Positions 1 through 64,000 of a stretch of 64,000 bases of DNA are shown in pieces. Under the pieces are notes generated by a model, which did not search any database, was not told the DNA's origin, and saw nothing but the letters and a program-made list of their open reading frames with translations. This DNA comes from Obrimoposthia wandeli. Lineage: Eukaryota. The translations under genes were made by a program, and so were the position numbers. The DNA lies in the NCBI GenBank assembly GCA_977020255.1, contig CDROCS010001004.1, positions 1 to 64,000 on the forward strand, read 5' to 3'. The first letter of the stretch is position 1. Every line of letters begins with the position of its first letter.

Positions 1-347
1 GTCATTTGTTCGCGTCCTGTCAATCGAACCCAATCGATAACAGACTCTTGTGTGCGAGGCATTATTTCAAACCTAACAGGAGTTTGAGTTTTCTGTTGTA
101 ATATCATAGCTCGAGATTGAATTATCGTACCTAGAAATACATCTCTAATTTTTAAGCTAATGAAATCACAGGATCGCAATTTACTATCAATTGCGAGATC
201 AAACATCGCCAGTTCACGATAGCATTGTTTAAGTTGTAGCCTTATTCTGATTTCCCATATTTCTTTAAGCTTAAGCGGTTTCTTTTGCCCTACCAATTTA
301 CCTTTGTTCCATGGTACTTTCGAAGCATTGTTGTATTGGGTCGCCAT
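1..347 (-). CDS. Tyrosine recombinase/integrase, 5' part (runs off the window)
   Basis: Not in the ORF track. Manual translation from the ATG at 347 gives MATQYNNASKVPWNKGKLVGQKKPLKLKEIWEIRIRLQL...AIDSKLRSCD...LQQKT; SKLRxCD and QQKT correspond to the catalytic Arg and Lys regions of short phage-integrase-family proteins. Confidence 0.85.
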   Translation of the reverse strand, partial: MATQYNNASKVPWNKGKLVGQKKPLKLKEIWEIRIRLQLKQCYRELAMFDLAIDSKLRSCDFISLKIRDVFLGTIIQSRAMILQQKTQTPVRFEIMPRTQESVIDWVRLTGREQM

Positions 348-429
348 GATAGTCACCTTTATCGTGTTATGGAGACTTTAGTATTATATTTCTCATGAAG
401 AGCGTAAACCCTGCTTTAGGTGACTGTTA

Positions 430-446
430 CGAGAACGGAAATGACA
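430..446 (+). repeat. 30-bp palindromic site no. 1, left part (split by IS1182; remainder at 2205-2221)
   Basis: Removing the IS gives CGAGAACGGAA-ATGACACA-AAGCGGACATT, compared with AATTTCTACAA-ATGACACA-AAGTTGCCATT at 20280. Confidence 0.6.
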
Positions 447-2204
447 CAGACTGTGTGAAAACTATTGATTACCTTTTGATCTAAGCTCTAGCTACTTATG
501 ATCGATCAATCTTAATGTTATCGCCTATTAAACCATCACTTTTAGTATAATGATATGGTCAGCCAAACCATAGGGTAAACGTGATGGCACACCATATTTT
601 AGGCCAGTCAAGAACACAAACTACCTTGTTCCCTGAAGTACTTGATGACTTTGTTACTGAAGATAATTCCGTTCGAGTCGTGGATGTATTTGTAGAAAGT
701 TTAAACCTTGAAACACTTGGGTTTAAGCGCGTTATCGCTAAAGATACTGGCCGCCCAGGCTACCACCCAGCCATCCTCCTAAAACTCTATATCTATGGTT
801 ATCTCAACCGTATTCAATCTTCTCGGCGCTTAGAAAAAGAAAGTCATCGCAACGTTGAATTGATGTGGCTGCTGGGTCGATTAATGCCAGACTTTAAAAC
901 AATTGCAGACTTCAGAAAGGATAATGGCAAAGGTATAAGAAGCGTGTGCCGTCAGTTTGTAGAGATGTGTCGCCAGATGAATATGTTCAGCGAATCACTC
1001 TTCGCTATTGACGGCAGTAAATTCAAGGCCGTCAACAACAAATCAAAGAATTACACACCCAGCAAAGTGCAGTTCCATATTGACCGCGTTGAGAAGAATA
1101 TCCAAAAATACTTAAGTCAAATGGATAGCAAAGACAAAGATGAAAAGGAGACGTCAAACACTGTCTCAACCTCAAAGTTAGCATGGCTTGAACAGCGATT
1201 AGTGGAGCTTAAAGCGCTTGAAGTAGAAGTGAATGCACATCCAGACAAGCAGATATCACGAACTGACCCTGATGCCCGCTTAATGAAGACACATCACATG
1301 CAAAGGCAGGTTTGTTATAACGTGCAAAGTGCTGTAGATACAAAGCACCACTTGATTGTTGCACACGATATCGTGATGACAACTGACAGAGGCCAACTGA
1401 CTTTAGTAGCAGAACAGGTTCAAGAAACATTATGTAAAAAAGATATCACCATTATTGCTGATAAAGGCTATTTCAGCCGAATTGATATCAAGGCGACACA
1501 AGACTTAGGCATGACGGTAAATGTTCCGCAAATCGATACATCAGGTGCGGCAAAGAAAGGCATATTCAACAAATCGTTATTCAAATACGACAAGGTCCAA
1601 GATATCTATATATGCCCTGCGGGTGAGGCATTACCCTATCGTCGAAAAGTGACAGAGAAAGGCCTCGAACAGAAAGTTTACGTTAACCCAGCTGCTTGCC
1701 GTGATTGCACGATCAGGGATAAATGCACGACATCATTAAAGGAGCCTAGGAAAATGAGGCGCTGGATTTATGAAGAAGAGATTGACGCCATGCAACAGCG
1801 ACTCGATGATGATTCAAATATACCCGTACTAAGAAAACAAACTGTAGAGCATCCGTTTGGCACGATTAAAATGTGGATGGGTGCGACACACTTCTTAATG
1901 AAGCGCAAAAAGAATGTGAGTATAGAAATGAATTTGCATGTGCTGGCTTACAACCTAAAACGCATGATGACGATACTGGGAACAACTGGGTTAATGGAAG
2001 CGATCAGACAATAAAGGTACATTTAGCTTCAAATTACGCCATAAAACACCTCAAAACAGCATATTTATCATTATTAGCTCACCTAAGCCTTATAAAACTA
2101 ATATTCCGTTCAAATGTTAATATTCGGTGATTAAGTCATTTAACAGGTTAAAAAGCATACTGAACGATGTTTAATGGTCTTATTCTGAGTTTTCACACAG
2201 TCTG
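447..2204 (+). mobile_element. IS1182-family insertion sequence, intact
   Basis: Perfect 17-bp terminal IR CAGACTGTGTGAAAACT (447-463 / 2188-2204), flanked by GACA at 443-446 and 2205-2208; encodes a transposase. Confidence 0.9.
581..2014 (+). CDS. IS1182-family DDE transposase
   Basis: 477 aa; GRPGYHP..LLKLYIYGY, PDFKTIADFR, AIDGSKFKA, IIADKGY and VEHPFGTIK motifs. Confidence 0.92.
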   Translation: MMAHHILGQSRTQTTLFPEVLDDFVTEDNSVRVVDVFVESLNLETLGFKRVIAKDTGRPGYHPAILLKLYIYGYLNRIQSSRRLEKESHRNVELMWLLGRLMPDFKTIADFRKDNGKGIRSVCRQFVEMCRQMNMFSESLFAIDGSKFKAVNNKSKNYTPSKVQFHIDRVEKNIQKYLSQMDSKDKDEKETSNTVSTSKLAWLEQRLVELKALEVEVNAHPDKQISRTDPDARLMKTHHMQRQVCYNVQSAVDTKHHLIVAHDIVMTTDRGQLTLVAEQVQETLCKKDITIIADKGYFSRIDIKATQDLGMTVNVPQIDTSGAAKKGIFNKSLFKYDKVQDIYICPAGEALPYRRKVTEKGLEQKVYVNPAACRDCTIRDKCTTSLKEPRKMRRWIYEEEIDAMQQRLDDDSNIPVLRKQTVEHPFGTIKMWMGATHFLMKRKKNVSIEMNLHVLAYNLKRMMTILGTTGLMEAIRQ

Positions 2205-2399
2205 GACACAAAGCGGACATTTAGTCTGAGTGAATTTAAGAATTAAAAGGTATGTTTAATAGGAGGTTAGAAATTGGGTGATTGCTAACTATTTACTAAA
2301 TTTCATATAAAAAGCTGGTTATTACAGGATAAATTATTTTCAATAGATACAATTATTATAAATAAAGTTCAATGACTTTAAGTTGCAAGGAGAATTATT

Positions 2400-4376
2400 A
2401 TTAGAATTTATTCTTCATTTACAGAGCGAAGAGAGCGTGATGCACTAAATCTATTATATGGGAATAATGCAGGTAGCCTTACTGTTACCTTTGCTATTTG
2501 TCTGGCTCTTGCTTTCGGCTTTGCAGATAACCATGATAAAGTCTTAAAAATTTATTGGTTTTTGTTTGTATGCGTTTTACTTTTATGGCGCTATTGGGAG
2601 ATGAATTACTGGAAAAAGAAACTGAACGGCCATGATTACAGTGCTGCCAAACCAATGCGCAGATTTGAAATTATTCGGTATATAACAGCTTCTTCTTTTA
2701 GCTTTTATTCAGTATTCTTTTATCACTCAATGGATATTACTGAATTAGCATGTACCATCGTCATACTATCTTCAATGGCTGGAGGAGGTGCTACAATATT
2801 ATCTGCTAATAAAGGCCTTTCGCTTAGTTACGCTCTTATTCTACTCATTCCTATTTCTATACTGTGTATTTCTTCTACTGAAAACTATCAAAATATTCTT
2901 GGAATATTAGGTATTTTCTTTTCAATCATCATGTTTTTTGCTGGAAAACGCGCTAACGAATTTGTTACTCAATCTATACTTCTCAAGAATGAACATGCAG
3001 ATTTATTAGGAGAAATGGAATTAGCGAACCAAGAGGTTTCAGAGTTAAATTTGAACCTTGAAAAGAAAATTAAAGAACGAACAGATAAAATTTTTGAATT
3101 ATTAAATGTCGATCCTCTTACAAAATTAAATAATCGCGTTGCATTTACTGAAAGCCTTAAGTCATTGATTACCAATAAGGCTCATGATAAAAAATTAGCA
3201 GTATTGTTTATAGATCTTGATGGTTTTAAAAACATCAATGATACTCATGGACACGCTTTAGGAGACCAGGTCTTGGTAGAAATTAGTAATAGATTACTTT
3301 CTATTACTAAGAAAAAAGATTACTTATGTCGTTGGGGAGGGGATGAGTTTTTAATTATACTTCCGAAGAGTGATGTTGATGAAGCTTGTGAATTTGCAAT
3401 ATTCCTCATTTTATTATTATCTAAACCTATACAAATAGAAGATTGTGTACTGGAAGTAGGTGCGACAGTGGGAATAGCAATGTTCCCAGATCATGGAACT
3501 ACTGGAATTGATCTGGTTGCATGTGCAGACAACGCAATGTATACACAAAAACAAACTGAAAAATCAGGTGTGTGTGTGTTTTCCGAACATATAAAGAAAG
3601 GGCAGCTCAGAGATATAAAACTGAGAGAAGGATTAGCTCATGCAATCAAGAATGATCAACTTTTTATAGTTTTTCAACCAGTTATAGATAGCAAGACAAA
3701 TGAAGTCGGATTTTGTGAAGCTTTGTTGCGTTGGGAATTAGATGGGGAGCTTATTTCGCCTGAGGAATTCATTCCAATTGCTGAGCAGCATAGATTTATT
3801 CAAGAGATCGGGGCGTGGGTTCTTCAAAAGTCATGTCACATTGCTGCCAATTGGATTTTTAATGATACAGTAGATATCTCTGTTAATATGTCCGTAGAAC
3901 AAGTAATGCAAGAGGATATAATGACCGTAGTGACAGAGGCGTTACACAACTCTGGTCTACCTGCAAAGAGGTTACATATAGAAATTACAGAATCTATTTT
4001 TATTAAGGATATTGATTACATACTAAAACAGATCAATTCTTTACAAAAATTGGGCCTTAAAATATCAGTTGACGATTTTGGAACAGGTTTTTCTTCCTTG
4101 TCTTTATTACAGTCACTTTCTGCTGATATTGTTAAAATTGATAAGACTTTCATTTCATCAATGGGAAAAGGAGGGGAAGCTATTATTCAAGCTACGCAGT
4201 ATATGGCATCTGAATTAGGTTATTCTGTTGTCGCAGAAGGTGTAGAGACTAAAGAACAAGCAAAAGCTTTATCCGAAATGGGTATTGAAAGTCTTCAAGG
4301 CTTTTATTTTAGTAAGCCTATGAAGGAAGATAAACTAAAGAGATGGTATGAAGAGTTTATAAGTAAAAAATTTTAA
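2400..4376 (+). CDS. Membrane-anchored diguanylate cyclase/phosphodiesterase (TM-GGDEF-EAL)
   Basis: Intact RWGGDEF, CEALLRW and DDFGTGFSSL motifs. The frame is open upstream of the track start (2562) back to 2382; the start proposed here is ATT at 2400 behind AAGGAG. Confidence 0.85.
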   Translation: MRIYSSFTERRERDALNLLYGNNAGSLTVTFAICLALAFGFADNHDKVLKIYWFLFVCVLLLWRYWEMNYWKKKLNGHDYSAAKPMRRFEIIRYITASSFSFYSVFFYHSMDITELACTIVILSSMAGGGATILSANKGLSLSYALILLIPISILCISSTENYQNILGILGIFFSIIMFFAGKRANEFVTQSILLKNEHADLLGEMELANQEVSELNLNLEKKIKERTDKIFELLNVDPLTKLNNRVAFTESLKSLITNKAHDKKLAVLFIDLDGFKNINDTHGHALGDQVLVEISNRLLSITKKKDYLCRWGGDEFLIILPKSDVDEACEFAIFLILLLSKPIQIEDCVLEVGATVGIAMFPDHGTTGIDLVACADNAMYTQKQTEKSGVCVFSEHIKKGQLRDIKLREGLAHAIKNDQLFIVFQPVIDSKTNEVGFCEALLRWELDGELISPEEFIPIAEQHRFIQEIGAWVLQKSCHIAANWIFNDTVDISVNMSVEQVMQEDIMTVVTEALHNSGLPAKRLHIEITESIFIKDIDYILKQINSLQKLGLKISVDDFGTGFSSLSLLQSLSADIVKIDKTFISSMGKGGEAIIQATQYMASELGYSVVAEGVETKEQAKALSEMGIESLQGFYFSKPMKEDKLKRWYEEFISKKF

Positions 4377-4436
4377 TATGAGACCCCAGTTGTAAACATC
4401 CAAATGAACCAATTTTATTCAAACAGGTTCAGACGA

Positions 4437-4466
4437 TACATCTGCTTTGTGTCAACTATAGCCCTC
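4437..4466 (-). repeat. 30-bp palindromic site (reverse spacer)
   Basis: TACATCTGCTT-TGTGTCAA-CTATAGCCCTC; inverted relative to the site at 2205-2221, so the two bracket the GGDEF-EAL gene. Confidence 0.55.
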
Positions 4467-4491
4467 AAGGCTCGAAACGCTATAACCCTAA

Positions 4492-4532
4492 ACAGTTTCA
4501 AATAGGCTCATATTGGGTCTATTTGAAACTGT
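4492..4532. repeat. 41-bp inverted repeat/hairpin
   Basis: ACAGTTTCAAATAG (4492-4505) and CTATTTGAAACTGT (4519-4532) are perfect reverse complements. Confidence 0.7.
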
Positions 4533-4671
4533 AATTCCTTGATTCCACCATCTTGACTATCGCATATTTGAAACAAAACATATATGTATTGGTTCACAGC
4601 ATTCCGTAACCACTCTGATCAATATCCATCAATGATTTTTAACATCTTCCATGAAATGTATCTGGCACAAA

Positions 4672-4701
4672 AATGGCGGCTTTTGGCCGAAACCTGCCTC
4701 T
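4672..4701 (+). repeat. 30-bp palindromic site
   Basis: AATGGCGGCTT-TTGGCCGA-AACCTGCCTCT. Confidence 0.6.
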
Positions 4702-5150
4702 CGTCCTTCACTGTAAAAAGGACAGGAATGGCCGTTAACTGCCACCGATTTTAAACGCTATTTTGTTTCACTAGCTCCAAATTTTGATTATACAAATCAC
4801 CATATAAATGACAACAATAGTACAGCATTTAAGATAAAACCTTTAAAAATCAATATACGACTTCGGGTTAGAAACCCGCCACAAGTTAATTCAAGAGTGT
4901 TCTATAAATCAGTAATATGAAGCCAGTAATTGTATTTTTTGAAATCCAATAATTTTTATCCATCGATACCAAATTTATACTACTCCACAATCCATATGTA
5001 TCCCCATGCAAAGTTGGAGAGGGCTATATCTCCTTTTCAATTTATCCTTTTCTATTCCTCCTCTTCAACTTTAATGCCCTGTGATGTGGCTTAATGAACT
5101 TGTACACCAAAATGGGATAAAATATCGCATGATTTAAAATGGTGTAAACA

Positions 5151-6322
<1,172 letters not shown>

Positions 6323-6537
6323 CCACAACACTGATACAATAATAAATGCCAGTAACAGCCCAGAATAACCAACCACTTAGAGCATTCTTGTAAAGTAACT
6401 ACATTTTCTATTGATTTAGTGAATATCTTTATTTATGATGCGCGTCCAAAAAAAATAATACTCTGTCATCAATATTTAATAACTTTTATGTAAATTGAAT
6501 TTATCACTCATTACTAAACCCTGAGATTATTTTTAAA

Positions 6538-6843
6538 ATGGATCAAATAACACTGGTTGGCCTTCTCGCCGCTACTTGCACTACCGCCGCTTTCGTCCCT
6601 CAAGTTATTGCTATATTACGCACTGGAAATGTAGATGGTATATCAGTGATGATGTATTCAATCTTTACGGTGGGTATTGCGCTATGGCTGAGTTATGGAA
6701 TACTGGTTAATGATTTACCTATGCTACTGGCAAATTCAATCAGTTTGATTTTAGCTATTGCTGTTTTAAGTTTAACCGTATTCAAGCGCTCCCAACAAAA
6801 GAAACAGCACTCTTTAAATGAGACAGTGTTAGCAGCAGGCTAA
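6538..6843 (+). CDS. SemiSWEET (MtN3/PQ-loop) sugar transporter
   Basis: 101 aa, three TM helices, AFVPQV...ISVMMY...LWLSYG...NSI motif. Confidence 0.85.
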   Translation: MDQITLVGLLAATCTTAAFVPQVIAILRTGNVDGISVMMYSIFTVGIALWLSYGILVNDLPMLLANSISLILAIAVLSLTVFKRSQQKKQHSLNETVLAAG

Positions 6844-6945
6844 TTAGTGCCCATCCAGAAACGACTCCGTTTCAGGAGGAACACTAAATAGAATAGCCAG
6901 TGGTAACACTTGCTGTGCTGCTAAGTATTAACACAAGCGCTATTT

Positions 6946-7773
6946 TTAGCGCTGTGCTGCTTTTTCTTTATCTGCTTCGATAATCCATTCATGATCAGGG
7001 TCGTTATGGAAAATCCAATTACGACTGGGTCCCGCCATTACATTTAGATAATACGAGCTATAACCGTGCGGTACGCCAACCGGGTGATAGCCTTCTGGCA
7101 CCATCACTACACCGTGGTTTTCCACGCTTATCGTTTCATCTAAACTGCGATCATCTGTATATACGCGTTGAAAGACAAAGCCTTGCTCTGGGTCTATACG
7201 ATGATAATAGGTTTCTTCTAGCTGTGTTTCTAAAGGTGCGTTATCGCTATCGTGCTTATGCGGTGGATAACTGCTCCAATTGCCGCTGGGTGTTGCCACT
7301 TCGCACACTAGCAGGCTTTCAGCTTCTAAATTATCAAACAATATATTACAGACTGAACGCGTATTTGCATCGATGCCGCGGGTTTGGTAGTTACACATTT
7401 GCGGCGTAATTAAACGCACGGGGTATTTGCCCACAGCGGGCGCTTTACATACCGCCAATTCTAAATCCGTGGTGGCTAATACACTGAACTGCTCATTTGG
7501 GGGTACGTAAACAGCGTATGGTGCTTTGTTTTCAAACACACTCATGCGCTCACCTAGCCCACTCCAACTTTCAGTGCCTGCTTTTACATCTGCTTTACCG
7601 GTGACTAACACTAGGCAAAGCTCTTTATCCCTGCTTTGCTGCTCTAAGCTTTCGCCCGCCTTTAGCTGATACATTTCAAAACCAACATACTGCCAGTTAG
7701 CACTTTGTGGGGTTATTTTTTGTATACAGCCCTGCTCATCAGGCGTTGCTGCCTTAGATAATAAATGTGACAT
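6946..7773 (-). CDS. iolB: 5-deoxy-glucuronate isomerase
   Basis: GNWSSYPPHKHD, LEETYYHR and YYLNVMAGP motifs; iol context. Confidence 0.93.
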   Translation of the reverse strand: MSHLLSKAATPDEQGCIQKITPQSANWQYVGFEMYQLKAGESLEQQSRDKELCLVLVTGKADVKAGTESWSGLGERMSVFENKAPYAVYVPPNEQFSVLATTDLELAVCKAPAVGKYPVRLITPQMCNYQTRGIDANTRSVCNILFDNLEAESLLVCEVATPSGNWSSYPPHKHDSDNAPLETQLEETYYHRIDPEQGFVFQRVYTDDRSLDETISVENHGVVMVPEGYHPVGVPHGYSSYYLNVMAGPSRNWIFHNDPDHEWIIEADKEKAAQR

Positions 7774-7795
7774 GTGATATCTCCTTATGCACTAA

Positions 7796-8791
7796 TCAAC
7801 TCAATGAAACGGCTACAGCTTTACCAGTACGGCTCGATTCAAGTGCGGCTTCTGCTAACAATAGTGATTGTAATCCATCGATACCACTCGCAACGGGTTG
7901 TTTGCCATCACGAATACATTCCACAAAGTTATCTAGCTCTAATCTATAAGCCGCTTCATAGCGCTCTAGAAAGAAAAACTGTGGCTTAGCACAAGTGCTA
8001 CCTTCACCACCGGTTAGGGTAAGTTGCGATTCAAGTTGATTGCCTACTTGTGCCATACCGCCCGATCCAAATGCTTCAATGCGCTGATCGTAACCATAAA
8101 CTGCGCGGCGACTATTACTAATTTGGCATAATTTACCGCTCGCCGTTTTAAGGGTTACCAGCGCTGTATCAACATCACCCGCTTCACCAATAGCAGGGTC
8201 AACTTGGCAACTTGCAGTGGCAAATACTTCAATAGGCTCTTCGGCTAATAACCAACGGGCTAAATCAAAGTCGTGAATCATCATATCTCTGAACAAACCA
8301 CCAGAGACTTCAATGTATTCTACCGGCGGTGGGGATGGATCACGGCTAGTGATGGTCAGCATTTCTAAATTGCCGACTTTACCCTCTTCAATGGCTTGTT
8401 TAAGGGTATTAAATTGTGGATCGTAACGACGATTAAAACCGATTGAACAAACTACATTGGTGGCCGCAACAACTTCTAAACACGCTCTTACGCGCTCTAC
8501 ACTTAAATCGACTGGCTTTTCACAAAAAATGGCTTTACCTGCGCGTGCTGAATCTTCCATCAAATTGGCATGCGTATTGGTAGAGCTTGCAATGATAACC
8601 CCGTGTAATTCTGGATCAGCTAGTGCTTCTTCTACCGATACAACTTTGGCATTATAAATGGCCGCTAGCTTTTGTGCCGCAGGCTCATAGGCATCAACGA
8701 TATAGCGAATACTTACTTCACTATGCCTTGCGACATTGCTAGCGTGAATTGAGCCAATGCGGCCCGCTCCAAAAAGACACAGGTTGATCAT
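7796..8791 (-). CDS. iolG: myo-inositol 2-dehydrogenase (Gfo/Idh/MocA)
   Basis: GAGRIG, CEKP, GFNRRYDP and DMMIHDFD motifs. Confidence 0.9.
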   Translation of the reverse strand: MINLCLFGAGRIGSIHASNVARHSEVSIRYIVDAYEPAAQKLAAIYNAKVVSVEEALADPELHGVIIASSTNTHANLMEDSARAGKAIFCEKPVDLSVERVRACLEVVAATNVVCSIGFNRRYDPQFNTLKQAIEEGKVGNLEMLTITSRDPSPPPVEYIEVSGGLFRDMMIHDFDLARWLLAEEPIEVFATASCQVDPAIGEAGDVDTALVTLKTASGKLCQISNSRRAVYGYDQRIEAFGSGGMAQVGNQLESQLTLTGGEGSTCAKPQFFFLERYEAAYRLELDNFVECIRDGKQPVASGIDGLQSLLLAEAALESSRTGKAVAVSLS

Positions 8792-8869
8792 TCTTTCTTC
8801 TCCAAATTTACGCGCTTTACTAAAAGATAAAAGTAACTCTAAAAACGCTGAATATGATTAATACTAGTT

Positions 8870-9022
8870 CATTGCTGTCCGGTTAAAAAGTGTAAGCCCT
8901 CTAACTCGTTGATTTGTGGTTTTCTAGCATCGTAAATTGGATTTTTTTCAGCCAAATAACAGTTGTCGTTAACGTAAAATCAATGAGTTAAAGAACAACA
9001 AAAATTAAACCGGACACTAATG
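8870..9022. mobile_element. 153-bp MITE, IS4-like ends (copy 1)
   Basis: TIRs CATTGCTGTCCGGTT / AACCGGACACTAATG; perfect 9-bp TSD ATACTAGTT (8861-8869 / 9023-9031). Confidence 0.85.
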
Positions 9023-9072
9023 ATACTAGTTATAAAAAATCACTACTAAAGCGATAACCGCTTAGTAAAAGG

Positions 9073-9909
9073 TTATTGCTGCTGATTTTCCAAACGATAA
9101 GCCAAGCCAATTGACAAAGATTGCGCCAAACATAAAGAAGATGACAATGAGCGAAACGCGTTCACTTGTGCTTCTTTCACCACAAAACAAACTTCAGCCG
9201 TTTGTGCCAGTGGGCTAAGTAGGCTATCGGTTATTAAAATTAACGGTACATTTTTCTCTATCGCTTTATTAACCACACTTTGCGTTTCATCGGCATAAGG
9301 GTGAAAACTAATCGCGATTAATGCATCTTGAGCTTGCATACTGCTGGCCTGCTCTTTGTACATTCCCCCTGCTCCATCAATCAAATAAGCGCGGCGATCA
9401 ATATGGCGCAATGCATACGAAAAATAGGTAGAGACCACAAAAGCACGTCTTACCCCGACGATATAAGTCGCTTCTGCCTTAAGCAGTATATCAATCGCTT
9501 TTTCCATATCCGCCGCAGGGATCGTTTCAGCTAAATGCTCTAACGCTTGGGTGTTGGCATCGACAAATTGATTCAGTAATGGAGCGCTATCTTGCTCTGT
9601 TGATTGTTCTCGCTCTTGTTTTGAAAGGCGAATTCGCTCTTGGTAACTCGGTGCTTCTTGTAATAGCCCTTGCTGAAATAGTCCCTGCATCTCGCTGAAA
9701 CCACTATAGCCAAAGGTATTGGCAAAGCGTACTAAGGTTGACGGGTGAACGCCTGCATCTTTTGAAATGACTGCGACGGTGCCAAAGGCAATCGCATTTG
9801 GATTATCCAATAAATACTGTGCCACTTGGCTTAATCTTTTACTTAGCTGTGGATACTGCGCACTAATGGCAGCGGTTAGCTCTACTAAGGTTTCTGGTGC
9901 TTTCAACAT
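9073..9909 (-). CDS. iolR: RpiR/MurR-family regulator of inositol catabolism
   Basis: HTH (VHPSTLVRFA..FGYSGFSEMQ) plus SIS domain; iol context. Confidence 0.85.
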   Translation of the reverse strand: MLKAPETLVELTAAISAQYPQLSKRLSQVAQYLLDNPNAIAFGTVAVISKDAGVHPSTLVRFANTFGYSGFSEMQGLFQQGLLQEAPSYQERIRLSKQEREQSTEQDSAPLLNQFVDANTQALEHLAETIPAADMEKAIDILLKAEATYIVGVRRAFVVSTYFSYALRHIDRRAYLIDGAGGMYKEQASSMQAQDALIAISFHPYADETQSVVNKAIEKNVPLILITDSLLSPLAQTAEVCFVVKEAQVNAFRSLSSSLCLAQSLSIGLAYRLENQQQ

Positions 9910-10040
9910 TTAATACTCATTCAATCGATGTTAGTGAATTGATTATCATTGCTCAGCAATAAAGCAACGTTATAGTCTGCGCGCATCTTAGCATTGTGTT
10001 GTAGGCACGTCTAAAACCTCACCTCCGCTAACGCAAAAGA

Positions 10041-10079
10041 TTAATGACAGACTCAGTTTAAAACTGAGCCTGTCATTAA
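10041..10079 (-). terminator. Probable intrinsic terminator after the binding-protein gene
   Basis: TTAATGACAGACTCAGTT / AACTGAGCCTGTCATTAA hairpin, followed on the - strand by TCTTTT. Confidence 0.6.
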
Positions 10080-10094
10080 ATCAAAACATCTAAA

Positions 10095-11054
10095 TTAGCG
10101 TATTTCACCTGCTAACTTTTCAACTTGAGCTATATTGGCTTTAGTAATAAAACCAGGTCCTGAGTTGATGTTGTTTGATGGAACAATTCCATAACGACTG
10201 TAAAGAGACAGCACGACAACAGGCATATAACCTTGTAAGTACGGCTGTTGATCTATAGCAAATTTGATGGTGTCATCTTTAATTGCTTTAGAAATCTCTT
10301 GGCTTAAATCAAACGTGCCAAAGTACATGGTTCCCGCCTGCTTGATTTTCTTCAATGCGCGAATCGTTGGGTGCGCAGAAGTAGGCCCTAAGGTAAGTAC
10401 CGCTTCAGTATTTTTGTTCTTACGTAGGTACGCTTGAACTTTTTTCTCGATATCTAATGGATCTTTACCTACATCAATCATGCTGCCGCTAAGTTCAGTT
10501 CCGATTGCATCGGCAAAACCTTGGCAACGTTCTACAGACGCTGGGTTTTCAATGTAGTGGTTTACACAGACAAAGCTTTTAATACCCGCTGCTTTCGCTC
10601 TTTTACCCGCACCAAAGCCTGCATCGTACTCAGGCTGGCCTACGTGAAGTAGCGCACCTAATTTTTCGCTTTGCTCTACCGTACCTGAGTTAATGGTGAC
10701 TACAGGAATACCTTTTTTGATCGCTTTACCAATAGGCCCACGCAGTACGTCGTAATCGGCGATAGTCACAATGATTCCATCAGGGTTTGATGCAACAGCT
10801 TGCTCTACTATACGTGCCATATCGGCTAAATCACCGGTTGGGGGGTTGCGATATTCAACCGTTGCATCCATCGCGGTACCGGCTTCTTTAATTGCATTTT
10901 TGATGGTATTCCACCAAGAGTCAGCATCGTCTGCGTGACTAACTAATACGAAACGCTCTCCTGCTGCTTGTGCCACAGTGGGTGCCATCATGGCACTTGC
11001 AGCTACGACGCCTGCAAACACTAATGAACTCGTCGTTTTTATTATCTTTTTCAT
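10095..11054 (-). CDS. Inositol ABC transporter periplasmic binding protein
   Basis: Signal peptide; sugar-binding PBP1 fold motifs (NPDGIIVTI, VVTINSG, AIDQQPYLQGY). Confidence 0.88.
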   Translation of the reverse strand: MKKIIKTTSSLVFAGVVAASAMMAPTVAQAAGERFVLVSHADDADSWWNTIKNAIKEAGTAMDATVEYRNPPTGDLADMARIVEQAVASNPDGIIVTIADYDVLRGPIGKAIKKGIPVVTINSGTVEQSEKLGALLHVGQPEYDAGFGAGKRAKAAGIKSFVCVNHYIENPASVERCQGFADAIGTELSGSMIDVGKDPLDIEKKVQAYLRKNKNTEAVLTLGPTSAHPTIRALKKIKQAGTMYFGTFDLSQEISKAIKDDTIKFAIDQQPYLQGYMPVVVLSLYSRYGIVPSNNINSGPGFITKANIAQVEKLAGEIR

Positions 11055-11216
11055 TATTAACTCCAGTGTTGAGTGAGCACCTAAATGCTACTCTGCTTTT
11101 ATTATTTAGTTGCAGCGTTCCTATTGGATTGCTCTTACTTTTACCCGCTTTAGATAAAGCAGTTTATTGAGAAAAAAACGGCTTTTTTGAATATAAAATT
11201 CTAAATACCAAAATTA

Positions 11217-11420
11217 TGGAATATTTATTCTATTTTTAAAATGTGCCAGTTTCACATTATTGTCAAGCTTTAATAGGATGTTTATTGGCCATTTATTTAG
11301 TAAAGCGCTGCGCATATTATTTTTGGAAACCTGAGTACAAACCTTAAAGGTTAGAAAGATGAAGACTACCTCAAATAATAATTTTATTCCATCTATTGAA
11401 TAAATAGAATTTATGTTCTA
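11217..11420. promoter_or_regulatory. Candidate IolR operators in the divergent promoter
   Basis: TGGAA-TATTTA-TTCTA (11217-11232), TAGAA-TTTATG-TTCTA (11405-11420), half site ...ATTTTA-TTCCA (11376-11391). Confidence 0.5.
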
Positions 11421-11463
11421 TCTTGTTTCAACTTAATTGGTTTTTGATGAGTTATTTCATAAA

Positions 11464-11602
11464 GAGACCTTTGCACAAAGTAGCGAGCGACAGTGAGACA
11501 AGGCAAAAACAAGCGAAAAACCGGAGTTTATGCCTATAAATGAGGATTTTGAGCTTGTTTTTAACGCCGTATCACTGAGCGCAGTAATTGTGCAAAGGTC
11601 TC
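11464..11602. mobile_element. 139-bp MITE with IS5-family-like ends
   Basis: Perfect 15-bp TIR GAGACCTTTGCACAA; ATAAA on both flanks. Confidence 0.8.
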
Positions 11603-11726
11603 ATAAAATTCTTTAAGTGAACAAAGCACTATTTAATCAATAAAAAATAATACTGACTATCAAGCTAGATCTTGAATTAACTTTCAGTGATAACGCTTTT
11701 ACGGTCGCAATAAATAGGTTTTCACC

Positions 11727-12854
11727 ATGTCTACATCGCTTGATGCCAACAATGTTGATACAGTAAGTACTGCTGATGAACGTGTTCGTAAAGAATCCTT
11801 CGTAAAAAAATTATTAACCCGCCCCGAACTAGGCTCTGTCTCTGGAGCGATCCTGGTATTTATTTTCTTCGCGATTGTCGCGGGTGACTCAGGCATGTTT
11901 AACGCCGATGGCATTTTAAACTGGAGCACCGTTTCAGCGCAGCTAGGTATATTAGCTATCGGTGCTTGCTTGTTGATGATTTCCGGTGAATTTGATTTAT
12001 CAATTGGCTCAATGATCGGCTTCGCCGGCATGATGATCTCTATCCCAGCACTTTACTGGGGATGGCCGGTTTGGTTATGCATTATTTTTGCTTTTGCCGG
12101 TGCAATGTTTATAGGCTTTCTTAACGGCTATATCGTCGTCAGAACCGGCTTGCCCTCTTTTATCGTCTCCCTTGCCTTTTTGTTTATTTTAAGAGGCTTG
12201 ACCATCGCACTATCTATTTTATTCACCAATAAAACCATCGTTTCGGGTGTTGCAGAAGTAGCAGAAGGCGATTGGCTGGCAGCTTCTTTTGGCGGGGAAA
12301 TCGGCACTGGCTTCTTTAATTGGCTTGCACAAGTAGGCTGGATTGAAACCTATAATGATGGATCTCCTATCGTTACCGGTATTCCAATGGTTATTATTTG
12401 GTTTTTATTGCTCGCCACTATCGCTTCATTTGTATTACTGCGCACCAAATATGGAAACTGGATATTCGCTTGCGGTGGTGATGTTAAAGCCGCTAAAAAT
12501 GTAGGCGTACCGACAGATAAAGTTAAAATTTCCTTGTTCATGTTTACCGCTTTTTGCGCCACTGTTTTTGCTGCCTGCCAAGTGTTTGAGTTTGGATCAG
12601 CGGCGGCAGATCGCGGTTTGTTGAAAGAGTTTGAAGCTATCATTGCGGTGGTTATTGGCGGAGCATTACTGACCGGCGGTTACGGCTCGGTGGTAGGTGC
12701 TTGCTTTGGAGCACTCATCTTTGGTGTGGTGCAAATGGGTATTTTCTTCACCGGTGCCGATTCAGATTGGTTTAGAGTTTTCCTAGGTATCATGTTGTTA
12801 GCTGCTGTTTTGTTTAATAACTTTATTCGCAAGCGTGTCACTGGCACACATTAA
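11727..12854 (+). CDS. Inositol ABC transporter permease
   Basis: RbsC-like; GEFDLSIGS, GLPSFIVSL and AVVIGGALLTGGYGS motifs. Confidence 0.9.
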   Translation: MSTSLDANNVDTVSTADERVRKESFVKKLLTRPELGSVSGAILVFIFFAIVAGDSGMFNADGILNWSTVSAQLGILAIGACLLMISGEFDLSIGSMIGFAGMMISIPALYWGWPVWLCIIFAFAGAMFIGFLNGYIVVRTGLPSFIVSLAFLFILRGLTIALSILFTNKTIVSGVAEVAEGDWLAASFGGEIGTGFFNWLAQVGWIETYNDGSPIVTGIPMVIIWFLLLATIASFVLLRTKYGNWIFACGGDVKAAKNVGVPTDKVKISLFMFTAFCATVFAACQVFEFGSAAADRGLLKEFEAIIAVVIGGALLTGGYGSVVGACFGALIFGVVQMGIFFTGADSDWFRVFLGIMLLAAVLFNNFIRKRVTGTH

Positions 12855-12894
12855 TTAAAGCTGTGCTTACCTTTTTATATTTGGAGTGACGAAA

Positions 12895-13689
12895 ATGAGC
12901 GAATTTATTTTAGAATTAAAAAATGTCAGCCGCTATTTCGGTTCAGTAATCGCGCTAAAAGACATCAATATGCAGATAAAGCTCGGTGAAGTACACTGTT
13001 TGTTGGGCGATAACGGTGCGGGTAAATCCACCTTAATCAAAACGTTGGCCGGTGTTCATCACCCTTCTGAAGGCGAGTTTTTACTTAACGGTGAGCCTAC
13101 CAACTTCGCATCACCAAGAGATGCATTAGACGCGGGTATCGCGACTGTTTATCAAGATTTAGCGTTAGTTAACTTGATGAGTGTAACCCGCAACTTTTTT
13201 ATGGGCCGCGAGATCACTAAAAAATGGGGGCCTTTCAACGTATTTGACACAAAAAAAGCCAATGAAATAGCCCGTGCCGGCCTCGCTGAGATGGGTATTG
13301 ATGTACGTGATCCCGAACATCCTATTGGTACTATGTCAGGTGGTGAGCGCCAATGTTTAGCGATAGCGCGCGCCATCCATTTTGGCGCTAAGGTACTAAT
13401 ACTCGATGAGCCAACGGCCGCTTTAGGTGTCAAGCAATCAGCGAACGTTTTAAAAGTAGTTGCCAGAGCTAGATCACGTGGCTTAGCGGTTATTTTAATT
13501 ACCCATAACGTACACCACGCTTACCCTGTGGCTGATAGATTTACCTTGTTGAACCGCGGTAAAAGCTTGGGCACTTGGTTGAAATCAGATGTTAAACGCG
13601 AAGAAATTTTAGAGATGATGGCCGGTGGCCAAGAGTTAGAAGATCTTGAAGCAGAATTAGCCGAGTTTGCACGCTTAGATGCGAATTAA
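12895..13689 (+). CDS. Sugar ABC transporter ATPase (single NBD)
   Basis: [16 protein letters not shown] and LILDEPT motifs; ATG 12895 preferred (GGAG at 12883-12886). Confidence 0.9.
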
Positions 13690-13902
13690 GTGACAGCTGC
13701 GAGTTAAAAACTATGAGTTATTAGCTACAAATTAGGCACTAAATACTAGAAAGGCGCTGTTGATACTCTCACTACGCCATTGATTATCTCTCAAGTTAAT
13801 AAACCGTTAAATCGGCCGATGTTTCTCGAAGTAGATGTTTTTTTTATAGCAACACATCACTTTTTATATCTTTGTAAAAGTGAATTTTTAAGGAGTTAAA
13901 CT

Positions 13903-15819
13903 GTGAGTAAGCAAAGAGCACTCGATGTCATCTGCCTTGGCCGCGCCGCAGTCGATTTATACGGCGAGCAAATAGGTAGCCCTCTACAAGATATGTCTAG
14001 TTTTGCCAAATATTTAGGCGGGTCTTCTGCCAACATCGCGTTTGGTACTGCAAGGCTTGGTTTAAAATCAGCCATGCTAACCCGTGTTGGCAACGAGCAT
14101 ATGGGCACTTTTGTACGCGAAGAGCTAGCCCGTGCAGGAGTTGATACCTCACAAATTGTGACTGACCCTGCGCGTTTAACCGGCTTAGTTATTTTAGGTA
14201 TTAAAGATCAAGAAACTTTCCCACTGATCTTTTATCGCCAAGATTGTGCAGACATGGCGATTAGCGAGCAAGATATTAACGCTGATTTTATTGCCTCAAG
14301 CCAATCATTACTGATCACCGGTACTCACTTCTCCACGCCTGAAACTTATGCTGCGAGCACTAAAGCGATTCAATATGCTAAAGCTGCGGGCACCAAAGTG
14401 ATTGTCGATATTGATTATCGCCCAGTGCTTTGGGGCTTAACCAGTTTAGGTGATGGCGAAACGCGCTTTATCTCATCTGATAGCGTCTCTAAGCATTTAC
14501 AAACTATTCTGCCTGATTGCGATTTAATTGTCGGCACAGAAGAAGAAGTACATATTGCCGGTGGCACCACTGACACTATCGCGGCTTTAAATAAAATTCG
14601 CTCATTAACGGATGCCAGCATTGTACTCAAGCTAGGGCCATTAGGCTGCACCGTGCTAGATGGCGCTATTCCTAGCAGCATGCAAGATATCGTCCCTTTT
14701 ACCGGGGTACGTGTTGATGTGCTAAATGTTCTTGGCGCAGGCGATGCTTTCCTGTCAGGATTTTTACGCGGCTGGTTACAAGGTACTGATCACCAAACTA
14801 GTGCTGCTTTCGCCAATGCTTGTGGCGCTTTAGTGGTTTCTCGCCACGGTTGTGCACCGGCGATTCCATCAAGTGAAGAGTTAGATTATTACTTAGCCAA
14901 TAGTGCTGATATTCCACGCCCTGATTTAGATGATGAATTAAATTACTTACATCGCGTCACTACTCGCCCGCCTAAGCAATGGCACGAAATATGCGGCTTA
15001 GCGTTTGATCATCGCAAGCAATTTTTTGATATGGCGATTGCAGCAGGCGCCGACTCTAAACGCATTCAACCTTTAAAGCAGTTATTAGTCAAAGCCGCTG
15101 CATTAGGCGCGAAACAAGCAGGACTTGAGGGTAATGTCGGCGTATTAATTGATGATACTTACGGCCAAGATGCGCTCAATGACGTGACAGGCCAAGGTTG
15201 GTGGATTGGTCGCCCTGTTGAGCTGCCTTCATCACGCCCTATCGAATTAGAAGGTGGCCGCTCTATTGGTGACCGCTTAAAAAGCTGGCCGCGTGAACAT
15301 GTTGTAAAATGTTTAGTTTTTTATCATCCTGATGATTCACTAGAGATGCTATTACAACAAGAGCGCCAAATTAAAGAGCTTTACCAAGCGTGTTGTAGCA
15401 GCGGCCATGAAATGCTGTTAGAGCTTATTCCACCACAAACCATGGCGATTGACGATGATACAATGCCGCGCGCTGTAAGCCGCATATACAACTTAGGTGT
15501 GCGCCCAGATTGGTGGAAGCTTCCTGGTATGCGCCCTAATAGCTGGCAGCAAATCACTGATATTATCGCAACACGTGCACCGCATTGTCGTGGTGTCGTA
15601 ATGCTGGGGCTTGATGCTCCGGTGGCGCAGTTACAAGAAAGCTTTAATCACAGTACCGGTTTTGATATTTGCAAAGGCTTTACCGTAGGGCGTACTATTT
15701 TTGGCGAGCCCAGCCGCCAGTGGTTAAGTAACCAGTTAGATGATCAACAATTTGTCGACGCTGTTGCAGCTAATTATGTTGAGTTGATTGGCTATTGGCG
15801 CAATCGCACGATTAACTAG
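13903..15819 (+). CDS. iolC: 5-dehydro-2-deoxygluconokinase fused to a C-terminal DUF2090-type domain
   Basis: PfkB motifs (GGSSANIA, DIDYRP, NVLGAGDAF) plus LAFDHR...DWWKL...GFTVGRTIF domain. Confidence 0.9.
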   Translation: MSKQRALDVICLGRAAVDLYGEQIGSPLQDMSSFAKYLGGSSANIAFGTARLGLKSAMLTRVGNEHMGTFVREELARAGVDTSQIVTDPARLTGLVILGIKDQETFPLIFYRQDCADMAISEQDINADFIASSQSLLITGTHFSTPETYAASTKAIQYAKAAGTKVIVDIDYRPVLWGLTSLGDGETRFISSDSVSKHLQTILPDCDLIVGTEEEVHIAGGTTDTIAALNKIRSLTDASIVLKLGPLGCTVLDGAIPSSMQDIVPFTGVRVDVLNVLGAGDAFLSGFLRGWLQGTDHQTSAAFANACGALVVSRHGCAPAIPSSEELDYYLANSADIPRPDLDDELNYLHRVTTRPPKQWHEICGLAFDHRKQFFDMAIAAGADSKRIQPLKQLLVKAAALGAKQAGLEGNVGVLIDDTYGQDALNDVTGQGWWIGRPVELPSSRPIELEGGRSIGDRLKSWPREHVVKCLVFYHPDDSLEMLLQQERQIKELYQACCSSGHEMLLELIPPQTMAIDDDTMPRAVSRIYNLGVRPDWWKLPGMRPNSWQQITDIIATRAPHCRGVVMLGLDAPVAQLQESFNHSTGFDICKGFTVGRTIFGEPSRQWLSNQLDDQQFVDAVAANYVELIGYWRNRTIN

Positions 15820-15854
15820 TTTCGAGTTTCGAGAATTTTAAAAGAGAGAGAACA

Positions 15855-17711
15855 ATGAAAACGATCAAGCTGACTATGTCGCAAGCGCTGGTTAAATTTT
15901 TAATCGCGCAAAAAACCATTGTCGACGGTGAAGTACAACCGATGTTCGCCGCTATGTTTGCTATTTTTGGCCACGGTAATGTAGCCGGTATGGGCGAAGC
16001 GCTGTATCAAGTTAAAGATCAGCTGCCAACACTGCGCGCACATAACGAACAAGGCATGACACACGCTGCCATCGCCTATGCTAAAGCGAAAAACCGCCAG
16101 CAAATGATGGCCTGCACCACCTCAATTGGCCCAGGTGCTGCCAACATGATCACCGCTGCGGCCCTAGCACACGCTAACCGTTTACCGGTATTACTATTGC
16201 CAGGCGATACTTTTGCCAGCCGTACGCCTGACCCAGTACTGCAACAGCTAGAGCATTTTGGCGATCCGACTATTTCGACCAACGATTGTTTTCGCCCTGT
16301 TAGCCGCTATTTTGATCGCATTACCCGCCCTGAGCAAATCATCAACAGCTTGCCCGTTGCCATGCAAACCCTGCTAGATCCAGAATTTTGTGGCCCAGTT
16401 ACCATTGCCTTATGCCAAGATGTACAAGCACAAGCATACGATTATCCGGTTAGCTTTTTTGCAGAAAAAGTTCATTATCAGCGTCGTCAAAATGCTGATG
16501 ATGCAGAATTACAACGTGCAATCGAGCTATTAAGAAAAGCTAAGCAGCCACTGCTAATTGCCGGTGGTGGCGTACATTACTCTGGCGCGGTTGAGCAGTT
16601 ATTAAACTTCGCGCAAGCGACAGGTATTCCGGTTGCTGAAACACAAGCGGGAAAAGGCGCAATGCGTTGGGATCATCCTAACTACGTTGGCGCAATTGGC
16701 GTAACAGGCAGCAACGCCGCTAATTTAATGGCCGAAAAAGCCGATTTAGTAATTGCTGTAGGCAGCCGCTTACAAGATTTCACTACTGCTTCGCGCACCT
16801 TGTTTGAGCGCGAAGACACTCCGCTTATCCAGCTAAACATTGCCCGTTTTGATAGCATCAAACACAACAGCGTGCCTTTGCTAGTTGATGCCAAAGTGGG
16901 CCTAACCTCACTACAAAATGCATTATCTGATTGGCAAGTTAGCAGCGAATGGCAGCAACAAGGCCAAGCGGCAATCGCCAAATGGAATCAATATTACCAA
17001 GATGTAACTAGTGCTCAAATTCAACAAACACCTACCGGCTTACCAACAGATGCACAAGTTCTAGGCGCTGTTAAACGCAACAGTGCAGCCCAAGATGTGA
17101 TCGTTTGTGCCGCGGGCGGCTTGCCTGGCGAACTACATAAGCTATGGCGTACTGATCATGCTAAAGCCTATCATGTTGAATACGGCTACTCTTGCATGGG
17201 TTATGAAATTGCCGGTGGTTTAGGGGTTAAAATGGCCACTCCTGACAGCGATGTAATTGTAGTAGTCGGGGATGGCTCTTATATGATGCTCAACTCTGAA
17301 CTGGCCACCAGCGTGATGCTCGGTTACAAAGTGATCGTGGTAGTACTTGATAATCGCGGCTACGGTTGCATCAACAGATTACAACAGGGGACTGGCGGTG
17401 CAGCTTTTAACAACCTATTAGAAAACTGCCAAGCAATTGATGGCGGCGCACCTAAAATTGATTTCGCAGCACACGGTGCATCAATGGGCGCTCTAGCTGA
17501 AAAAGTAGCTAACATTGCTGAACTTGAACAAGCGATGCTTAGAGCAAAAGCAGCTGATCGCTCTTATCTAATTACTTTAGATACTGACCCAAGTGTCACT
17601 AGTGAAGGCGGATGTTGGTGGGATGTTGCGGTTGCAGAAGTTTCAGCGCGCGATGAAACAAACACTGCTCACCAAGGTTATATAGCTGGCAAGCAGCAGC
17701 AGCCATATTAA
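15855..17711 (+). CDS. iolD: 3D-(3,5/4)-trihydroxycyclohexane-1,2-dione acylhydrolase (TPP-dependent)
   Basis: IFGHGNV, HNEQGM, EYGYSCMGYE and GDGSY motifs. Confidence 0.95.
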   Translation: MKTIKLTMSQALVKFLIAQKTIVDGEVQPMFAAMFAIFGHGNVAGMGEALYQVKDQLPTLRAHNEQGMTHAAIAYAKAKNRQQMMACTTSIGPGAANMITAAALAHANRLPVLLLPGDTFASRTPDPVLQQLEHFGDPTISTNDCFRPVSRYFDRITRPEQIINSLPVAMQTLLDPEFCGPVTIALCQDVQAQAYDYPVSFFAEKVHYQRRQNADDAELQRAIELLRKAKQPLLIAGGGVHYSGAVEQLLNFAQATGIPVAETQAGKGAMRWDHPNYVGAIGVTGSNAANLMAEKADLVIAVGSRLQDFTTASRTLFEREDTPLIQLNIARFDSIKHNSVPLLVDAKVGLTSLQNALSDWQVSSEWQQQGQAAIAKWNQYYQDVTSAQIQQTPTGLPTDAQVLGAVKRNSAAQDVIVCAAGGLPGELHKLWRTDHAKAYHVEYGYSCMGYEIAGGLGVKMATPDSDVIVVVGDGSYMMLNSELATSVMLGYKVIVVVLDNRGYGCINRLQQGTGGAAFNNLLENCQAIDGGAPKIDFAAHGASMGALAEKVANIAELEQAMLRAKAADRSYLITLDTDPSVTSEGGCWWDVAVAEVSARDETNTAHQGYIAGKQQQPY

Positions 17712-17785
17712 ACACAGGCATATTAAACATAATCATACTAAACAAGATCGCAGAATAACTAGTATATAAATTTTTTGGATTAGAC

Positions 17786-18685
17786 ATGACAATACGTATT
17801 GGTATAAACCCATTAACCTGGACAAACGATGATTTACCTTCACTAGGTGCAGATACCCCTTTAGCCACTTGTTTAAGTGAAGGCAAACAAGCCGGTTTTG
17901 CAGGCTTTGAGCTAGGTAACAAATTTCCACGCCAAGCTGAAATTTTAGGCCCGATCCTAGAAGAACATCAACTAAAACTGGTTTCTGGATGGTTCAGCGG
18001 CCAGCTATTAGAGCGCAGTGTTGAGCAAGAAATTGCAGCAATTCAAGATCACCTAAACTTATTGAAAGATTTAGGCGCTACGGTAATGGTTTACTGTGAA
18101 GTTGGCGGCTGTATTCACGGCGCACAAGACACTCCCCTTTCACAACGCCCAGTGATGCCTGAAGATCAATGGGTATCCTTTGGTGAAAAGCTCAGCGCTG
18201 TGGCGCAATATTGCCAAGATCAAGGCGTGCAATTGGCTTTTCATCATCATATGGGCACCGTTGTACAATCTGAAGCTGACATCGATAAGCTAATGGCACA
18301 CACCACAGATGCACTGGGTTTATTACTAGATACTGGCCATTTAACGTATGCCGGCGGCGATGCTATTGAAGTACAAAAGCGTCACGCAAACCGTATTAAC
18401 CATGTACATTGCAAGGATATTCGTCGCAGTGTATTAGATGACTCTTTAAACCGTAACATCAGCTTTTTAGACTCAGTATTAAACGGTGTATTTACCGTAC
18501 CGGGCGATGGCTGCATTGATTACGCAACACTCTTTAGTGGTTTAAAAACAAGCGGCTACCAAGGCTGGTTAGTAGTAGAAGCTGAGCAAGACCCAGCAAT
18601 TGCCAACCCTTTGATATACGCTACGATGGGTGCACAAAACTTGCAACGCCTATGCGCAGATGCCGGTATTGAACTTAGTGCTTAA
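17786..18685 (+). CDS. iolE: myo-inosose-2 dehydratase
   Basis: NPLTWTNDD, HHHMGT, LDTGH, HVHCKD and VEAEQDP motifs. Confidence 0.95.
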   Translation: MTIRIGINPLTWTNDDLPSLGADTPLATCLSEGKQAGFAGFELGNKFPRQAEILGPILEEHQLKLVSGWFSGQLLERSVEQEIAAIQDHLNLLKDLGATVMVYCEVGGCIHGAQDTPLSQRPVMPEDQWVSFGEKLSAVAQYCQDQGVQLAFHHHMGTVVQSEADIDKLMAHTTDALGLLLDTGHLTYAGGDAIEVQKRHANRINHVHCKDIRRSVLDDSLNRNISFLDSVLNGVFTVPGDGCIDYATLFSGLKTSGYQGWLVVEAEQDPAIANPLIYATMGAQNLQRLCADAGIELSA

Positions 18686-18726
18686 GCTACTCTCTTTGAT
18701 GATTCCTGTAAGCTGAAGAAGCTTTT

Positions 18727-18752
18727 ACCCGTGCATTGCACGGGTTTTTTTT
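18727..18752 (+). terminator. Intrinsic terminator after iolE
   Basis: ACCCGTGCA-T-TGCACGGGT followed by a T run. Confidence 0.8.
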
Positions 18753-18795
18753 AACTTAAAAATTGCATTCGATAGATCAATAGATTGAGGAGTTT

Positions 18796-19965
18796 TTGAT
18801 GAACAAGTCAGGCAAAATATTTAACAGCGAAAATGATATCGATATCAAGCAATTCGCCGCGCTCTGCCAGCAGCAAACCAACAAAGATGACTACCCTCTT
18901 GCGCAACAAATCAGCAAAAACATACCTATTTATGCCGGTAATGAATTACGCACAGCAATTGAGCAAGGTGAAGACGGTGCTTATATGGCTGAAATCACTC
19001 AAGTATTAGATATTGGCCCAGGTGTTTTTGTGATAAAAAGCGCCTACCAAGACCTTACTGTTATAGAAAAGATGAATAACGTATTCAAGCAGCTTCTCAA
19101 GCAACAGCGTGATGCAAAAGCTGCTGATCATTTCGCTACTGCAGGTGCCAATGGCAGAGTATGGAATGTGTTTGAAAAAAGCGCTAAAGCTGACCCAAGT
19201 ACCTTCATTGAATATTACAAAAACCCTATTTTACAATTAGCTGCACAAGCTTGGCTTGGGCCGCACTACCAAATTACCGCTCAGCTCAATGTAGTATATC
19301 CCGGCGGCGGTGCGCAACAGCCGCACAGAGATTATCATTTAGGTTTTCAAGAAAACGAAGACATTGTAAAATACCCACTGCACGTACATAAAATGTCACG
19401 CTACTTAACCTTACAAGGCGGCATAGCCCACAGCGAGATGCCAATAGCCAGCGGCCCAACGCAGCTATTACCTTTTTCACAGCAATATGATTTAGGCTAT
19501 TTAGCATGGCGCAACAGTGAATTTAAAGATTACTTCAAAGCACATAAAGTGCAGCTACCGCTTGAGCAAGGTGACGCACTGTTTTTCAACCCCGCTTTAT
19601 TTCACGCAGCAGGCGATAATCAAACGAAGGAGATAGAGCGCAGTGTCAATTTATTACAAATATCTTCCGCGTTTAGCAAGCCCATGGAAACCGTTAATAG
19701 CACACAAATAAGCGCGTTAGTTTATGCACATTTAAGCGCCTTATATCAGCAGGAAATGCTTTCTAGGGCAGAGCTTGATGCGATCATTAACGCCAGTTGC
19801 GATGGCTATTCTTTCCCATCCAACCTAGATACAGACCCACCTAACAGCAACAGCATGGCACCACAAACCGCCGCACAATTAACTATACAAGCGCTACAGG
19901 AAAACTGGTCTGTGGATAAATATCAAACGGCATTGAATGAGCAACAGTTAAAACGCCAGAGTTGA
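18796..19965 (+). CDS. Phytanoyl-CoA dioxygenase (PhyH)-family Fe(II)/2OG dioxygenase
   Basis: QPHRDYH (HxD), SGPTQLLPFS and FNPALFHAAG motifs. Confidence 0.75.
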   Translation: MMNKSGKIFNSENDIDIKQFAALCQQQTNKDDYPLAQQISKNIPIYAGNELRTAIEQGEDGAYMAEITQVLDIGPGVFVIKSAYQDLTVIEKMNNVFKQLLKQQRDAKAADHFATAGANGRVWNVFEKSAKADPSTFIEYYKNPILQLAAQAWLGPHYQITAQLNVVYPGGGAQQPHRDYHLGFQENEDIVKYPLHVHKMSRYLTLQGGIAHSEMPIASGPTQLLPFSQQYDLGYLAWRNSEFKDYFKAHKVQLPLEQGDALFFNPALFHAAGDNQTKEIERSVNLLQISSAFSKPMETVNSTQISALVYAHLSALYQQEMLSRAELDAIINASCDGYSFPSNLDTDPPNSNSMAPQTAAQLTIQALQENWSVDKYQTALNEQQLKRQS

Positions 19966-20071
19966 CGCTTGGTCTTAAATAAATGGAAGTCTCTATTAAT
20001 GATGATTAGAAGATTCTAGTGAATTTTTAGCTAAAGGCAGTTAACCGGCTAAGGGCTCTAAAAAAGCTAAA

Positions 20072-20194
20072 TCACTTTAATTGTTCCAGCTTAGTAATAC
20101 GGGCTTCTAGCTCGCTAATTTTGGTTTGAGATTTCAAAGCATAACTCAATGCTGCAATGCCAAAAACCATGCCGATAATTGCAATACTTTCCAT
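20072..20194 (-). CDS. 40-aa small membrane protein (TM helix plus coiled-coil tail)
   Basis: MESIAIIGMVFGIAALSYALKSQTKISELEARITKLEQLK*; AAGGA upstream; below the ORF-track cutoff. Confidence 0.6.
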   Translation of the reverse strand: MESIAIIGMVFGIAALSYALKSQTKISELEARITKLEQLK

Positions 20195-20279
20195 GTTTTA
20201 GGTCCTTTTGTGATCGAGGGATAAAGATTCATATCAAGTATTAAAATATCATACTGGTTGATAAATTCTAGTGCTTAGA

Positions 20280-20309
20280 AATTTCTACAAATGACACAAA
20301 GTTGCCATT
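20280..20309 (+). repeat. 30-bp palindromic site
   Basis: AATTTCTACAA-ATGACACA-AAGTTGCCATT. Confidence 0.65.
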
Positions 20310-20389
20310 TTTAACGCCCATCACACAGGCGAGCAACTTGTTGCGAGTCCAAAGCACGAAGTGCTTGATTGTGCTGGCGCTTGTTATGC
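20309..20389 (-). repeat. Integron attC-like site downstream of the GNAT gene
   Basis: On - strand: GCATAAC-AAGCG-CCAGCACA ... TGTGTGA-TGGGC-GTTAAAA (R''/L''/L'/R' geometry with an extra base in L''). Confidence 0.6.
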
Positions 20390-20431
20390 ACTAGGTTCGA
20401 CATAAAATTTGAGTTTCTTTGGATTTCTATG

Positions 20432-20890
20432 CTAGGGTTCTTCATTATTCCCAACTGCCTCATGCACTATTGAATTGATAACTCTTACCGATGTTTCATT
20501 GTCGAAATCACATGTAATTAATGCTTTTGCTTTCAATTTGTTATGAACAATAAACTTTAAAAGTGCTTTGGCAACACCTTTTCGCCTTTCAGAAGGCCGA
20601 GTCTCATAACCTATGTGACCGATATACTTCCTTATAAAATCGTTGTCACTCAACCGTAATCTGATGGCACCAAGAATTCTACGTTCATCAACTGCAAAGT
20701 AGGTTTCGTATGGTCCCCAACCTTCCGGCAGGTTTCTACCCGTTGCGGCATCTATTACTAAATATAGGCTCTTCTTGGCATCTTTTATGTCGTTCTTGTA
20801 ATGTTCCATGCCTGATTCAAAACATTCCAATATATACGATTCATAATCATCTAGTAACTCAATGGAAGCAGGAATTATTTTTATGGCCAT
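20432..20890 (-). CDS. GNAT-family acetyltransferase
   Basis: GAIRLR...IGHIGY.TRPSERRKG motif. Confidence 0.85.
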   Translation of the reverse strand: MAIKIIPASIELLDDYESYILECFESGMEHYKNDIKDAKKSLYLVIDAATGRNLPEGWGPYETYFAVDERRILGAIRLRLSDNDFIRKYIGHIGYETRPSERRKGVAKALLKFIVHNKLKAKALITCDFDNETSVRVINSIVHEAVGNNEEP

Positions 20891-20925
20891 CTTTCGTCCT
20901 TGTAAAACGCCGTAAAAAGTACAGT

Positions 20926-20987
20926 GTCAGATCTTTCCTTTTGACTAAAGAGCAAGAAGAAAGACCCCATGCAGATCTGACCCCATT
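20926..20987. repeat. Inverted GTCAGATCT doublet with a GACCCC end
   Basis: GTCAGATCT (20926-20934) and AGATCTGACCCCATT (20973-20987). Confidence 0.5.
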
Positions 20988-21102
20988 ACTTTTGTTCAGG
21001 TTGCTGCTGTAAGTGATCAAGTAATCTGTTCCAGATGAGATAACGACGCGTTGTTCTATAGTAGACAGTCGCGACGAGGTTATAAATATTGCTGTTTCGA
21101 CA

Positions 21103-21762
21103 TCAAGTGTCAAAGTTATGTGGTGCAAATGGTTTGACTAGCGCTCGCTCGAGCAGATCCAGCAGATCTTGACCATAGAACATATCTCCATCCAGAACAA
21201 ATGTTGGCGAGCCAAGTGCGCCAAGTGCAATCGCGTCTTTAGTGTTCTTTTCGTAGATTTTTATAATCTCAGGGCTAAGAGCAATATCTAATAATGGTTT
21301 AGGGTCAATGCCGACTTCAAGCACAGATTTGGCAAGTGTATCGACATCCGTAAGATCAGAATCATAGCGCCAATGCGATTCTAGAACAGCAAAAGCTAAT
21401 TTCCCCATATCCACACCTTGCTCACCCCCAGCGACCAGCATGCCGCTAACCAAATCAAGATTTTCGTGATGATGCGTTGGTGTATGCGAAATAATATCCA
21501 TACTACGAAACTCTGCCCAACGTTCGATTTCACGACCAAAATAGTAATTTTTATGGATATCGCTGCGTTGGGAAAACTGCTGCGCTCCGGAAGCGTAAAC
21601 CACCGTATCTAGCTTTATAGGTCGGTGCAAAAGTTGGACATTATGAGCCGACATGATCTCCATCATCCGTTTGAAGCCAATATATGCAAAAGCCGAATGG
21701 GCTGAATAGTAGAAATCAATAGTCCTTACATTGGAGGTCGTCTTCTGAGATTCTCGGATCAT
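21103..21762 (-). CDS. DsbA-family / 2-hydroxychromene-2-carboxylate isomerase (GST-kappa-like)
   Basis: IDFYYSAHSAFAY, GSPTFV and DMFYGQD motifs. Confidence 0.8.
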   Translation of the reverse strand: MIRESQKTTSNVRTIDFYYSAHSAFAYIGFKRMMEIMSAHNVQLLHRPIKLDTVVYASGAQQFSQRSDIHKNYYFGREIERWAEFRSMDIISHTPTHHHENLDLVSGMLVAGGEQGVDMGKLAFAVLESHWRYDSDLTDVDTLAKSVLEVGIDPKPLLDIALSPEIIKIYEKNTKDAIALGALGSPTFVLDGDMFYGQDLLDLLERALVKPFAPHNFDT

Positions 21763-21926
21763 ATCGCAAATGTCTCCTAGTTTTTTGTTGCATACTTCAA
21801 GGTGGGACGATTGCCAGTCACCAACGTTAAAGAAGATTTTATGTTTTGAATTTTACTCGCCAATTTTATACCCCACGCTCAAACCTATGTCGAGTCAGTT
21901 TCATACGTTTTGGAGCTGTCACGGTT

Positions 21927-22092
21927 TGGTTCCGCCCCTTTGACAGCGCACTAAAAGAAGCACAATCGCCGTAAAGTCCTATTCTATCGATTACGCACCC
22001 ATGGAAAGTGCAGGTATAAACCATAGGTACTTACTACCTTGAAAAACTCAGCTACTGTAAAGGCAAAAGACAAGACGCGACCCCGTTGATTC
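21927..22092. repeat. 166-bp direct repeat, copy 1
   Basis: Matches 23083-23247 with only a few substitutions and one indel; ends GGCAAAAGACAAGACGCGACCCCGTTGATTC. Confidence 0.9.
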
Positions 22093-22109
22093 TCACATGT
22101 TTCTATCAA

Positions 22110-22715
22110 TCAGTGTACCGTCGCCATATCACCCCATATAGCTTTAAGGCGTGCATCACGTCCACAGTTCCAGCGATAAGCTTTGTAACGAAGAGGGTTA
22201 TTTTTGTAGTAATTTTGGTGTCCACTCTCATTACCTTTAATGGGATAAAAGATAGAAGCTTCAAGAATAGGCGTGACCACCGTTTGTTCGGGGAACATCG
22301 CAACCACTTTTTGTTTAGATTTTTCTGCTAACGCCTTTTCTTGTGCATTGGCAACAAAAACCGCACTTAAATAGCTACTGCCTTTATCACAAAATTGGCC
22401 TCTGGCATCAAAAGGGTCAACGTTGACCCAATAGTGATCAAGAATATCTTGGTAACTAACTACAGCTGGATCATAAGTAATTTCAACCGCTTCGTAATGC
22501 CCTTGATGATTACCGCGATAAGTAGGGTTTTCTATTTCACCACCAGTAAAACCTGAAATAACTTCACTCACCCCTTTAAGTTTTTCAAAATCAGATTCCA
22601 TGCACCAGAAACAGCCGCCAGCAAGTACTGCTTTGTCGGCAAAGGCATTTTGCATTGCAAAAAAGGAAGTCAGTAATAACATCACGCAAAGTACTTTTTT
22701 TGTTGGGTTTCTCAT
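22110..22715 (-). CDS. msrA: Peptide-methionine (S)-S-oxide reductase with signal peptide
   Basis: GGCFWC, GHYEAVEITYDP and HQNYY motifs. Confidence 0.9.
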   Translation of the reverse strand: MRNPTKKVLCVMLLLTSFFAMQNAFADKAVLAGGCFWCMESDFEKLKGVSEVISGFTGGEIENPTYRGNHQGHYEAVEITYDPAVVSYQDILDHYWVNVDPFDARGQFCDKGSSYLSAVFVANAQEKALAEKSKQKVVAMFPEQTVVTPILEASIFYPIKGNESGHQNYYKNNPLRYKAYRWNCGRDARLKAIWGDMATVH

Positions 22716-23082
22716 TATTTCTCACTCATCTTTATTTATAAATGACTCATTGAATTGATTATTTTAGATTTAATCCAGTTTGATCGAAATGGGTTCTCAA
22801 TCTCAGCTACCTTTATTTATATACTCCCCCTGTGTCAGAATGGATGTCGTTTTTTAACTTAATAACACTAAAGGCGTATTGTGTGAATGGAAGCCGCCAG
22901 TACACTGTCCAATTTTCTTAATACAAATAATCAAGAGATTGCTTGTGCAGTTTCTCTGCAGCGAGTTCATTTCTTTTTACGAAAGGCCGTTTTATTGACA
23001 AGGCTGATTAACGGGTGACCCCATTGATTGGAAAAAGCAAAAGGCATGAAGCGACCCTGTATCTCCTTCGACCCCGTATCTC

Positions 23083-23247
23083 TGGTTCCGCCCCTTTGAC
23101 AACGCACTAAAAGAAGCACAATCGCCGTAAAGCCCTATTCTATCGATTACGCACCCATGGAAAGTGCAGGTATAAACCATAGGCACTTACTACCTTGAAA
23201 AACTCCGCTACTGTAAAGGCAAAAGACAAGGGCGACCCCGTTGATTC
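23083..23247. repeat. 165-bp direct repeat, copy 2
   Basis: See copy 1; overlaps the stop codon of the 2OG oxygenase gene. Confidence 0.9.
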
Positions 23248-24259
23248 ATTTTTTCATCTCAGGATAGTGAGCTGAAACGACGTCTGGATGTGAGCGCATT
23301 CGAATCTTCAACGTGTTCTCGCCAAATACGCTATGAATAGGATCATTCGGATCATCATTCTGACCACTGTTAGTTTTAGCTGCCATTTCGGCGGGTAAAG
23401 GAATCGGTTGAAACGCAGCGTCGAGTCGTGGATTCATGAAATAGGCGATTGATATTCTTTCAGCACCCGCGGCAGGGCTCACAACTTGATGTTTGGTTGC
23501 TTTAAGATAGCCACTGCTGGCAATTTGAAACATCTCGCCCAAATTGACGATAAAGGCGCCGGCAATCGGCTCAATAGTTTGCAACTTCCCCTCGCGCTCA
23601 ACTTGCAACCCAGAGACCTCGTTTTGCATGATAAAGCTGAACAACCCCGAATCGTGATGTAGCCCCAAACCTTGCTGGGCTTTTTGAGGATTGTGCTGAG
23701 CCGGGTAGCGGGATATTTTAATTCTGAAATAGGGGTTTGGTGTCATTAAGTGATCGAAATAGTCATAGGGATGTCCGAGACCTATGGCTAAAGCTCGGAA
23801 CAACTCCATTGAAACTTCATTCATTCTCTGCGCCCAGTTTAAAACGGTCATCGGCATTTCAGGTATCGCTTCAGGCCATTGATTGGGACCGACTAACTTT
23901 AGCCAAGATGGATCCTTCTCACCCAGCACAAGAGCAGGCTCTTCTGGCCCAATGTCAATTTGCTCGCGCCAATCACTCTTGCCCTGAGTCACTTCGTCAC
24001 CGAGAATCGTGTAACCGCGAAACTGAGCTGACTTGCCAATGGCAATCGCGCGCCGATCCTCCTCTGGTAGGGCAAAAAATTGTCGCGCCATTGCAATGAC
24101 GTCGTCGTTTTGTCGGGTATCGATTCCGTGGCCAGTCAAATAGAAGAAGCCTGATTCATGGCAGGTTTTAACCAGCTGATCACAAAATTTGGTAGCGCCC
24201 TCACTATTGGGCGACTGTAGAAAACAACTAAAATCAAGTATTGGCAACATCGTGAACAC
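23246..24259 (-). CDS. Isopenicillin-N-synthase-like 2OG/Fe(II) oxygenase
   Basis: DIOX_N region (GFFYLTGHG), HHDSG (HxD), ATKHQV and ERIS (RxS) motifs. Confidence 0.85.
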   Translation of the reverse strand: MFTMLPILDFSCFLQSPNSEGATKFCDQLVKTCHESGFFYLTGHGIDTRQNDDVIAMARQFFALPEEDRRAIAIGKSAQFRGYTILGDEVTQGKSDWREQIDIGPEEPALVLGEKDPSWLKLVGPNQWPEAIPEMPMTVLNWAQRMNEVSMELFRALAIGLGHPYDYFDHLMTPNPYFRIKISRYPAQHNPQKAQQGLGLHHDSGLFSFIMQNEVSGLQVEREGKLQTIEPIAGAFIVNLGEMFQIASSGYLKATKHQVVSPAAGAERISIAYFMNPRLDAAFQPIPLPAEMAAKTNSGQNDDPNDPIHSVFGENTLKIRMRSHPDVVSAHYPEMKK

Positions 24260-24597
24260 TCATATTATATAGCGAATAAATATGGCATAGAAAACCGAGT
24301 AAATCCAGAAAAATCAGGTTATTACCTCTGCCTTGCCTGCTACTATCAAAATTATCTGACCTTTTTGATTTTCAGCCAGTTTTAGTGTGAGTTTGGCGAT
24401 TGGGAGGCCGGAGGCACTGCCAGAAATTCCGGTTTTGTTGGTTGGATTTAAGGAGGAGATTGTTGGGCTGAAATGGGGGGGGGTGAGGGTATTGAACATG
24501 TGTTGATGGATAAAGGATTGATTTCTCGATTGAATTTAACAAAAAATAGTATAATCAAACCTAAGTAAAGTGTCTAAATCAATTTTCAAGGGGGTTA

Positions 24598-25476
24598 TTG
24601 CAAATGGAGCTAAACGACATAATTTCACATTTCCATGAAAATATGGGTCAACTAGAAATACATCGTCGCATGATCGATAAATATGCAAATGAAGATTTAA
24701 AAGTTGTTAATGAAAAGATTGAATTACAGAGCAAAAACAACGATCCTAAGCGAGCATTGGCACAATTCAATACTATGATTTTTACCAATTCCATAGATGG
24801 ATGTACTAAGGAATATGGACACAAAGCACATACAACAGAAGAAAAGAAAAATTTTATTCTTAAGCATAAAAATAAGCAATATCAATGGATGTTGGCCGCT
24901 GCATATGAAGAATTCATTCACTGCTTAAAAAAACTATATGGCTACGCAGGTTATATAGATAAAGATAGCTGGGAAGCTCGTGAATTTGGAAGTTTAAAAG
25001 TTTCCGAAATTGGTGGGCAAAGCTTAAAGTGGTTTTATAAAAAAGCAGAAAAGAAAAATGCTACTGACATAACAAATCGTTTTGAAAAAATTTTTCCAGA
25101 ACTACAAAACCCAGTAAAGAAAAATAAACTTGATATTAATCTAAGATTTGTTATTTCTTTAATAGAAGAATGCAGGCACCTAATAGTACATAATGACGGG
25201 TATACATTAAACCCTGATGGCTTCAAGGATAAGGTCTATAAAGGTAGCGGGCTAAGTTGCAATAATACATATGAAGAACATTTCAATTTAATTTTGAAAC
25301 CTTCTGATGGTAAAAATATTATTTCATTGCTAGAAATAAAATTTGATAGTACTGAGAACTTAATAAATCACTCCGCTTCTAAGCTATATAAATATTTCAG
25401 CTGTTTAATTTCATTTATCGAATTAATCAAAAGGCAGCTTGATATCAAATACACCACAGCACAGGCAAATCACTAA
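24598..25476 (+). CDS. Hypothetical AT-rich protein with a HEPN-like RxxxxH motif
   Basis: 292 aa, mostly helical; ECRHLIVHNDG (25174-25191). Confidence 0.6.
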   Translation: MQMELNDIISHFHENMGQLEIHRRMIDKYANEDLKVVNEKIELQSKNNDPKRALAQFNTMIFTNSIDGCTKEYGHKAHTTEEKKNFILKHKNKQYQWMLAAAYEEFIHCLKKLYGYAGYIDKDSWEAREFGSLKVSEIGGQSLKWFYKKAEKKNATDITNRFEKIFPELQNPVKKNKLDINLRFVISLIEECRHLIVHNDGYTLNPDGFKDKVYKGSGLSCNNTYEEHFNLILKPSDGKNIISLLEIKFDSTENLINHSASKLYKYFSCLISFIELIKRQLDIKYTTAQANH

Positions 25477-25610
25477 TCCTAGTCGTATATTGCGGTGATA
25501 AGTATTCTCTTTTCATCGCAAACTTTTGCTCTATACCACGCCCTGCCAAGTGCAATGTGCCCCTGCCATATTTATGATTGATCTGATCCATGCACTGCAT
25601 TAATTCAGCG
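25445..25610 (-). pseudogene. umuC: C-terminal remnant of a Y-family polymerase (UmuC, DUF4113-like tail)
   Basis: LMQCMDQINHKYGRGTL...FAMKREYLSPQYTTRISDLP; no catalytic region upstream. Confidence 0.8.
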
Positions 25611-25800
25611 TCGATAAAAAATATTGGGACACCCATACTGTTAATTACATTAAAAACACATATATTCAATTAGTTACTGGATAACACTCTCTGTATGTGA
25701 ATTTTTACTGAACACAAATCACTCAACTGATCTTGATCAGTTTTTTCATATTACAGTTTTAAATTTGACGTGAATTTATGTAGCGATATATCTAGATGAC

Positions 25801-25830
25801 AAGCAAAGAGAATGGCCGATAGAGGCCATC
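25801..25830 (+). repeat. 30-bp palindromic site
   Basis: AAGCAAAGAGA-ATGGCCGA-TAGAGGCCATC. Confidence 0.5.
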
Positions 25831-25963
25831 ATTAACATGTAGTAATTGTGTAACATGACAGCATTTGAGTATGCAATTTTATTACTCGACCACACTTTCC
25901 AAAGATATTATTGAAGCGACTTATTACGTTATTTAAGCCCTATTATTTTCTAACCTGTATTTT

Positions 25964-26632
25964 CTAACCTGTATTCTCTAGCCAATAATTCGCTTGTGTA
26001 TAAATCCTGTTTTCAGCATCAGACGCAGGTAACGAAGCTTTAAAAGCAGCTCTACTGGCTAAGCGCTGATAATAATCACTCACTTTAGGGTACACACTAA
26101 TATCGGTAAACAACCTAGCAACATGCAAACTATAACCCACTGCAACATCCGCAGCAGAAAAACCACTCGCCAGTAAATACTGTTGCTCTTGTAAGCTATT
26201 TTCAATCACTTCTACCGCTTTTTGCAAACGTCGCGTTTCTAGCTTTTGCACAGTTGCAGAGCGCAAAGCAGGATCAGCAATTGCGATGGCCTGTTGCGTC
26301 AAACTTGCCGCATGCACAGTCATTGTTTCTGCATAGTGCATCCACTGTAACCAGTGCGCGCGCTCTGAATGCCCAAGCGGGCGCCACAGCTGGCTACTGC
26401 TGCCATACACTTCACATAAGTACTCATTAATAGCACCACTTTCAAACAACGTTAAATCACCATCAACTAGGCAAGGCACTCGCCCAAGTGGATGCTGAGC
26501 AAGATAATCATCACTGCGCATTGCCCGCCCAAATGCGAGCGTAACCACTTCTACCTCAAGTTCAAGCTCGTTGATCAACCATAAAGAGCGCATTGAACGT
26601 GCTTCATGACAATGAAAAAGTTTTAGTGCCAT
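25964..26632 (-). CDS. Glutathione S-transferase
   Basis: RSMRSLW, HPLGRVP, ESGAI and FSAAD motifs. Confidence 0.9.
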   Translation of the reverse strand: MALKLFHCHEARSMRSLWLINELELEVEVVTLAFGRAMRSDDYLAQHPLGRVPCLVDGDLTLFESGAINEYLCEVYGSSSQLWRPLGHSERAHWLQWMHYAETMTVHAASLTQQAIAIADPALRSATVQKLETRRLQKAVEVIENSLQEQQYLLASGFSAADVAVGYSLHVARLFTDISVYPKVSDYYQRLASRAAFKASLPASDAENRIYTQANYWLENTG

Positions 26633-26756
26633 TTTATTATTGCCTATTTTTATAATGGTTAGCTATTGATTATAATACAGTTTACATCGATTGACACACT
26701 AAGTGTAAACGAGATATATAGTTTCATACTGAATAATTGCCGACGATGCTCATATA

Positions 26757-26786
26757 GGAGTCTGAAAGTGGCCGAATTCTGCCGTA
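26757..26786 (+). repeat. 30-bp palindromic site
   Basis: GGAGTCTGAAA-GTGGCCGA-ATTCTGCCGTA, followed by GGTT as at 29713 and 31579. Confidence 0.55.
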
Positions 26787-27070
26787 GGTTCAAATATTCA
26801 AAAAAGACGGGACTGATACATTCCAGACACTTTAGATAAAGAATGTCATATTCTGCTAGGGTTCAGCGTAGCAATAATAAATGCCAACACATAAATATTT
26901 CATTTTAGCTAAACGCCATCCAACAAATGTAGGTTTTTTCTAAAACTAGCATGATTATTAAAGCCACCACTGATGGCAGCCTAACTTCTACTTTGAGCAT
27001 CCGTTAAAAAAGGAAGGATGACAAGAGCACAGCTTAGAGCTGTCATACTTATCACCTTATATGCATTCAG

Positions 27071-27403
27071 TCAGCACAAGCCCTCGAAATTCTCAAAGCC
27101 ATCTGTCGTCTCAGTCAATTCAGCCTCGCAGAGAACGAGCATAGGTCTTACTAAAGGTTCGATATCCTTATCCCAAACTGGCCCTCCGTAAAAACCTTCT
27201 TTGATACTGTCGCGATCTTTAAGGGATGGAAACGCTCGCATCCAATGAACCTTATCCGGATTTTCCAAATCTCTCATGGGGCCAAACACTAGCATCCCTG
27301 CGTCCCGCAATGCTTTGCGATTCTTCTGCTCGAAGAACTCGATGAACTCCTCACGCAGACCAGGCTTAGTTGTGTAATGGCGGATTTCTATAATCATATA
27401 CAT
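27071..27403 (-). CDS. NIPSNAP-family protein
   Basis: EIRHY..KPG..EEF...F, W.RAF and FY.GP.W patterns. Confidence 0.75.
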   Translation of the reverse strand: MYMIIEIRHYTTKPGLREEFIEFFEQKNRKALRDAGMLVFGPMRDLENPDKVHWMRAFPSLKDRDSIKEGFYGGPVWDKDIEPLVRPMLVLCEAELTETTDGFENFEGLC

Positions 27404-27609
27404 TCTACCTTAAATATTTTTGACTCAGGACCTACGCAAGATTAAGCTTCTTAACAACCTATAAATGCTTAATATTTCGCATACGCATTTGTAAAAAAGC
27501 GAGTTTCTCATCAACTTTTTTGCTTTTCAATAATACCGATACTGCAGCAGTTTCTATGCTATTGCTAGGAAATCAAACAATTATTAGCTTAAGTCATAAG
27601 TAGAAGTAA

Positions 27610-27639
27610 TATGTCCGAAAATGGACGATTTCAGCCATC
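27610..27639 (+). repeat. 30-bp palindromic site
   Basis: TATGTCCGAAA-ATGGACGA-TTTCAGCCATC. Confidence 0.65.
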
Positions 27640-27672
27640 CGTTAAAATATTCCAAAGAGACTGGAGTTGGCA

Positions 27673-27823
27673 CTGGCTGTGTGAAAACTCGTCAAAACAC
27701 GCAAATTACGCCTTCAATATGCGTCTATAAAATTACCGTATAAATAAAATCAATAACTTAGAGCATGTCGATTTTCTTAGAAACAGCAAGTTAACTGCTT
27801 AATCTGAGTTTTCACACAGTTCG
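27673..27823. mobile_element. 151-bp MITE with IS1182-type ends, inserted in a 30-bp site
   Basis: Ends CTGGCTGTGTGAAAACT / AGTTTTCACACAGTTCG, followed by GACACAAAGCTGCC, the same register as the IS at 2204. Confidence 0.8.
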
Positions 27824-27898
27824 GACACAAAGCTGCCTTTTTAGTGTTCCTGATAAAAGGCGCTTTCAGAACCAAATGTGCGTCTAGCATATTAGGGC

Positions 27899-28861
27899 TT
27901 ATCTCTTTGTTCTGTTGTTTTTACTTCTAAAAAGATTCCGCCAAGCTTTAGGTGTTGTATCAAATCGCTGTTTAAAGTGTTTGCGAAAAATTTGTTCCGA
28001 ACTAAAGCCTGCTTGTTCTGATATTTCGGTAATCGACAAAGCTGTTGACTCAAGTAACTCTTGGCTACGATTTAGTCGTATATTATTTAACCATAGGTTG
28101 AAGCTAGTTCCTTGATTAGCTTTAAAACTACGGCTAAAGCTACGAATACTCATCGCGCAATATGAAGCCACCCATTCTACAGGGTAATCATCTGTTAAAT
28201 TAGCCACAATGTATTCTATTAAGTTTGCCAAGCGTTCATCACTCGCTCGTTCAATAGTTGGTTGCTCTATGTATTGATTTTGACCGCCATTCCTTTCTGG
28301 TGATGAGACCATAATCCTCGCTATTTGGTTCGCTTTCTTTATGCCGTAAAAATGTTTAACTATATACAAACAACAATCTATTGCCGCAGCACTTCCAGCT
28401 GAGGTAATAATATTTTCTTGCACTATAAACAGTGGGTTACTTTCAAAATGAACTAGAGGAAATTTTAATGGAAAATCCTCACTCATCTTCCAATGCGTTG
28501 TTGCACGTAGTCTATCTAATAAGCCTGAATAACCTAACGCGTAAGCTCCCAAGCATAAACCAGCTATTATTTTTTTATTTTTGGATGAATTTTGTACAAG
28601 TTTAATGAGTTGCGCACTAGGGGCTCTCTCAGGTTCCCAACTGGGGAAAATAACAATATCAGCATGTTTAATAATAGAAAGATCTTCTTCTACAATGAAA
28701 CTAAGCCCATTAGCGAAAGACAGTTTACCTGTTTGTTCCGCACAGATTTTTACATCGAATAGTTTCTCATTGTCCAAGACTGCGTCATTGAAAATAGCCG
28801 TAGGGACGGAGAGATGGAACATACTTATTCCGTTATATACAACAATAACAATGTTCATCAT
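27899..28861 (-). CDS. GlxA-family regulator (DJ-1/PfpI plus AraC HTH)
   Basis: GLCLGAY, ATTHW, TSAGSAAAID motifs and AraC C-terminus. Confidence 0.9.
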   Translation of the reverse strand: MMNIVIVVYNGISMFHLSVPTAIFNDAVLDNEKLFDVKICAEQTGKLSFANGLSFIVEEDLSIIKHADIVIFPSWEPERAPSAQLIKLVQNSSKNKKIIAGLCLGAYALGYSGLLDRLRATTHWKMSEDFPLKFPLVHFESNPLFIVQENIITSAGSAAAIDCCLYIVKHFYGIKKANQIARIMVSSPERNGGQNQYIEQPTIERASDERLANLIEYIVANLTDDYPVEWVASYCAMSIRSFSRSFKANQGTSFNLWLNNIRLNRSQELLESTALSITEISEQAGFSSEQIFRKHFKQRFDTTPKAWRNLFRSKNNRTKR

Positions 28862-28960
28862 CTACTTTGGCCTAATAGTAATGTTTTATGTGATTTTAGC
28901 TATTATCCCTCTAAATGAAAGCCTTTAAACTTATTCCATTGAACATATAGAGATATAAAA

Positions 28961-29521
28961 ATGAACGTTGTAATGAGCTATCCACTTGTCGATGAGATTT
29001 TAGAAACCTACAAGCACCTGATTAAAAATGACTATGAGGGCTATCGGAACCATGTAACCCGAATGTTAAATTTTTGTCACTATTTATTGCCAGATATCAC
29101 AATAGAAGAGAGTAAAAAAATACAAATTGCTGCTGTATTTCATGATATTGCATTGTGGACGCATGACAGAGTAGACTATTTAGTACCATCATACCAAGAC
29201 TGCCATCAATACCTTGAATGCGAAAATCTAGAGATTTGGAAAGAAGAGATTCAAATCATTATCGATATGCATCATTTACTCTTTACTTATAAAGGGCCAT
29301 ATGAAAAGTTGGCAGAAGCATTTAGAAAAGCTGATCAAATTGATTTTTCTATGGGCTTAATTAAAAATCGTATTGACAAGATTTTTATCAAAGAGGTGCG
29401 TAATGCGATTCCAAATGGGGGATTTCATAAGACATTAATGCGATTTACTATGGTTCAACTTGGCCGTAACCCGCTCAAACCATTTCCTATGATGCGCTTA
29501 AAGAACATCTATAAAAAATAA
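28961..29521 (+). CDS. HD-domain protein
   Basis: YRNHV.R, AAVFHDI and FRKADQID motifs. Confidence 0.65.
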   Translation: MNVVMSYPLVDEILETYKHLIKNDYEGYRNHVTRMLNFCHYLLPDITIEESKKIQIAAVFHDIALWTHDRVDYLVPSYQDCHQYLECENLEIWKEEIQIIIDMHHLLFTYKGPYEKLAEAFRKADQIDFSMGLIKNRIDKIFIKEVRNAIPNGGFHKTLMRFTMVQLGRNPLKPFPMMRLKNIYKK

Positions 29522-29712
29522 TTTATCTAATTAACAAAGTAGCATTTTAACTGAATGTAAATGTCCATTGATATAGAAATGTTTTCTTGGTGCTAAAGTC
29601 TAAAGCAAGAGACAAGTATAAAAATAAAATGCTCTTTTTCTTTTATCCAATAACTCAACTCTCCATTCAACATTATACAATTAAGCTTAAACAGCAAATG
29701 AAAACATAACAA

Positions 29713-29742
29713 AACTTCCGCCTTTAGCCGATTTCAGCCATA
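29713..29742 (+). repeat. 30-bp palindromic site
   Basis: AACTTCCGCCT-TTAGCCGA-TTTCAGCCATA. Confidence 0.65.
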
Positions 29743-29860
29743 GGTTATATAGCTGGGTTGGGCACATTGCGAACGCTAATAACACTTCCTTGAATACACT
29801 GGTTATTTGCTAGCGGGGCTCAAATAGATGCCCTATTCCAGTGAATTTCTAGGTTTGACT

Positions 29861-30226
29861 CTATTCAGCTTTTTCATCACTGAACACTGGTAATAATTCT
29901 TTTTCTCCCCAGTTTTTCAGTGCCATTATGATAGGTTTTAAAGTTTGCCCTTTTTCAGTCAAAGAATACTCTACTTTAGGTGGTACTTGAGGATACACCT
30001 CCCGATTAACCAAACCATCTTTCTCAAGCTCCCTAAGTTGGCGAGTTAACATCCTTTGGGTTACCTTGGGAAGTAGCTTATTTAACTCATTAAACCTCTT
30101 CAAATCACTGCATAAGTGGTAAAGGATTACGCCTTTCCATTTTCCACCAATAACTTCAAGCGAAGCCTCTACCCCACAATCAGTCGTGAGGTTTCTTTGC
30201 TGAATTTTGTCTCTCATAGTATACAA
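29861..30226 (-). CDS. HxlR-family winged-helix regulator
   Basis: IGGKWK, RFNEL, QRMLT..LRELE and PPKVEYSLT motifs. Confidence 0.92.
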   Translation of the reverse strand: MYTMRDKIQQRNLTTDCGVEASLEVIGGKWKGVILYHLCSDLKRFNELNKLLPKVTQRMLTRQLRELEKDGLVNREVYPQVPPKVEYSLTEKGQTLKPIIMALKNWGEKELLPVFSDEKAE

Positions 30227-30399
30227 AGTGTGGGTACCTTACATAAATGTGCATTCTAACATTTAGTATACTTGCTTGATATCATATTGCTATTGATTCA
30301 GCTGAGAGATATGAACAAAATTTAGCTAATTAAACTACCTTTACAAAAAATTCTGAATTCTGGGCTATATTGACACCAGATCTATAGAGGATACTTTAA

Positions 30400-31416
30400 A
30401 TGAAAGCTATCGCCGTATATGAAGCACTGCCTACAAGCAACTCTAACTGCTTTGAACAAATAAAGTTAGAAACTCCTGTCCCAGCCGGACGTGATATTCT
30501 TGTTAGAATTGATGCTATATCAATCAACCCAGTAGATTCAAAAGAAAGACTAGGCTTATCTGGTCGCGTAGAAGATCCTCTTGTTCTAGGTTGGGACACA
30601 TGCGGAGAAGTCATTGCTATTGGGGAAAACGTCAAAAGTTTCAAACTGGGCGACATGGTAATATCAGCAGGTGATATCTCACGACAGGGCAGTTACGCTG
30701 AATATCAATTAATTGATGAAAGGATAGTTGGTCATAAACCTAAGGATCTATCTAATGAAGAAGCAGCTACCCTTCCTTTAACTACATTGGTTGCTTGGGA
30801 GTCTTTGTTTGACCGTTTGGAGATAGCAAAGAATGATGCAGATAGTCCTGCCGTTCTTATAATCGGCGCTGCTGGCGGACTGGGGTCCATGGCTATTCAA
30901 TTTGCGCGTCAGTTTTCAAATTGTACTATTATTGCAACTGCTTCCCGACCAGAATCTCAGGAATGGTGTGTCACTTTGGGGGCTCATCACGTAATTGATC
31001 ATTCTGGTGATTTGATAGGACAATTAAAAAGTATTGGATTTGACAATGTGCCTTATATTTTGAATTGCAGTAATAATGTTCCATATTGGGAGATAATGAG
31101 TAAACTAGTTTCTCCGGAAGGAGCTATTTGTCTTGTCGCTAGCTCAAAAGAAAAGTTAGATTTGGACATTTATATGGAAAAAAGTGTTCGGATTAATTAC
31201 GAACTGATGTTCACTAGATCGTTATTTCGCACTGAAAAGATGCATCTTCAAGGGCAGTTATTAAACAAACTAGATTCAATGATCTCGACTGGAGTTATCA
31301 AGCATGTGATGACAGAAAGTTTTGGCCCCATGACCACTGAATCCTTGAGAAAAGCTCATGCTCATATTGAAAAAGGCCGTATGCTTGGCAAATTATCTCT
31401 CTCTGGCATGACGTAG
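30400..31416 (+). CDS. MDR-family NADPH:quinone reductase-like (zinc-binding ADH family)
   Basis: SINPVD, LGWD, AATLPLT..AWE and IIGAAGGLGS motifs. Confidence 0.88.
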   Translation: MKAIAVYEALPTSNSNCFEQIKLETPVPAGRDILVRIDAISINPVDSKERLGLSGRVEDPLVLGWDTCGEVIAIGENVKSFKLGDMVISAGDISRQGSYAEYQLIDERIVGHKPKDLSNEEAATLPLTTLVAWESLFDRLEIAKNDADSPAVLIIGAAGGLGSMAIQFARQFSNCTIIATASRPESQEWCVTLGAHHVIDHSGDLIGQLKSIGFDNVPYILNCSNNVPYWEIMSKLVSPEGAICLVASSKEKLDLDIYMEKSVRINYELMFTRSLFRTEKMHLQGQLLNKLDSMISTGVIKHVMTESFGPMTTESLRKAHAHIEKGRMLGKLSLSGMT

Positions 31417-31578
31417 TAATTAAGATTTACAAAGCTTAATGTGTACAAACGAAATTCGAGGATTTTTTTAACAGAACTATAATTTGAATTAGCTCTCAAA
31501 TTGGAGTCAGCCGGAGCTTCTGCATTTGATTCAAAATATACTTTTTTGAAAATATCTCAGAATATTTATTTAGTCGAT

Positions 31579-31608
31579 AACTTCCTCTATTGGCTGATCA
31601 GTGCCATA
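31579..31608 (+). repeat. 30-bp palindromic site
   Basis: AACTTCCTCTA-TTGGCTGA-TCAGTGCCATA. Confidence 0.6.
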
Positions 31609-31615
31609 GGTTTAA

Positions 31616-31677
31616 AACTTACAAAGAGGCTAAAATGGAGCGAAGCGAACAGACCACTTTTTTAGACCTTGTTAATT
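31616..31677 (-). repeat. Degenerate attC-like site
   Basis: On - strand: TTAACAAGGTCTAAAAAAGTGG...TTCGCTTCGCTCCATTTTAGCC...GTAAG (R' appears mutated). Confidence 0.45.
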
Positions 31678-31687
31678 TACTTGATAT

Positions 31688-31765
31688 CATTGCTGTCCGG
31701 TTAAAAAGTGTAAGCTCTTTACTCAATGAGTTAAAGAACAACAAAAATTAAACCGGACACTAATG
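31688..31765. mobile_element. 78-bp internally deleted MITE (copy 2 of the 8870 element)
   Basis: Same TIRs as copy 1; its own 9-bp TSD ACTTGATAT (31679-31687 / 31766-31774). Confidence 0.85.
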
Positions 31766-31791
31766 ACTTGATATAAGTTTTTAAGCATCAA

Positions 31792-31895
31792 TAAACATCT
31801 CCGGGGCAAGCCCTCTCACTTCGTTCGACTTCACTGTGTGAAGCGGGGTATCGTTGTTACTAATATTCGCCCCAAGGGGCTGGGAATTAACCCTC
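31792..31895. repeat. Hairpin-rich element resembling IS200/IS605-type ends
   Basis: CCGGGGCAAGCCC, CTTCAC-TGT-GTGAAG and GCCCCAAGGGGC hairpins in an AT-rich background. Confidence 0.35.
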
Positions 31896-31913
31896 TGATG
31901 ATTTAGGCTCCGC

Positions 31914-32288
31914 CTAATTCATCTCTATTAAAAGTAATATAAAACAAAACACAACTACGATTATAGGTAATATTAAATATAACCCGACATAAGCAATTAC
32001 TTTATTGTCAGCTTTATAGCGCAGAACACGTTCATATATACTTTTAATGAACGGGAAGTCAAACAGTGAGAGTCCGACTAGACCAAGAACAACACCAAGC
32101 TCTAACAGTATTATGTACCAATACGTATCTGGGTCATTTGATAAATCAGCTTCCAAATAACCTCCACTGTACGATCCAATTAAAAATGCAGTCCCTGATA
32201 CTAAACCGATCGCTGGCATTATGACAAAGAGCAATGCAACACTCATTGCAGCTCTATCGTATTGCTTTCTAACTTTGACAAGTCTCAT
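31914..32288 (-). CDS. Hypothetical membrane protein
   Basis: Three hydrophobic segments; ATG 32288 preferred over the track start. Confidence 0.55.
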   Translation of the reverse strand: MRLVKVRKQYDRAAMSVALLFVIMPAIGLVSGTAFLIGSYSGGYLEADLSNDPDTYWYIILLELGVVLGLVGLSLFDFPFIKSIYERVLRYKADNKVIAYVGLYLILPIIVVVFCFILLLIEMN

Positions 32289-32355
32289 AACATTCCAATC
32301 AATAAAACGGTATAAACAGATAAATTTAAACTTATAATGGGCTTTAATCAGTTCC

Positions 32356-32385
32356 GATGCTGGCATATGGCACGACACTGCAGTG
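32356..32385 (+). repeat. 30-bp palindromic site (weaker)
   Basis: GATGCTGGCAT-ATGGCACG-ACACTGCAGTG. Confidence 0.35.
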
Positions 32386-32666
32386 CAAGCTGCAGTTTAG
32401 TCAGTCATCAAAAAGTAAAAAAAAAATATTGCGAGAGTATATGCAATCCCAGTTTGAAAATGAATACAGTGACCGCTACTACTCCAATATTTCACATGCT
32501 ATTTACTTAGCAATTTAGCTGGTAGCTTCTAGCACCCAGCTTTCATTTCCAGCTATGACAAAGTAGCAAGCCAGCCCCTTATCATTTCAATCAAAATTGA
32601 TTTAACTGCAATGTATTAAGGCGTCGCTCCGTTAGCTTTGTTTATGCGTAGGCATAGCTGGTAGCT

Positions 32667-33056
32667 TCAGCAATTTTTCAGTTTATTTGCATCATTAATT
32701 GCAGTTTTATTTGAAGTCACAAAGTAAAATTTTTCTTTACCACGTACTAAAGAAAAATCACTCACGCTGATGTTACTACCTGATAAAGATAAGCTGAAAT
32801 AAGTAAATTCTTGCTGCACGATGCTCGGCATAATACTATACCCACCTTCTGGCTTTTGGATATAAAAAGTTATTGTTTGACTAGGGTGTGATTTATTATT
32901 GTCGTACTGGGCAAGAAAAAAATAATCGATACGACCGTCACCATTTAAATCAGCACTGTTCACGCCTTGCTTCATTTCAATTAGATCAACAGCAAATACT
33001 CTAAATGAGGCGCAAAGCAAAGCTGCCAGAAATAGCCGTTTAGAATGAGTAATCAT
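32667..33056 (-). CDS. CarG/CpmJ-like exported protein, probably C-terminally truncated
   Basis: Signal peptide followed by GVNSADLNGDG.IDY....YDNNKSHP..TITFY; only 129 aa. Confidence 0.55.
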   Translation of the reverse strand: MITHSKRLFLAALLCASFRVFAVDLIEMKQGVNSADLNGDGRIDYFFLAQYDNNKSHPSQTITFYIQKPEGGYSIMPSIVQQEFTYFSLSLSGSNISVSDFSLVRGKEKFYFVTSNKTAINDANKLKNC

Positions 33057-33112
33057 ATATTTTCTCGTATGTGTATATAAAGTGCACGTCAAAACCAACT
33101 TACAAATAATTA

Positions 33113-33568
33113 TCACAGCGCAGTCAGCAAGTATTTTAACCTAGGTAACATCCTCTTTTGGGGCACGCTGTAAACTTCCTCAACTAAAACCGCCCCTTTT
33201 TTCAAATAGAAACCGACTGCATCGGGGTCAGATATTATAAAAAACTCATTTATAGCTAGAGAGGCACATTCTCTTAATATCTGCTCGAAAGTAGTATTCC
33301 CATTTCCCAACCCAATCGCTTCTGGCAACAGCCAAAGGTGATCTAACTCATTGATATCACCTCTGGTTAACGCATAAAAACCGATAACCTTCGAATCCTT
33401 AGCAACTAATTTTACGGTATTGTTTGCAATATACTCACTCTCAAAATTGAGATCAGATCGCCAAATATTTAATTGTTCAGGTGAGTATCCCCAATAGCTT
33501 TTAGATTCAAGCAAAATTTCTCGAAGTAGGACATTTTGACTTGGCTGGGCTTCTATAAATTCAAGCAC
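33113..33568 (-). CDS. GNAT-family acetyltransferase
   Basis: SKSYWGY, VIGFY, LDHLW..P.AIGLGNG and DPDAVGFY motifs. Confidence 0.85.
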   Translation of the reverse strand: MLEFIEAQPSQNVLLREILLESKSYWGYSPEQLNIWRSDLNFESEYIANNTVKLVAKDSKVIGFYALTRGDINELDHLWLLPEAIGLGNGNTTFEQILRECASLAINEFFIISDPDAVGFYLKKGAVLVEEVYSVPQKRMLPRLKYLLTAL

Positions 33569-33609
33569 ATTATTAACCTATGATCTTGGTCTTTCAGTCG
33601 GGGTATAGT

Positions 33610-34143
33610 TTAGCTATTAACTGCTGGTAAACCAATGTTCATAGCACCTAAGTAATCGCGCTTACTGAGTGGAACGCCGGCAACTCGCAAGATGTTGTAT
33701 AGCGTAGCGGCGTGAAAATATAAGTTAGGTAACGAAAATGACTGCACAAAACGCTCAGCGCTAAAAGGCACTTCCATATCCCCTTTACGAAAATACATCG
33801 CATTGCCATATAGAGAATTAATACTCTGTGCACTTATGTCATTTATTTCCTTCAAAGTAAGCTCTAAAAAGTCCACCAACTCTAGATAACTCATTTCAGG
33901 CAACGGCGTCGGAGCGGTAAACTCACCTTTCAATAACCCATGTATCGCACCTAACGAATGATGTTTGACGGAATTAACTTGAAATGGTAATGCCGCCATA
34001 TCATCCGTAAGGCGCATTTCAAGCATTTCATTTATATCTAAACCCTGCTCTTCAAAATGGCTAATACCTTGCTTCATTGTATTAATAGCCCCTACTAAAA
34101 CTTGCTTATAAGTACCCACGCTTAATTCATATAAACTAATCAT
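33610..34143 (-). CDS. DUF1993-family protein
   Basis: RL..DM.ALPFQV and SLPNLYFHAATLY.ILR..GVPLSKRDYLG motifs. Confidence 0.85.
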   Translation of the reverse strand: MISLYELSVGTYKQVLVGAINTMKQGISHFEEQGLDINEMLEMRLTDDMAALPFQVNSVKHHSLGAIHGLLKGEFTAPTPLPEMSYLELVDFLELTLKEINDISAQSINSLYGNAMYFRKGDMEVPFSAERFVQSFSLPNLYFHAATLYNILRVAGVPLSKRDYLGAMNIGLPAVNS

Positions 34144-34233
34144 GATCTTTCCCCTGTTTTAAATTAAACAAATCAAATTATTAAAACACACTACACAACT
34201 TAGGTCACAGCCGTAAAGCTAGAATTTTGCTTC

Positions 34234-34263
34234 AAAGGATGCTATTGGCCGTTATTTAGCTGC
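34234..34263 (+). repeat. 30-bp palindromic site (right arm degenerate, overlapped by an attC-like remnant to about 34300)
   Basis: AAAGGATGCTA-TTGGCCGT-TATTTAGCTGC; - strand reads ATGCAGCCGCCGCA...GCAGCTAA. Confidence 0.45.
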
Positions 34264-34313
34264 GTCAACATTCTGCGGCGGCTGCATATGTTTATATGCC
34301 TTGATAACTCAAA

Positions 34314-34805
34314 TCACAGATTACAATGTCCATCTTTGGTTTCCTTGAACAACCAAACCATACGATCAACAAACCAAGCCTTAAATACCATGATCCATAA
34401 ATTACCTAACACTACGGCCCAAATGTTTAAACTGTATAAGCCATAAATAAATACAGGAAGACCTAGAGCAGACATAAGTTGAAGTAGCATTGTAGGTAAT
34501 ACATGATGCTGTGGTATTGGATTAACTTTACGATTTAAATAAATACGCTCACCGAAAGTGCCCATTGATGCCCAGTTGTCAGTTTGGCTTGGCATCCCAA
34601 ACATTCTCGGGTTTATCCAAATCCAAATAAAAGATAACAATATAGGGATCAATGAGTAATCTCCCAGCCATTGTCTAGACCAAAAAGCCAATGACATTAA
34701 AGGCAGGATTGAAAACCGTGTATAAACACTCCATGGATTAGAGTGCCTTTGCCAACTTTCATCATCCATTAACATTAATTTTTCAGTTAGCTTTGTGATG
34801 TCCAT
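34314..34805 (-). CDS. Membrane protein, DUF6653-like
   Basis: MDDESWQRHSNPWSVYTRF, NWAS..TFGER and K.WFVDRMVW motifs. Confidence 0.7.
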   Translation of the reverse strand: MDITKLTEKLMLMDDESWQRHSNPWSVYTRFSILPLMSLAFWSRQWLGDYSLIPILLSFIWIWINPRMFGMPSQTDNWASMGTFGERIYLNRKVNPIPQHHVLPTMLLQLMSALGLPVFIYGLYSLNIWAVVLGNLWIMVFKAWFVDRMVWLFKETKDGHCNL

Positions 34806-34855
34806 ATATCTCCCTTCATCATTAGAGCATTAAGTGGTGCAACGCTAATATTTTG

Positions 34856-35308
34856 TTATGAGCGCACTATAAAGTGCTTCATTTCAATTAGTTGATGCCC
34901 GCCCATTGCTTCAACTTCTCGAATGTATTCAAAGCCAAAGTGTTCATAATAACTGTGCAGATACTCATGGGCATGAATCTCTATTGAAGTTATTCCGATT
35001 TCACGAATATACGCCATTAACGCTTTAAACATTTTTGAAGAGACACCCGAACCTCTATACTCTTTAATCACAGCGACTCTAGCCATTATTGAAGCACCGT
35101 TTTCATTCACGGTTAACCTAGCAGTAGCCACCAATGCTTCGTTATCCATTATCCTTTTCATCTGATATTCATCAAAAGCGCAAGCGACCTAGTTATTAAG
35201 ACTGGCTTACTATCTAAATTCAATATTTTGCTCAACTGTAAAGACTTGAAAACGGATAGCTTGAGCCTTTTTAATAATTTCAGAACTGTTTCCAATTGTA
35301 ATTTCCAT
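34856..35308 (-). pseudogene. ElaA/YjcF-like GNAT interrupted by in-frame stops
   Basis: MEITIG...IRFQVFTVEQNI (ATG 35308) is in frame with VATARL...RVAV..EYRGSG but separated by TAG TAA and TAG. Confidence 0.7.
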
Positions 35309-35396
35309 ACTCAATTTTCCCTCTAGAACACAGACATCATAATTCTCTCTAGACGTTGACTTCAAACTCGCGGATTAGCCTAACTAGAACTGTAAA

Positions 35397-35795
35397 TCAG
35401 CTTTTACCTTTATCAATAAAAAAACGATTAACTAGCATTACATGAAAATATGGGATACAAGCCACCAATCCAAAAGAAAATGCAGAAAAAGGTATGCTAG
35501 GTGAGAGACGTTTTAATCCATTACCATCAACAACTAACACCACTATCCCCACAATAGTAATGACTAAGCCAATATGTGACAAATAAATAAACCTATTTCC
35601 TATATTATGACCACTATCTAAAATCGTTTTAATAACAATATAGATAAGTGAAATCATGCTTAAGATAGACATTACTAGAGTAAAAGAATGGGCAGGCCCC
35701 GAGACTACTAGTAAAAGCAATGATAAAAACAACAAAAAAACTGTCGGTATTATTTCGATACCGAGTAATATTTTATTTAACAATGATATTTTCAT
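35397..35795 (-). CDS. Hypothetical membrane protein
   Basis: 132 aa, four hydrophobic segments. Confidence 0.55.
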   Translation of the reverse strand: MKISLLNKILLGIEIIPTVFLLFLSLLLLVVSGPAHSFTLVMSILSMISLIYIVIKTILDSGHNIGNRFIYLSHIGLVITIVGIVVLVVDGNGLKRLSPSIPFSAFSFGLVACIPYFHVMLVNRFFIDKGKS

Positions 35796-35920
35796 TATAT
35801 AATTGGCTCGTTACCTACCTTCGTGAACCTCCAGTAGGGTATTTAATTTTAACTGCCTGTACTACTACTAGCTCTAACTTTTACCTTATTGCACGAAATC
35901 AGAAACTAGCAACCGCACAC

Positions 35921-37111
35921 TCAAAAATCACCTACATAATTGGCGCGTTTTTGGAAATTAATCAGCACCACTAAAATAATAGAACCTAACAACATCACTG
36001 CGCCAGATAAGTATAAGCCAACATTATAATTGCCATAATTCTCAGCCAAAATACCAGTACAAATAGGCGCAACAATTTGTGATACACCATAAGCTAATGT
36101 CATTTTCCCCATAAACTTAGCGGGGTTGCTGGGATAAAACTGCCCTGCCATCGTCAATACTAAGCTAACGCAAGCGACAAAAGTTCCGCCAAATAATACC
36201 GCACTTAACATGATTACCGCTAAATGATCACTTAAGCTCGGCAACACAATACCCACAATTTGTAAGCAGTAAGCAAAAAATAAACTCTTTAAAAAGCCTA
36301 TTCTTCTAGCGATTAAATCCCACACTATCACCGCAGGTATTGCAGCCATGCCAACAATGACAAAGATAAGCTGCCCCTTACCTTCTAACGCTGGTAGACC
36401 TTCTACAATATCAACGATAAAGGTAGCGCTTACAACATAGCCATAGCCTGCACAAAAATAGGCCGCCAGTAATAATAAAGTGAACTGCTTGCCCGGTGGA
36501 TTATCTTTTATGACACTTGAGTGCGGCGATTTTATATTGAGATCAGGATGTGGCATCCACTGCCAAGCAGGTATACTAAATAACAGTGCCAATGCCGCAA
36601 AAGTAAGCCATTGGTATTGCCAATTAACGCCACAAAAGGTGAGTAACTCCACCAACAAGGCTGCAAACATTATACTGATACCAATGCCTGAAAAGTGGAT
36701 ACCCAGTTCAGGGCGATGTTTGTTATGAACTAACCATTTTAGAATTAAGCCGGACGCTAAAATAAGCCCAGCTGAAGCGCAAACCCCTGCTACAAACCGC
36801 AGCATAGACCAAATAAGGATATCCGTGGTAAGCATCATGCCCGCGGTACTGAGCACGCCAAATATTAAGTAAATACGATACAAAATAAATTTATAGTTGA
36901 GGTTGTTTAGGTTCGATGCCAGCAGCACACCTGCCATATACCCTAAATAATTTGAGGTTGCTAACCAGCCGCCGACACTTTCGCTAATACCAGCTTGTTC
37001 CTGCATGATTGGCAATAACGATGTATAGGAAAAACGCGCGACACCGACGGTCACAATCAAGCTACAAATTCCCGCTAAGTAAACTTTTGCTCTTGATAAT
37101 TTATCTTGCAT
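35921..37111 (-). CDS. YbfB/YjiJ-family MFS transporter
   Basis: GVARFSYTSLLP.M, SNYLGY and GYGY motifs; ATG 37111 lies just after an attC-like 3' end (GCTAAATTTGGCGTTA, 37124-37140). Confidence 0.85.
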   Translation of the reverse strand: MQDKLSRAKVYLAGICSLIVTVGVARFSYTSLLPIMQEQAGISESVGGWLATSNYLGYMAGVLLASNLNNLNYKFILYRIYLIFGVLSTAGMMLTTDILIWSMLRFVAGVCASAGLILASGLILKWLVHNKHRPELGIHFSGIGISIMFAALLVELLTFCGVNWQYQWLTFAALALLFSIPAWQWMPHPDLNIKSPHSSVIKDNPPGKQFTLLLLAAYFCAGYGYVVSATFIVDIVEGLPALEGKGQLIFVIVGMAAIPAVIVWDLIARRIGFLKSLFFAYCLQIVGIVLPSLSDHLAVIMLSAVLFGGTFVACVSLVLTMAGQFYPSNPAKFMGKMTLAYGVSQIVAPICTGILAENYGNYNVGLYLSGAVMLLGSIILVVLINFQKRANYVGDF

Positions 37112-37280
37112 CAACCTACCTGTTAACGCCAAATTTAGCGCTGATTATTAACCTAAAATATTGATTATTTTAATAATAACAGTTTTACGCAATAAATTAT
37201 AAAATGTTTATCTATAGGTCTATTCTATCTAGAACACAAATAGATTATAAATGAATGAAAGATATCAAAAACGACTAATA

Positions 37281-38504
37281 TTATTTTTCACCATGATAAA
37301 GAGAATCTACAGCAGAGTTTTTATTTAATGCTACTGCAGGAGCATCGAACAGATTCTTTGCCAAATAGTGATGAAAATCGACTAGCACTTGCTCCATTTC
37401 AACCAGCGTTCCACCTGTATTACAACGACTCAGTGCCGCTTGTTGTAAGCGCTCACAAATGGCTTTGTCTTCAGCAAAAAAAGCTTGAGTAAAAGCTGCT
37501 TCTTTACGGCTTTCTTCACCCATGTTTTTAACCGATAAGTAACCGGCATTGACCGTGCTGTTTTCACTATCTAGTGGATTTAGATTTATCCAACTCAGTG
37601 ATTCATAATTTAATACCATCACGATTGAAGGGGGCAGGCAGATCAGTAAATAATATTGCCACACTTTAGGTGACCCACTAAGCCATAGCTTGTCTAAAGT
37701 ACCTAAGGTGAGCGCTCCACCTGTTAAACTAAAGCTAGAGTTTCCTGCCACGTAATAAGCTTTCTTAGACGGGCTGATTTTCTCTAATGTTTGAGGATGC
37801 ACTTTAAATAGGTGGTAGCTTTCAGCGGCGTTTTCAAAAATGATCTTCCAATTTGCCTGCCAATTTTCTGCTGGGTTAATCGTGCTGTTATTAAAGCGCT
37901 CTGGCTCAAACACTTGTGCATAACTTTTAACGGTTTCACATTGCTGATTAAGCGGCACAGCTTGGCTATCAAGATTTACGAATACCAACCCTAGAAATAC
38001 TTCAACGGCAAATTGTAAAAGCGAGTGTTGTTCAGCATCTATGTTAACTTTGCCACACATCGGAGCACCTTTAAACTCTCCTTGTGCGTTATAGCTCCAC
38101 GCATGATAAGGACAACTTATGTTGCCTTTTAATTGGCCGAAACCTAAATCCAATAAAGGCGTTCCACGATGACGACAACTATTAGATAGCGCTCTAAGAG
38201 TACCCTCTTCATCGCGTATAACAGCAACCGGTTCTCCTGCTAAATCACAGGCAAAAAAACTGTTATTCTGAGTGAGTTTTTCAACAGGACAAGCAAACAA
38301 CCAACCGTTATCAAATAATTTTTCACGTTCTAAATGATAAATATTACTATCGATACAACTGCTTAAAGGCAGTGCACACGCGGGTTGTGATTGATCATTT
38401 AGCGTAGCTGATTCACAGCTTTTGTGCATTTGCTGTAAATGAGCAAGCTGCTGCTTTGCTGGAAAGAACATAATTAATCCTTCACTGTTTGCTTTAAAGG
38501 CCAA
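37281..38504 (-). CDS. Rieske non-heme iron oxygenase alpha subunit
   Basis: CRHRG...CPYHAW Rieske motif; NWK..FEN..ESYH...HP and EDKAICE catalytic motifs. Confidence 0.88.
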   Translation of the reverse strand: MAFKANSEGLIMFFPAKQQLAHLQQMHKSCESATLNDQSQPACALPLSSCIDSNIYHLEREKLFDNGWLFACPVEKLTQNNSFFACDLAGEPVAVIRDEEGTLRALSNSCRHRGTPLLDLGFGQLKGNISCPYHAWSYNAQGEFKGAPMCGKVNIDAEQHSLLQFAVEVFLGLVFVNLDSQAVPLNQQCETVKSYAQVFEPERFNNSTINPAENWQANWKIIFENAAESYHLFKVHPQTLEKISPSKKAYYVAGNSSFSLTGGALTLGTLDKLWLSGSPKVWQYYLLICLPPSIVMVLNYESLSWINLNPLDSENSTVNAGYLSVKNMGEESRKEAAFTQAFFAEDKAICERLQQAALSRCNTGGTLVEMEQVLVDFHHYLAKNLFDAPAVALNKNSAVDSLYHGEK

Positions 38505-38533
38505 TTTTCAAGCCTTGTTTTTAAACCTGATCT

Positions 38534-39415
38534 TTAAGCCTGATTTATAAGCCAGCCAGGCGGTTTGATGAGTACTAAACAACGCTGTTTTATGCCCTTG
38601 GCTTTGAGCAATTGTTTTACTAATCCGACAAAACCATGACAAAAAATAGTAATTGGATTTACCGAATTTAGTTCTGGATACACACCATACTTCACCTTTT
38701 GCTCTTCTTTGGCAAACGTACCAAACATACGATCCCAAATAATTAAAATCCCCGCATAGTTCTTATCTAAGTATTCGCGGTTTCTACCGTGATGCACACG
38801 ATGATGTGAAGGCGTATTAAATACCGCTTCTATTGGCGCTGGCAATTTTTTTACCAACTGAGTATGCAACATCGTTTGATAGAGCTGAACGATAGCTTCA
38901 CTTAAGAAAATAATCAGCGGATTAAACCCTAACATTACCAGCGGTAAATGGAAAAATATTGGCAGTAACCCATCTAATGGCCCAAAGCGATAAGCAACTG
39001 AGATATTAAATTCAGGCGAGCTGTGATGTACAGTATGTGTAGCCCAACCAATACCCGTTCGATGCATGAAACGATGTTCCCAATAGTAAACTAAATCAGC
39101 CAGTATTATGCACCCTGCTAACGTCCAACCGGTTAAGGGCAGCTGAGCTATACTAAAATGATAGTAAACGTAATAAAAAGAACTGACATAAAAAGTAAAC
39201 AACAATAAATAGCTCAATCCTAAAAAAGCGTAAAGCGTTATAAAGTTGCTAATGCTATCGGCTAGTAAACGCCAGCTCATTTGCTGGCGAAACACTACTA
39301 CAACCAGCTCAAGTACTAACAAACCCAGTGAAACAATGAACAGCCAATGATTCAACCAGTTTTCCCAAGCATAGAAAATTTCTTCATCTACTTGTGTCAA
39401 TACCGTCGATAACAT
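38534..39415 (-). CDS. Sterol desaturase / alkylglycerol-monooxygenase-like di-iron membrane enzyme
   Basis: YYWEHRFMH, H.VHHSS, HT and TPSHHRVHH histidine boxes; DKNYAGILIIWDRMFGTF. Confidence 0.85.
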   Translation of the reverse strand: MLSTVLTQVDEEIFYAWENWLNHWLFIVSLGLLVLELVVVVFRQQMSWRLLADSISNFITLYAFLGLSYLLLFTFYVSSFYYVYYHFSIAQLPLTGWTLAGCIILADLVYYWEHRFMHRTGIGWATHTVHHSSPEFNISVAYRFGPLDGLLPIFFHLPLVMLGFNPLIIFLSEAIVQLYQTMLHTQLVKKLPAPIEAVFNTPSHHRVHHGRNREYLDKNYAGILIIWDRMFGTFAKEEQKVKYGVYPELNSVNPITIFCHGFVGLVKQLLKAKGIKQRCLVLIKPPGWLINQA

Positions 39416-39433
39416 GAAATTTTACTCCGATAA

Positions 39434-40129
39434 TTATGGCTGATAGGCGACGTATGAACGAGCATTAACTACCACACCACTTTCATTGAGCTGGTAAATT
39501 TCCACCACTGCATGCAGTGCTCGTGCCTGCTCTAATTTTTTCCATGCATTGGTTAAATCGTTGACGCTATTTGTTGGTTGCGCTAACGTTTGGTAGGCTC
39601 CTTGCGGCATTGGCAAGGTTTTCAATTGTGCTTTTGTAAAATCTTGTTTGGCTAGCCCACAACTAATTAACAGTTTATTTTGCGCCACTTGTTGATATAC
39701 CAGATAGAAATTTAATTGCGCCCCTTGTTTAAACCCAGTAAAAAGATCTGCTGTATTAGTTAGCTCTGTCATTAAAGCGACTGCCGTGCTCTCGGCATTG
39801 GTAAAAGAACTACTTCTTGACAGCCCTAGCAAAGTTTTAGGTAAGTGCTGCTCTTTATCCGCTAAAAGCTTTCCATTGGCTGAAGGCAGTTCTTTAACTA
39901 AGGGCTTTTTTTCCGCTAAAGGCTTTTCTTCAACTAGAGGCTTCATTTGAGCTAAAAGCTCCTTTTTTGCTAAGGGCTCTTTTTTTACTAAGGGCTTCTT
40001 TTTAGCTAAAGGTCTTTTTACCTCTGTTGTTGGCTGCTCTGTCGGCTTAATCAGATTTTGCGCCCACACCACTGTCCATACTGAGCCGACAATCAAACCG
40101 GTAAACAGCATAGATTTCAACATATTCAT
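39434..40129 (-). CDS. Exported protein with a hexapeptide-repeat linker and GyrI-like C-terminal domain
   Basis: Signal/TM segment, seven PL[A/V]xxx units, P.G.Y...AW...EIY pattern. Confidence 0.5.
   Translation of the reverse strand: MNMLKSMLFTGLIVGSVWTVVWAQNLIKPTEQPTTEVKRPLAKKKPLVKKEPLAKKELLAQMKPLVEEKPLAEKKPLVKELPSANGKLLADKEQHLPKTLLGLSRSSSFTNAESTAVALMTELTNTADLFTGFKQGAQLNFYLVYQQVAQNKLLISCGLAKQDFTKAQLKTLPMPQGAYQTLAQPTNSVNDLTNAWKKLEQARALHAVVEIYQLNESGVVVNARSYVAYQP
39887..40012 (-). repeat. 18-bp coding tandem repeat (about 7 units)
   Basis: PLAKKK PLVKKE PLAKKE LLAQMK PLVEEK PLAEKK PLVKEL. Confidence 0.8.
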
Positions 40130-40477
40130 AATTTTTCCCGTATCACCGTTTTGTGATAATTGCTTAAGTGCATACCAACGCCTAACGTAATCTGCCGCTA
40201 TTGTTTAAGCCGTCATTTTCGTCAATATAAGGAAAAATTATTTTATTGTCAATTAAGACAATAAATCATTTATCAAACACGTTCACTGATTTATAGATAC
40301 GAGGACAGTTCACAATAGCTGCTGCTTTTAAGCTAAAACTAAATAGTGAATTGCTTAGCAATGCAAAAGCTCAGATAATGGCGTTAATTCTATCGTCGTT
40401 TGTCGCATGCCTTAGTACAGGCTCTGCTAATTAAATAATCGACATAACAAACTCAGTGCTATTAAAGAGAATATTTT

Positions 40478-40606
40478 ATGCCTAGTATTTCAAAAATGTT
40501 ACTTATTGCTTGTTTCACCTTTACCCTTGCTGGGTGCAGCACAATTGAAGGCATTGGTAAAGATTTAAAGAAAGGTGGGCAAGCAATTCAAGACGCTACT
40601 AAATAA
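40478..40606 (+). CDS. Entericidin A/B-family lipoprotein (42 aa)
   Basis: LAGC lipobox followed by STIEGIGKDLKKGGQAIQDA; below the ORF-track cutoff. Confidence 0.85.
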   Translation: MPSISKMLLIACFTFTLAGCSTIEGIGKDLKKGGQAIQDATK

Positions 40607-40669
40607 TGAACCGATCACTTACAAAAGCCATTTATTAATTTGAGAATTACCTAATAAGAGCGACCTATC

Positions 40670-41644
40670 ATGACAGTTACCCCACCATTTCGTTTTAGAC
40701 GTTTACGCCGTACCCAAGTACTACGCGATTTAACTCGCCAAATTCATTTATCTGCAAATGATTTTATTTTGCCGTTATTTATTGAAGAAAATATCACGCA
40801 AGAAGTGGTGATTGAAAGCATGCCTGGTGTGAGTAGAATCCCTGAAAGCCAGCTTGCTGAACGCGTGCAACAAGTATGGAAAAACGGTATTAAAGCCATC
40901 ATCTTATTTGGTGTATCTCATCATAAAGATGATAGTGGATCAGATAGCTGGAATGACGAAGGCTTATTATCGCGCTGTATTAAAATAGCCAAACAAGCTG
41001 TGCCCGATATGCTGGTAATCAGCGATAACTGCTTTTGTGAATACACCGATCACGGACATTGCGGCGTAGTCGTTAACGATGATGTAGATAATGATTTAAC
41101 CTTAGCTAATTTGCAAAAACAAGTGATTAGCAGTGCTAAAGCCGGTGTCGATATGATCGCTCCCTCTGGCATGATGGATGGCATGATCGCGGCTATACGC
41201 CAAGCACTTGACAGCGAAGGTTTTCAACATATTCCTATCATGAGCTACTCAACCAAATTTGCCTCTGCCTTTTATGGCCCGTTTCGTGAAGCAGTTGATT
41301 CAAGCTTTAAAGGCACCCGTAATACTTATCAACAAGACCCTGCTAACCCAAGGGAAGCGCTTGCTGAATCAATGCAAGATGAAGCAGAAGGCGCTGACAT
41401 TTTAATGGTCAAACCCGGTTTAGCCTATTTAGATGTGATTGCCAATATCAAAGATCATAGCTCACTGCCCTTAGCTGTATATCAAGTAAGTGGTGAATAC
41501 GCGATGATTAAAGCCGCCTCTGCCGCCGGTGTCATCGATGAGAAAGCGATTGTACTTGAAACTATGACCGCATTTAAACGTGCAGGTTGTGATTTGATTA
41601 TTACCTATTTCGCCGAAGATTTAGTGAAGTGGATTAGCGAATAA
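40670..41644 (+). CDS. hemB: Porphobilinogen synthase (Zn-type)
   Basis: DNCFCEYTDHGHCG, APSGMMDG, FYGPFR, MVKPG and YQVSGEY motifs. Confidence 0.95.
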   Translation: MTVTPPFRFRRLRRTQVLRDLTRQIHLSANDFILPLFIEENITQEVVIESMPGVSRIPESQLAERVQQVWKNGIKAIILFGVSHHKDDSGSDSWNDEGLLSRCIKIAKQAVPDMLVISDNCFCEYTDHGHCGVVVNDDVDNDLTLANLQKQVISSAKAGVDMIAPSGMMDGMIAAIRQALDSEGFQHIPIMSYSTKFASAFYGPFREAVDSSFKGTRNTYQQDPANPREALAESMQDEAEGADILMVKPGLAYLDVIANIKDHSSLPLAVYQVSGEYAMIKAASAAGVIDEKAIVLETMTAFKRAGCDLIITYFAEDLVKWISE

Positions 41645-41661
41645 ATCTCTCAATGTAATAA

Positions 41662-41718
41662 TTGAATAACCGTATGATTGAATGACCGTATGCGCGGTTA
41701 TTCAACTCATTACGGTTA
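41662..41718. repeat. Mixed direct/inverted repeat after hemB (terminator-like)
   Basis: TTGAAT(A/G)ACCGTATG twice, then CGGTTATTCAA and CGGTTAT. Confidence 0.55.
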
Positions 41719-42067
41719 TCGCTTAATATCGATCTGTCATCGAGTAATCAAGTTACATACTCGATTGAGCGCCATCAGCTAAAATCACACTTGAAGCTAA
41801 CAATTCTGTAAGCGCTAGCGGATTTTTTCGATGCCAGTTAATGGCTAAAAACGAAAATTTCTGTTCTGCTTCTGTCTCGCACTGCCTTTCGTGATGCTGT
41901 ATTGCTCTTCATGAACCAGCCACGTTTGTTAATTTTGCAAAGCCTCGGCTTTACCTAAAACTAAGTATAGGTTGCTATTTAAAGCCATTAATATAGGTAT
42001 TGGGGTTTTTCTAGGATAGAATCTTGAAGTAAGGTTAAATAACTTATGATGTACCAAAGGGGGATCA

Positions 42068-42835
42068 ATGGTTAATTTAAATATGAAATACATTTTTATA
42101 CCGGTTGCGCTTATATTCTTGGTTATCGCTCAATCTAAAGTAGAGGCCAGAGAATTCAAAATAGTTGGAACGCCTGAAATCCCCTACAGGTTTATAGAAA
42201 AAGGAACATCCCATGTTCAAGGTATTGATATTGATATCATGAAGATGATAATGGATGAGCTAAATTTACCTTACAATATCAGCTTAATTAATTCTGGAAG
42301 CAGGATTATTAAAGAAGCTAAAGATGGGAAAGTTGACATGGTACTCAGCTTTTCTAGAAAATCAGATAGAAGCTATTTGATGTACCCAAAAGCATCGTAT
42401 AAAAACTTAGACTGGAATTTTTTTATTCGAAAAAAAAATACTGGAAAGATTATTTTCAATAACTTAAGTGATTTAAAAGGCCTAGTGGTTGGGGCCACAC
42501 AAGACTGGTCATATACTCCACAATTTTGGAAGGCGGGATTAAACTTAAGCGTACTGACAAATAATAATTTACACCTGCAGATGTTATATCTTGGAAGGAT
42601 TGATACAGTACCTCTCAATACAGTCTCTGCTCTTTATGAAATAAAGAAAAACGGCTACTCAGAAGAAATAACTTTCCTTCCTAAATCATTAAAATCAAAG
42701 CCTTATTATAATGCCTTCGCCGCTGCTTCTAGCTACCCAAACAAAGAAGAGCTGCGCCGACGGTATGACGAAATACTTTATCGCATGATGCATGAGGGTA
42801 CAGTGCGAAAAGTGTTCGAAAAATATTTGAATTGA
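42068..42835 (+). CDS. Extracellular solute-binding protein (family 3-like)
   Basis: Signal peptide; GIDIDI and LSDLKGL.VG motifs. Confidence 0.75.
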   Translation: MVNLNMKYIFIPVALIFLVIAQSKVEAREFKIVGTPEIPYRFIEKGTSHVQGIDIDIMKMIMDELNLPYNISLINSGSRIIKEAKDGKVDMVLSFSRKSDRSYLMYPKASYKNLDWNFFIRKKNTGKIIFNNLSDLKGLVVGATQDWSYTPQFWKAGLNLSVLTNNNLHLQMLYLGRIDTVPLNTVSALYEIKKNGYSEEITFLPKSLKSKPYYNAFAAASSYPNKEELRRRYDEILYRMMHEGTVRKVFEKYLN

Positions 42836-42930
42836 AATTTGCTGTCTAACACTTCTCTGTAAACTGTTAATTTTTTGTTTATCTGTGTACGAAAAATTGT
42901 TTAGACAACTCGAGTTTCTAAGTAGAGCCT

Positions 42931-43734
42931 TTATTGCAGGTTGTACTTGATGAGTAGAGTTTCAAGATAATTTTCTGCATTTAAAGCCCTCAACGCTTTG
43001 TCTAACTTTGTTACCATTTCGGTCACTTTATCTTTGCTCTTTCTATCTGGCGTAAAGGCTAAATACACCTTTTGCTCTGGTAAACACCCTACGGCATGGA
43101 TGGAATCAGCTAGGTCATTAGTATTGATGTAATCTCTCATAGAATAGTAGGTCATTAGTATCGCTTCAGTGCGACCTGCTACTAACATACTGGTAGTTTG
43201 ATCTAAGAAGTCACTTGTGAATGGTCTTGCATCAAATTCGGCTTTGCCTTTATATTCTACTAACGCTTCAGGGAGTGCATCTTGCAGGTAAATAACCCTT
43301 TTTCCTATTACAGATGCAGGTTTATCATATGTCCAGGTACTTTCTTTTAGTGCAAAAAAACAAAAGCGCTGTGCTCCAATTTCAACATTTGGATACACAA
43401 GACCGGGAGCTTCGTTTTTAGCGGGCGCTAAAAGAGCATCTGAAAATCCCGAAGTTACATTCCAGATACTTCTGGACCATGGGTAGGGCTTGAAATTTGC
43501 TTCGTATCCTGCTTTTTTAAGTGCGGCATCGGCAAATTCTACCAAAAGACCGGGGCGCTTAGCATCATCTACGCAAATGAATGGGCACCAATCCGTTGTT
43601 GCTACATTGACCGTTTCTGCTGATGCTATTACCGATGTTCCTAGTGTAAGGCAAGCTAAAAGGAGCTTGTACTTTAATAGTATTTTCATAGTACCCCTAA
43701 AAAAATATTTATTGTTAAGTAGCCAAGGCATCAA
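42931..43734 (-). CDS. Extracellular solute-binding protein (family 3-like)
   Basis: Signal peptide; DWCPFIC, PG..VE and PWSR motifs. Confidence 0.75.
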   Translation of the reverse strand: MMPWLLNNKYFFRGTMKILLKYKLLLACLTLGTSVIASAETVNVATTDWCPFICVDDAKRPGLLVEFADAALKKAGYEANFKPYPWSRSIWNVTSGFSDALLAPAKNEAPGLVYPNVEIGAQRFCFFALKESTWTYDKPASVIGKRVIYLQDALPEALVEYKGKAEFDARPFTSDFLDQTTSMLVAGRTEAILMTYYSMRDYINTNDLADSIHAVGCLPEQKVYLAFTPDRKSKDKVTEMVTKLDKALRALNAENYLETLLIKYNLQ

Positions 43735-43919
43735 ATTTCAATATATCTAATCAATAATATCATAATAAAACATGCCCACTTAGTCCCAACTCTTGCCTTT
43801 ACTGTACAAATGATTAGATATCAGCCGACGATCCATGAGCAGTCATATTATAAAACCGTGCTCAGTATCCAATTTTATCATTCAATACGTAATCAGCTCC
43901 TGAACTTTTCTTTACATAC

Positions 43920-45164
43920 TTAATCAGCAGTTCTATAGCCCAAGCTTGATAAATTTCTTTGCAAGTAACCTTTTTCCACTTCATTGTTGGAAAGCTTGAT
44001 TGCTTTTATATAGCTGTTTCTGGCGATGTTATCCCATTTTAACTGTTTTGCTATATGTGCTTTTGCAGCATGAAAGGGTTGATAGTTGCTTAGCTTCTCT
44101 TCAATTAAAGGCAACAAATTATAAGCTGTTTCACAACAACCACTGTTTGATATAGCCACAATTCTATTTAAAAAAATAATGGGTGATGGATCTAGCTTAT
44201 AAAGCACATCATACAAAAAGATAATTTTTTTCCAATCCGTTTTTTTCCACGATGATGCAGTGCAGTGTATCGAACTTATCGCAGCCTGTACCGTATACTG
44301 ATCAGATGCCCCTTGTTTAATGGCTGTATTAAGCACTAACAAGCCTTCTTTAATGACTTTGTCATCCCATAATGTTCGATCTTGATCTTCAAGTGGAATA
44401 AAACCTAACGCTCGAGAATACCGCGCTGGTCGACGCGCATCATGAAATAGCAGTAATGCTAATAAGCCAGCCACTTTACTATGTGGTAATAATTCATAAA
44501 CTAAGCGAGCTAATCGGATGGCTTCTTTTGCAAAATCATTTTTAGTTAAGGTTTTCCCTTCAAACGCACTATAAGATTCGTTGTAAATCAGATAAATAAC
44601 TAATAAAACAGAGTCTAAACGTTCTGATATGGCATGAATATCAGGAATTACGTATGTTATTCCTGCATCTCGTATTTTCTTCTTAGCGCGGGTTAAGCGC
44701 TGCTCAATAGCGGCTTCTGAAGTTACAAAAGCTCGTGCAATTTCACGGTTATTCAAACCACACAGGCTTTTCAAAGTAAGACTGATGCGTGCCTCCTGTG
44801 ATAAAGCAGGATGACAACACGTAAAAATTAGGCGTAATCTTTCTTCAGGTATTGCAAACGAGCCTTCCGAAAACTCATCGCTTTGATAAAGAGCTTCATA
44901 AATGACAGATTGAATATTCTTTCTCTCTCGTAGCGATGTTTTGCGGTAATGATCAAATAGACGCCGTTTAGAAACGGTATATAACCACGCCCCACCATTT
45001 TTGGGTATTCCCGTTTTAGGCCATTGCTTCATGGCTTGTAATAATGCTTCTTGTAAGGCGTCTTCCGCCAAATCCATGTCATTAGATAACATCATCAAAG
45101 CCGCTAGAATTCGACCGGATTTAGCACGAAAAAATCGTGCTAAATCTTCTTCCATTGAATTCAA
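43920..45164 (-). CDS. ECF sigma factor with long C-terminal extension (ECF42-like)
   Basis: AEDALQEA, LRLIFTCCHPAL, QRL.RAK and DQDR.LWD motifs; adjacent DGPF gene. Confidence 0.85.
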   Translation of the reverse strand: MNSMEEDLARFFRAKSGRILAALMMLSNDMDLAEDALQEALLQAMKQWPKTGIPKNGGAWLYTVSKRRLFDHYRKTSLRERKNIQSVIYEALYQSDEFSEGSFAIPEERLRLIFTCCHPALSQEARISLTLKSLCGLNNREIARAFVTSEAAIEQRLTRAKKKIRDAGITYVIPDIHAISERLDSVLLVIYLIYNESYSAFEGKTLTKNDFAKEAIRLARLVYELLPHSKVAGLLALLLFHDARRPARYSRALGFIPLEDQDRTLWDDKVIKEGLLVLNTAIKQGASDQYTVQAAISSIHCTASSWKKTDWKKIIFLYDVLYKLDPSPIIFLNRIVAISNSGCCETAYNLLPLIEEKLSNYQPFHAAKAHIAKQLKWDNIARNSYIKAIKLSNNEVEKGYLQRNLSSLGYRTAD

Positions 45165-45502
45165 TCGCCAAAAACCATGATAGGCCTTACTTCAATGGTT
45201 CCATACCTAGCGCTGGGGATTTGACCTGCCCAATGTAGAGCTTCATCTAGATCTTTACAGTTAAGCACGTAATACCCTCCTAACTGTTCTTTAGTCTCTG
45301 CAAAAGGCCCATCGGTAAAACTGTGTTTGCCATTTCTTACTTTCACAGATGTTGCAGTCGCTACCACTTCTAATGCATTGCCCCCTTCAAGTACTCCAGC
45401 GGCTCCTGCTGCCGATCCAAACACTTTGTACTGATCCATTAAGGTTGGCATATCGACGTCGTGTGAATTTTCTAAATTATAGATTAAGGCTAAAAATTTC
45501 AT
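45161..45502 (-). CDS. YciI/DGPF-family protein
   Basis: TDGPFAETKEQLGGYY motif. Confidence 0.92.
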   Translation of the reverse strand: MKFLALIYNLENSHDVDMPTLMDQYKVFGSAAGAAGVLEGGNALEVVATATSVKVRNGKHSFTDGPFAETKEQLGGYYVLNCKDLDEALHWAGQIPSARYGTIEVRPIMVFGD

Positions 45503-46211
45503 TATCTTTTCCTAAGTTAAATTAATATATTCAAGTTGTTTAAAAGGTCTATGTTAATGCCTTACCCGTTAATATCGTTTCAGGTACATTAAAACAGACA
45601 GGTTAAAGCATTATTTCCTACTCAAAATTTTTTAGCGGCTGATTGGTTTCATGTTTTGCATACACAAGATAGCTCAACCACGGACACTTTCTCGGATGAC
45701 ATACTCCAATGATTAAAGATATCGCTGAGACTATTTACTTGGATTTCGCATACAAAAAAAATTTTCTTGATTTAACCATACTACCTAAAAATTGAAGTGG
45801 CTAATAAAATTGACAAGCATACACAGTAGATAACTCGCTGCTTAATCGATGACCGAAAAAGCCATCTGATATGGTTAAATAAAATTTACAAGGAATGACG
45901 AAGCAAGATATAACGAAAATTGTCATACAAACAGCACCATTGTTTAGTCGCACTATTAGCAGTTGCATTTACTTGATAATATGACAAAAATTGACTATAT
46001 AATGGAAACCAAGATTCAAATCACAACAAATTATGTAGGTAAACGCAGTGCACAAAAGCCCATACCCATTTGTGTTGATACCTCAACAAGGACATAATAT
46101 GTTGTTTTTGAGGCCAAGGTATTTAGCTCTGTTGTAAGGTTAAAAAACATATTGACTTAAACCTAACTTTAACCTTTAGAATGTGTTTTTATTCAATTAT
46201 TAAGGCGCATT

Positions 46212-47624
46212 ATGCAAGACACAATCAAGAAAAAGACAGGTGGAGTAGGATTACTTTTCAGCGGTGGTGCCTCACGTATTGCAGTGCTGTGTCTCGGTAT
46301 TTGGCTACATGCAGCAAGTAGCATGCTTGCCGCAACCACACTACCGAGTGCCGTACGGGAGTTCGGCGGTGGCCACCTTATTGGTTGGGCTTTCACGTTA
46401 TACCTGCTGGGATCGATCCTAGCGGGAGCAGGAACCGGGGTTATTGCCCGCAGATATTCATTAAAGTATGGATTAATCGGTGCGGCAATCCTCTATTTAA
46501 CCGGGTGTGTCGTTTGCGCCTTGGCTCCTGATATGACTACCGTTCTGATCGGACGGCTGTTGCAAGGGATCGGTGGTGGATTCATGGTCGCGCTTACTTA
46601 TGTGAGTATCAATCAGTGGTACAGCGCAAAGCAGCTCCCGCGGCTCTTTGCAATAATTTCAGCAGTCTGGAGTATATCTGCGTTTTGCGGGCCACTGGTG
46701 GGTGGAACATTCTCGACTTTCGGTAATTGGAGATGGGCGTTTTGGGCTTTCGTGCTTCAGGCAATCCTCTTTGTTATTGCATGTATATGTTTGATGCCGA
46801 AAAAAAAGCCCGAAGGGATCAAGAAAAAAATGGAAGTTCCCTTCGCTCGATTGGCAGTGCTTTGCCTTGCTATTTTATCTGTGGCTATTGCCGGCACTAA
46901 GGTCCATATAATTATTTCACCTTTACTGTGTGTGTTGGGCATATTATTACTTGGATTGGTTTTTAGACTTGATACATTACAACGTAATGGAGCGATGTTC
47001 CCTAGTAAGCCTATAAGCCCTACTTCTCCAAGAGGCGCAGGATTATTGTTCGTTTTAACAGCTTCAATCGCAACGATGTCCTTTTTGGTTTACGGACCCA
47101 TACTTTTGGAAACTCTTCATGGTGTAACACCACTTGTAGCGGGCTACATCGTTGCTTTCGAGTCTATTGCCTGGGGAATTGCAGCCCTCGCTGTATCAGG
47201 AAGTTCTGAAAGATATGAAGTGAAATTCATTCGACTCGGCTCTGTGCTTATCAGTGCAGGTATCTTAGGCTTTGCTTTGATGATGTCCCACGGACCAATG
47301 TGGGGTTTGTTACTCTGCGCTGCTTGTCAAGGAGTTGGGTTTGGTATTAGTTGGGCGTTTGTAGTGAAACGGATCACCGCCAATGCTGAAACCAATGAAA
47401 AAGAAGTCGCGTCAGCAGCTATTCCAACAATGCAGCAGATTGGCTTTGCCTGTGGGGCTGCTACCGTTGGTCTTGTGGCTAATGCAGTTGGGTTTGGAGG
47501 TGACGTAACGATTGCGACAGCTGAACTGGCCGCTCCATGGATATTTCTGGTATTCCTACCCTTGTCATTCATATCTATTTTCGCAGCTTGGCGGATGACA
47601 TCTCTACAATTTAGAACCTTGTAG
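46212..47624 (+). CDS. MFS transporter (about 14 TM, drug:H+ antiporter-like)
   Basis: GRLLQGIGGG, GPLVGG and WRWAF motifs. Confidence 0.85.
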   Translation: MQDTIKKKTGGVGLLFSGGASRIAVLCLGIWLHAASSMLAATTLPSAVREFGGGHLIGWAFTLYLLGSILAGAGTGVIARRYSLKYGLIGAAILYLTGCVVCALAPDMTTVLIGRLLQGIGGGFMVALTYVSINQWYSAKQLPRLFAIISAVWSISAFCGPLVGGTFSTFGNWRWAFWAFVLQAILFVIACICLMPKKKPEGIKKKMEVPFARLAVLCLAILSVAIAGTKVHIIISPLLCVLGILLLGLVFRLDTLQRNGAMFPSKPISPTSPRGAGLLFVLTASIATMSFLVYGPILLETLHGVTPLVAGYIVAFESIAWGIAALAVSGSSERYEVKFIRLGSVLISAGILGFALMMSHGPMWGLLLCAACQGVGFGISWAFVVKRITANAETNEKEVASAAIPTMQQIGFACGAATVGLVANAVGFGGDVTIATAELAAPWIFLVFLPLSFISIFAAWRMTSLQFRTL

Positions 47625-47705
47625 AACTTTCAATAAAAGGGCCCATTGAGAATGAATTTTTCTAGCCTCTTATTTGCTATTGAATACAGCTTTTTTTACC
47701 CTTTG

Positions 47706-47735
47706 ATGGCCTACTTTGTGTCAGCAACGGTTAAT
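47706..47735 (-). repeat. 30-bp palindromic site (reverse spacer)
   Basis: ATGGCCTACTT-TGTGTCAG-CAACGGTTAAT. Confidence 0.55.
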
Positions 47736-48106
47736 TAAGCTGTTAAACTTCTTGGCTACATTACTAATCAGCACTTTTCAGTCATTCAAAATTTTTGATT
47801 ATATTCGCTTTAATTGATGTCGCCCATTTTTTGGCAATATATGAAGATTGATAGGCTAAATAGTATGTAGTTTCATTCACACTCTCCTTAAATATGTAAA
47901 GCCCTTTACTATTGGCATGATCTACAAAGTATTCTGGTAAAACACCATTTCACCTTTGGCTAGCAGTGAATTTGTCTCATAACAATTGCTATCCGGTCAC
48001 CAGAACATAATAAATGTTGACAATAAAAACAAAAAACAAACAATAAATTGACTTTTAAGAACTTTAAATACTATATTGTCGACAATGTTAATTAGAGGCT
48101 GTAGAC

Positions 48107-48796
48107 ATGTGGTATAATTTATTTGGTTCAATCAATACAATTTTAATCTTTGTCAGCTTGTACGGCATTTTTTTACAACTAAATAATATATGGTTGCGAA
48201 AAAAAAATAATAAAACAAAAGTAACCGATATACTGTCTCAAAATCAGTTCACCATGAGCTTCTTAGCTTATTTTTCCTTTTTTATATACGGTTACAGTGT
48301 CGATGACTTCAATCATTATATCGTCTGGCCAAGACTTATCGCTTCACTAATTGTTGCATTAATATTATTTGAAATTTGGATGGATAGAAAATCGAACAGT
48401 TCCCTTGCTTGTATGCTGCTTAGTGTCCTTTGCTTCGTTCTTGGAGTCTTAGGGCTTCTTTTTTACAGTGAGTACTCAAGCCAGAGTAAAAATATTTCTA
48501 CTGCATTAATCGTTATCATTACGGCACTATTAGCTCAAGGGTATATACATCAAATAAAATTAATACTGAACTCAGGAAAAACTGGCGCTATAGACATTAG
48601 AATGAGTCAATTCATTCTCATGATGGACGTCTCCACGATAGCTTTTGCTATGGCCATGGGAATGAACGAAGGGTGGCCGTTAATGCTGCTTGCTGTAGTG
48701 AGTGGAATAACGAAAATAATTATTATGTATCTATTTAGATGGGTCCGCTTAAGCTCTGCCGCAGAAAACCGACGCTTAAACGGTAACATTAATTGA
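48107..48796 (+). CDS. About 7-TM membrane protein with two PQ-loop/MtN3-like halves
   Basis: By-eye similarity of both halves to the SemiSWEET at 6538. Confidence 0.45.
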   Translation: MWYNLFGSINTILIFVSLYGIFLQLNNIWLRKKNNKTKVTDILSQNQFTMSFLAYFSFFIYGYSVDDFNHYIVWPRLIASLIVALILFEIWMDRKSNSSLACMLLSVLCFVLGVLGLLFYSEYSSQSKNISTALIVIITALLAQGYIHQIKLILNSGKTGAIDIRMSQFILMMDVSTIAFAMAMGMNEGWPLMLLAVVSGITKIIIMYLFRWVRLSSAAENRRLNGNIN

Positions 48797-48998
48797 GTTT
48801 AAATGTGATTGTGCCGAATAATTAATACTTTATTGGCTTCTAGACGTTTATATAATGAAGGTGTTATTTGCTTTAACTACTTATTTTAATTACCTACTTT
48901 TATACATAAAGCGCACTCTACTATAATAAAGCCTATATTTTTTAGAAACGTCAATTATGCGCTATTTCGGGTATTTTACTAATTACAGACTCAAGCGA

Positions 48999-49028
48999 AA
49001 TGTCCGCTTTGCGTTATAACCAATAATT
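48999..49028 (-). repeat. 30-bp palindromic site (reverse spacer)
   Basis: AATGTCCGCTT-TGCGTTAT-AACCAATAATT; left arm is the exact reverse complement of 2211-2221. Confidence 0.6.
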
Positions 49029-49150
49029 TTAATAGATATAAATACCACGTATCCAGTATGAAACTCTATTACTTTGTATAATACTTTAATGTTTGGTAGA
49101 AGGCTTTCTACTCAACGACATTATCATTCACCAAACCTTAAGGAATAACT

Positions 49151-50368
49151 GTGCCAAAGTCCCACAAAATACTCCAATCATTAATCGTTTTTGCCTGCTT
49201 ATTGTTGGTATTGAACTTTGGCTTGCGCTCCTCTATGGGCTTCTTTTTAACCCCCATATCTGAAACCTTTGGTTATGGCCGCGAGGTATTTGCATTTTCA
49301 CTCGCATTACAAAATTTATGCTGGGGTATTTTCCAACCGATAGCCGGTGCGTTTGCGGATAAATTTGGCACCTTTAAAACGTTAGTTGTTGGTTCGATAG
49401 TCTATGCAGCGGGTTTATATTTCACCTCTATTGCCGATTCTGTATTAGGATTACATACCGCGGCGGGGCTTTTAATTGGTATGGGTGTTGCTGGCACTGG
49501 CTTTGGTGTGGTGCTACCCGCTATGGCGCGGATGGTAAGCGCTGAAAACAGAGCAATGGCACTCGGTTTGGGCACCGCTGCGGGCTCTGCTGGTCAGTTT
49601 TTAGTGATCCCTGCAGCACAAGAGCTAATTGCGAGTTTTGGCTGGCAGTTCACGCTGCTTATTTTGTCATTTGGTGCACTAGCGATGGTCGCTTTAGCAC
49701 TGCCTTTTGCTAAAGATAAAGGAGCTCAACAAGTCGTTGAAAACGACGATAATCAAACCATGAGTGAGGCATTATCTGAGGCCACCAGCAATGTGCATTA
49801 TTGGCTGTTAATCGCCGGTTTTTTTGTCTGTGGCTTCCAGTTGGCTTTTATCACTGTACATATGCCCTCTTACTTACACGATAAAGGCTTTGATAGCCAA
49901 GTTGCAGTTATCTGCCTATCGTTAATTGGTTTCTTTAATATTATTGGCTGTTTGTTATTTGGTAGGTGGTCAGGCAAGTATTCAAAAAAGAACTTATTGG
50001 GCATTATATATTTCTTCAGAGCAATCGCAATTGCCGCTTTTATGATTTACCCCATCAGCATAACCTCTGTTTATATGTTCTCCATTGTCACCGGCTTTCT
50101 ATGGCTGGCAACGGTGCCTGCCACATCCGGTATTGTGGCGCAAATGTTTGGCCTTAAATACATGGGGACGCTTTATGGCGTGGTATTTTTGAACCACCAA
50201 CTTGGCTCTTTTTTAGGTGTGTGGCTTGGCGGTTATTTATATGACGAAACGGGCTCTTACGATATCGTCTGGTGGAGCGCCGCAACTATTGCGCTGATAA
50301 CAGCTATCATTCATATCTTTATCGATGAGCGGCCGGTTGCTAGATTACGACTTAAAGTAGGTTTTTAG
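49151..50368 (+). CDS. MFS transporter
   Basis: 12 TM; QPIAGAFADKFG, FFVCGFQ and HQLGSFLG motifs. Confidence 0.88.
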   Translation: MPKSHKILQSLIVFACLLLVLNFGLRSSMGFFLTPISETFGYGREVFAFSLALQNLCWGIFQPIAGAFADKFGTFKTLVVGSIVYAAGLYFTSIADSVLGLHTAAGLLIGMGVAGTGFGVVLPAMARMVSAENRAMALGLGTAAGSAGQFLVIPAAQELIASFGWQFTLLILSFGALAMVALALPFAKDKGAQQVVENDDNQTMSEALSEATSNVHYWLLIAGFFVCGFQLAFITVHMPSYLHDKGFDSQVAVICLSLIGFFNIIGCLLFGRWSGKYSKKNLLGIIYFFRAIAIAAFMIYPISITSVYMFSIVTGFLWLATVPATSGIVAQMFGLKYMGTLYGVVFLNHQLGSFLGVWLGGYLYDETGSYDIVWWSAATIALITAIIHIFIDERPVARLRLKVGF

Positions 50369-50651
50369 ATGGCTATGATCTAAATCACCTTTTTATGAAC
50401 CTGTGATTTTATCATTTTTTACTACTCTAGACAGCGCTGAAGCTGATAATTACACGGTTGCTTTTCAGTAACGTTAACGGCTTATGGCTTATGGCTTTCT
50501 TTGTTTGCGCGTTTTATTATTTTACGTTTTAGTTATAGTGCGCAAGATTTGTTAAAAACAGCAGTGCTAAAGTGCTGTTGCTGAGTGAGGTACTACGCAA
50601 GCTGCGAACAAGTACCGGACATAGTAATTAACAACGTTCAAGGAGTTAGTA

Positions 50652-51524
50652 ATGGCAGAACATACCACGCTTTATCATAGACGGTTACAAAAGGTTATTG
50701 ATTTTATTTACCAAAACTTAGATCAACCGCTGGATCTCAATCGTTTAGCTGAAGTCGCTTGTATGTCGCCTTACCATTGGCATCGCGTTTATCAAGGTAT
50801 TTACGGTGAATCAATTGTAAGTACTGTGCGCCGCCTGCGTTTACAACGTGCCGCCGGCGAGTTAGTCAATTCAGATGACGAGATAAAGCAGATAGCCAAG
50901 CGCTCAGGTTACAGCGGGGTGCACGCTTTTAATCGCGTTTTTAATGAACACTATGGTCTTCCACCAGCAAAATATAGACAGCAAGGCAGTCATAAAGACT
51001 TGCAGCTGTTAATTAACAATTCACTTCAAGGAAGCCACAACATGTCTAAACAACCACAAGTAAAAATCGTCAATATCGATGCACTCTCTTTCATCTGCCA
51101 AGCCCATCAAGGGAGCTATATGAATATAGGTAACGCCTTTGAAAAGTTATTTGGCTGGGTAGGAATGCAAGGGCTATTTCCACAGTTACGTAAAACTGTT
51201 GGCATCTACTACGATGACCCGGGCAGTATTGCTGAAACTGAACTGCGCTCTCTTGCCTGTATTCAATTACAAGATAACCATCTACCCACGCTCCCTTCTC
51301 CTATACAGGTAGTGAGCGTCGCAGCGGGAAAATATGCCGTGCTGCAACACAAAGGCCCTTACTCAGATATGCAATCAGCTTACCAGTGGCTATATAGTGT
51401 GTGGCTGCCTGAATCAGGCTTAGAGCTAGCCGATCAGCCCTGTTTTGAAGAATATCTAAACAATCCACGAGAAGTAGCTGCAACTGAGCTGTTAACTGAC
51501 ATTTACCTACCTCTAAAAGCTTAA
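50652..51524 (+). CDS. AraC-family regulator with GyrI-like effector domain
   Basis: SPYHWHR, AFNR.F...G.PP, HKGPY and WLP.SG...FEEY motifs. Confidence 0.9.
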   Translation: MAEHTTLYHRRLQKVIDFIYQNLDQPLDLNRLAEVACMSPYHWHRVYQGIYGESIVSTVRRLRLQRAAGELVNSDDEIKQIAKRSGYSGVHAFNRVFNEHYGLPPAKYRQQGSHKDLQLLINNSLQGSHNMSKQPQVKIVNIDALSFICQAHQGSYMNIGNAFEKLFGWVGMQGLFPQLRKTVGIYYDDPGSIAETELRSLACIQLQDNHLPTLPSPIQVVSVAAGKYAVLQHKGPYSDMQSAYQWLYSVWLPESGLELADQPCFEEYLNNPREVAATELLTDIYLPLKA

Positions 51525-51702
51525 ATACCCTGTTTTATATTATGCAATACTGGCATTAATAATCGCGCTTTCAGTTCAACTTCAATTCGGTCATTAAATT
51601 AAGCCACTGAATTCAAGTTGAACTATATCTCACATTTCAATTCACCTAGAATAACCACTATCACTTTCACCATTCTTTCATTTGAAAAAACTTGGAGCTT
51701 CA

Positions 51703-52203
51703 ATGGGCGCACAAAGACAATTATTCGGCCGCTTCGTAAAAGATTTACCCAATGGCGAGTTATGCTGGATAGGCCTGCGCCCAGCGCGCAAAGAAGACAT
51801 GCACATTGTTGATCAAGTCACTGCATTACAAGAGCTTGGTTTAAACGGTGATCACCGCTGTGAGAAAACGCCGGGCTCCGGCAGGCAAGTCACTATTATT
51901 TCAAAAGAATATATTTCTCAAATTGCTCATTTCACGGGTAGAGAATCGATAGATCCTGCTATTTTAAGACGCAACTTAGTGGTCTCAGGACTTAATTTAA
52001 CCGCCCTCAGACATCAGCAATTCACCATCGGTAACGCACTATTTGAAACCACCGCACTGTGCCACCCTTGCTCACGCATGGAACGCGCTTTAGGCAAAGG
52101 CACTACTGCGGCAATGTTGGGCCATGGTGGATTGTGCGCAAAAATTTTACGCGGTGGTGACATTAAAGTGGGTGATGCGGTAATACCTGTCATTCCTGAA
52201 TAA
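51703..52203 (+). CDS. MOSC-domain protein
   Basis: GLNGDH, RQVT, LRRNLVVSG and CHPC.RM motifs; ATG 51703 has GGAG upstream. Confidence 0.85.
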   Translation: MGAQRQLFGRFVKDLPNGELCWIGLRPARKEDMHIVDQVTALQELGLNGDHRCEKTPGSGRQVTIISKEYISQIAHFTGRESIDPAILRRNLVVSGLNLTALRHQQFTIGNALFETTALCHPCSRMERALGKGTTAAMLGHGGLCAKILRGGDIKVGDAVIPVIPE

Positions 52204-52581
52204 ACCAACATGCATCACAAACCAATAATAAGTTTAAATCTATTTGCTGTAAATCATGACAATAACCGATTCTAATGCCTTATTGTTAATTTTTTATGGG
52301 CACTTTTAGCTTCAACAATTATGAGATAAATGGATCATTTAAAAGGTAAAACAACCCTTCAATATTAAAGATAATTACCATGGATTAACTGCAGTTTTAA
52401 CCCGATTATAGCAGCTAAAGCTGCCTATATTGATACAGGCAAATAGCTGTTAAATTAAAACGCTACTTCCTCAAAGGGACCGATTTAACTGAGTTATAAA
52501 TAGCTCTAAAAAATTACAGTAATCCCTCTTTTATTCTGTTTTAATAGCACTCTTCAGATTTAGCGATACAAGGTAAAAAAA

Positions 52582-52932
52582 ATGGCTTACGAACTAACCG
52601 GCAAGGTTAAGTTAATTCAGGACCCACAGAGCTTTAACAGCGGTTTTACTAAACGTGAAATGGTGGTAACGGTCGAGGAAGGTAAATACCCACAAGATAT
52701 CAATGTCGAATTTGTGCAAGATAAAGTGAGCTTACTAGATGCGGTACAAGTAGGCGAACAGATTACTGTCACTTTTGATATTCGTGGCCGTGAATATAAC
52801 GGTCGCTATTTCAACAACTTAGTTGGTTGGAAAGTACAAAGTGGTAGCGCATCAGCCGCTGATCCATACGATCAAACGCCAATGTATGATACAAGTGCAC
52901 CTACTGACTACGATGATGAAGTACCTTTCTAA
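52582..52932 (+). CDS. DUF3127-family OB-fold protein with acidic ...VPF tail
   Basis: FTKRE.VV, KYPQ.I..EF.QDK, FDIRGREYNGRYFNNL.GWK motifs; ends YDDEVPF. Confidence 0.8.
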   Translation: MAYELTGKVKLIQDPQSFNSGFTKREMVVTVEEGKYPQDINVEFVQDKVSLLDAVQVGEQITVTFDIRGREYNGRYFNNLVGWKVQSGSASAADPYDQTPMYDTSAPTDYDDEVPF

Positions 52933-52940
52933 TCACTCTG

Positions 52941-52968
52941 ATCAAGGCAGGTTTATACCTGCCTTGAT
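52941..52968. terminator. Hairpin between convergent genes
   Basis: ATCAAGGCAGGT-TTAT-ACCTGCCTTGAT. Confidence 0.7.
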
Positions 52969-53106
52969 TGAATCTTATTTATCAAAAATTTCCCTAGAAA
53001 GTGATTTCTAGCAAAGACGCTGTAAATTAAATAGGCTCTACTCCATACAGCTCTTGAGCCTCTCAACTTTTCTATTTCTGCCGCCATACAATAGCTTTAA
53101 CTAAGC

Positions 53107-53502
53107 TTAATCTTGAATATTTTGCCTGTGAGTATCATTAAATACTTCGCCCCATTCACATAGTTGATCTAATACTGGCGTTAGTTTATTTGCTAACTCA
53201 GTGGGTGAATACTCTACTTTAGGCGGAACCTGCGCATAGACTTTGCGTATGACTAACCTATCTTTCTCCAGCTCTCGCAATTGCTGCGTTAACATCTTTT
53301 GTGTGATCTTAGGTATCATCCTTTTGAGCTCGCCAAATCTCAAGGTTTGTCCGCGAAGTTGGTAGAGAATAATTACTTTCCACTTTCCTCCAATAACCGT
53401 AATAGCAGTAATGACTGGGCAAACCGTTAAATCGACGGCTGTTTTATTTTCCGTATTTTTTGTTAATTTATTTTCTACTGCTGAGACCTCTAAACTAGCC
53501 AT
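53107..53502 (-). CDS. HxlR-family regulator
   Basis: CPV, IGGKWK, QKMLTQQLRELE and PPKVEY motifs. Confidence 0.92.
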   Translation of the reverse strand: MASLEVSAVENKLTKNTENKTAVDLTVCPVITAITVIGGKWKVIILYQLRGQTLRFGELKRMIPKITQKMLTQQLRELEKDRLVIRKVYAQVPPKVEYSPTELANKLTPVLDQLCEWGEVFNDTHRQNIQD

Positions 53503-53640
53503 TAGGCACCTCTTTGTAACTATGTTTCTAAATTGTACGTACTTGTTTTATGTCAGCTTCGATCCTATTGTATCAAAAGTATACTATGTATCTATAAGAA
53601 ACCAAAGATACTTTTACCCTGTGAAAAATAAGGAGCTGCC

Positions 53641-54327
53641 ATGTCATTTCAATCAACGAAACCGCAACAAATAGCACTGCAACCAATAGAACTAATTAGT
53701 TTCAATTTGTGTCCCTTCGTGCAGCGCTCAGTCATCACTTTGTTGAACAAAGGAATCGACTTTAAAATCACCTATATCGAACTTGCTGATAAACCCGATT
53801 GGTTCTTAAAAATATCACCTATGGGTAAAGTACCCGTACTGCGATATGGGGATGAAGTGCTATTTGAATCTGCAGCGATCAATGAGTTTATCGATGAAAT
53901 AACGCCTAACTCGCTGATGCCCACCAGTCCCTTACTAAAGGCTAAAGATAGGAGCTGGATTGAATATGCCAGCCAAATTATTATGGATCAATACATGCTC
54001 AGTGTTGCCAATAGTAAGGAAGACTATCAAGCTAGACATGACACTTTTCAAGCAAGGTTACAAAAACTGGAGCAGCAATTAACTGGCAATCGTTTTTTCA
54101 ACAGTGACCACTTTGGCTTGGTTGATGCCGCTATTGCTCCCGTGTTTATCCGTTTAGAGATAATAGCCCGACGCTTTAATAAAAACTTAATGGCCGATTT
54201 CCCTGGCTTAAGCAAATTGGCTGCTAACTATTTAGCGCAAACATATGTAGTAAAATCAGTTATCGATGACTTTGAGCAAGTTTATTTAGATTTTTTAAGT
54301 AAAAACAACAGCGTATTAGCGGTTTAA
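53641..54327 (+). CDS. Glutathione S-transferase (omega-like)
   Basis: CPFVQR, SPMGKVP, FESAAI and GLVDAA.AP motifs. Confidence 0.9.
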   Translation: MSFQSTKPQQIALQPIELISFNLCPFVQRSVITLLNKGIDFKITYIELADKPDWFLKISPMGKVPVLRYGDEVLFESAAINEFIDEITPNSLMPTSPLLKAKDRSWIEYASQIIMDQYMLSVANSKEDYQARHDTFQARLQKLEQQLTGNRFFNSDHFGLVDAAIAPVFIRLEIIARRFNKNLMADFPGLSKLAANYLAQTYVVKSVIDDFEQVYLDFLSKNNSVLAV

Positions 54328-54361
54328 ATATAACTAAACAATGATTAATTAGGAAATTCCC

Positions 54362-55456
54362 ATGTCAAATCAAAAACTTTTCAGCCAAGCTCCACTAGGC
54401 CACTACACCTTAGATCATCGTATTGTGATGGCACCGTTAACCCGCTCTCGCTCTGCACAGCCCGGCGATATTCCTCAATCAATAAATGTTGACTACTATG
54501 CCCAAAGAGCTTCAGCTGCGTTGATTATCACTGAAGCAACCCAAATTTCGCCTCAGGGGAAAGGTTATGCTTTTACACCGGGAATATATTCACCAGCGCA
54601 AATTGAAGGCTGGCGTAAGGTGACAAAAGCGGTACATAAAAAAGGCTCTAAGATATTTTTACAATTGTGGCACGTTGGCCGTGTATCTCACTCTAAAGTA
54701 CAACTCGATGACTTACTACCGGTAGCACCCTCAGCGATAGCAGTACAAGGACAAGCATTTTCAGAGGAAGGGATGCTAGATTTTGAAACACCGCGCGCCC
54801 TAGCAAACGATGAAATGGCAGGTATTGTTGAACAATTTAAACAAGGCGCTATCAATGCTTTAGCAGCAGGTTTCGATGGCGTAGAAATTCATGCAGCCAA
54901 TGGTTATTTGCTTGATCAATTTTTAAAAGATGGCAGCAACCATCGCAGTGATAATTATGGAGGGAGTATTGAGAACAGAGCGCGTTTAACACTACAAGTG
55001 ACTAAAGCCGTAACCGATGTGTTTGGTAGTGACAAAGTAGGTATTCGCATTTCACCCACTGGCACCTTTAATTCAATGTCTGAAAGTGACCCTCAATCAT
55101 TATTTAATCATCTAATAACTGAGCTTAATCATTTCAATCTGGCGTATTTACATGTCGTTGAACAATTTGCAGGGGCTAGCAGTGACAACTTCGATTTTGT
55201 AGCTCTACGCAACACGTTCAATGGTGCCTATATTGCAAATGGCGGTTATACCAAGGAGCGTGCAGAGCAAAGTTTACAGCAAAACAATACTGACTTTATC
55301 GCGTTTGGCATGCCCTATATTGCCAACCCTGATTTGGTTGAAAGGCTACAGCAAAACGCACCTCTTAATGACGTTGACCAGGCAACTTTGTACGGTGGTG
55401 ATACCAGAGGCTACACTGACTACCCAAGCCTAGAGTTAGAATTAGAACCTGCTTAA
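54362..55456 (+). CDS. Old Yellow Enzyme / alkene reductase
   Basis: MAPLTRSR, QLWHVGR, EIHAANGYLLDQF and NPDL motifs. Confidence 0.93.
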   Translation: MSNQKLFSQAPLGHYTLDHRIVMAPLTRSRSAQPGDIPQSINVDYYAQRASAALIITEATQISPQGKGYAFTPGIYSPAQIEGWRKVTKAVHKKGSKIFLQLWHVGRVSHSKVQLDDLLPVAPSAIAVQGQAFSEEGMLDFETPRALANDEMAGIVEQFKQGAINALAAGFDGVEIHAANGYLLDQFLKDGSNHRSDNYGGSIENRARLTLQVTKAVTDVFGSDKVGIRISPTGTFNSMSESDPQSLFNHLITELNHFNLAYLHVVEQFAGASSDNFDFVALRNTFNGAYIANGGYTKERAEQSLQQNNTDFIAFGMPYIANPDLVERLQQNAPLNDVDQATLYGGDTRGYTDYPSLELELEPA

Positions 55457-55624
55457 CTATCAGCTGGGATCTCAAGTCAAAATGATGCTTAGCAGTGCTC
55501 ATTGAGTGCTGCTAATACCCTTATGAACCTTATGCATTTAGTAATGCTTAAAATGCATTATGTTCATGCTAGTTTTATCCTTATAATAGCCAAAAATTTA
55601 TATGAAACTAATAGGAAATTCATC

Positions 55625-56146
55625 ATGACTGTTAACGCACACCCTGATAACAATCAGATCGACACTAACGCTATCACTGTAAGGGAGGCCACTGTAGAAG
55701 ATGCAGCGGTTCTTTTTCAATTCATTAAAGAACTCGCTGTTTATGAAAAAGCACTTGATCAAGTAGAGGCCACAGAGCAAAGCATCGCTAGTAGTTTGTT
55801 TGCACAAGGCAGTAATAGTTATGCACTCATTTGTGAACATAAAGGCCAAGTAATTGGCTCGGCTATTTACTTTTTTAATTACTCCACTTGGCAGGCAAAA
55901 GCGGGGCTTTATTTAGAAGATCTGTATGTTACTCCGCAAGCGCGAGGCTTAGGTGGTGGAACAGCTCTATTAAAAGCAATGGCGAATATTGCCCTAGAAA
56001 AAAATTGTGGTCGTTTTGAATGGAGCTGCTTAGATTGGAACACTCCCTCTAGAGATTTTTATGCAGCTATCGGCGCTGAAGATCAGCCAGAGTGGGTACG
56101 CTACCGTATGAATGATGAACAGATGCAGCAGTTTATTGCTAGTTAA
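55625..56146 (+). CDS. GNAT acetyltransferase (diamine/spermidine-acetyltransferase-like)
   Basis: ELAVYEK, NYSTW, LYLEDLYV..RG.GGG and W.CLDWN motifs; ATG 55625 preferred. Confidence 0.85.
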   Translation: MTVNAHPDNNQIDTNAITVREATVEDAAVLFQFIKELAVYEKALDQVEATEQSIASSLFAQGSNSYALICEHKGQVIGSAIYFFNYSTWQAKAGLYLEDLYVTPQARGLGGGTALLKAMANIALEKNCGRFEWSCLDWNTPSRDFYAAIGAEDQPEWVRYRMNDEQMQQFIAS

Positions 56147-56303
56147 TTATACTCAATTCCTATAAAGCCCCTAAACCAAAAGTATCATTGACCCAGCGAG
56201 CGAAGTAATTGAAGGCCGATCTTTTTTTCCAAGATTAACCAGCGCTTATGGCTAGCCTGATATTGGAATATAATTCATCATTTCTAAATGTTTAGAAATA
56301 TTT

Positions 56304-56828
56304 CTAGTATTGTGGGTCATCTTCTATAAACGGAGTGATATGTGAGATTATTTTATCAATATCTAAAAAGATAATCATATTATCATTATTAAAAGCCACC
56401 CCTTTTACAAAGCCACTTTTTGTGTCGCCATCAGAGACTCTTGGAGCGATTTCGATACTTTTTGTCAGAATATTTATCACCTCATCGACACTATCAACAA
56501 TAAAGCCAACTATTTCTTCTTTGTTGAATTCAACCAAAATAATATTAGTACTACTATCAGGTGTTTTTTCGGGTAAGGCAAACATTATTCGAGCATCTAT
56601 AACGGTGATTACCTTACCTCTTAAATTGATGAGGCCGCATACATAGGCATCTGATCCAGGTACAGGTGTGATTTCGCTATACTTCTGTACCTCTATAACT
56701 TGCAAAGCGTCGACAGCAAATAATTCGCCATTAATTTTAAATGTAACCCATTGTTTAAACTCAGTATCTTTGTCAATAGTACGAGATTTAATCGAAGTAT
56801 TAGGTTTTTCTTTCATTTCATGCTCCAC
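56304..56828 (-). CDS. cheW: Chemotaxis coupling protein CheW
   Basis: V.E...Y.EITPVPG and GLINLRG.VITVID motifs. Confidence 0.9.
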   Translation of the reverse strand: MEHEMKEKPNTSIKSRTIDKDTEFKQWVTFKINGELFAVDALQVIEVQKYSEITPVPGSDAYVCGLINLRGKVITVIDARIMFALPEKTPDSSTNIILVEFNKEEIVGFIVDSVDEVINILTKSIEIAPRVSDGDTKSGFVKGVAFNNDNMIIFLDIDKIISHITPFIEDDPQY

Positions 56829-57118
56829 ACGTTACTGCCAATGCTAATAAACCTTAGGCTGAATTTTTTTCAACTACGTGAATTATATAGTTTATCTTCA
56901 CACTTAAATATAACATGTATACTCCATAATGCTCTTTATCGTGCATTTGAAGAACAAAAGATGATCATAAAAGGAGGATTGGATGATAAAAACCAACTCC
57001 AATAACATAGAAGTGATCTATTCATCTGTTGGATCCAAGCATGTGCCATCATTATACTAAGCACGAATAATCAATTTGTGACTGCCCTTGAACTAAGTAT
57101 CTAAACTGATCAGAAGAG

Positions 57119-57358
57119 TCAATTGAGTGCGCCAAAAAGGGTGTCGAAGCTTTTGGCAATATTAATGAACGAACTTCAACGGTAGCAACAACCGCTACCG
57201 AGTAAACAAAAGTAACCGATGAAATCCAAGATCGATCTGAACGAAACCATCAAATAAGCCAGCGAAATTCAGGTGACGCGGTAAAGCTGACTGACATGGG
57301 TAAACTCTCATCGCAAGCTGCTAAACAATTGTGCGATTTAAGTAGTAGCGATAGCTGA
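57119..57358 (+). pseudogene. Probable C-terminal remnant of a methyl-accepting chemotaxis protein
   Basis: ...TVATTATE*TKVTDEI...ISQRNS.DA..L...LSSQAAKQL resembles the IATAAEEQ..V.EEI methylation helix, with a stop at 57203. Confidence 0.45.
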
Positions 57359-57452
57359 CCCACTGTCTTTGATTTAAACGTAAAGAGATGATTTTTAACA
57401 CCTTTTTATATCTGAAACCACACTTAATCCATACATTGCATAAGAATCTTAG

Positions 57453-58022
57453 CTAGTCATCAACCACTAATGCCAATAACTCTTGCGTACTCGCCACATT
57501 GCAATATCCAGCACTTAGCGCTGCCATAAAAGCGTAATGTACTTGCAGAGCTGGCACCACTGTATTATTAAACTCTAAATCAAGTGTTGCACAAGCATCA
57601 TGTGCAACATGGCACTCATAACCTAAATCAGTGGCAGCGCGTGCCGCTGCATCAATACACATATGGCTCATTGCACCAATAATAATTAACCTAGTGATGC
57701 CTGCTTTTTGCAAAATCTCATTTAGTTCCGTGTCTCTAAAACTGTTAATCTGATGCTTTAACACAATCGTCTCATCATCAACTGGAGCTACACTTGGGTG
57801 AATATGTGCGCCTGGTGAATTAGGTAGAAAAAAAGGCGCATCTGAAGTGGTGAATTCATGCCTCACATGAATAATTGGTAGTTTTTTTTCACGAAACTGT
57901 GCCAATATTTTCGCCCCTTGTGCCGCGGCAGCTTCTGTTTCTGATAGCGCTAGTTTTGCACCGTTATAACTTGAAAAGTAATCGTTCTGGAAATCTACAA
58001 TTAATAGGCCTGTTTTTACCAT
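57453..58022 (-). CDS. Isochorismatase-family cysteine hydrolase
   Basis: LLIVDFQNDYF, K..INSF..T.L and GAMSHMCID motifs. Confidence 0.9.
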   Translation of the reverse strand: MVKTGLLIVDFQNDYFSSYNGAKLALSETEAAAAQGAKILAQFREKKLPIIHVRHEFTTSDAPFFLPNSPGAHIHPSVAPVDDETIVLKHQINSFRDTELNEILQKAGITRLIIIGAMSHMCIDAAARAATDLGYECHVAHDACATLDLEFNNTVVPALQVHYAFMAALSAGYCNVASTQELLALVVDD

Positions 58023-58119
58023 GATATTATTTCCTCATTTATATTTGCGGTATGAAGGGCATTATGCGTATTATCGGCTTTACAAACGAATGGCATAAAT
58101 GACATAAATTGGTTTAGTT

Positions 58120-59046
58120 ATGACAAATAATATTTTCATCACCATTGTTAATTACCAAAATGCGCTGAAAAGCGCGGTGTATGGGCTAGAAGAGCTATTT
58201 ATAGCTGCCAATACTATTCTTGAAAACCAAGCGTTAGACACGCGGTTTTATGTAGACATTTGTACCCCTGAACAGCTTAAAATGGCTGAGAGCTCTCATA
58301 TTCATTTAATCATTCTCCCGCCTATTCTTAACGGGGATTATCATTTAAACCCTGGCCCGGAATTAATTTATTTTCTGACACAAATGCAGCGTAAAGGCGT
58401 TATTTTATGCTCGGCTTGTGCTGGCGCTTTTATTCTAGCTGAAACCGGGTTATTCGAAAGTAAAATGCTCACCACACATTGGAAATTGGCGAACGATTTT
58501 CGAGCCAAATACCCCAAGGTACAATTAAATGCTGACAAGGTTTTAATCAATAGTATTGAGAGCATTTCTGCGGGCGGGTTGATGTCATGGATAGATTTAG
58601 GCTTAGAAATTGTAGCGCGCTTTAGTAAACCTCACATCATGCGTTTGTTAGGTAAGTATTTAATTGTAGATACCGGCATGCGTGAGCAACGTTATTATGA
58701 AAGCTTTAGCCCAAGCTTTGCGCATAACAATGACACAATTGTCAAAGTGCAGCATTACATTCAAGATAACTATCAAACGCGCATCACCATGAAAGATTTA
58801 TCCGAGCTGGCTTTTATCACCGAACGCACTTTATTAAGGCAGTTTATCCTAGCAACCGACTGGAAGCCGTTGCAGTATATACAGCGTATTAGAGTACAAA
58901 AAGCCTGCGAAGCCCTTGAATCAACTACACAAAGCTTAGAGCAAATAGCTGCCTTGGTTGGCTATAGCGATGTGAATAGTTTTCGCAAAGTATTCAATAA
59001 AGTAATTGGTTTGAGCCCGACTGAATTCAGGCAACGCTTTCGTTAA
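58120..59046 (+). CDS. GlxA-family regulator
   Basis: SACAGAF, TTHW, AGG..SW.DL motifs and AraC HTH. Confidence 0.9.
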   Translation: MTNNIFITIVNYQNALKSAVYGLEELFIAANTILENQALDTRFYVDICTPEQLKMAESSHIHLIILPPILNGDYHLNPGPELIYFLTQMQRKGVILCSACAGAFILAETGLFESKMLTTHWKLANDFRAKYPKVQLNADKVLINSIESISAGGLMSWIDLGLEIVARFSKPHIMRLLGKYLIVDTGMREQRYYESFSPSFAHNNDTIVKVQHYIQDNYQTRITMKDLSELAFITERTLLRQFILATDWKPLQYIQRIRVQKACEALESTTQSLEQIAALVGYSDVNSFRKVFNKVIGLSPTEFRQRFR

Positions 59047-59074
59047 TAAAGCATCAACCTCTGATTTTGGATAT

Positions 59075-59956
59075 TTATAGTTTTATATCCCACAACACTC
59101 TTACCTCTTGCAGCATCGCGCTGATAACCGGTTGATCCATTCTATTTTTGGCAACCACAAAGTATAGTGTTGTTGTAAAATCAAGTGCCGATATAACTTG
59201 CACTTGTTGCTTCTTTTCAGCCTCGAGCGCTTCTTCTAACTCTAAAAAGCTCAGTCCTAATCCGCTTTTCACCAATTCAAGTCGAGTACCATCATCACTT
59301 GTTTTCAGCACTGTTTGAATGCTCTGCGCTAACACTGGAGATAACTGCTTTTTTAAAAATCCATCAAAAGGGCAATAATCTCCCATCATTATCCACTGCT
59401 GCTGACTTAACTGCACTGTTGATAACATTTCGGATACATCAAAAGTTTGTGGAGCAACCGTTGTAATTTTTTGCTCCATCACTGCTAAACCAAAGAAATC
59501 ATCTGGGATATCGCCAAAGATATAACCACCATCAAGCTGCTGCTCTCTAATTTCACGGATGGTTTTACCCGTTGATTGCTGATGTACTTCTAAACTGATT
59601 CCGGCACAGTTGTCTTGCAGATTTGCTACTAATTTAGCCAGCCTTATCTGCTTAGCCGTTAAATTAATCGCCATGTGAAAGGTGCCGATAATTTCATGCA
59701 AATTATCAGCCGCTAGGTTCACCAAATCTACCGCGCTATCAAGGGTAAGCTGTGCTTGTTTTAGCAATAGCGCACCCTTTTCTGTTAATAACATGCCTTT
59801 GCTTGAGCGTATAAATAACGCAGTAGAAAGTTCTTCTTCAAGTGCTTTTATATGGGCACTAATCGCAGGAGGCGTCGTATATAAACGCTTTGCAGCTTGG
59901 GTTAAATTACCCGTTTTAGCCACCGCTACGAAAGAGCGTAAATGGTAAAACTCCAA
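59075..59956 (-). CDS. LysR-family regulator
   Basis: LRSFVAVA..GNLTQAAKRL..T.PAIS..IK.LEEEL...LF.R HTH. Confidence 0.92.
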   Translation of the reverse strand: MEFYHLRSFVAVAKTGNLTQAAKRLYTTPPAISAHIKALEEELSTALFIRSSKGMLLTEKGALLLKQAQLTLDSAVDLVNLAADNLHEIIGTFHMAINLTAKQIRLAKLVANLQDNCAGISLEVHQQSTGKTIREIREQQLDGGYIFGDIPDDFFGLAVMEQKITTVAPQTFDVSEMLSTVQLSQQQWIMMGDYCPFDGFLKKQLSPVLAQSIQTVLKTSDDGTRLELVKSGLGLSFLELEEALEAEKKQQVQVISALDFTTTLYFVVAKNRMDQPVISAMLQEVRVLWDIKL

Positions 59957-60027
59957 AACAATATTCCTTGGTGAAATTTTTTAATCATAACAATACTAAA
60001 TATAATCATTAATCCCCTACTACGCTA

Positions 60028-60064
60028 TTCAGCTTTACTGAACACTGTCTTCATTAAAGCTGAA
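60028..60064. promoter_or_regulatory. Two LysR-type boxes TTCA-N7-TGAA
   Basis: TTCAGCTTTACTGAA (60028-60042) and TTCATTAAAGCTGAA (60050-60064), 22 bp apart, upstream of lysR. Confidence 0.6.
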
Positions 60065-60211
60065 TTTCACTTCTATTAAAAGCTAGCTACATTAGCTCTG
60101 CACCTTGTAAACAGCAATAGCCAAATAATAACTGGCGTTTAAATGAATAATTAAAGTAACGCATTTACCAAGTACCCTAAATATACTTGGTTCGTCGTTT
60201 ATTGCTGGGGC

Positions 60212-60376
60212 TAGCAGCCTGTCGGGCTTAACACTAATCTACTGCGAAAAATCAGAATTTGGCCATATTTCCTGCTCTTTCTCGTTAAATAGCTCGCTAT
60301 TCGCCTCAAAAGACCAAGAAATCTATCTCAAATCTACTTTTTCTCGCTACGATCGGCCAAGCCCGACAGACTGCTA
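60212..60376. mobile_element. 165-bp MITE
   Basis: 18-bp TIR TAGCAG(C/T)CTGTCGGGCTT with one mismatch; the terminal TA may be a target duplication. Confidence 0.75.
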
Positions 60377-60568
60377 CGTCGTAACAACGCTGCTAAAGTG
60401 TTTTAAAAATTTGCGGCATTTTGTTTTAGTGTTTAAGAAATGCTAGCGATATCCACTACTGGGAAGGTTTTGACAGATATCCTGTTATTCGTCTCACTCA
60501 AGCTCAGTAATAACAAACTTTTCAACGCTCATATAGCGAAAACCACATTTTAATTAAAAGGCTTAGCC

Positions 60569-60877
60569 ATGATTACTTGTTTTATCGAATATAAAATTGA
60601 TACGCAAAAGCTGCAAGAATTTGAAATTTACGCCAAAACTTGGGTTGGGTTAGTCAACAAATTAGGCGGCCAACACCAAGGATACTTTTTACCATCTGAA
60701 GGTGCAGACAATGTGGCACTAGCTCTGTTTTCCTTTGCAAGCTTAGCCGATTACGAGCAATACAGAATAGCTTCTTTTAAAGATACACAGTGTATCGAAG
60801 CTTTTGAATATGCAGCTAAAACACAGTGTATTAAAAGCTATCGGCGCAGTTTCTTTCGACCATTAAATAACATATAG
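60569..60877 (+). CDS. NIPSNAP-family protein
   Basis: ITCFIEY.ID...FE.YA..W, GG.HQGYFLP.EGA and F.SLA.YE.YR motifs. Confidence 0.85.
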   Translation: MITCFIEYKIDTQKLQEFEIYAKTWVGLVNKLGGQHQGYFLPSEGADNVALALFSFASLADYEQYRIASFKDTQCIEAFEYAAKTQCIKSYRRSFFRPLNNI

Positions 60878-61098
60878 CGCTCTTTAAAATATATGTACTG
60901 AGCCTAGATAATCACCCAACCATTTGTTACTAAAACCAATTACAACAGAAAAAGATCGCTGAGATGTGGAACTCACACAGTGATCTAATCAGTACCAAGG
61001 TTATTATTAACGAAGTCTGGCACTTAAAACCTCAGCCGCAATTATTTAACTTTCTGGGACATTAACACAGAGGAAATTATCGCAGTAGCCATAATTCC

Positions 61099-61629
61099 CT
61101 ATTTAAAATCCGCTTCACTCTTGAGGTACGCAGCAACTTCAACAGCGTTTTGATTAGGTTCGTTCACTGGGAAAAAAACTTTCTTGATATTACCGTTTTC
61201 AATAATGATAGTGATACGAGTCAGCAGTGTCATGCTAGCAGCTTCAAAGGTTGGCAGTGATAAGGCTGCACCCAGCTTCAACTTATCATCTGAGAGAATA
61301 TGAAAAGGAAGAGATAGACGTTCAACAACTTCCTTTTGATATTCAGAGCTCTGAGTTGACAGCCCAAACACTCGTGAAGCTCCAGCAGCAATAATTTCGT
61401 TGTGATATTCTCCATAGCTTTTCGATTGCGGTGTACAGCCACGTGCTCCAGGTATCAGATCCCAACCTTCAATTGGAGGCTGATTTGGCGGACTAGTACG
61501 AGGGTATGCGTAAACAACACTGATACCTGCTAAAGCTGCAAGATCAATTTTTGAACCGTTTGTAGCGACTAGCACCAAACTAGGAACCGTTTGCCCAGTC
61601 AGGGTGTCGATGATATTTTGGGTAGGCAT
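61099..61629 (-). CDS. Peroxiredoxin (BCP-like)
   Basis: YPR...IPGARGCTPQ and VFGLSTQ motifs. Confidence 0.85.
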   Translation of the reverse strand: MPTQNIIDTLTGQTVPSLVLVATNGSKIDLAALAGISVVYAYPRTSPPNQPPIEGWDLIPGARGCTPQSKSYGEYHNEIIAAGASRVFGLSTQSSEYQKEVVERLSLPFHILSDDKLKLGAALSLPTFEAASMTLLTRITIIIENGNIKKVFFPVNEPNQNAVEVAAYLKSEADFK

Positions 61630-61885
61630 TTTCTTTAATTTCCTTGCATTTATCCGCGAGATTTATTTCTAAAAGGTAGAGAAATTCGAATTTATCCGTT
61701 TTTGACTTATAATCTATCACTGTCATATAGTCAGGAAATGAGACTAAACGGATATTGAAGAAGCTATAGCAGTTCACAAGTCTACTCTTAACATTCAATG
61801 ATAAAAATCAGAAAACCTTGCCACCTGATTATCAAATCACTCAGACATTCACAACTGAATGTGAGCCTGGCAATTAATTCTCTGC

Positions 61886-63493
61886 TTATTTTGTTGTTCT
61901 ACGTACCAACTGAATCCCCTCCTGTGGCCAACGCATTATTAAACTAGCACCACCTGACGGGGAATCTGCAACACTGACCTCTCCGCCATGCCAGTAAGCA
62001 ATACGCTGAACAATCGATAAGCCTAAACCAAATCCGCCTGTCCCTCGGTCACGACTGGCATCCAGTCGTCGGAATGCATCAAATATTTGCTCTCGTTGGT
62101 CTTTTGGAATGCCGCTGCCATCGTCATCAACCTTGAGTTGATAATATCCATTATCTCTTGAGAAGGTTATTTTTATCTCACTACGTGCATAACGCTTTGC
62201 ATTTTGTAATAAATTTCCTAGTGCTCTTGCCATTAATGCTGGATCAAAGTGTGCATGCTTGAATTCTTGATCAGATATTTCAAAATCAATAACGAACTCA
62301 CTCGTGCCAATTTGTGCTTGGCGTATAACTTCGACTAACCAGGGACGCACCTCCAAAGGTTGGAAATCAACGACTGGGCTGTCCCTGTCAAACCGTGCAT
62401 AAGTAAGCAATTCAGCTACCAGCTGATCTAATTCATCGATGTCACTATTGATACTCAACATATAGCGATTTCTACTTTCAGTATCTGTCGATGTCTCTAA
62501 CATTTCCATACCGAACCGCATTCGCGCTATCGGTGTTCGAAGTTCGTGAGAAACAGCATTGGTGAGTTCTTTATGCGATGAAATCAGGCCTTGTATACGA
62601 TCTGCCATGGAATTGAAAGCGCCTGCTAAGCGATGGAGAACGGAATGCTTGCGAGTTAGTACTCGCACGCTAAAATCTCCTTGGCCGAATGCCTTAGTGC
62701 TACTACTTAAGCGATTCAAATCTTGCCATAGAGGGAACACCCACAGCAATACTGCCAATGCCACCAATATCAAGAACACCAACATCAACACAGTGTTTAG
62801 ATAATCCAATGTTACTGGCTCATCAAATGGCCCTAATTTAATAATGTAGGATGAATTATTTATCCTGCGATAGAACAGTTCATCATCATTGCCTTCAAAC
62901 TCAAATATGATGATTTCTCTACTCTCCAGTTTCTGCGATTTATCAATAAGTAATTCGTCATCATTTTGCTCGACAAGGTCAATCTGGAAATAAAAGTGCT
63001 GATTTAAAGTTTCGACGATAGCACCCCAGTCCTGCGGCGGCTTACCTTGCAAACTTGCTTCTATGAGATTAAAAGTACTATTAGTCAGACGCTGTACATG
63101 CTGATGACCCGACTGTTCATATGGTATCTGCAAGATCCATTGTTTATCGCCAAGGCGCTTATAGGTGTATTGAGCGCCATATATTTCAGCAACCACGAAA
63201 GCGCCCTGCTTTAATCTATCTATATCTTCTGGGGGCAAAGACAAAGATTCTATCGGTAATATTTCTACTTGATAACCATCACCCCTATTAATCTCAGCCA
63301 TTGCCTGTGGCCACTGCGCTTCAGGCTTATTTTGCAGACGCTCTTCTAATAAATGATAAGTGCCGTTTGTCAGGTTGGCTAAATGGTTCTCTAAGGTTCC
63401 ATGTAAAATATTACCCACGTTAGCCACACCGATAAAAAAAACAATGGCGGCCAGTGCGATGAATGAATACAGCTTTAGAAATAATCGACCCAC
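61886..63493 (-). CDS. HAMP sensor histidine kinase (RstB-like)
   Basis: VSHELRTP, NLLQNA.RY, DDDGSG and GGFGLGL motifs. Confidence 0.92.
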   Translation of the reverse strand: MGRLFLKLYSFIALAAIVFFIGVANVGNILHGTLENHLANLTNGTYHLLEERLQNKPEAQWPQAMAEINRGDGYQVEILPIESLSLPPEDIDRLKQGAFVVAEIYGAQYTYKRLGDKQWILQIPYEQSGHQHVQRLTNSTFNLIEASLQGKPPQDWGAIVETLNQHFYFQIDLVEQNDDELLIDKSQKLESREIIIFEFEGNDDELFYRRINNSSYIIKLGPFDEPVTLDYLNTVLMLVFLILVALAVLLWVFPLWQDLNRLSSSTKAFGQGDFSVRVLTRKHSVLHRLAGAFNSMADRIQGLISSHKELTNAVSHELRTPIARMRFGMEMLETSTDTESRNRYMLSINSDIDELDQLVAELLTYARFDRDSPVVDFQPLEVRPWLVEVIRQAQIGTSEFVIDFEISDQEFKHAHFDPALMARALGNLLQNAKRYARSEIKITFSRDNGYYQLKVDDDGSGIPKDQREQIFDAFRRLDASRDRGTGGFGLGLSIVQRIAYWHGGEVSVADSPSGGASLIMRWPQEGIQLVRRTTK

Positions 63494-63513
63494 AGCTCTT
63501 ATCCTTCCCAGGC

Positions 63514-64000
63514 TTATTTAACAAAGAGATAGCCTTTGCCACGTATGGTTTTAATCCGCAGTGGATGGCTGGTATCATCTCCGATTTTTTTACGTAAACG
63601 TGATACACGTATATCGACCGAGCGATCGATACCGTCATAATCGATGCCGCGTAGACTTTCTAAGATAGCATCGCGCGTAAAAACAACCCCGGGGTTACTT
63701 GCCAGTAACCACAACAGATCAAAATCATTAGTGGTTAGATCCAACACTTCGCTGCCTAGCTTTGCTTCACGTGCGCTGGCATTGATAGTGAAATGACCAT
63801 AGTTAAATTGGCTATTTTCAACCTGTTGTGCCGGTTGAGTCGATGCTGGACTTGAGAAACGGCGCATCAATGCGCGGATACGTGCTAGCAGCACCCTTGG
63901 CTGCACCGGCTTCGTGATGTAATCATCAGCTCCTATCTCTAACCCGACCACCTGATCTATATCTTCATCGCGCGCGGTTAGCATCATGATAGGTCCAGCA
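63514..64000 (-). CDS. OmpR-family response regulator, 3' part (5' end outside the window)
   Basis: MLTARD, GADDY.TKP, LT..DFDLL and I.T.RGKGY motifs. Confidence 0.92.
   Translation of the reverse strand, partial: AGPIMMLTARDEDIDQVVGLEIGADDYITKPVQPRVLLARIRALMRRFSSPASTQPAQQVENSQFNYGHFTINASAREAKLGSEVLDLTTNDFDLLWLLASNPGVVFTRDAILESLRGIDYDGIDRSVDIRVSRLRKKIGDDTSHPLRIKTIRGKGYLFVK

Follow-up and report, generated by a model that had tools for sequence, protein, structure and literature searches.

The 30-bp elements described here probably serve a large family of tyrosine recombinases of about 207 residues as core recombination sites, and as such would delimit exchangeable modules. Homology comparison shows that genomes and plasmids have exchanged gene modules, the recombinase gene among them, and that the exchange points are at the sites. 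In the window, i.e., the whole stretch of 64,000 nucleotides that was analysed (contig CDROCS010001004.1 of assembly GCA_977020255.1), about a dozen sites lie between unrelated units of one or two genes, in an accessory region of the chromosome of an Oceanospirillaceae bacterium. Judged from sequence, the module system is integron- or pdif-like and of a new type.

Probable recombination sites in the window

The 30-bp repeat family in the window is real and non-random. Its core, TGGCCGANNNCNGCC, occurs six times with at most one mismatch against an expectation of 0.35, always on the plus strand and always between genes. When each site was scored by leave-one-out with a position weight matrix (PWM) trained on the window, sites 4672, 26757, 27610, 29713 and 31579 (named here by their first position) were supported together with 4717; site 20280 was borderline, 25801 and 34234 were weak, and 32356 failed. 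A second subtype with a GTGTCA-like spacer also passed leave-one-out (the recombinase-proximal site, 20280, 27656/27840, 4437, 47706, 48999, and 61727), and its PWM points to two further candidates, 43771 and 48947. An independent PWM was trained only on sites upstream of homologous recombinase genes in unrelated metagenome loci. On both strands of the window it yields seven positions of at least 10 bits (1.2 expected), of which six coincide with sites 4437, 4672 (on both strands), 20280, 26757, and 27610, and the remaining one, at 20724, is intragenic. Sites 29713, 31579, 47706, 4717, 25801, and 26802 rank within the top 0.03% of positions, and 32356, 34234, and 48999 are not significant. The features are as follows.

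1..347, minus strand: 5' part (115 codons) of a small tyrosine recombinase gene, recognized by translation and cut by the window edge
430..446 and 2205..2221, minus strand: halves of the recombinase-proximal site, GTGTCA-spacer type; 11.7 bits reconstituted (independent PWM), leave-one-out 29.3
447..2204, plus strand: IS1182-family insertion sequence (IS), transposase 581-2014, in the site centre, with inverted ends and a 4-bp duplication (GACA)
4437..4466, plus strand: site, GTGTCA-spacer type; 15.9 bits (independent PWM), second in the window after 4672
4672..4701, plus strand: site, TGGCCG-spacer type; 21.2 bits (independent PWM), the window's best; leave-one-out 23.1
4717..4746, plus strand: site, TGGCCG type, in tandem to 4672; leave-one-out 22.2
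20280..20309, minus strand: site, GTGTCA type; 10.2 bits (independent PWM), leave-one-out 20.7 (subtype PWM)
25801..25830, plus strand: weak site, TGGCCG type, core with 1 mismatch; leave-one-out 4.1, independent PWM 3.8 bits
26757..26786, plus strand: site, TGGCCG type, supported by leave-one-out and the independent PWM; homology to the relative L089 stops at its spacer edge (26767)
26787..31578: three site-separated gene modules (Pfam; synteny with L089), namely ABM/NIPSNAP (27071-27403), GlxA-type regulator and HD (27899-29521), and HxlR and Zn-dehydrogenase (29861-31416)
26802..26831, minus strand: weak inverted partner site forming a convergent doublet with 26757; 3.9 bits (independent PWM), leave-one-out 4.0
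27610..27639, plus strand: site, TGGCCG type, spacer variant TGGACGA; 11.9 bits, leave-one-out 25.8
27656..27672 and 27824..27841, minus strand: halves of a MITE-split inverted partner site; 9.7 bits reconstituted
27673..27823: 151-bp MITE in the site centre, carrying the ends of the IS1182-family IS
29713..29742, plus strand: site, TGGCCG type, spacer variant TAGCCGA; leave-one-out 18.3, 4.9 bits (top 0.02% of positions)
31579..31608, plus strand: site, TGGCCG type, spacer variant TGGCTGA; leave-one-out 14.5, 6.8 bits
43771..43800, plus strand: candidate extra site, intergenic; 20.1 with the subtype PWM
47706..47735, plus strand: site, GTGTCA type; leave-one-out 13.0, 5.8 bits
48947..48976, plus strand: candidate extra site, 52 nt ahead of 48999; 16.7 with the subtype PWM
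48999..49028, plus strand: site, GTGTCA-like type, right arm weak; leave-one-out 15.2, independent PWM -1.4 bits
61727..61756, minus strand: candidate site, intergenic; 9.5 bits, leave-one-out 14.0

About 11 of the roughly 14 sites listed by the first-pass annotation are backed by two PWMs; 32356 fails, 34234 and 25801 are weak, and five candidates (4717, 26802, 43771, 48947, and 61727) are new to that list. The intergenic position claimed for the sites is true of all supported ones, and the iol cluster is indeed free of them; the statement that none occurs after 49 kb fails because of candidate 61727. Two sites had been taken as split by design and are instead ordinary sites interrupted centrally, one by the IS and one by the MITE. 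In the former, 430..446 is the half adjoining the gene, and 2205..2221 is the distal half, whose first 4 nt are the target duplication. The arm of this recombinase-proximal site had been called degenerate and attI-like, which is wrong, as the reconstituted site is among the best. The transposase scores 426 bits against the IS1182 model NF033551 (cutoff 270), which places the IS in the IS1182 family, and the MITE is derived from this IS. In the same sample, a variant contig without the MITE departs from the window at 27673.

All strong TGGCCG-type sites of the window face the same way, whatever the orientation of the genes, and the units between them could therefore leave as circles. Several of these sites have an inverted partner at a distance of 45-46 nt, and this doublet is the junction element between modules. 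The array is probably old and partly decayed, given the single-base spacer differences, the two sites disrupted by an IS or MITE, and the truncation of the closest recombinase relatives. The spacers of 27610, 29713, and 31579 differ by one base each, which should hinder their mutual recombination, and the window's own recombinase copy may be inactive.

A family of small tyrosine recombinases

Homologues of the recombinase number 1679, and those with a precomputed Pfam match carry PF00589, as members of the tyrosine recombinase superfamily do. Full-length relatives have 206-208 aa with the catalytic R, K, HxxR, H, and Y residues, and share 68-78% identity even between very different hosts. The window edge truncates the gene of the window copy, so that only the first R and K are visible in it; the relatives closest to this copy (84-91% identical) end before the HxxR motif. 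The family aligns only to positions ~97-260 of the Xer models and thus has no N-terminal core-binding domain, and its matches to the XerA and XerH structures, over residues 35-193, are weak but specific. The enzymes, of ~207 residues, consist of a catalytic domain and a short basic N-terminal segment (PWNKGKLVGQK...). An AlphaFold model built from nine sequences was discarded (pLDDT 44).

The view that the enzyme is neither IntI nor XerC/D is borne out by scores far below the cutoffs: 26.6 bits against 265 (TIGR02249) and 20 against 435 (NF011946) for the integron-integrase models, 61 against 335 for XerC, and 45 against 330 for XerD. The tyrosine-type DNA invertase model NF007371 gives 29.7 bits against a cutoff of 222, setting the family apart from FimB/FimE. 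The family is widespread and apparently undescribed; no description of it or of its sites was found in searches of literature outside subscription journals. One published survey labels the members of a plasmid recombinase family shorter than 200 aa as "most likely defective" (PMC3414803).

Sites and recombinase genes in homologous loci

The comparison set comprised 82 loci encoding homologues (520 kb), with 49 kb of control loci. The proposal that a PWM scan of relatives would recover the sites was confirmed, as the recombinase loci hold 123 sites of at least 18 bits (0.3 expected in Markov simulations) and the control loci none. ORFs of 100 aa or more make up 76% of the sequence but contain only 23 of the 123 sites. 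Each site consists of an asymmetric spacer of 6-8 bp between two inverted arms of ~11 bp, with AAyGkCyGC... towards the outside. Among spacer hexamers in the metagenome loci, GGGTCG (80) and TGGCCG (48) dominate and form the two main classes; the AT-rich genome of the window has GTGTCA and TGGCCGA.

The expected co-occurrence with PWNKGK recombinases was likewise found. About 50 of 80 loci have a site 72-160 nt ahead of the gene, and an inverted one follows downstream at +646..+667, the upstream site being in gene sense in 44/44 cases and the downstream site inverted in 43/44. The recombinase gene is a module in its own right, about 740-850 bp long and bounded by two inverted sites, usually of different spacer classes. 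The 15-nt core of site 4717 recurs unchanged in locus L006, ~100 nt ahead of the recombinase gene. Convergent doublets with a spacing of 25-50 nt recur among the loci, those of the window sharing a conserved linker, and the design of 26757/26802 is also present in L034, L063, L065, L083, and L028.

Breakpoints and module exchange

Of the 86 internal homology breakpoints between loci, 43 lie no more than 15 nt from a site centre, 29 of them no more than 8 nt; chance would give 1.4 within 15 nt, and the highest value in 500 random trials was 6. Many of these breakpoints stem from a few recombinase-module lineages (~8) and so do not amount to 43 independent events. In the alignments, homology begins exactly at the spacer and the outer arms are unrelated. 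On the Pseudomonas megaplasmid pPA942-IMP45, a ptxD-phnCDE-LysR module lies between two direct sites beside the recombinase gene; its ends (7268 and 11927 of L087) are both inside the flanking spacers. Copies with 98% identity exist in about 600 other plasmids, in only two independent contexts, the second of which has junctions without proper sites. The copies of Klebsiella, Stenotrophomonas, and p727-IMP share one context and so represent a single event. A search for the empty ptx site in Klebsiella plasmids returned matches swamped by IS26 and ISKpn26, and the Caballeronia SBC1 and SBC2 regions, 99.99% identical over 40.6 kb, were uninformative because they show no structural difference.

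The closest relative of the window, L089, is without any of the three modules ABM/NIPSNAP, GlxA-HD, and HxlR-Zn-dehydrogenase. Its homology on the GST side (84-90% at the nucleotide level) runs up to the spacer edge of 26757, and at the matching junction L089 has one site, which is its best PWM match. Only one end of this difference is at a site; the other, at 32693, is inside a gene, and neither of two further indels is at a site. Variant contigs of the same sample diverge from the window at 26754 and 27673. Taken together, the spacer-centred breakpoints, both ends of the ptx module, and the L089 divergence agree with the prediction that breakpoints lie in spacers, and the shuffling of modules by the recombinase is supported in the homologous systems by the PWM scan, co-occurrence, and breakpoints.

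No excision joints were seen among the sample's contigs. A joint of 29741 to 27651 was rejected as an excision circle; it carries 12 extra letters and was for that reason read as another doublet copy. The Rieske oxygenase adjoining the array has only relatives of 42-48% in a search of genome contigs, and exact-protein matches for ten window proteins and hemB were absent from the collection searched.

Alternative explanations

The inverted sites on either side of the recombinase gene recall the REPs around RAYT genes and also allow an unlikely reading, in which a doublet of two inverted sites is a selfish, MITE- or REPIN-like element mobilised by the recombinase, the site-flanked recombinase gene is the autonomous copy, and the genes between are ordinary host DNA and not cassettes. 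The recurrent convergent doublets with their shared linker would fit this, as would the homologous GlxA-HD pairs that occur without flanking sites in three other contigs. However, homology stops at site centres rather than at the repeats' outer ends, the ptx operon moves as cargo from spacer to spacer, and the window and L089 differ in the genes beside the site, not merely by a doublet. In addition, the enzyme is a tyrosine recombinase and not an HUH transposase, and single sites and doublets fold no better than shuffled sequences (doublet z -1.4 to +0.84). Of eight single sites folded, seven have z near 0, and 25801 alone reaches -2.79; folding and the R''/R' scan ruled out REP, REPIN, or attC hairpins.

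Two other explanations are very improbable. The first holds that the sites are dif-like and served by the host XerC/XerD, with the small recombinase as a bystander, in line with the resemblance of the 11-spacer-11 layout and the site-bounded modules to the pdif modules of Acinetobacter (PMC12907356, PMC7399989). It is opposed by spacers of 6-8 nt with their own conserved classes, by the linkage of the sites, in placement and direction, with the small recombinase gene across dozens of unrelated loci, and by the travel of that gene as a unit with its half-sites. The site arms have no known likeness to the 28-bp 11-6-11 dif consensus, from which the site consensus differs throughout, and the spacer classes GGGTCG and TGGCCG are the system's own.

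The second, which we rate just as poorly, regards the palindromes as operators or other regulatory binding sites, the recombinase-like protein as a repressor, and the intergenic position as a reflection of promoter regions. Autoregulation is plausible in that all sites are intergenic and one precedes the recombinase start by a constant distance; on the other hand, 25801, 29713, and 31579 sit between convergent genes, the uniform direction of the strong TGGCCG-type sites ignores gene orientation, breakpoints cluster at sites, and the catalytic residues are conserved. A sigma-54 promoter reading of TGGC..N..GC was rejected on inspection, as the GG-GC spacing is one base short. Least probable of all is a decayed integron cassette array (CALIN) with the 30-bp sites as parts of attC sites, which a row of small accessory genes of unrelated function might recall, since the R''/R' box scan with hairpin energy yields nothing in the array, attC-like candidates fold no better than shuffles, genes run in both orientations with their own regulators, and no IntI is present (the family scores 26.6 bits against the integron-integrase cutoff of 265).

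Proposed mechanism and significance

Under the preferred reading, in which the sites are recombination sites of the small recombinase, dimers of the enzyme would bind the inverted arms, two sites with matching spacers would synapse, and strand exchange would take place inside the spacer. With the crossover there, any stretch between two sites could be excised, inserted, or exchanged as a module. The differing spacer classes around the recombinase gene may protect it from self-inversion and may permit cassette exchange via two separate crossovers.

A broader claim, put forward tentatively and at somewhat less than even confidence, is that integrons and Xer/pdif modules are joined here by a third independent class of bacterial cassette system, which is widespread in Proteobacteria, both on chromosomes and on megaplasmids. 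Its ~207-residue, catalytic-domain-only tyrosine recombinase, itself a cassette, and two heterospecific classes of 30-bp double-stranded sites would amount to natural recombinase-mediated cassette exchange, with a "site-hunter" IS1182 lineage of its own. If so, many short "integrase" genes would be the engine of modular gene exchange and no longer junk-like, and operons such as ptxD-phnCDE with clean junctions in unrelated plasmids would be accounted for. The site PWM and recombinase would form a searchable signature for a class of accessory-gene hot spots, and a very small recombinase with natural heterospecific sites would be a candidate tool for genome engineering.

Comparison with known systems

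Like the pdif modules of Acinetobacter plasmids and chromosomes, the modules here are bounded by short inverted-arm sites with a central spacer, both site orientations occur, and one module is found in different replicons with its junctions at sites. pdif modules use the host XerC/XerD pair, whereas here the ~207-aa enzyme is self-encoded and comprises the catalytic domain only, the arm and spacer sequences are others, two heterospecific spacer classes exist, and the recombinase gene is itself a module.

The initial description of an integron-like system survives as a functional resemblance: in both, a site lies beside the tyrosine recombinase gene, and accessory units unrelated to each other follow in an array with recombination sites in between. 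Where units meet, two simple sites stand in inverted orientation, as they do in attC. The sites are nevertheless double-stranded simple sites and not attC hairpins, and the analogy with attI is mistaken. Neither single-strand folding nor R''/R' boxes were found for sites, doublets, or array, and the IntI-specific domain and common promoter are lacking. In place of promoterless cassettes in one orientation after attI/Pc, genes run both ways in units with their own regulators (GlxA, HxlR), and the recombinase gene is mobile within the system.

In engineered recombinase-mediated cassette exchange, the segment likewise lies between two sites with different spacers; such heterospecific lox/FRT sites cannot recombine with each other, and each can do so with a cognate site elsewhere. 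That is a laboratory design, whereas the present arrangement is natural and would work in this manner. REP/REPIN-RAYT systems share an enzyme gene between two inverted short palindromic repeats that are also dispersed between genes, often as inverted doublets. RAYTs, however, are HUH (Y1) single-strand transposases that act on hairpins, whereas the associated gene here belongs to PF00589, the repeats do not form hairpins, and crossovers map to the repeat centre. Lastly, the FimB/FimE invertases are similar in size (~200 aa), in being essentially a catalytic domain alone, and in their short inverted sites; the family described here matches the invertase model weakly, has no invertible promoter segment, and its sites delimit whole gene modules.

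Genomic setting

The window, which has a G+C content of approximately 40%, belongs to the chromosome of an Oceanospirillaceae bacterium; its GST gene is matched best by an Oceanospirillaceae MAG (92%), followed by Neptunomonas and Amphritea (72–78%). The features relevant to the recombination system are given below, where a "site" is a 30-bp element with two inverted arms around an asymmetric spacer, named by its start position.

Features of the window
1–347, minus strand: small tyrosine recombinase gene, of which the 5' part lies within the window
447–2204: IS1182-family insertion sequence (IS), target duplication GACA, in the centre of the recombinase-proximal site
following in order: GGDEF-EAL gene, IS3-family element, inositol catabolism (iol) cluster
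20–36 kb: unrelated small accessory genes, namely GNAT, DsbA, MsrA, 2OG oxygenase, GST, ABM/NIPSNAP, GlxA regulator with HD, HxlR with Zn-dehydrogenase, CarG-like, DUF1993 and DUF6653
27673–27823: 151-bp MITE with the same ends as the IS, in the centre of site 27656/27840

Other repeats are also present. A 148-nt repeat, of a family distinct from the 30-bp sites, occurs in two intergenic copies (21927–22074 and 23083–23230; 97% identical) on either side of the MsrA gene, the second of which separates this gene from the 2OG-oxygenase gene. At 8869–9023, in the iol cluster, there is a MITE-like element whose ends are inverted (TCATTGCTGTCCGGTT...); a shorter copy (31687–31766) is found beside site 31579. 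Within a 231-aa ORF (39434–40129) that has no Pfam match, a repeat with a period of 18 nt and no fewer than 6 units (39861–40017) would encode a hexapeptide repeat.

The recombinase family

The 115-residue recombinase fragment has 1679 homologues, and PF00589 is present in those that have a Pfam record. Full-length members are 206–208 aa long, share 68–78% identity despite widely differing hosts and G+C contents, and retain the catalytic R, K, HxxR, H, and Y residues. In a survey of a plasmid recombinase family, members shorter than 200 aa were taken as probably defective (PMC3414803). The family aligns to Xer-type models only through its catalytic half and far below every curated cutoff, NCBIfam holds no dedicated family for it, and its nearest solved structures, XerA and XerH, are matched with weak E-values. 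Several metagenomic homologues (P0006, P0054, P0079, and P0090; alignment A2) share a break point after LLLGHTKL, followed by a common foreign tail (DYLP.RTMS). The coding sequence just downstream of the break (TVRY) is similar to a site arm, so insertion or recombination may have occurred repeatedly at this position within the recombinase gene.

Sites at recombinase loci

Eighty metagenome loci and two contigs, all encoding homologues and totaling 520 kb, were fetched. About 50 of these carry, 72–160 nt ahead of the start codon, a 30-bp element with the same layout as the window sites (consensus AACGTCCGCTTTGGGTCGATAAGCGCCCTT). Trained on these upstream elements alone, a PWM applied at a threshold of at least 18 bits found 123 sites in the 520 kb (Markov simulations gave 0.3), whereas 49 kb of unrelated loci contained none. 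The sites are mostly intergenic, with only 23 of the 123 inside ORFs of at least 100 aa, which make up 76% of the sequence. Their relation to the recombinase gene is fixed: the upstream site is in gene sense in 44 of 44 cases, and a second site, just beyond the stop codon (+646 to +667), is inverted in 43 of 44. The link between sites and recombinase proposed in the first-pass annotation is thus borne out by homologues. There are two spacer classes, GGGTCG (80, plus 15 GGGTCA) and TGGCCG (48); the sites on either side of the recombinase gene usually differ in class, and short convergent doublets combining both classes recur.

Sites in the window

Most of the sites listed for the window on first reading proved real, but 32356 failed leave-one-out scoring, and 25801 and 34234 were weak. 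The core TGGCCGANNNCNGCC, allowing at most one mismatch, occurs 6 times vs. 0.35 expected, each time intergenic and on the plus strand. Leave-one-out scoring backs 4672, 26757, 27610, 29713, and 31579, as well as a tandem copy at 4717 that was missing from the list, and leaves 20280 borderline. A second subtype, with a GTGTCA-like spacer, comprises the recombinase-proximal site, 20280, 27656/27840, 4437, 47706, and 48999; it adds site 61727, and only possibly 43771 and 48947. The independent PWM built from the metagenome upstream elements reaches at least 10 bits at 7 window positions (1.2 expected), six of which correspond to sites 4437, 4672 (both strands), 20280, 26757, and 27610; the seventh, 20724, lies within a gene. 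The doublets 26757/26802, 27610/27656, and possibly 31579/31625 have the same design as those of the metagenomes, with starts 45–46 nt apart; 31625 scores −8.3 bits by the independent PWM. The weak site at 34234–34263, between the DUF6653 and DUF1993 genes, has almost the same sequence in the related MAG contig L089 (at 5376), and may be an old site or merely a conserved intergenic element.

As a class, single sites and site pairs fold no better than shuffled sequence, the weak site 25801 being the exception (z = −2.79), and no attC-like boxes or hairpins were found in the array; REP-type hairpins and integron attC sites are therefore excluded.

Insertions in site centres

Two sites had been described as split. 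They are not split by design; rather, each is disrupted by an insertion at its centre (the IS and the MITE, respectively), and both rank among the best in the window once the inserts are removed. IS1182-family elements with ends like CTGTGTGAAAAC occupy the exact centre of recombinase sites in four independent cases: the window IS, the window MITE, and two metagenome loci. In L005 (~15665–17273), a TGGCCG-type site has an IS, 46–51% identical, inserted at its central GGCC, and in L075 (~77) an IS end adjoins a half-site. These elements look like a site-hunting IS lineage, comparable to the IS1111-attC elements.

Rearrangement breakpoints

All recombinase loci were compared pairwise, breakpoints being alignment ends other than contig ends. 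Rearrangement ends are concentrated in the spacers, the outcome set beforehand as a test of the system: the distance to a site centre is at most 8 nt for 29 of the 86 internal homology breakpoints and at most 15 nt for 43, vs. 1.4 on average (maximum 6) for random positions. Identity sets in precisely at one spacer, spans the inner arm and the gene, and lasts as far as the second spacer, with no relatedness in the outer arms or beyond them. Since identity is bounded in this way, the alignments mark out the recombinase gene plus its two half-sites as a discrete unit of ~740–850 bp. It is found in at least 8 lineages, in differing surroundings.

A cargo module is bounded likewise. On the Pseudomonas aeruginosa plasmid pPA942-IMP45, the recombinase gene lies between inverted TGGCCG sites, with a third, direct site 4.7 kb upstream, and a ptxD-phnCDE-LysR operon is situated between the two direct sites. 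This phosphite-oxidation module is present at 98% identity in ~600 plasmids (575 from Klebsiella, others from Citrobacter, E. coli, Stenotrophomonas, and Pseudomonas). In locus L087 the shared stretch runs from 7268 to 11927, and each of these two ends falls within a spacer. Apart from pPA942-IMP45, the surroundings are the same in all copies examined (L088, L091, and L092 among the loci); because these plasmids share one context, the module counts as one event with two ends.

Within the window lineage, L089 (84–90% nucleotide identity) is syntenic with the window at 39.5–32.7 kb and at the GST gene, and is without the ABM, GlxA-HD, and HxlR-dehydrogenase units. On the GST side, homology crosses the outer arm of site 26757 and ends at 26767, the spacer edge; at the equivalent point L089 has a single site, the best PWM match of the entire contig. 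The other end of the difference, 32693, is inside the CarG-like gene, which is truncated there in the window. Two indels also lie away from sites: L089 lacks a 5.7-kb segment (window 20209–25891; GNAT, DsbA, MsrA, 2OG oxygenase, and a 292-aa ORF), the joint showing GGWC microhomology, and carries a PhyH-LysR insert at window 33073. The system thus accounts for only part of the rearrangement in this region. The window GNAT gene at 34856–35161 is shorter than its L089 counterpart. The sample contigs behind the assembly include variants that part from the window at 26754 and at 27673; the latter position is the centre of the MITE-split site, in a copy lacking the MITE. These contigs showed no excision joint.

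Proposed working and state of the window copy

The inverted arms would be bound by recombinase dimers, and sites with the same spacer would synapse, with strand exchange inside the spacer. A segment bounded by direct like sites could then be excised as a circle and reintegrate at a like site, and one bounded by unlike sites could be swapped through a pair of crossovers, the way engineered cassette exchange works. The recombinase gene, flanked by unlike sites, would be safe from inversion.

The window copy has probably decayed, because the spacers of sites 27610, 29713, and 31579 have each changed by one base, differently in each case, the IS and its MITE disrupt two sites, the window sites have low PWM scores relative to metagenome sites, and the closest relatives of its recombinase gene (84–91% identity) end before HxxR.

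Comparison with known systems

No description of the recombinase family or the sites was found in the open-access literature, and subscription journals may hold one. The system is best placed among the site-specific-recombination module systems, and there is a fair chance that it forms a class of its own. Functionally, pdif/Xer modules and integrons are the closest; however, pdif/Xer modules differ in enzyme family and site type, and the enzyme family and site type that define integrons are absent here. REPIN-RAYT systems have a common layout, a gene between inverted repeats together with dispersed doublets, but share neither the enzyme nor the hairpins.
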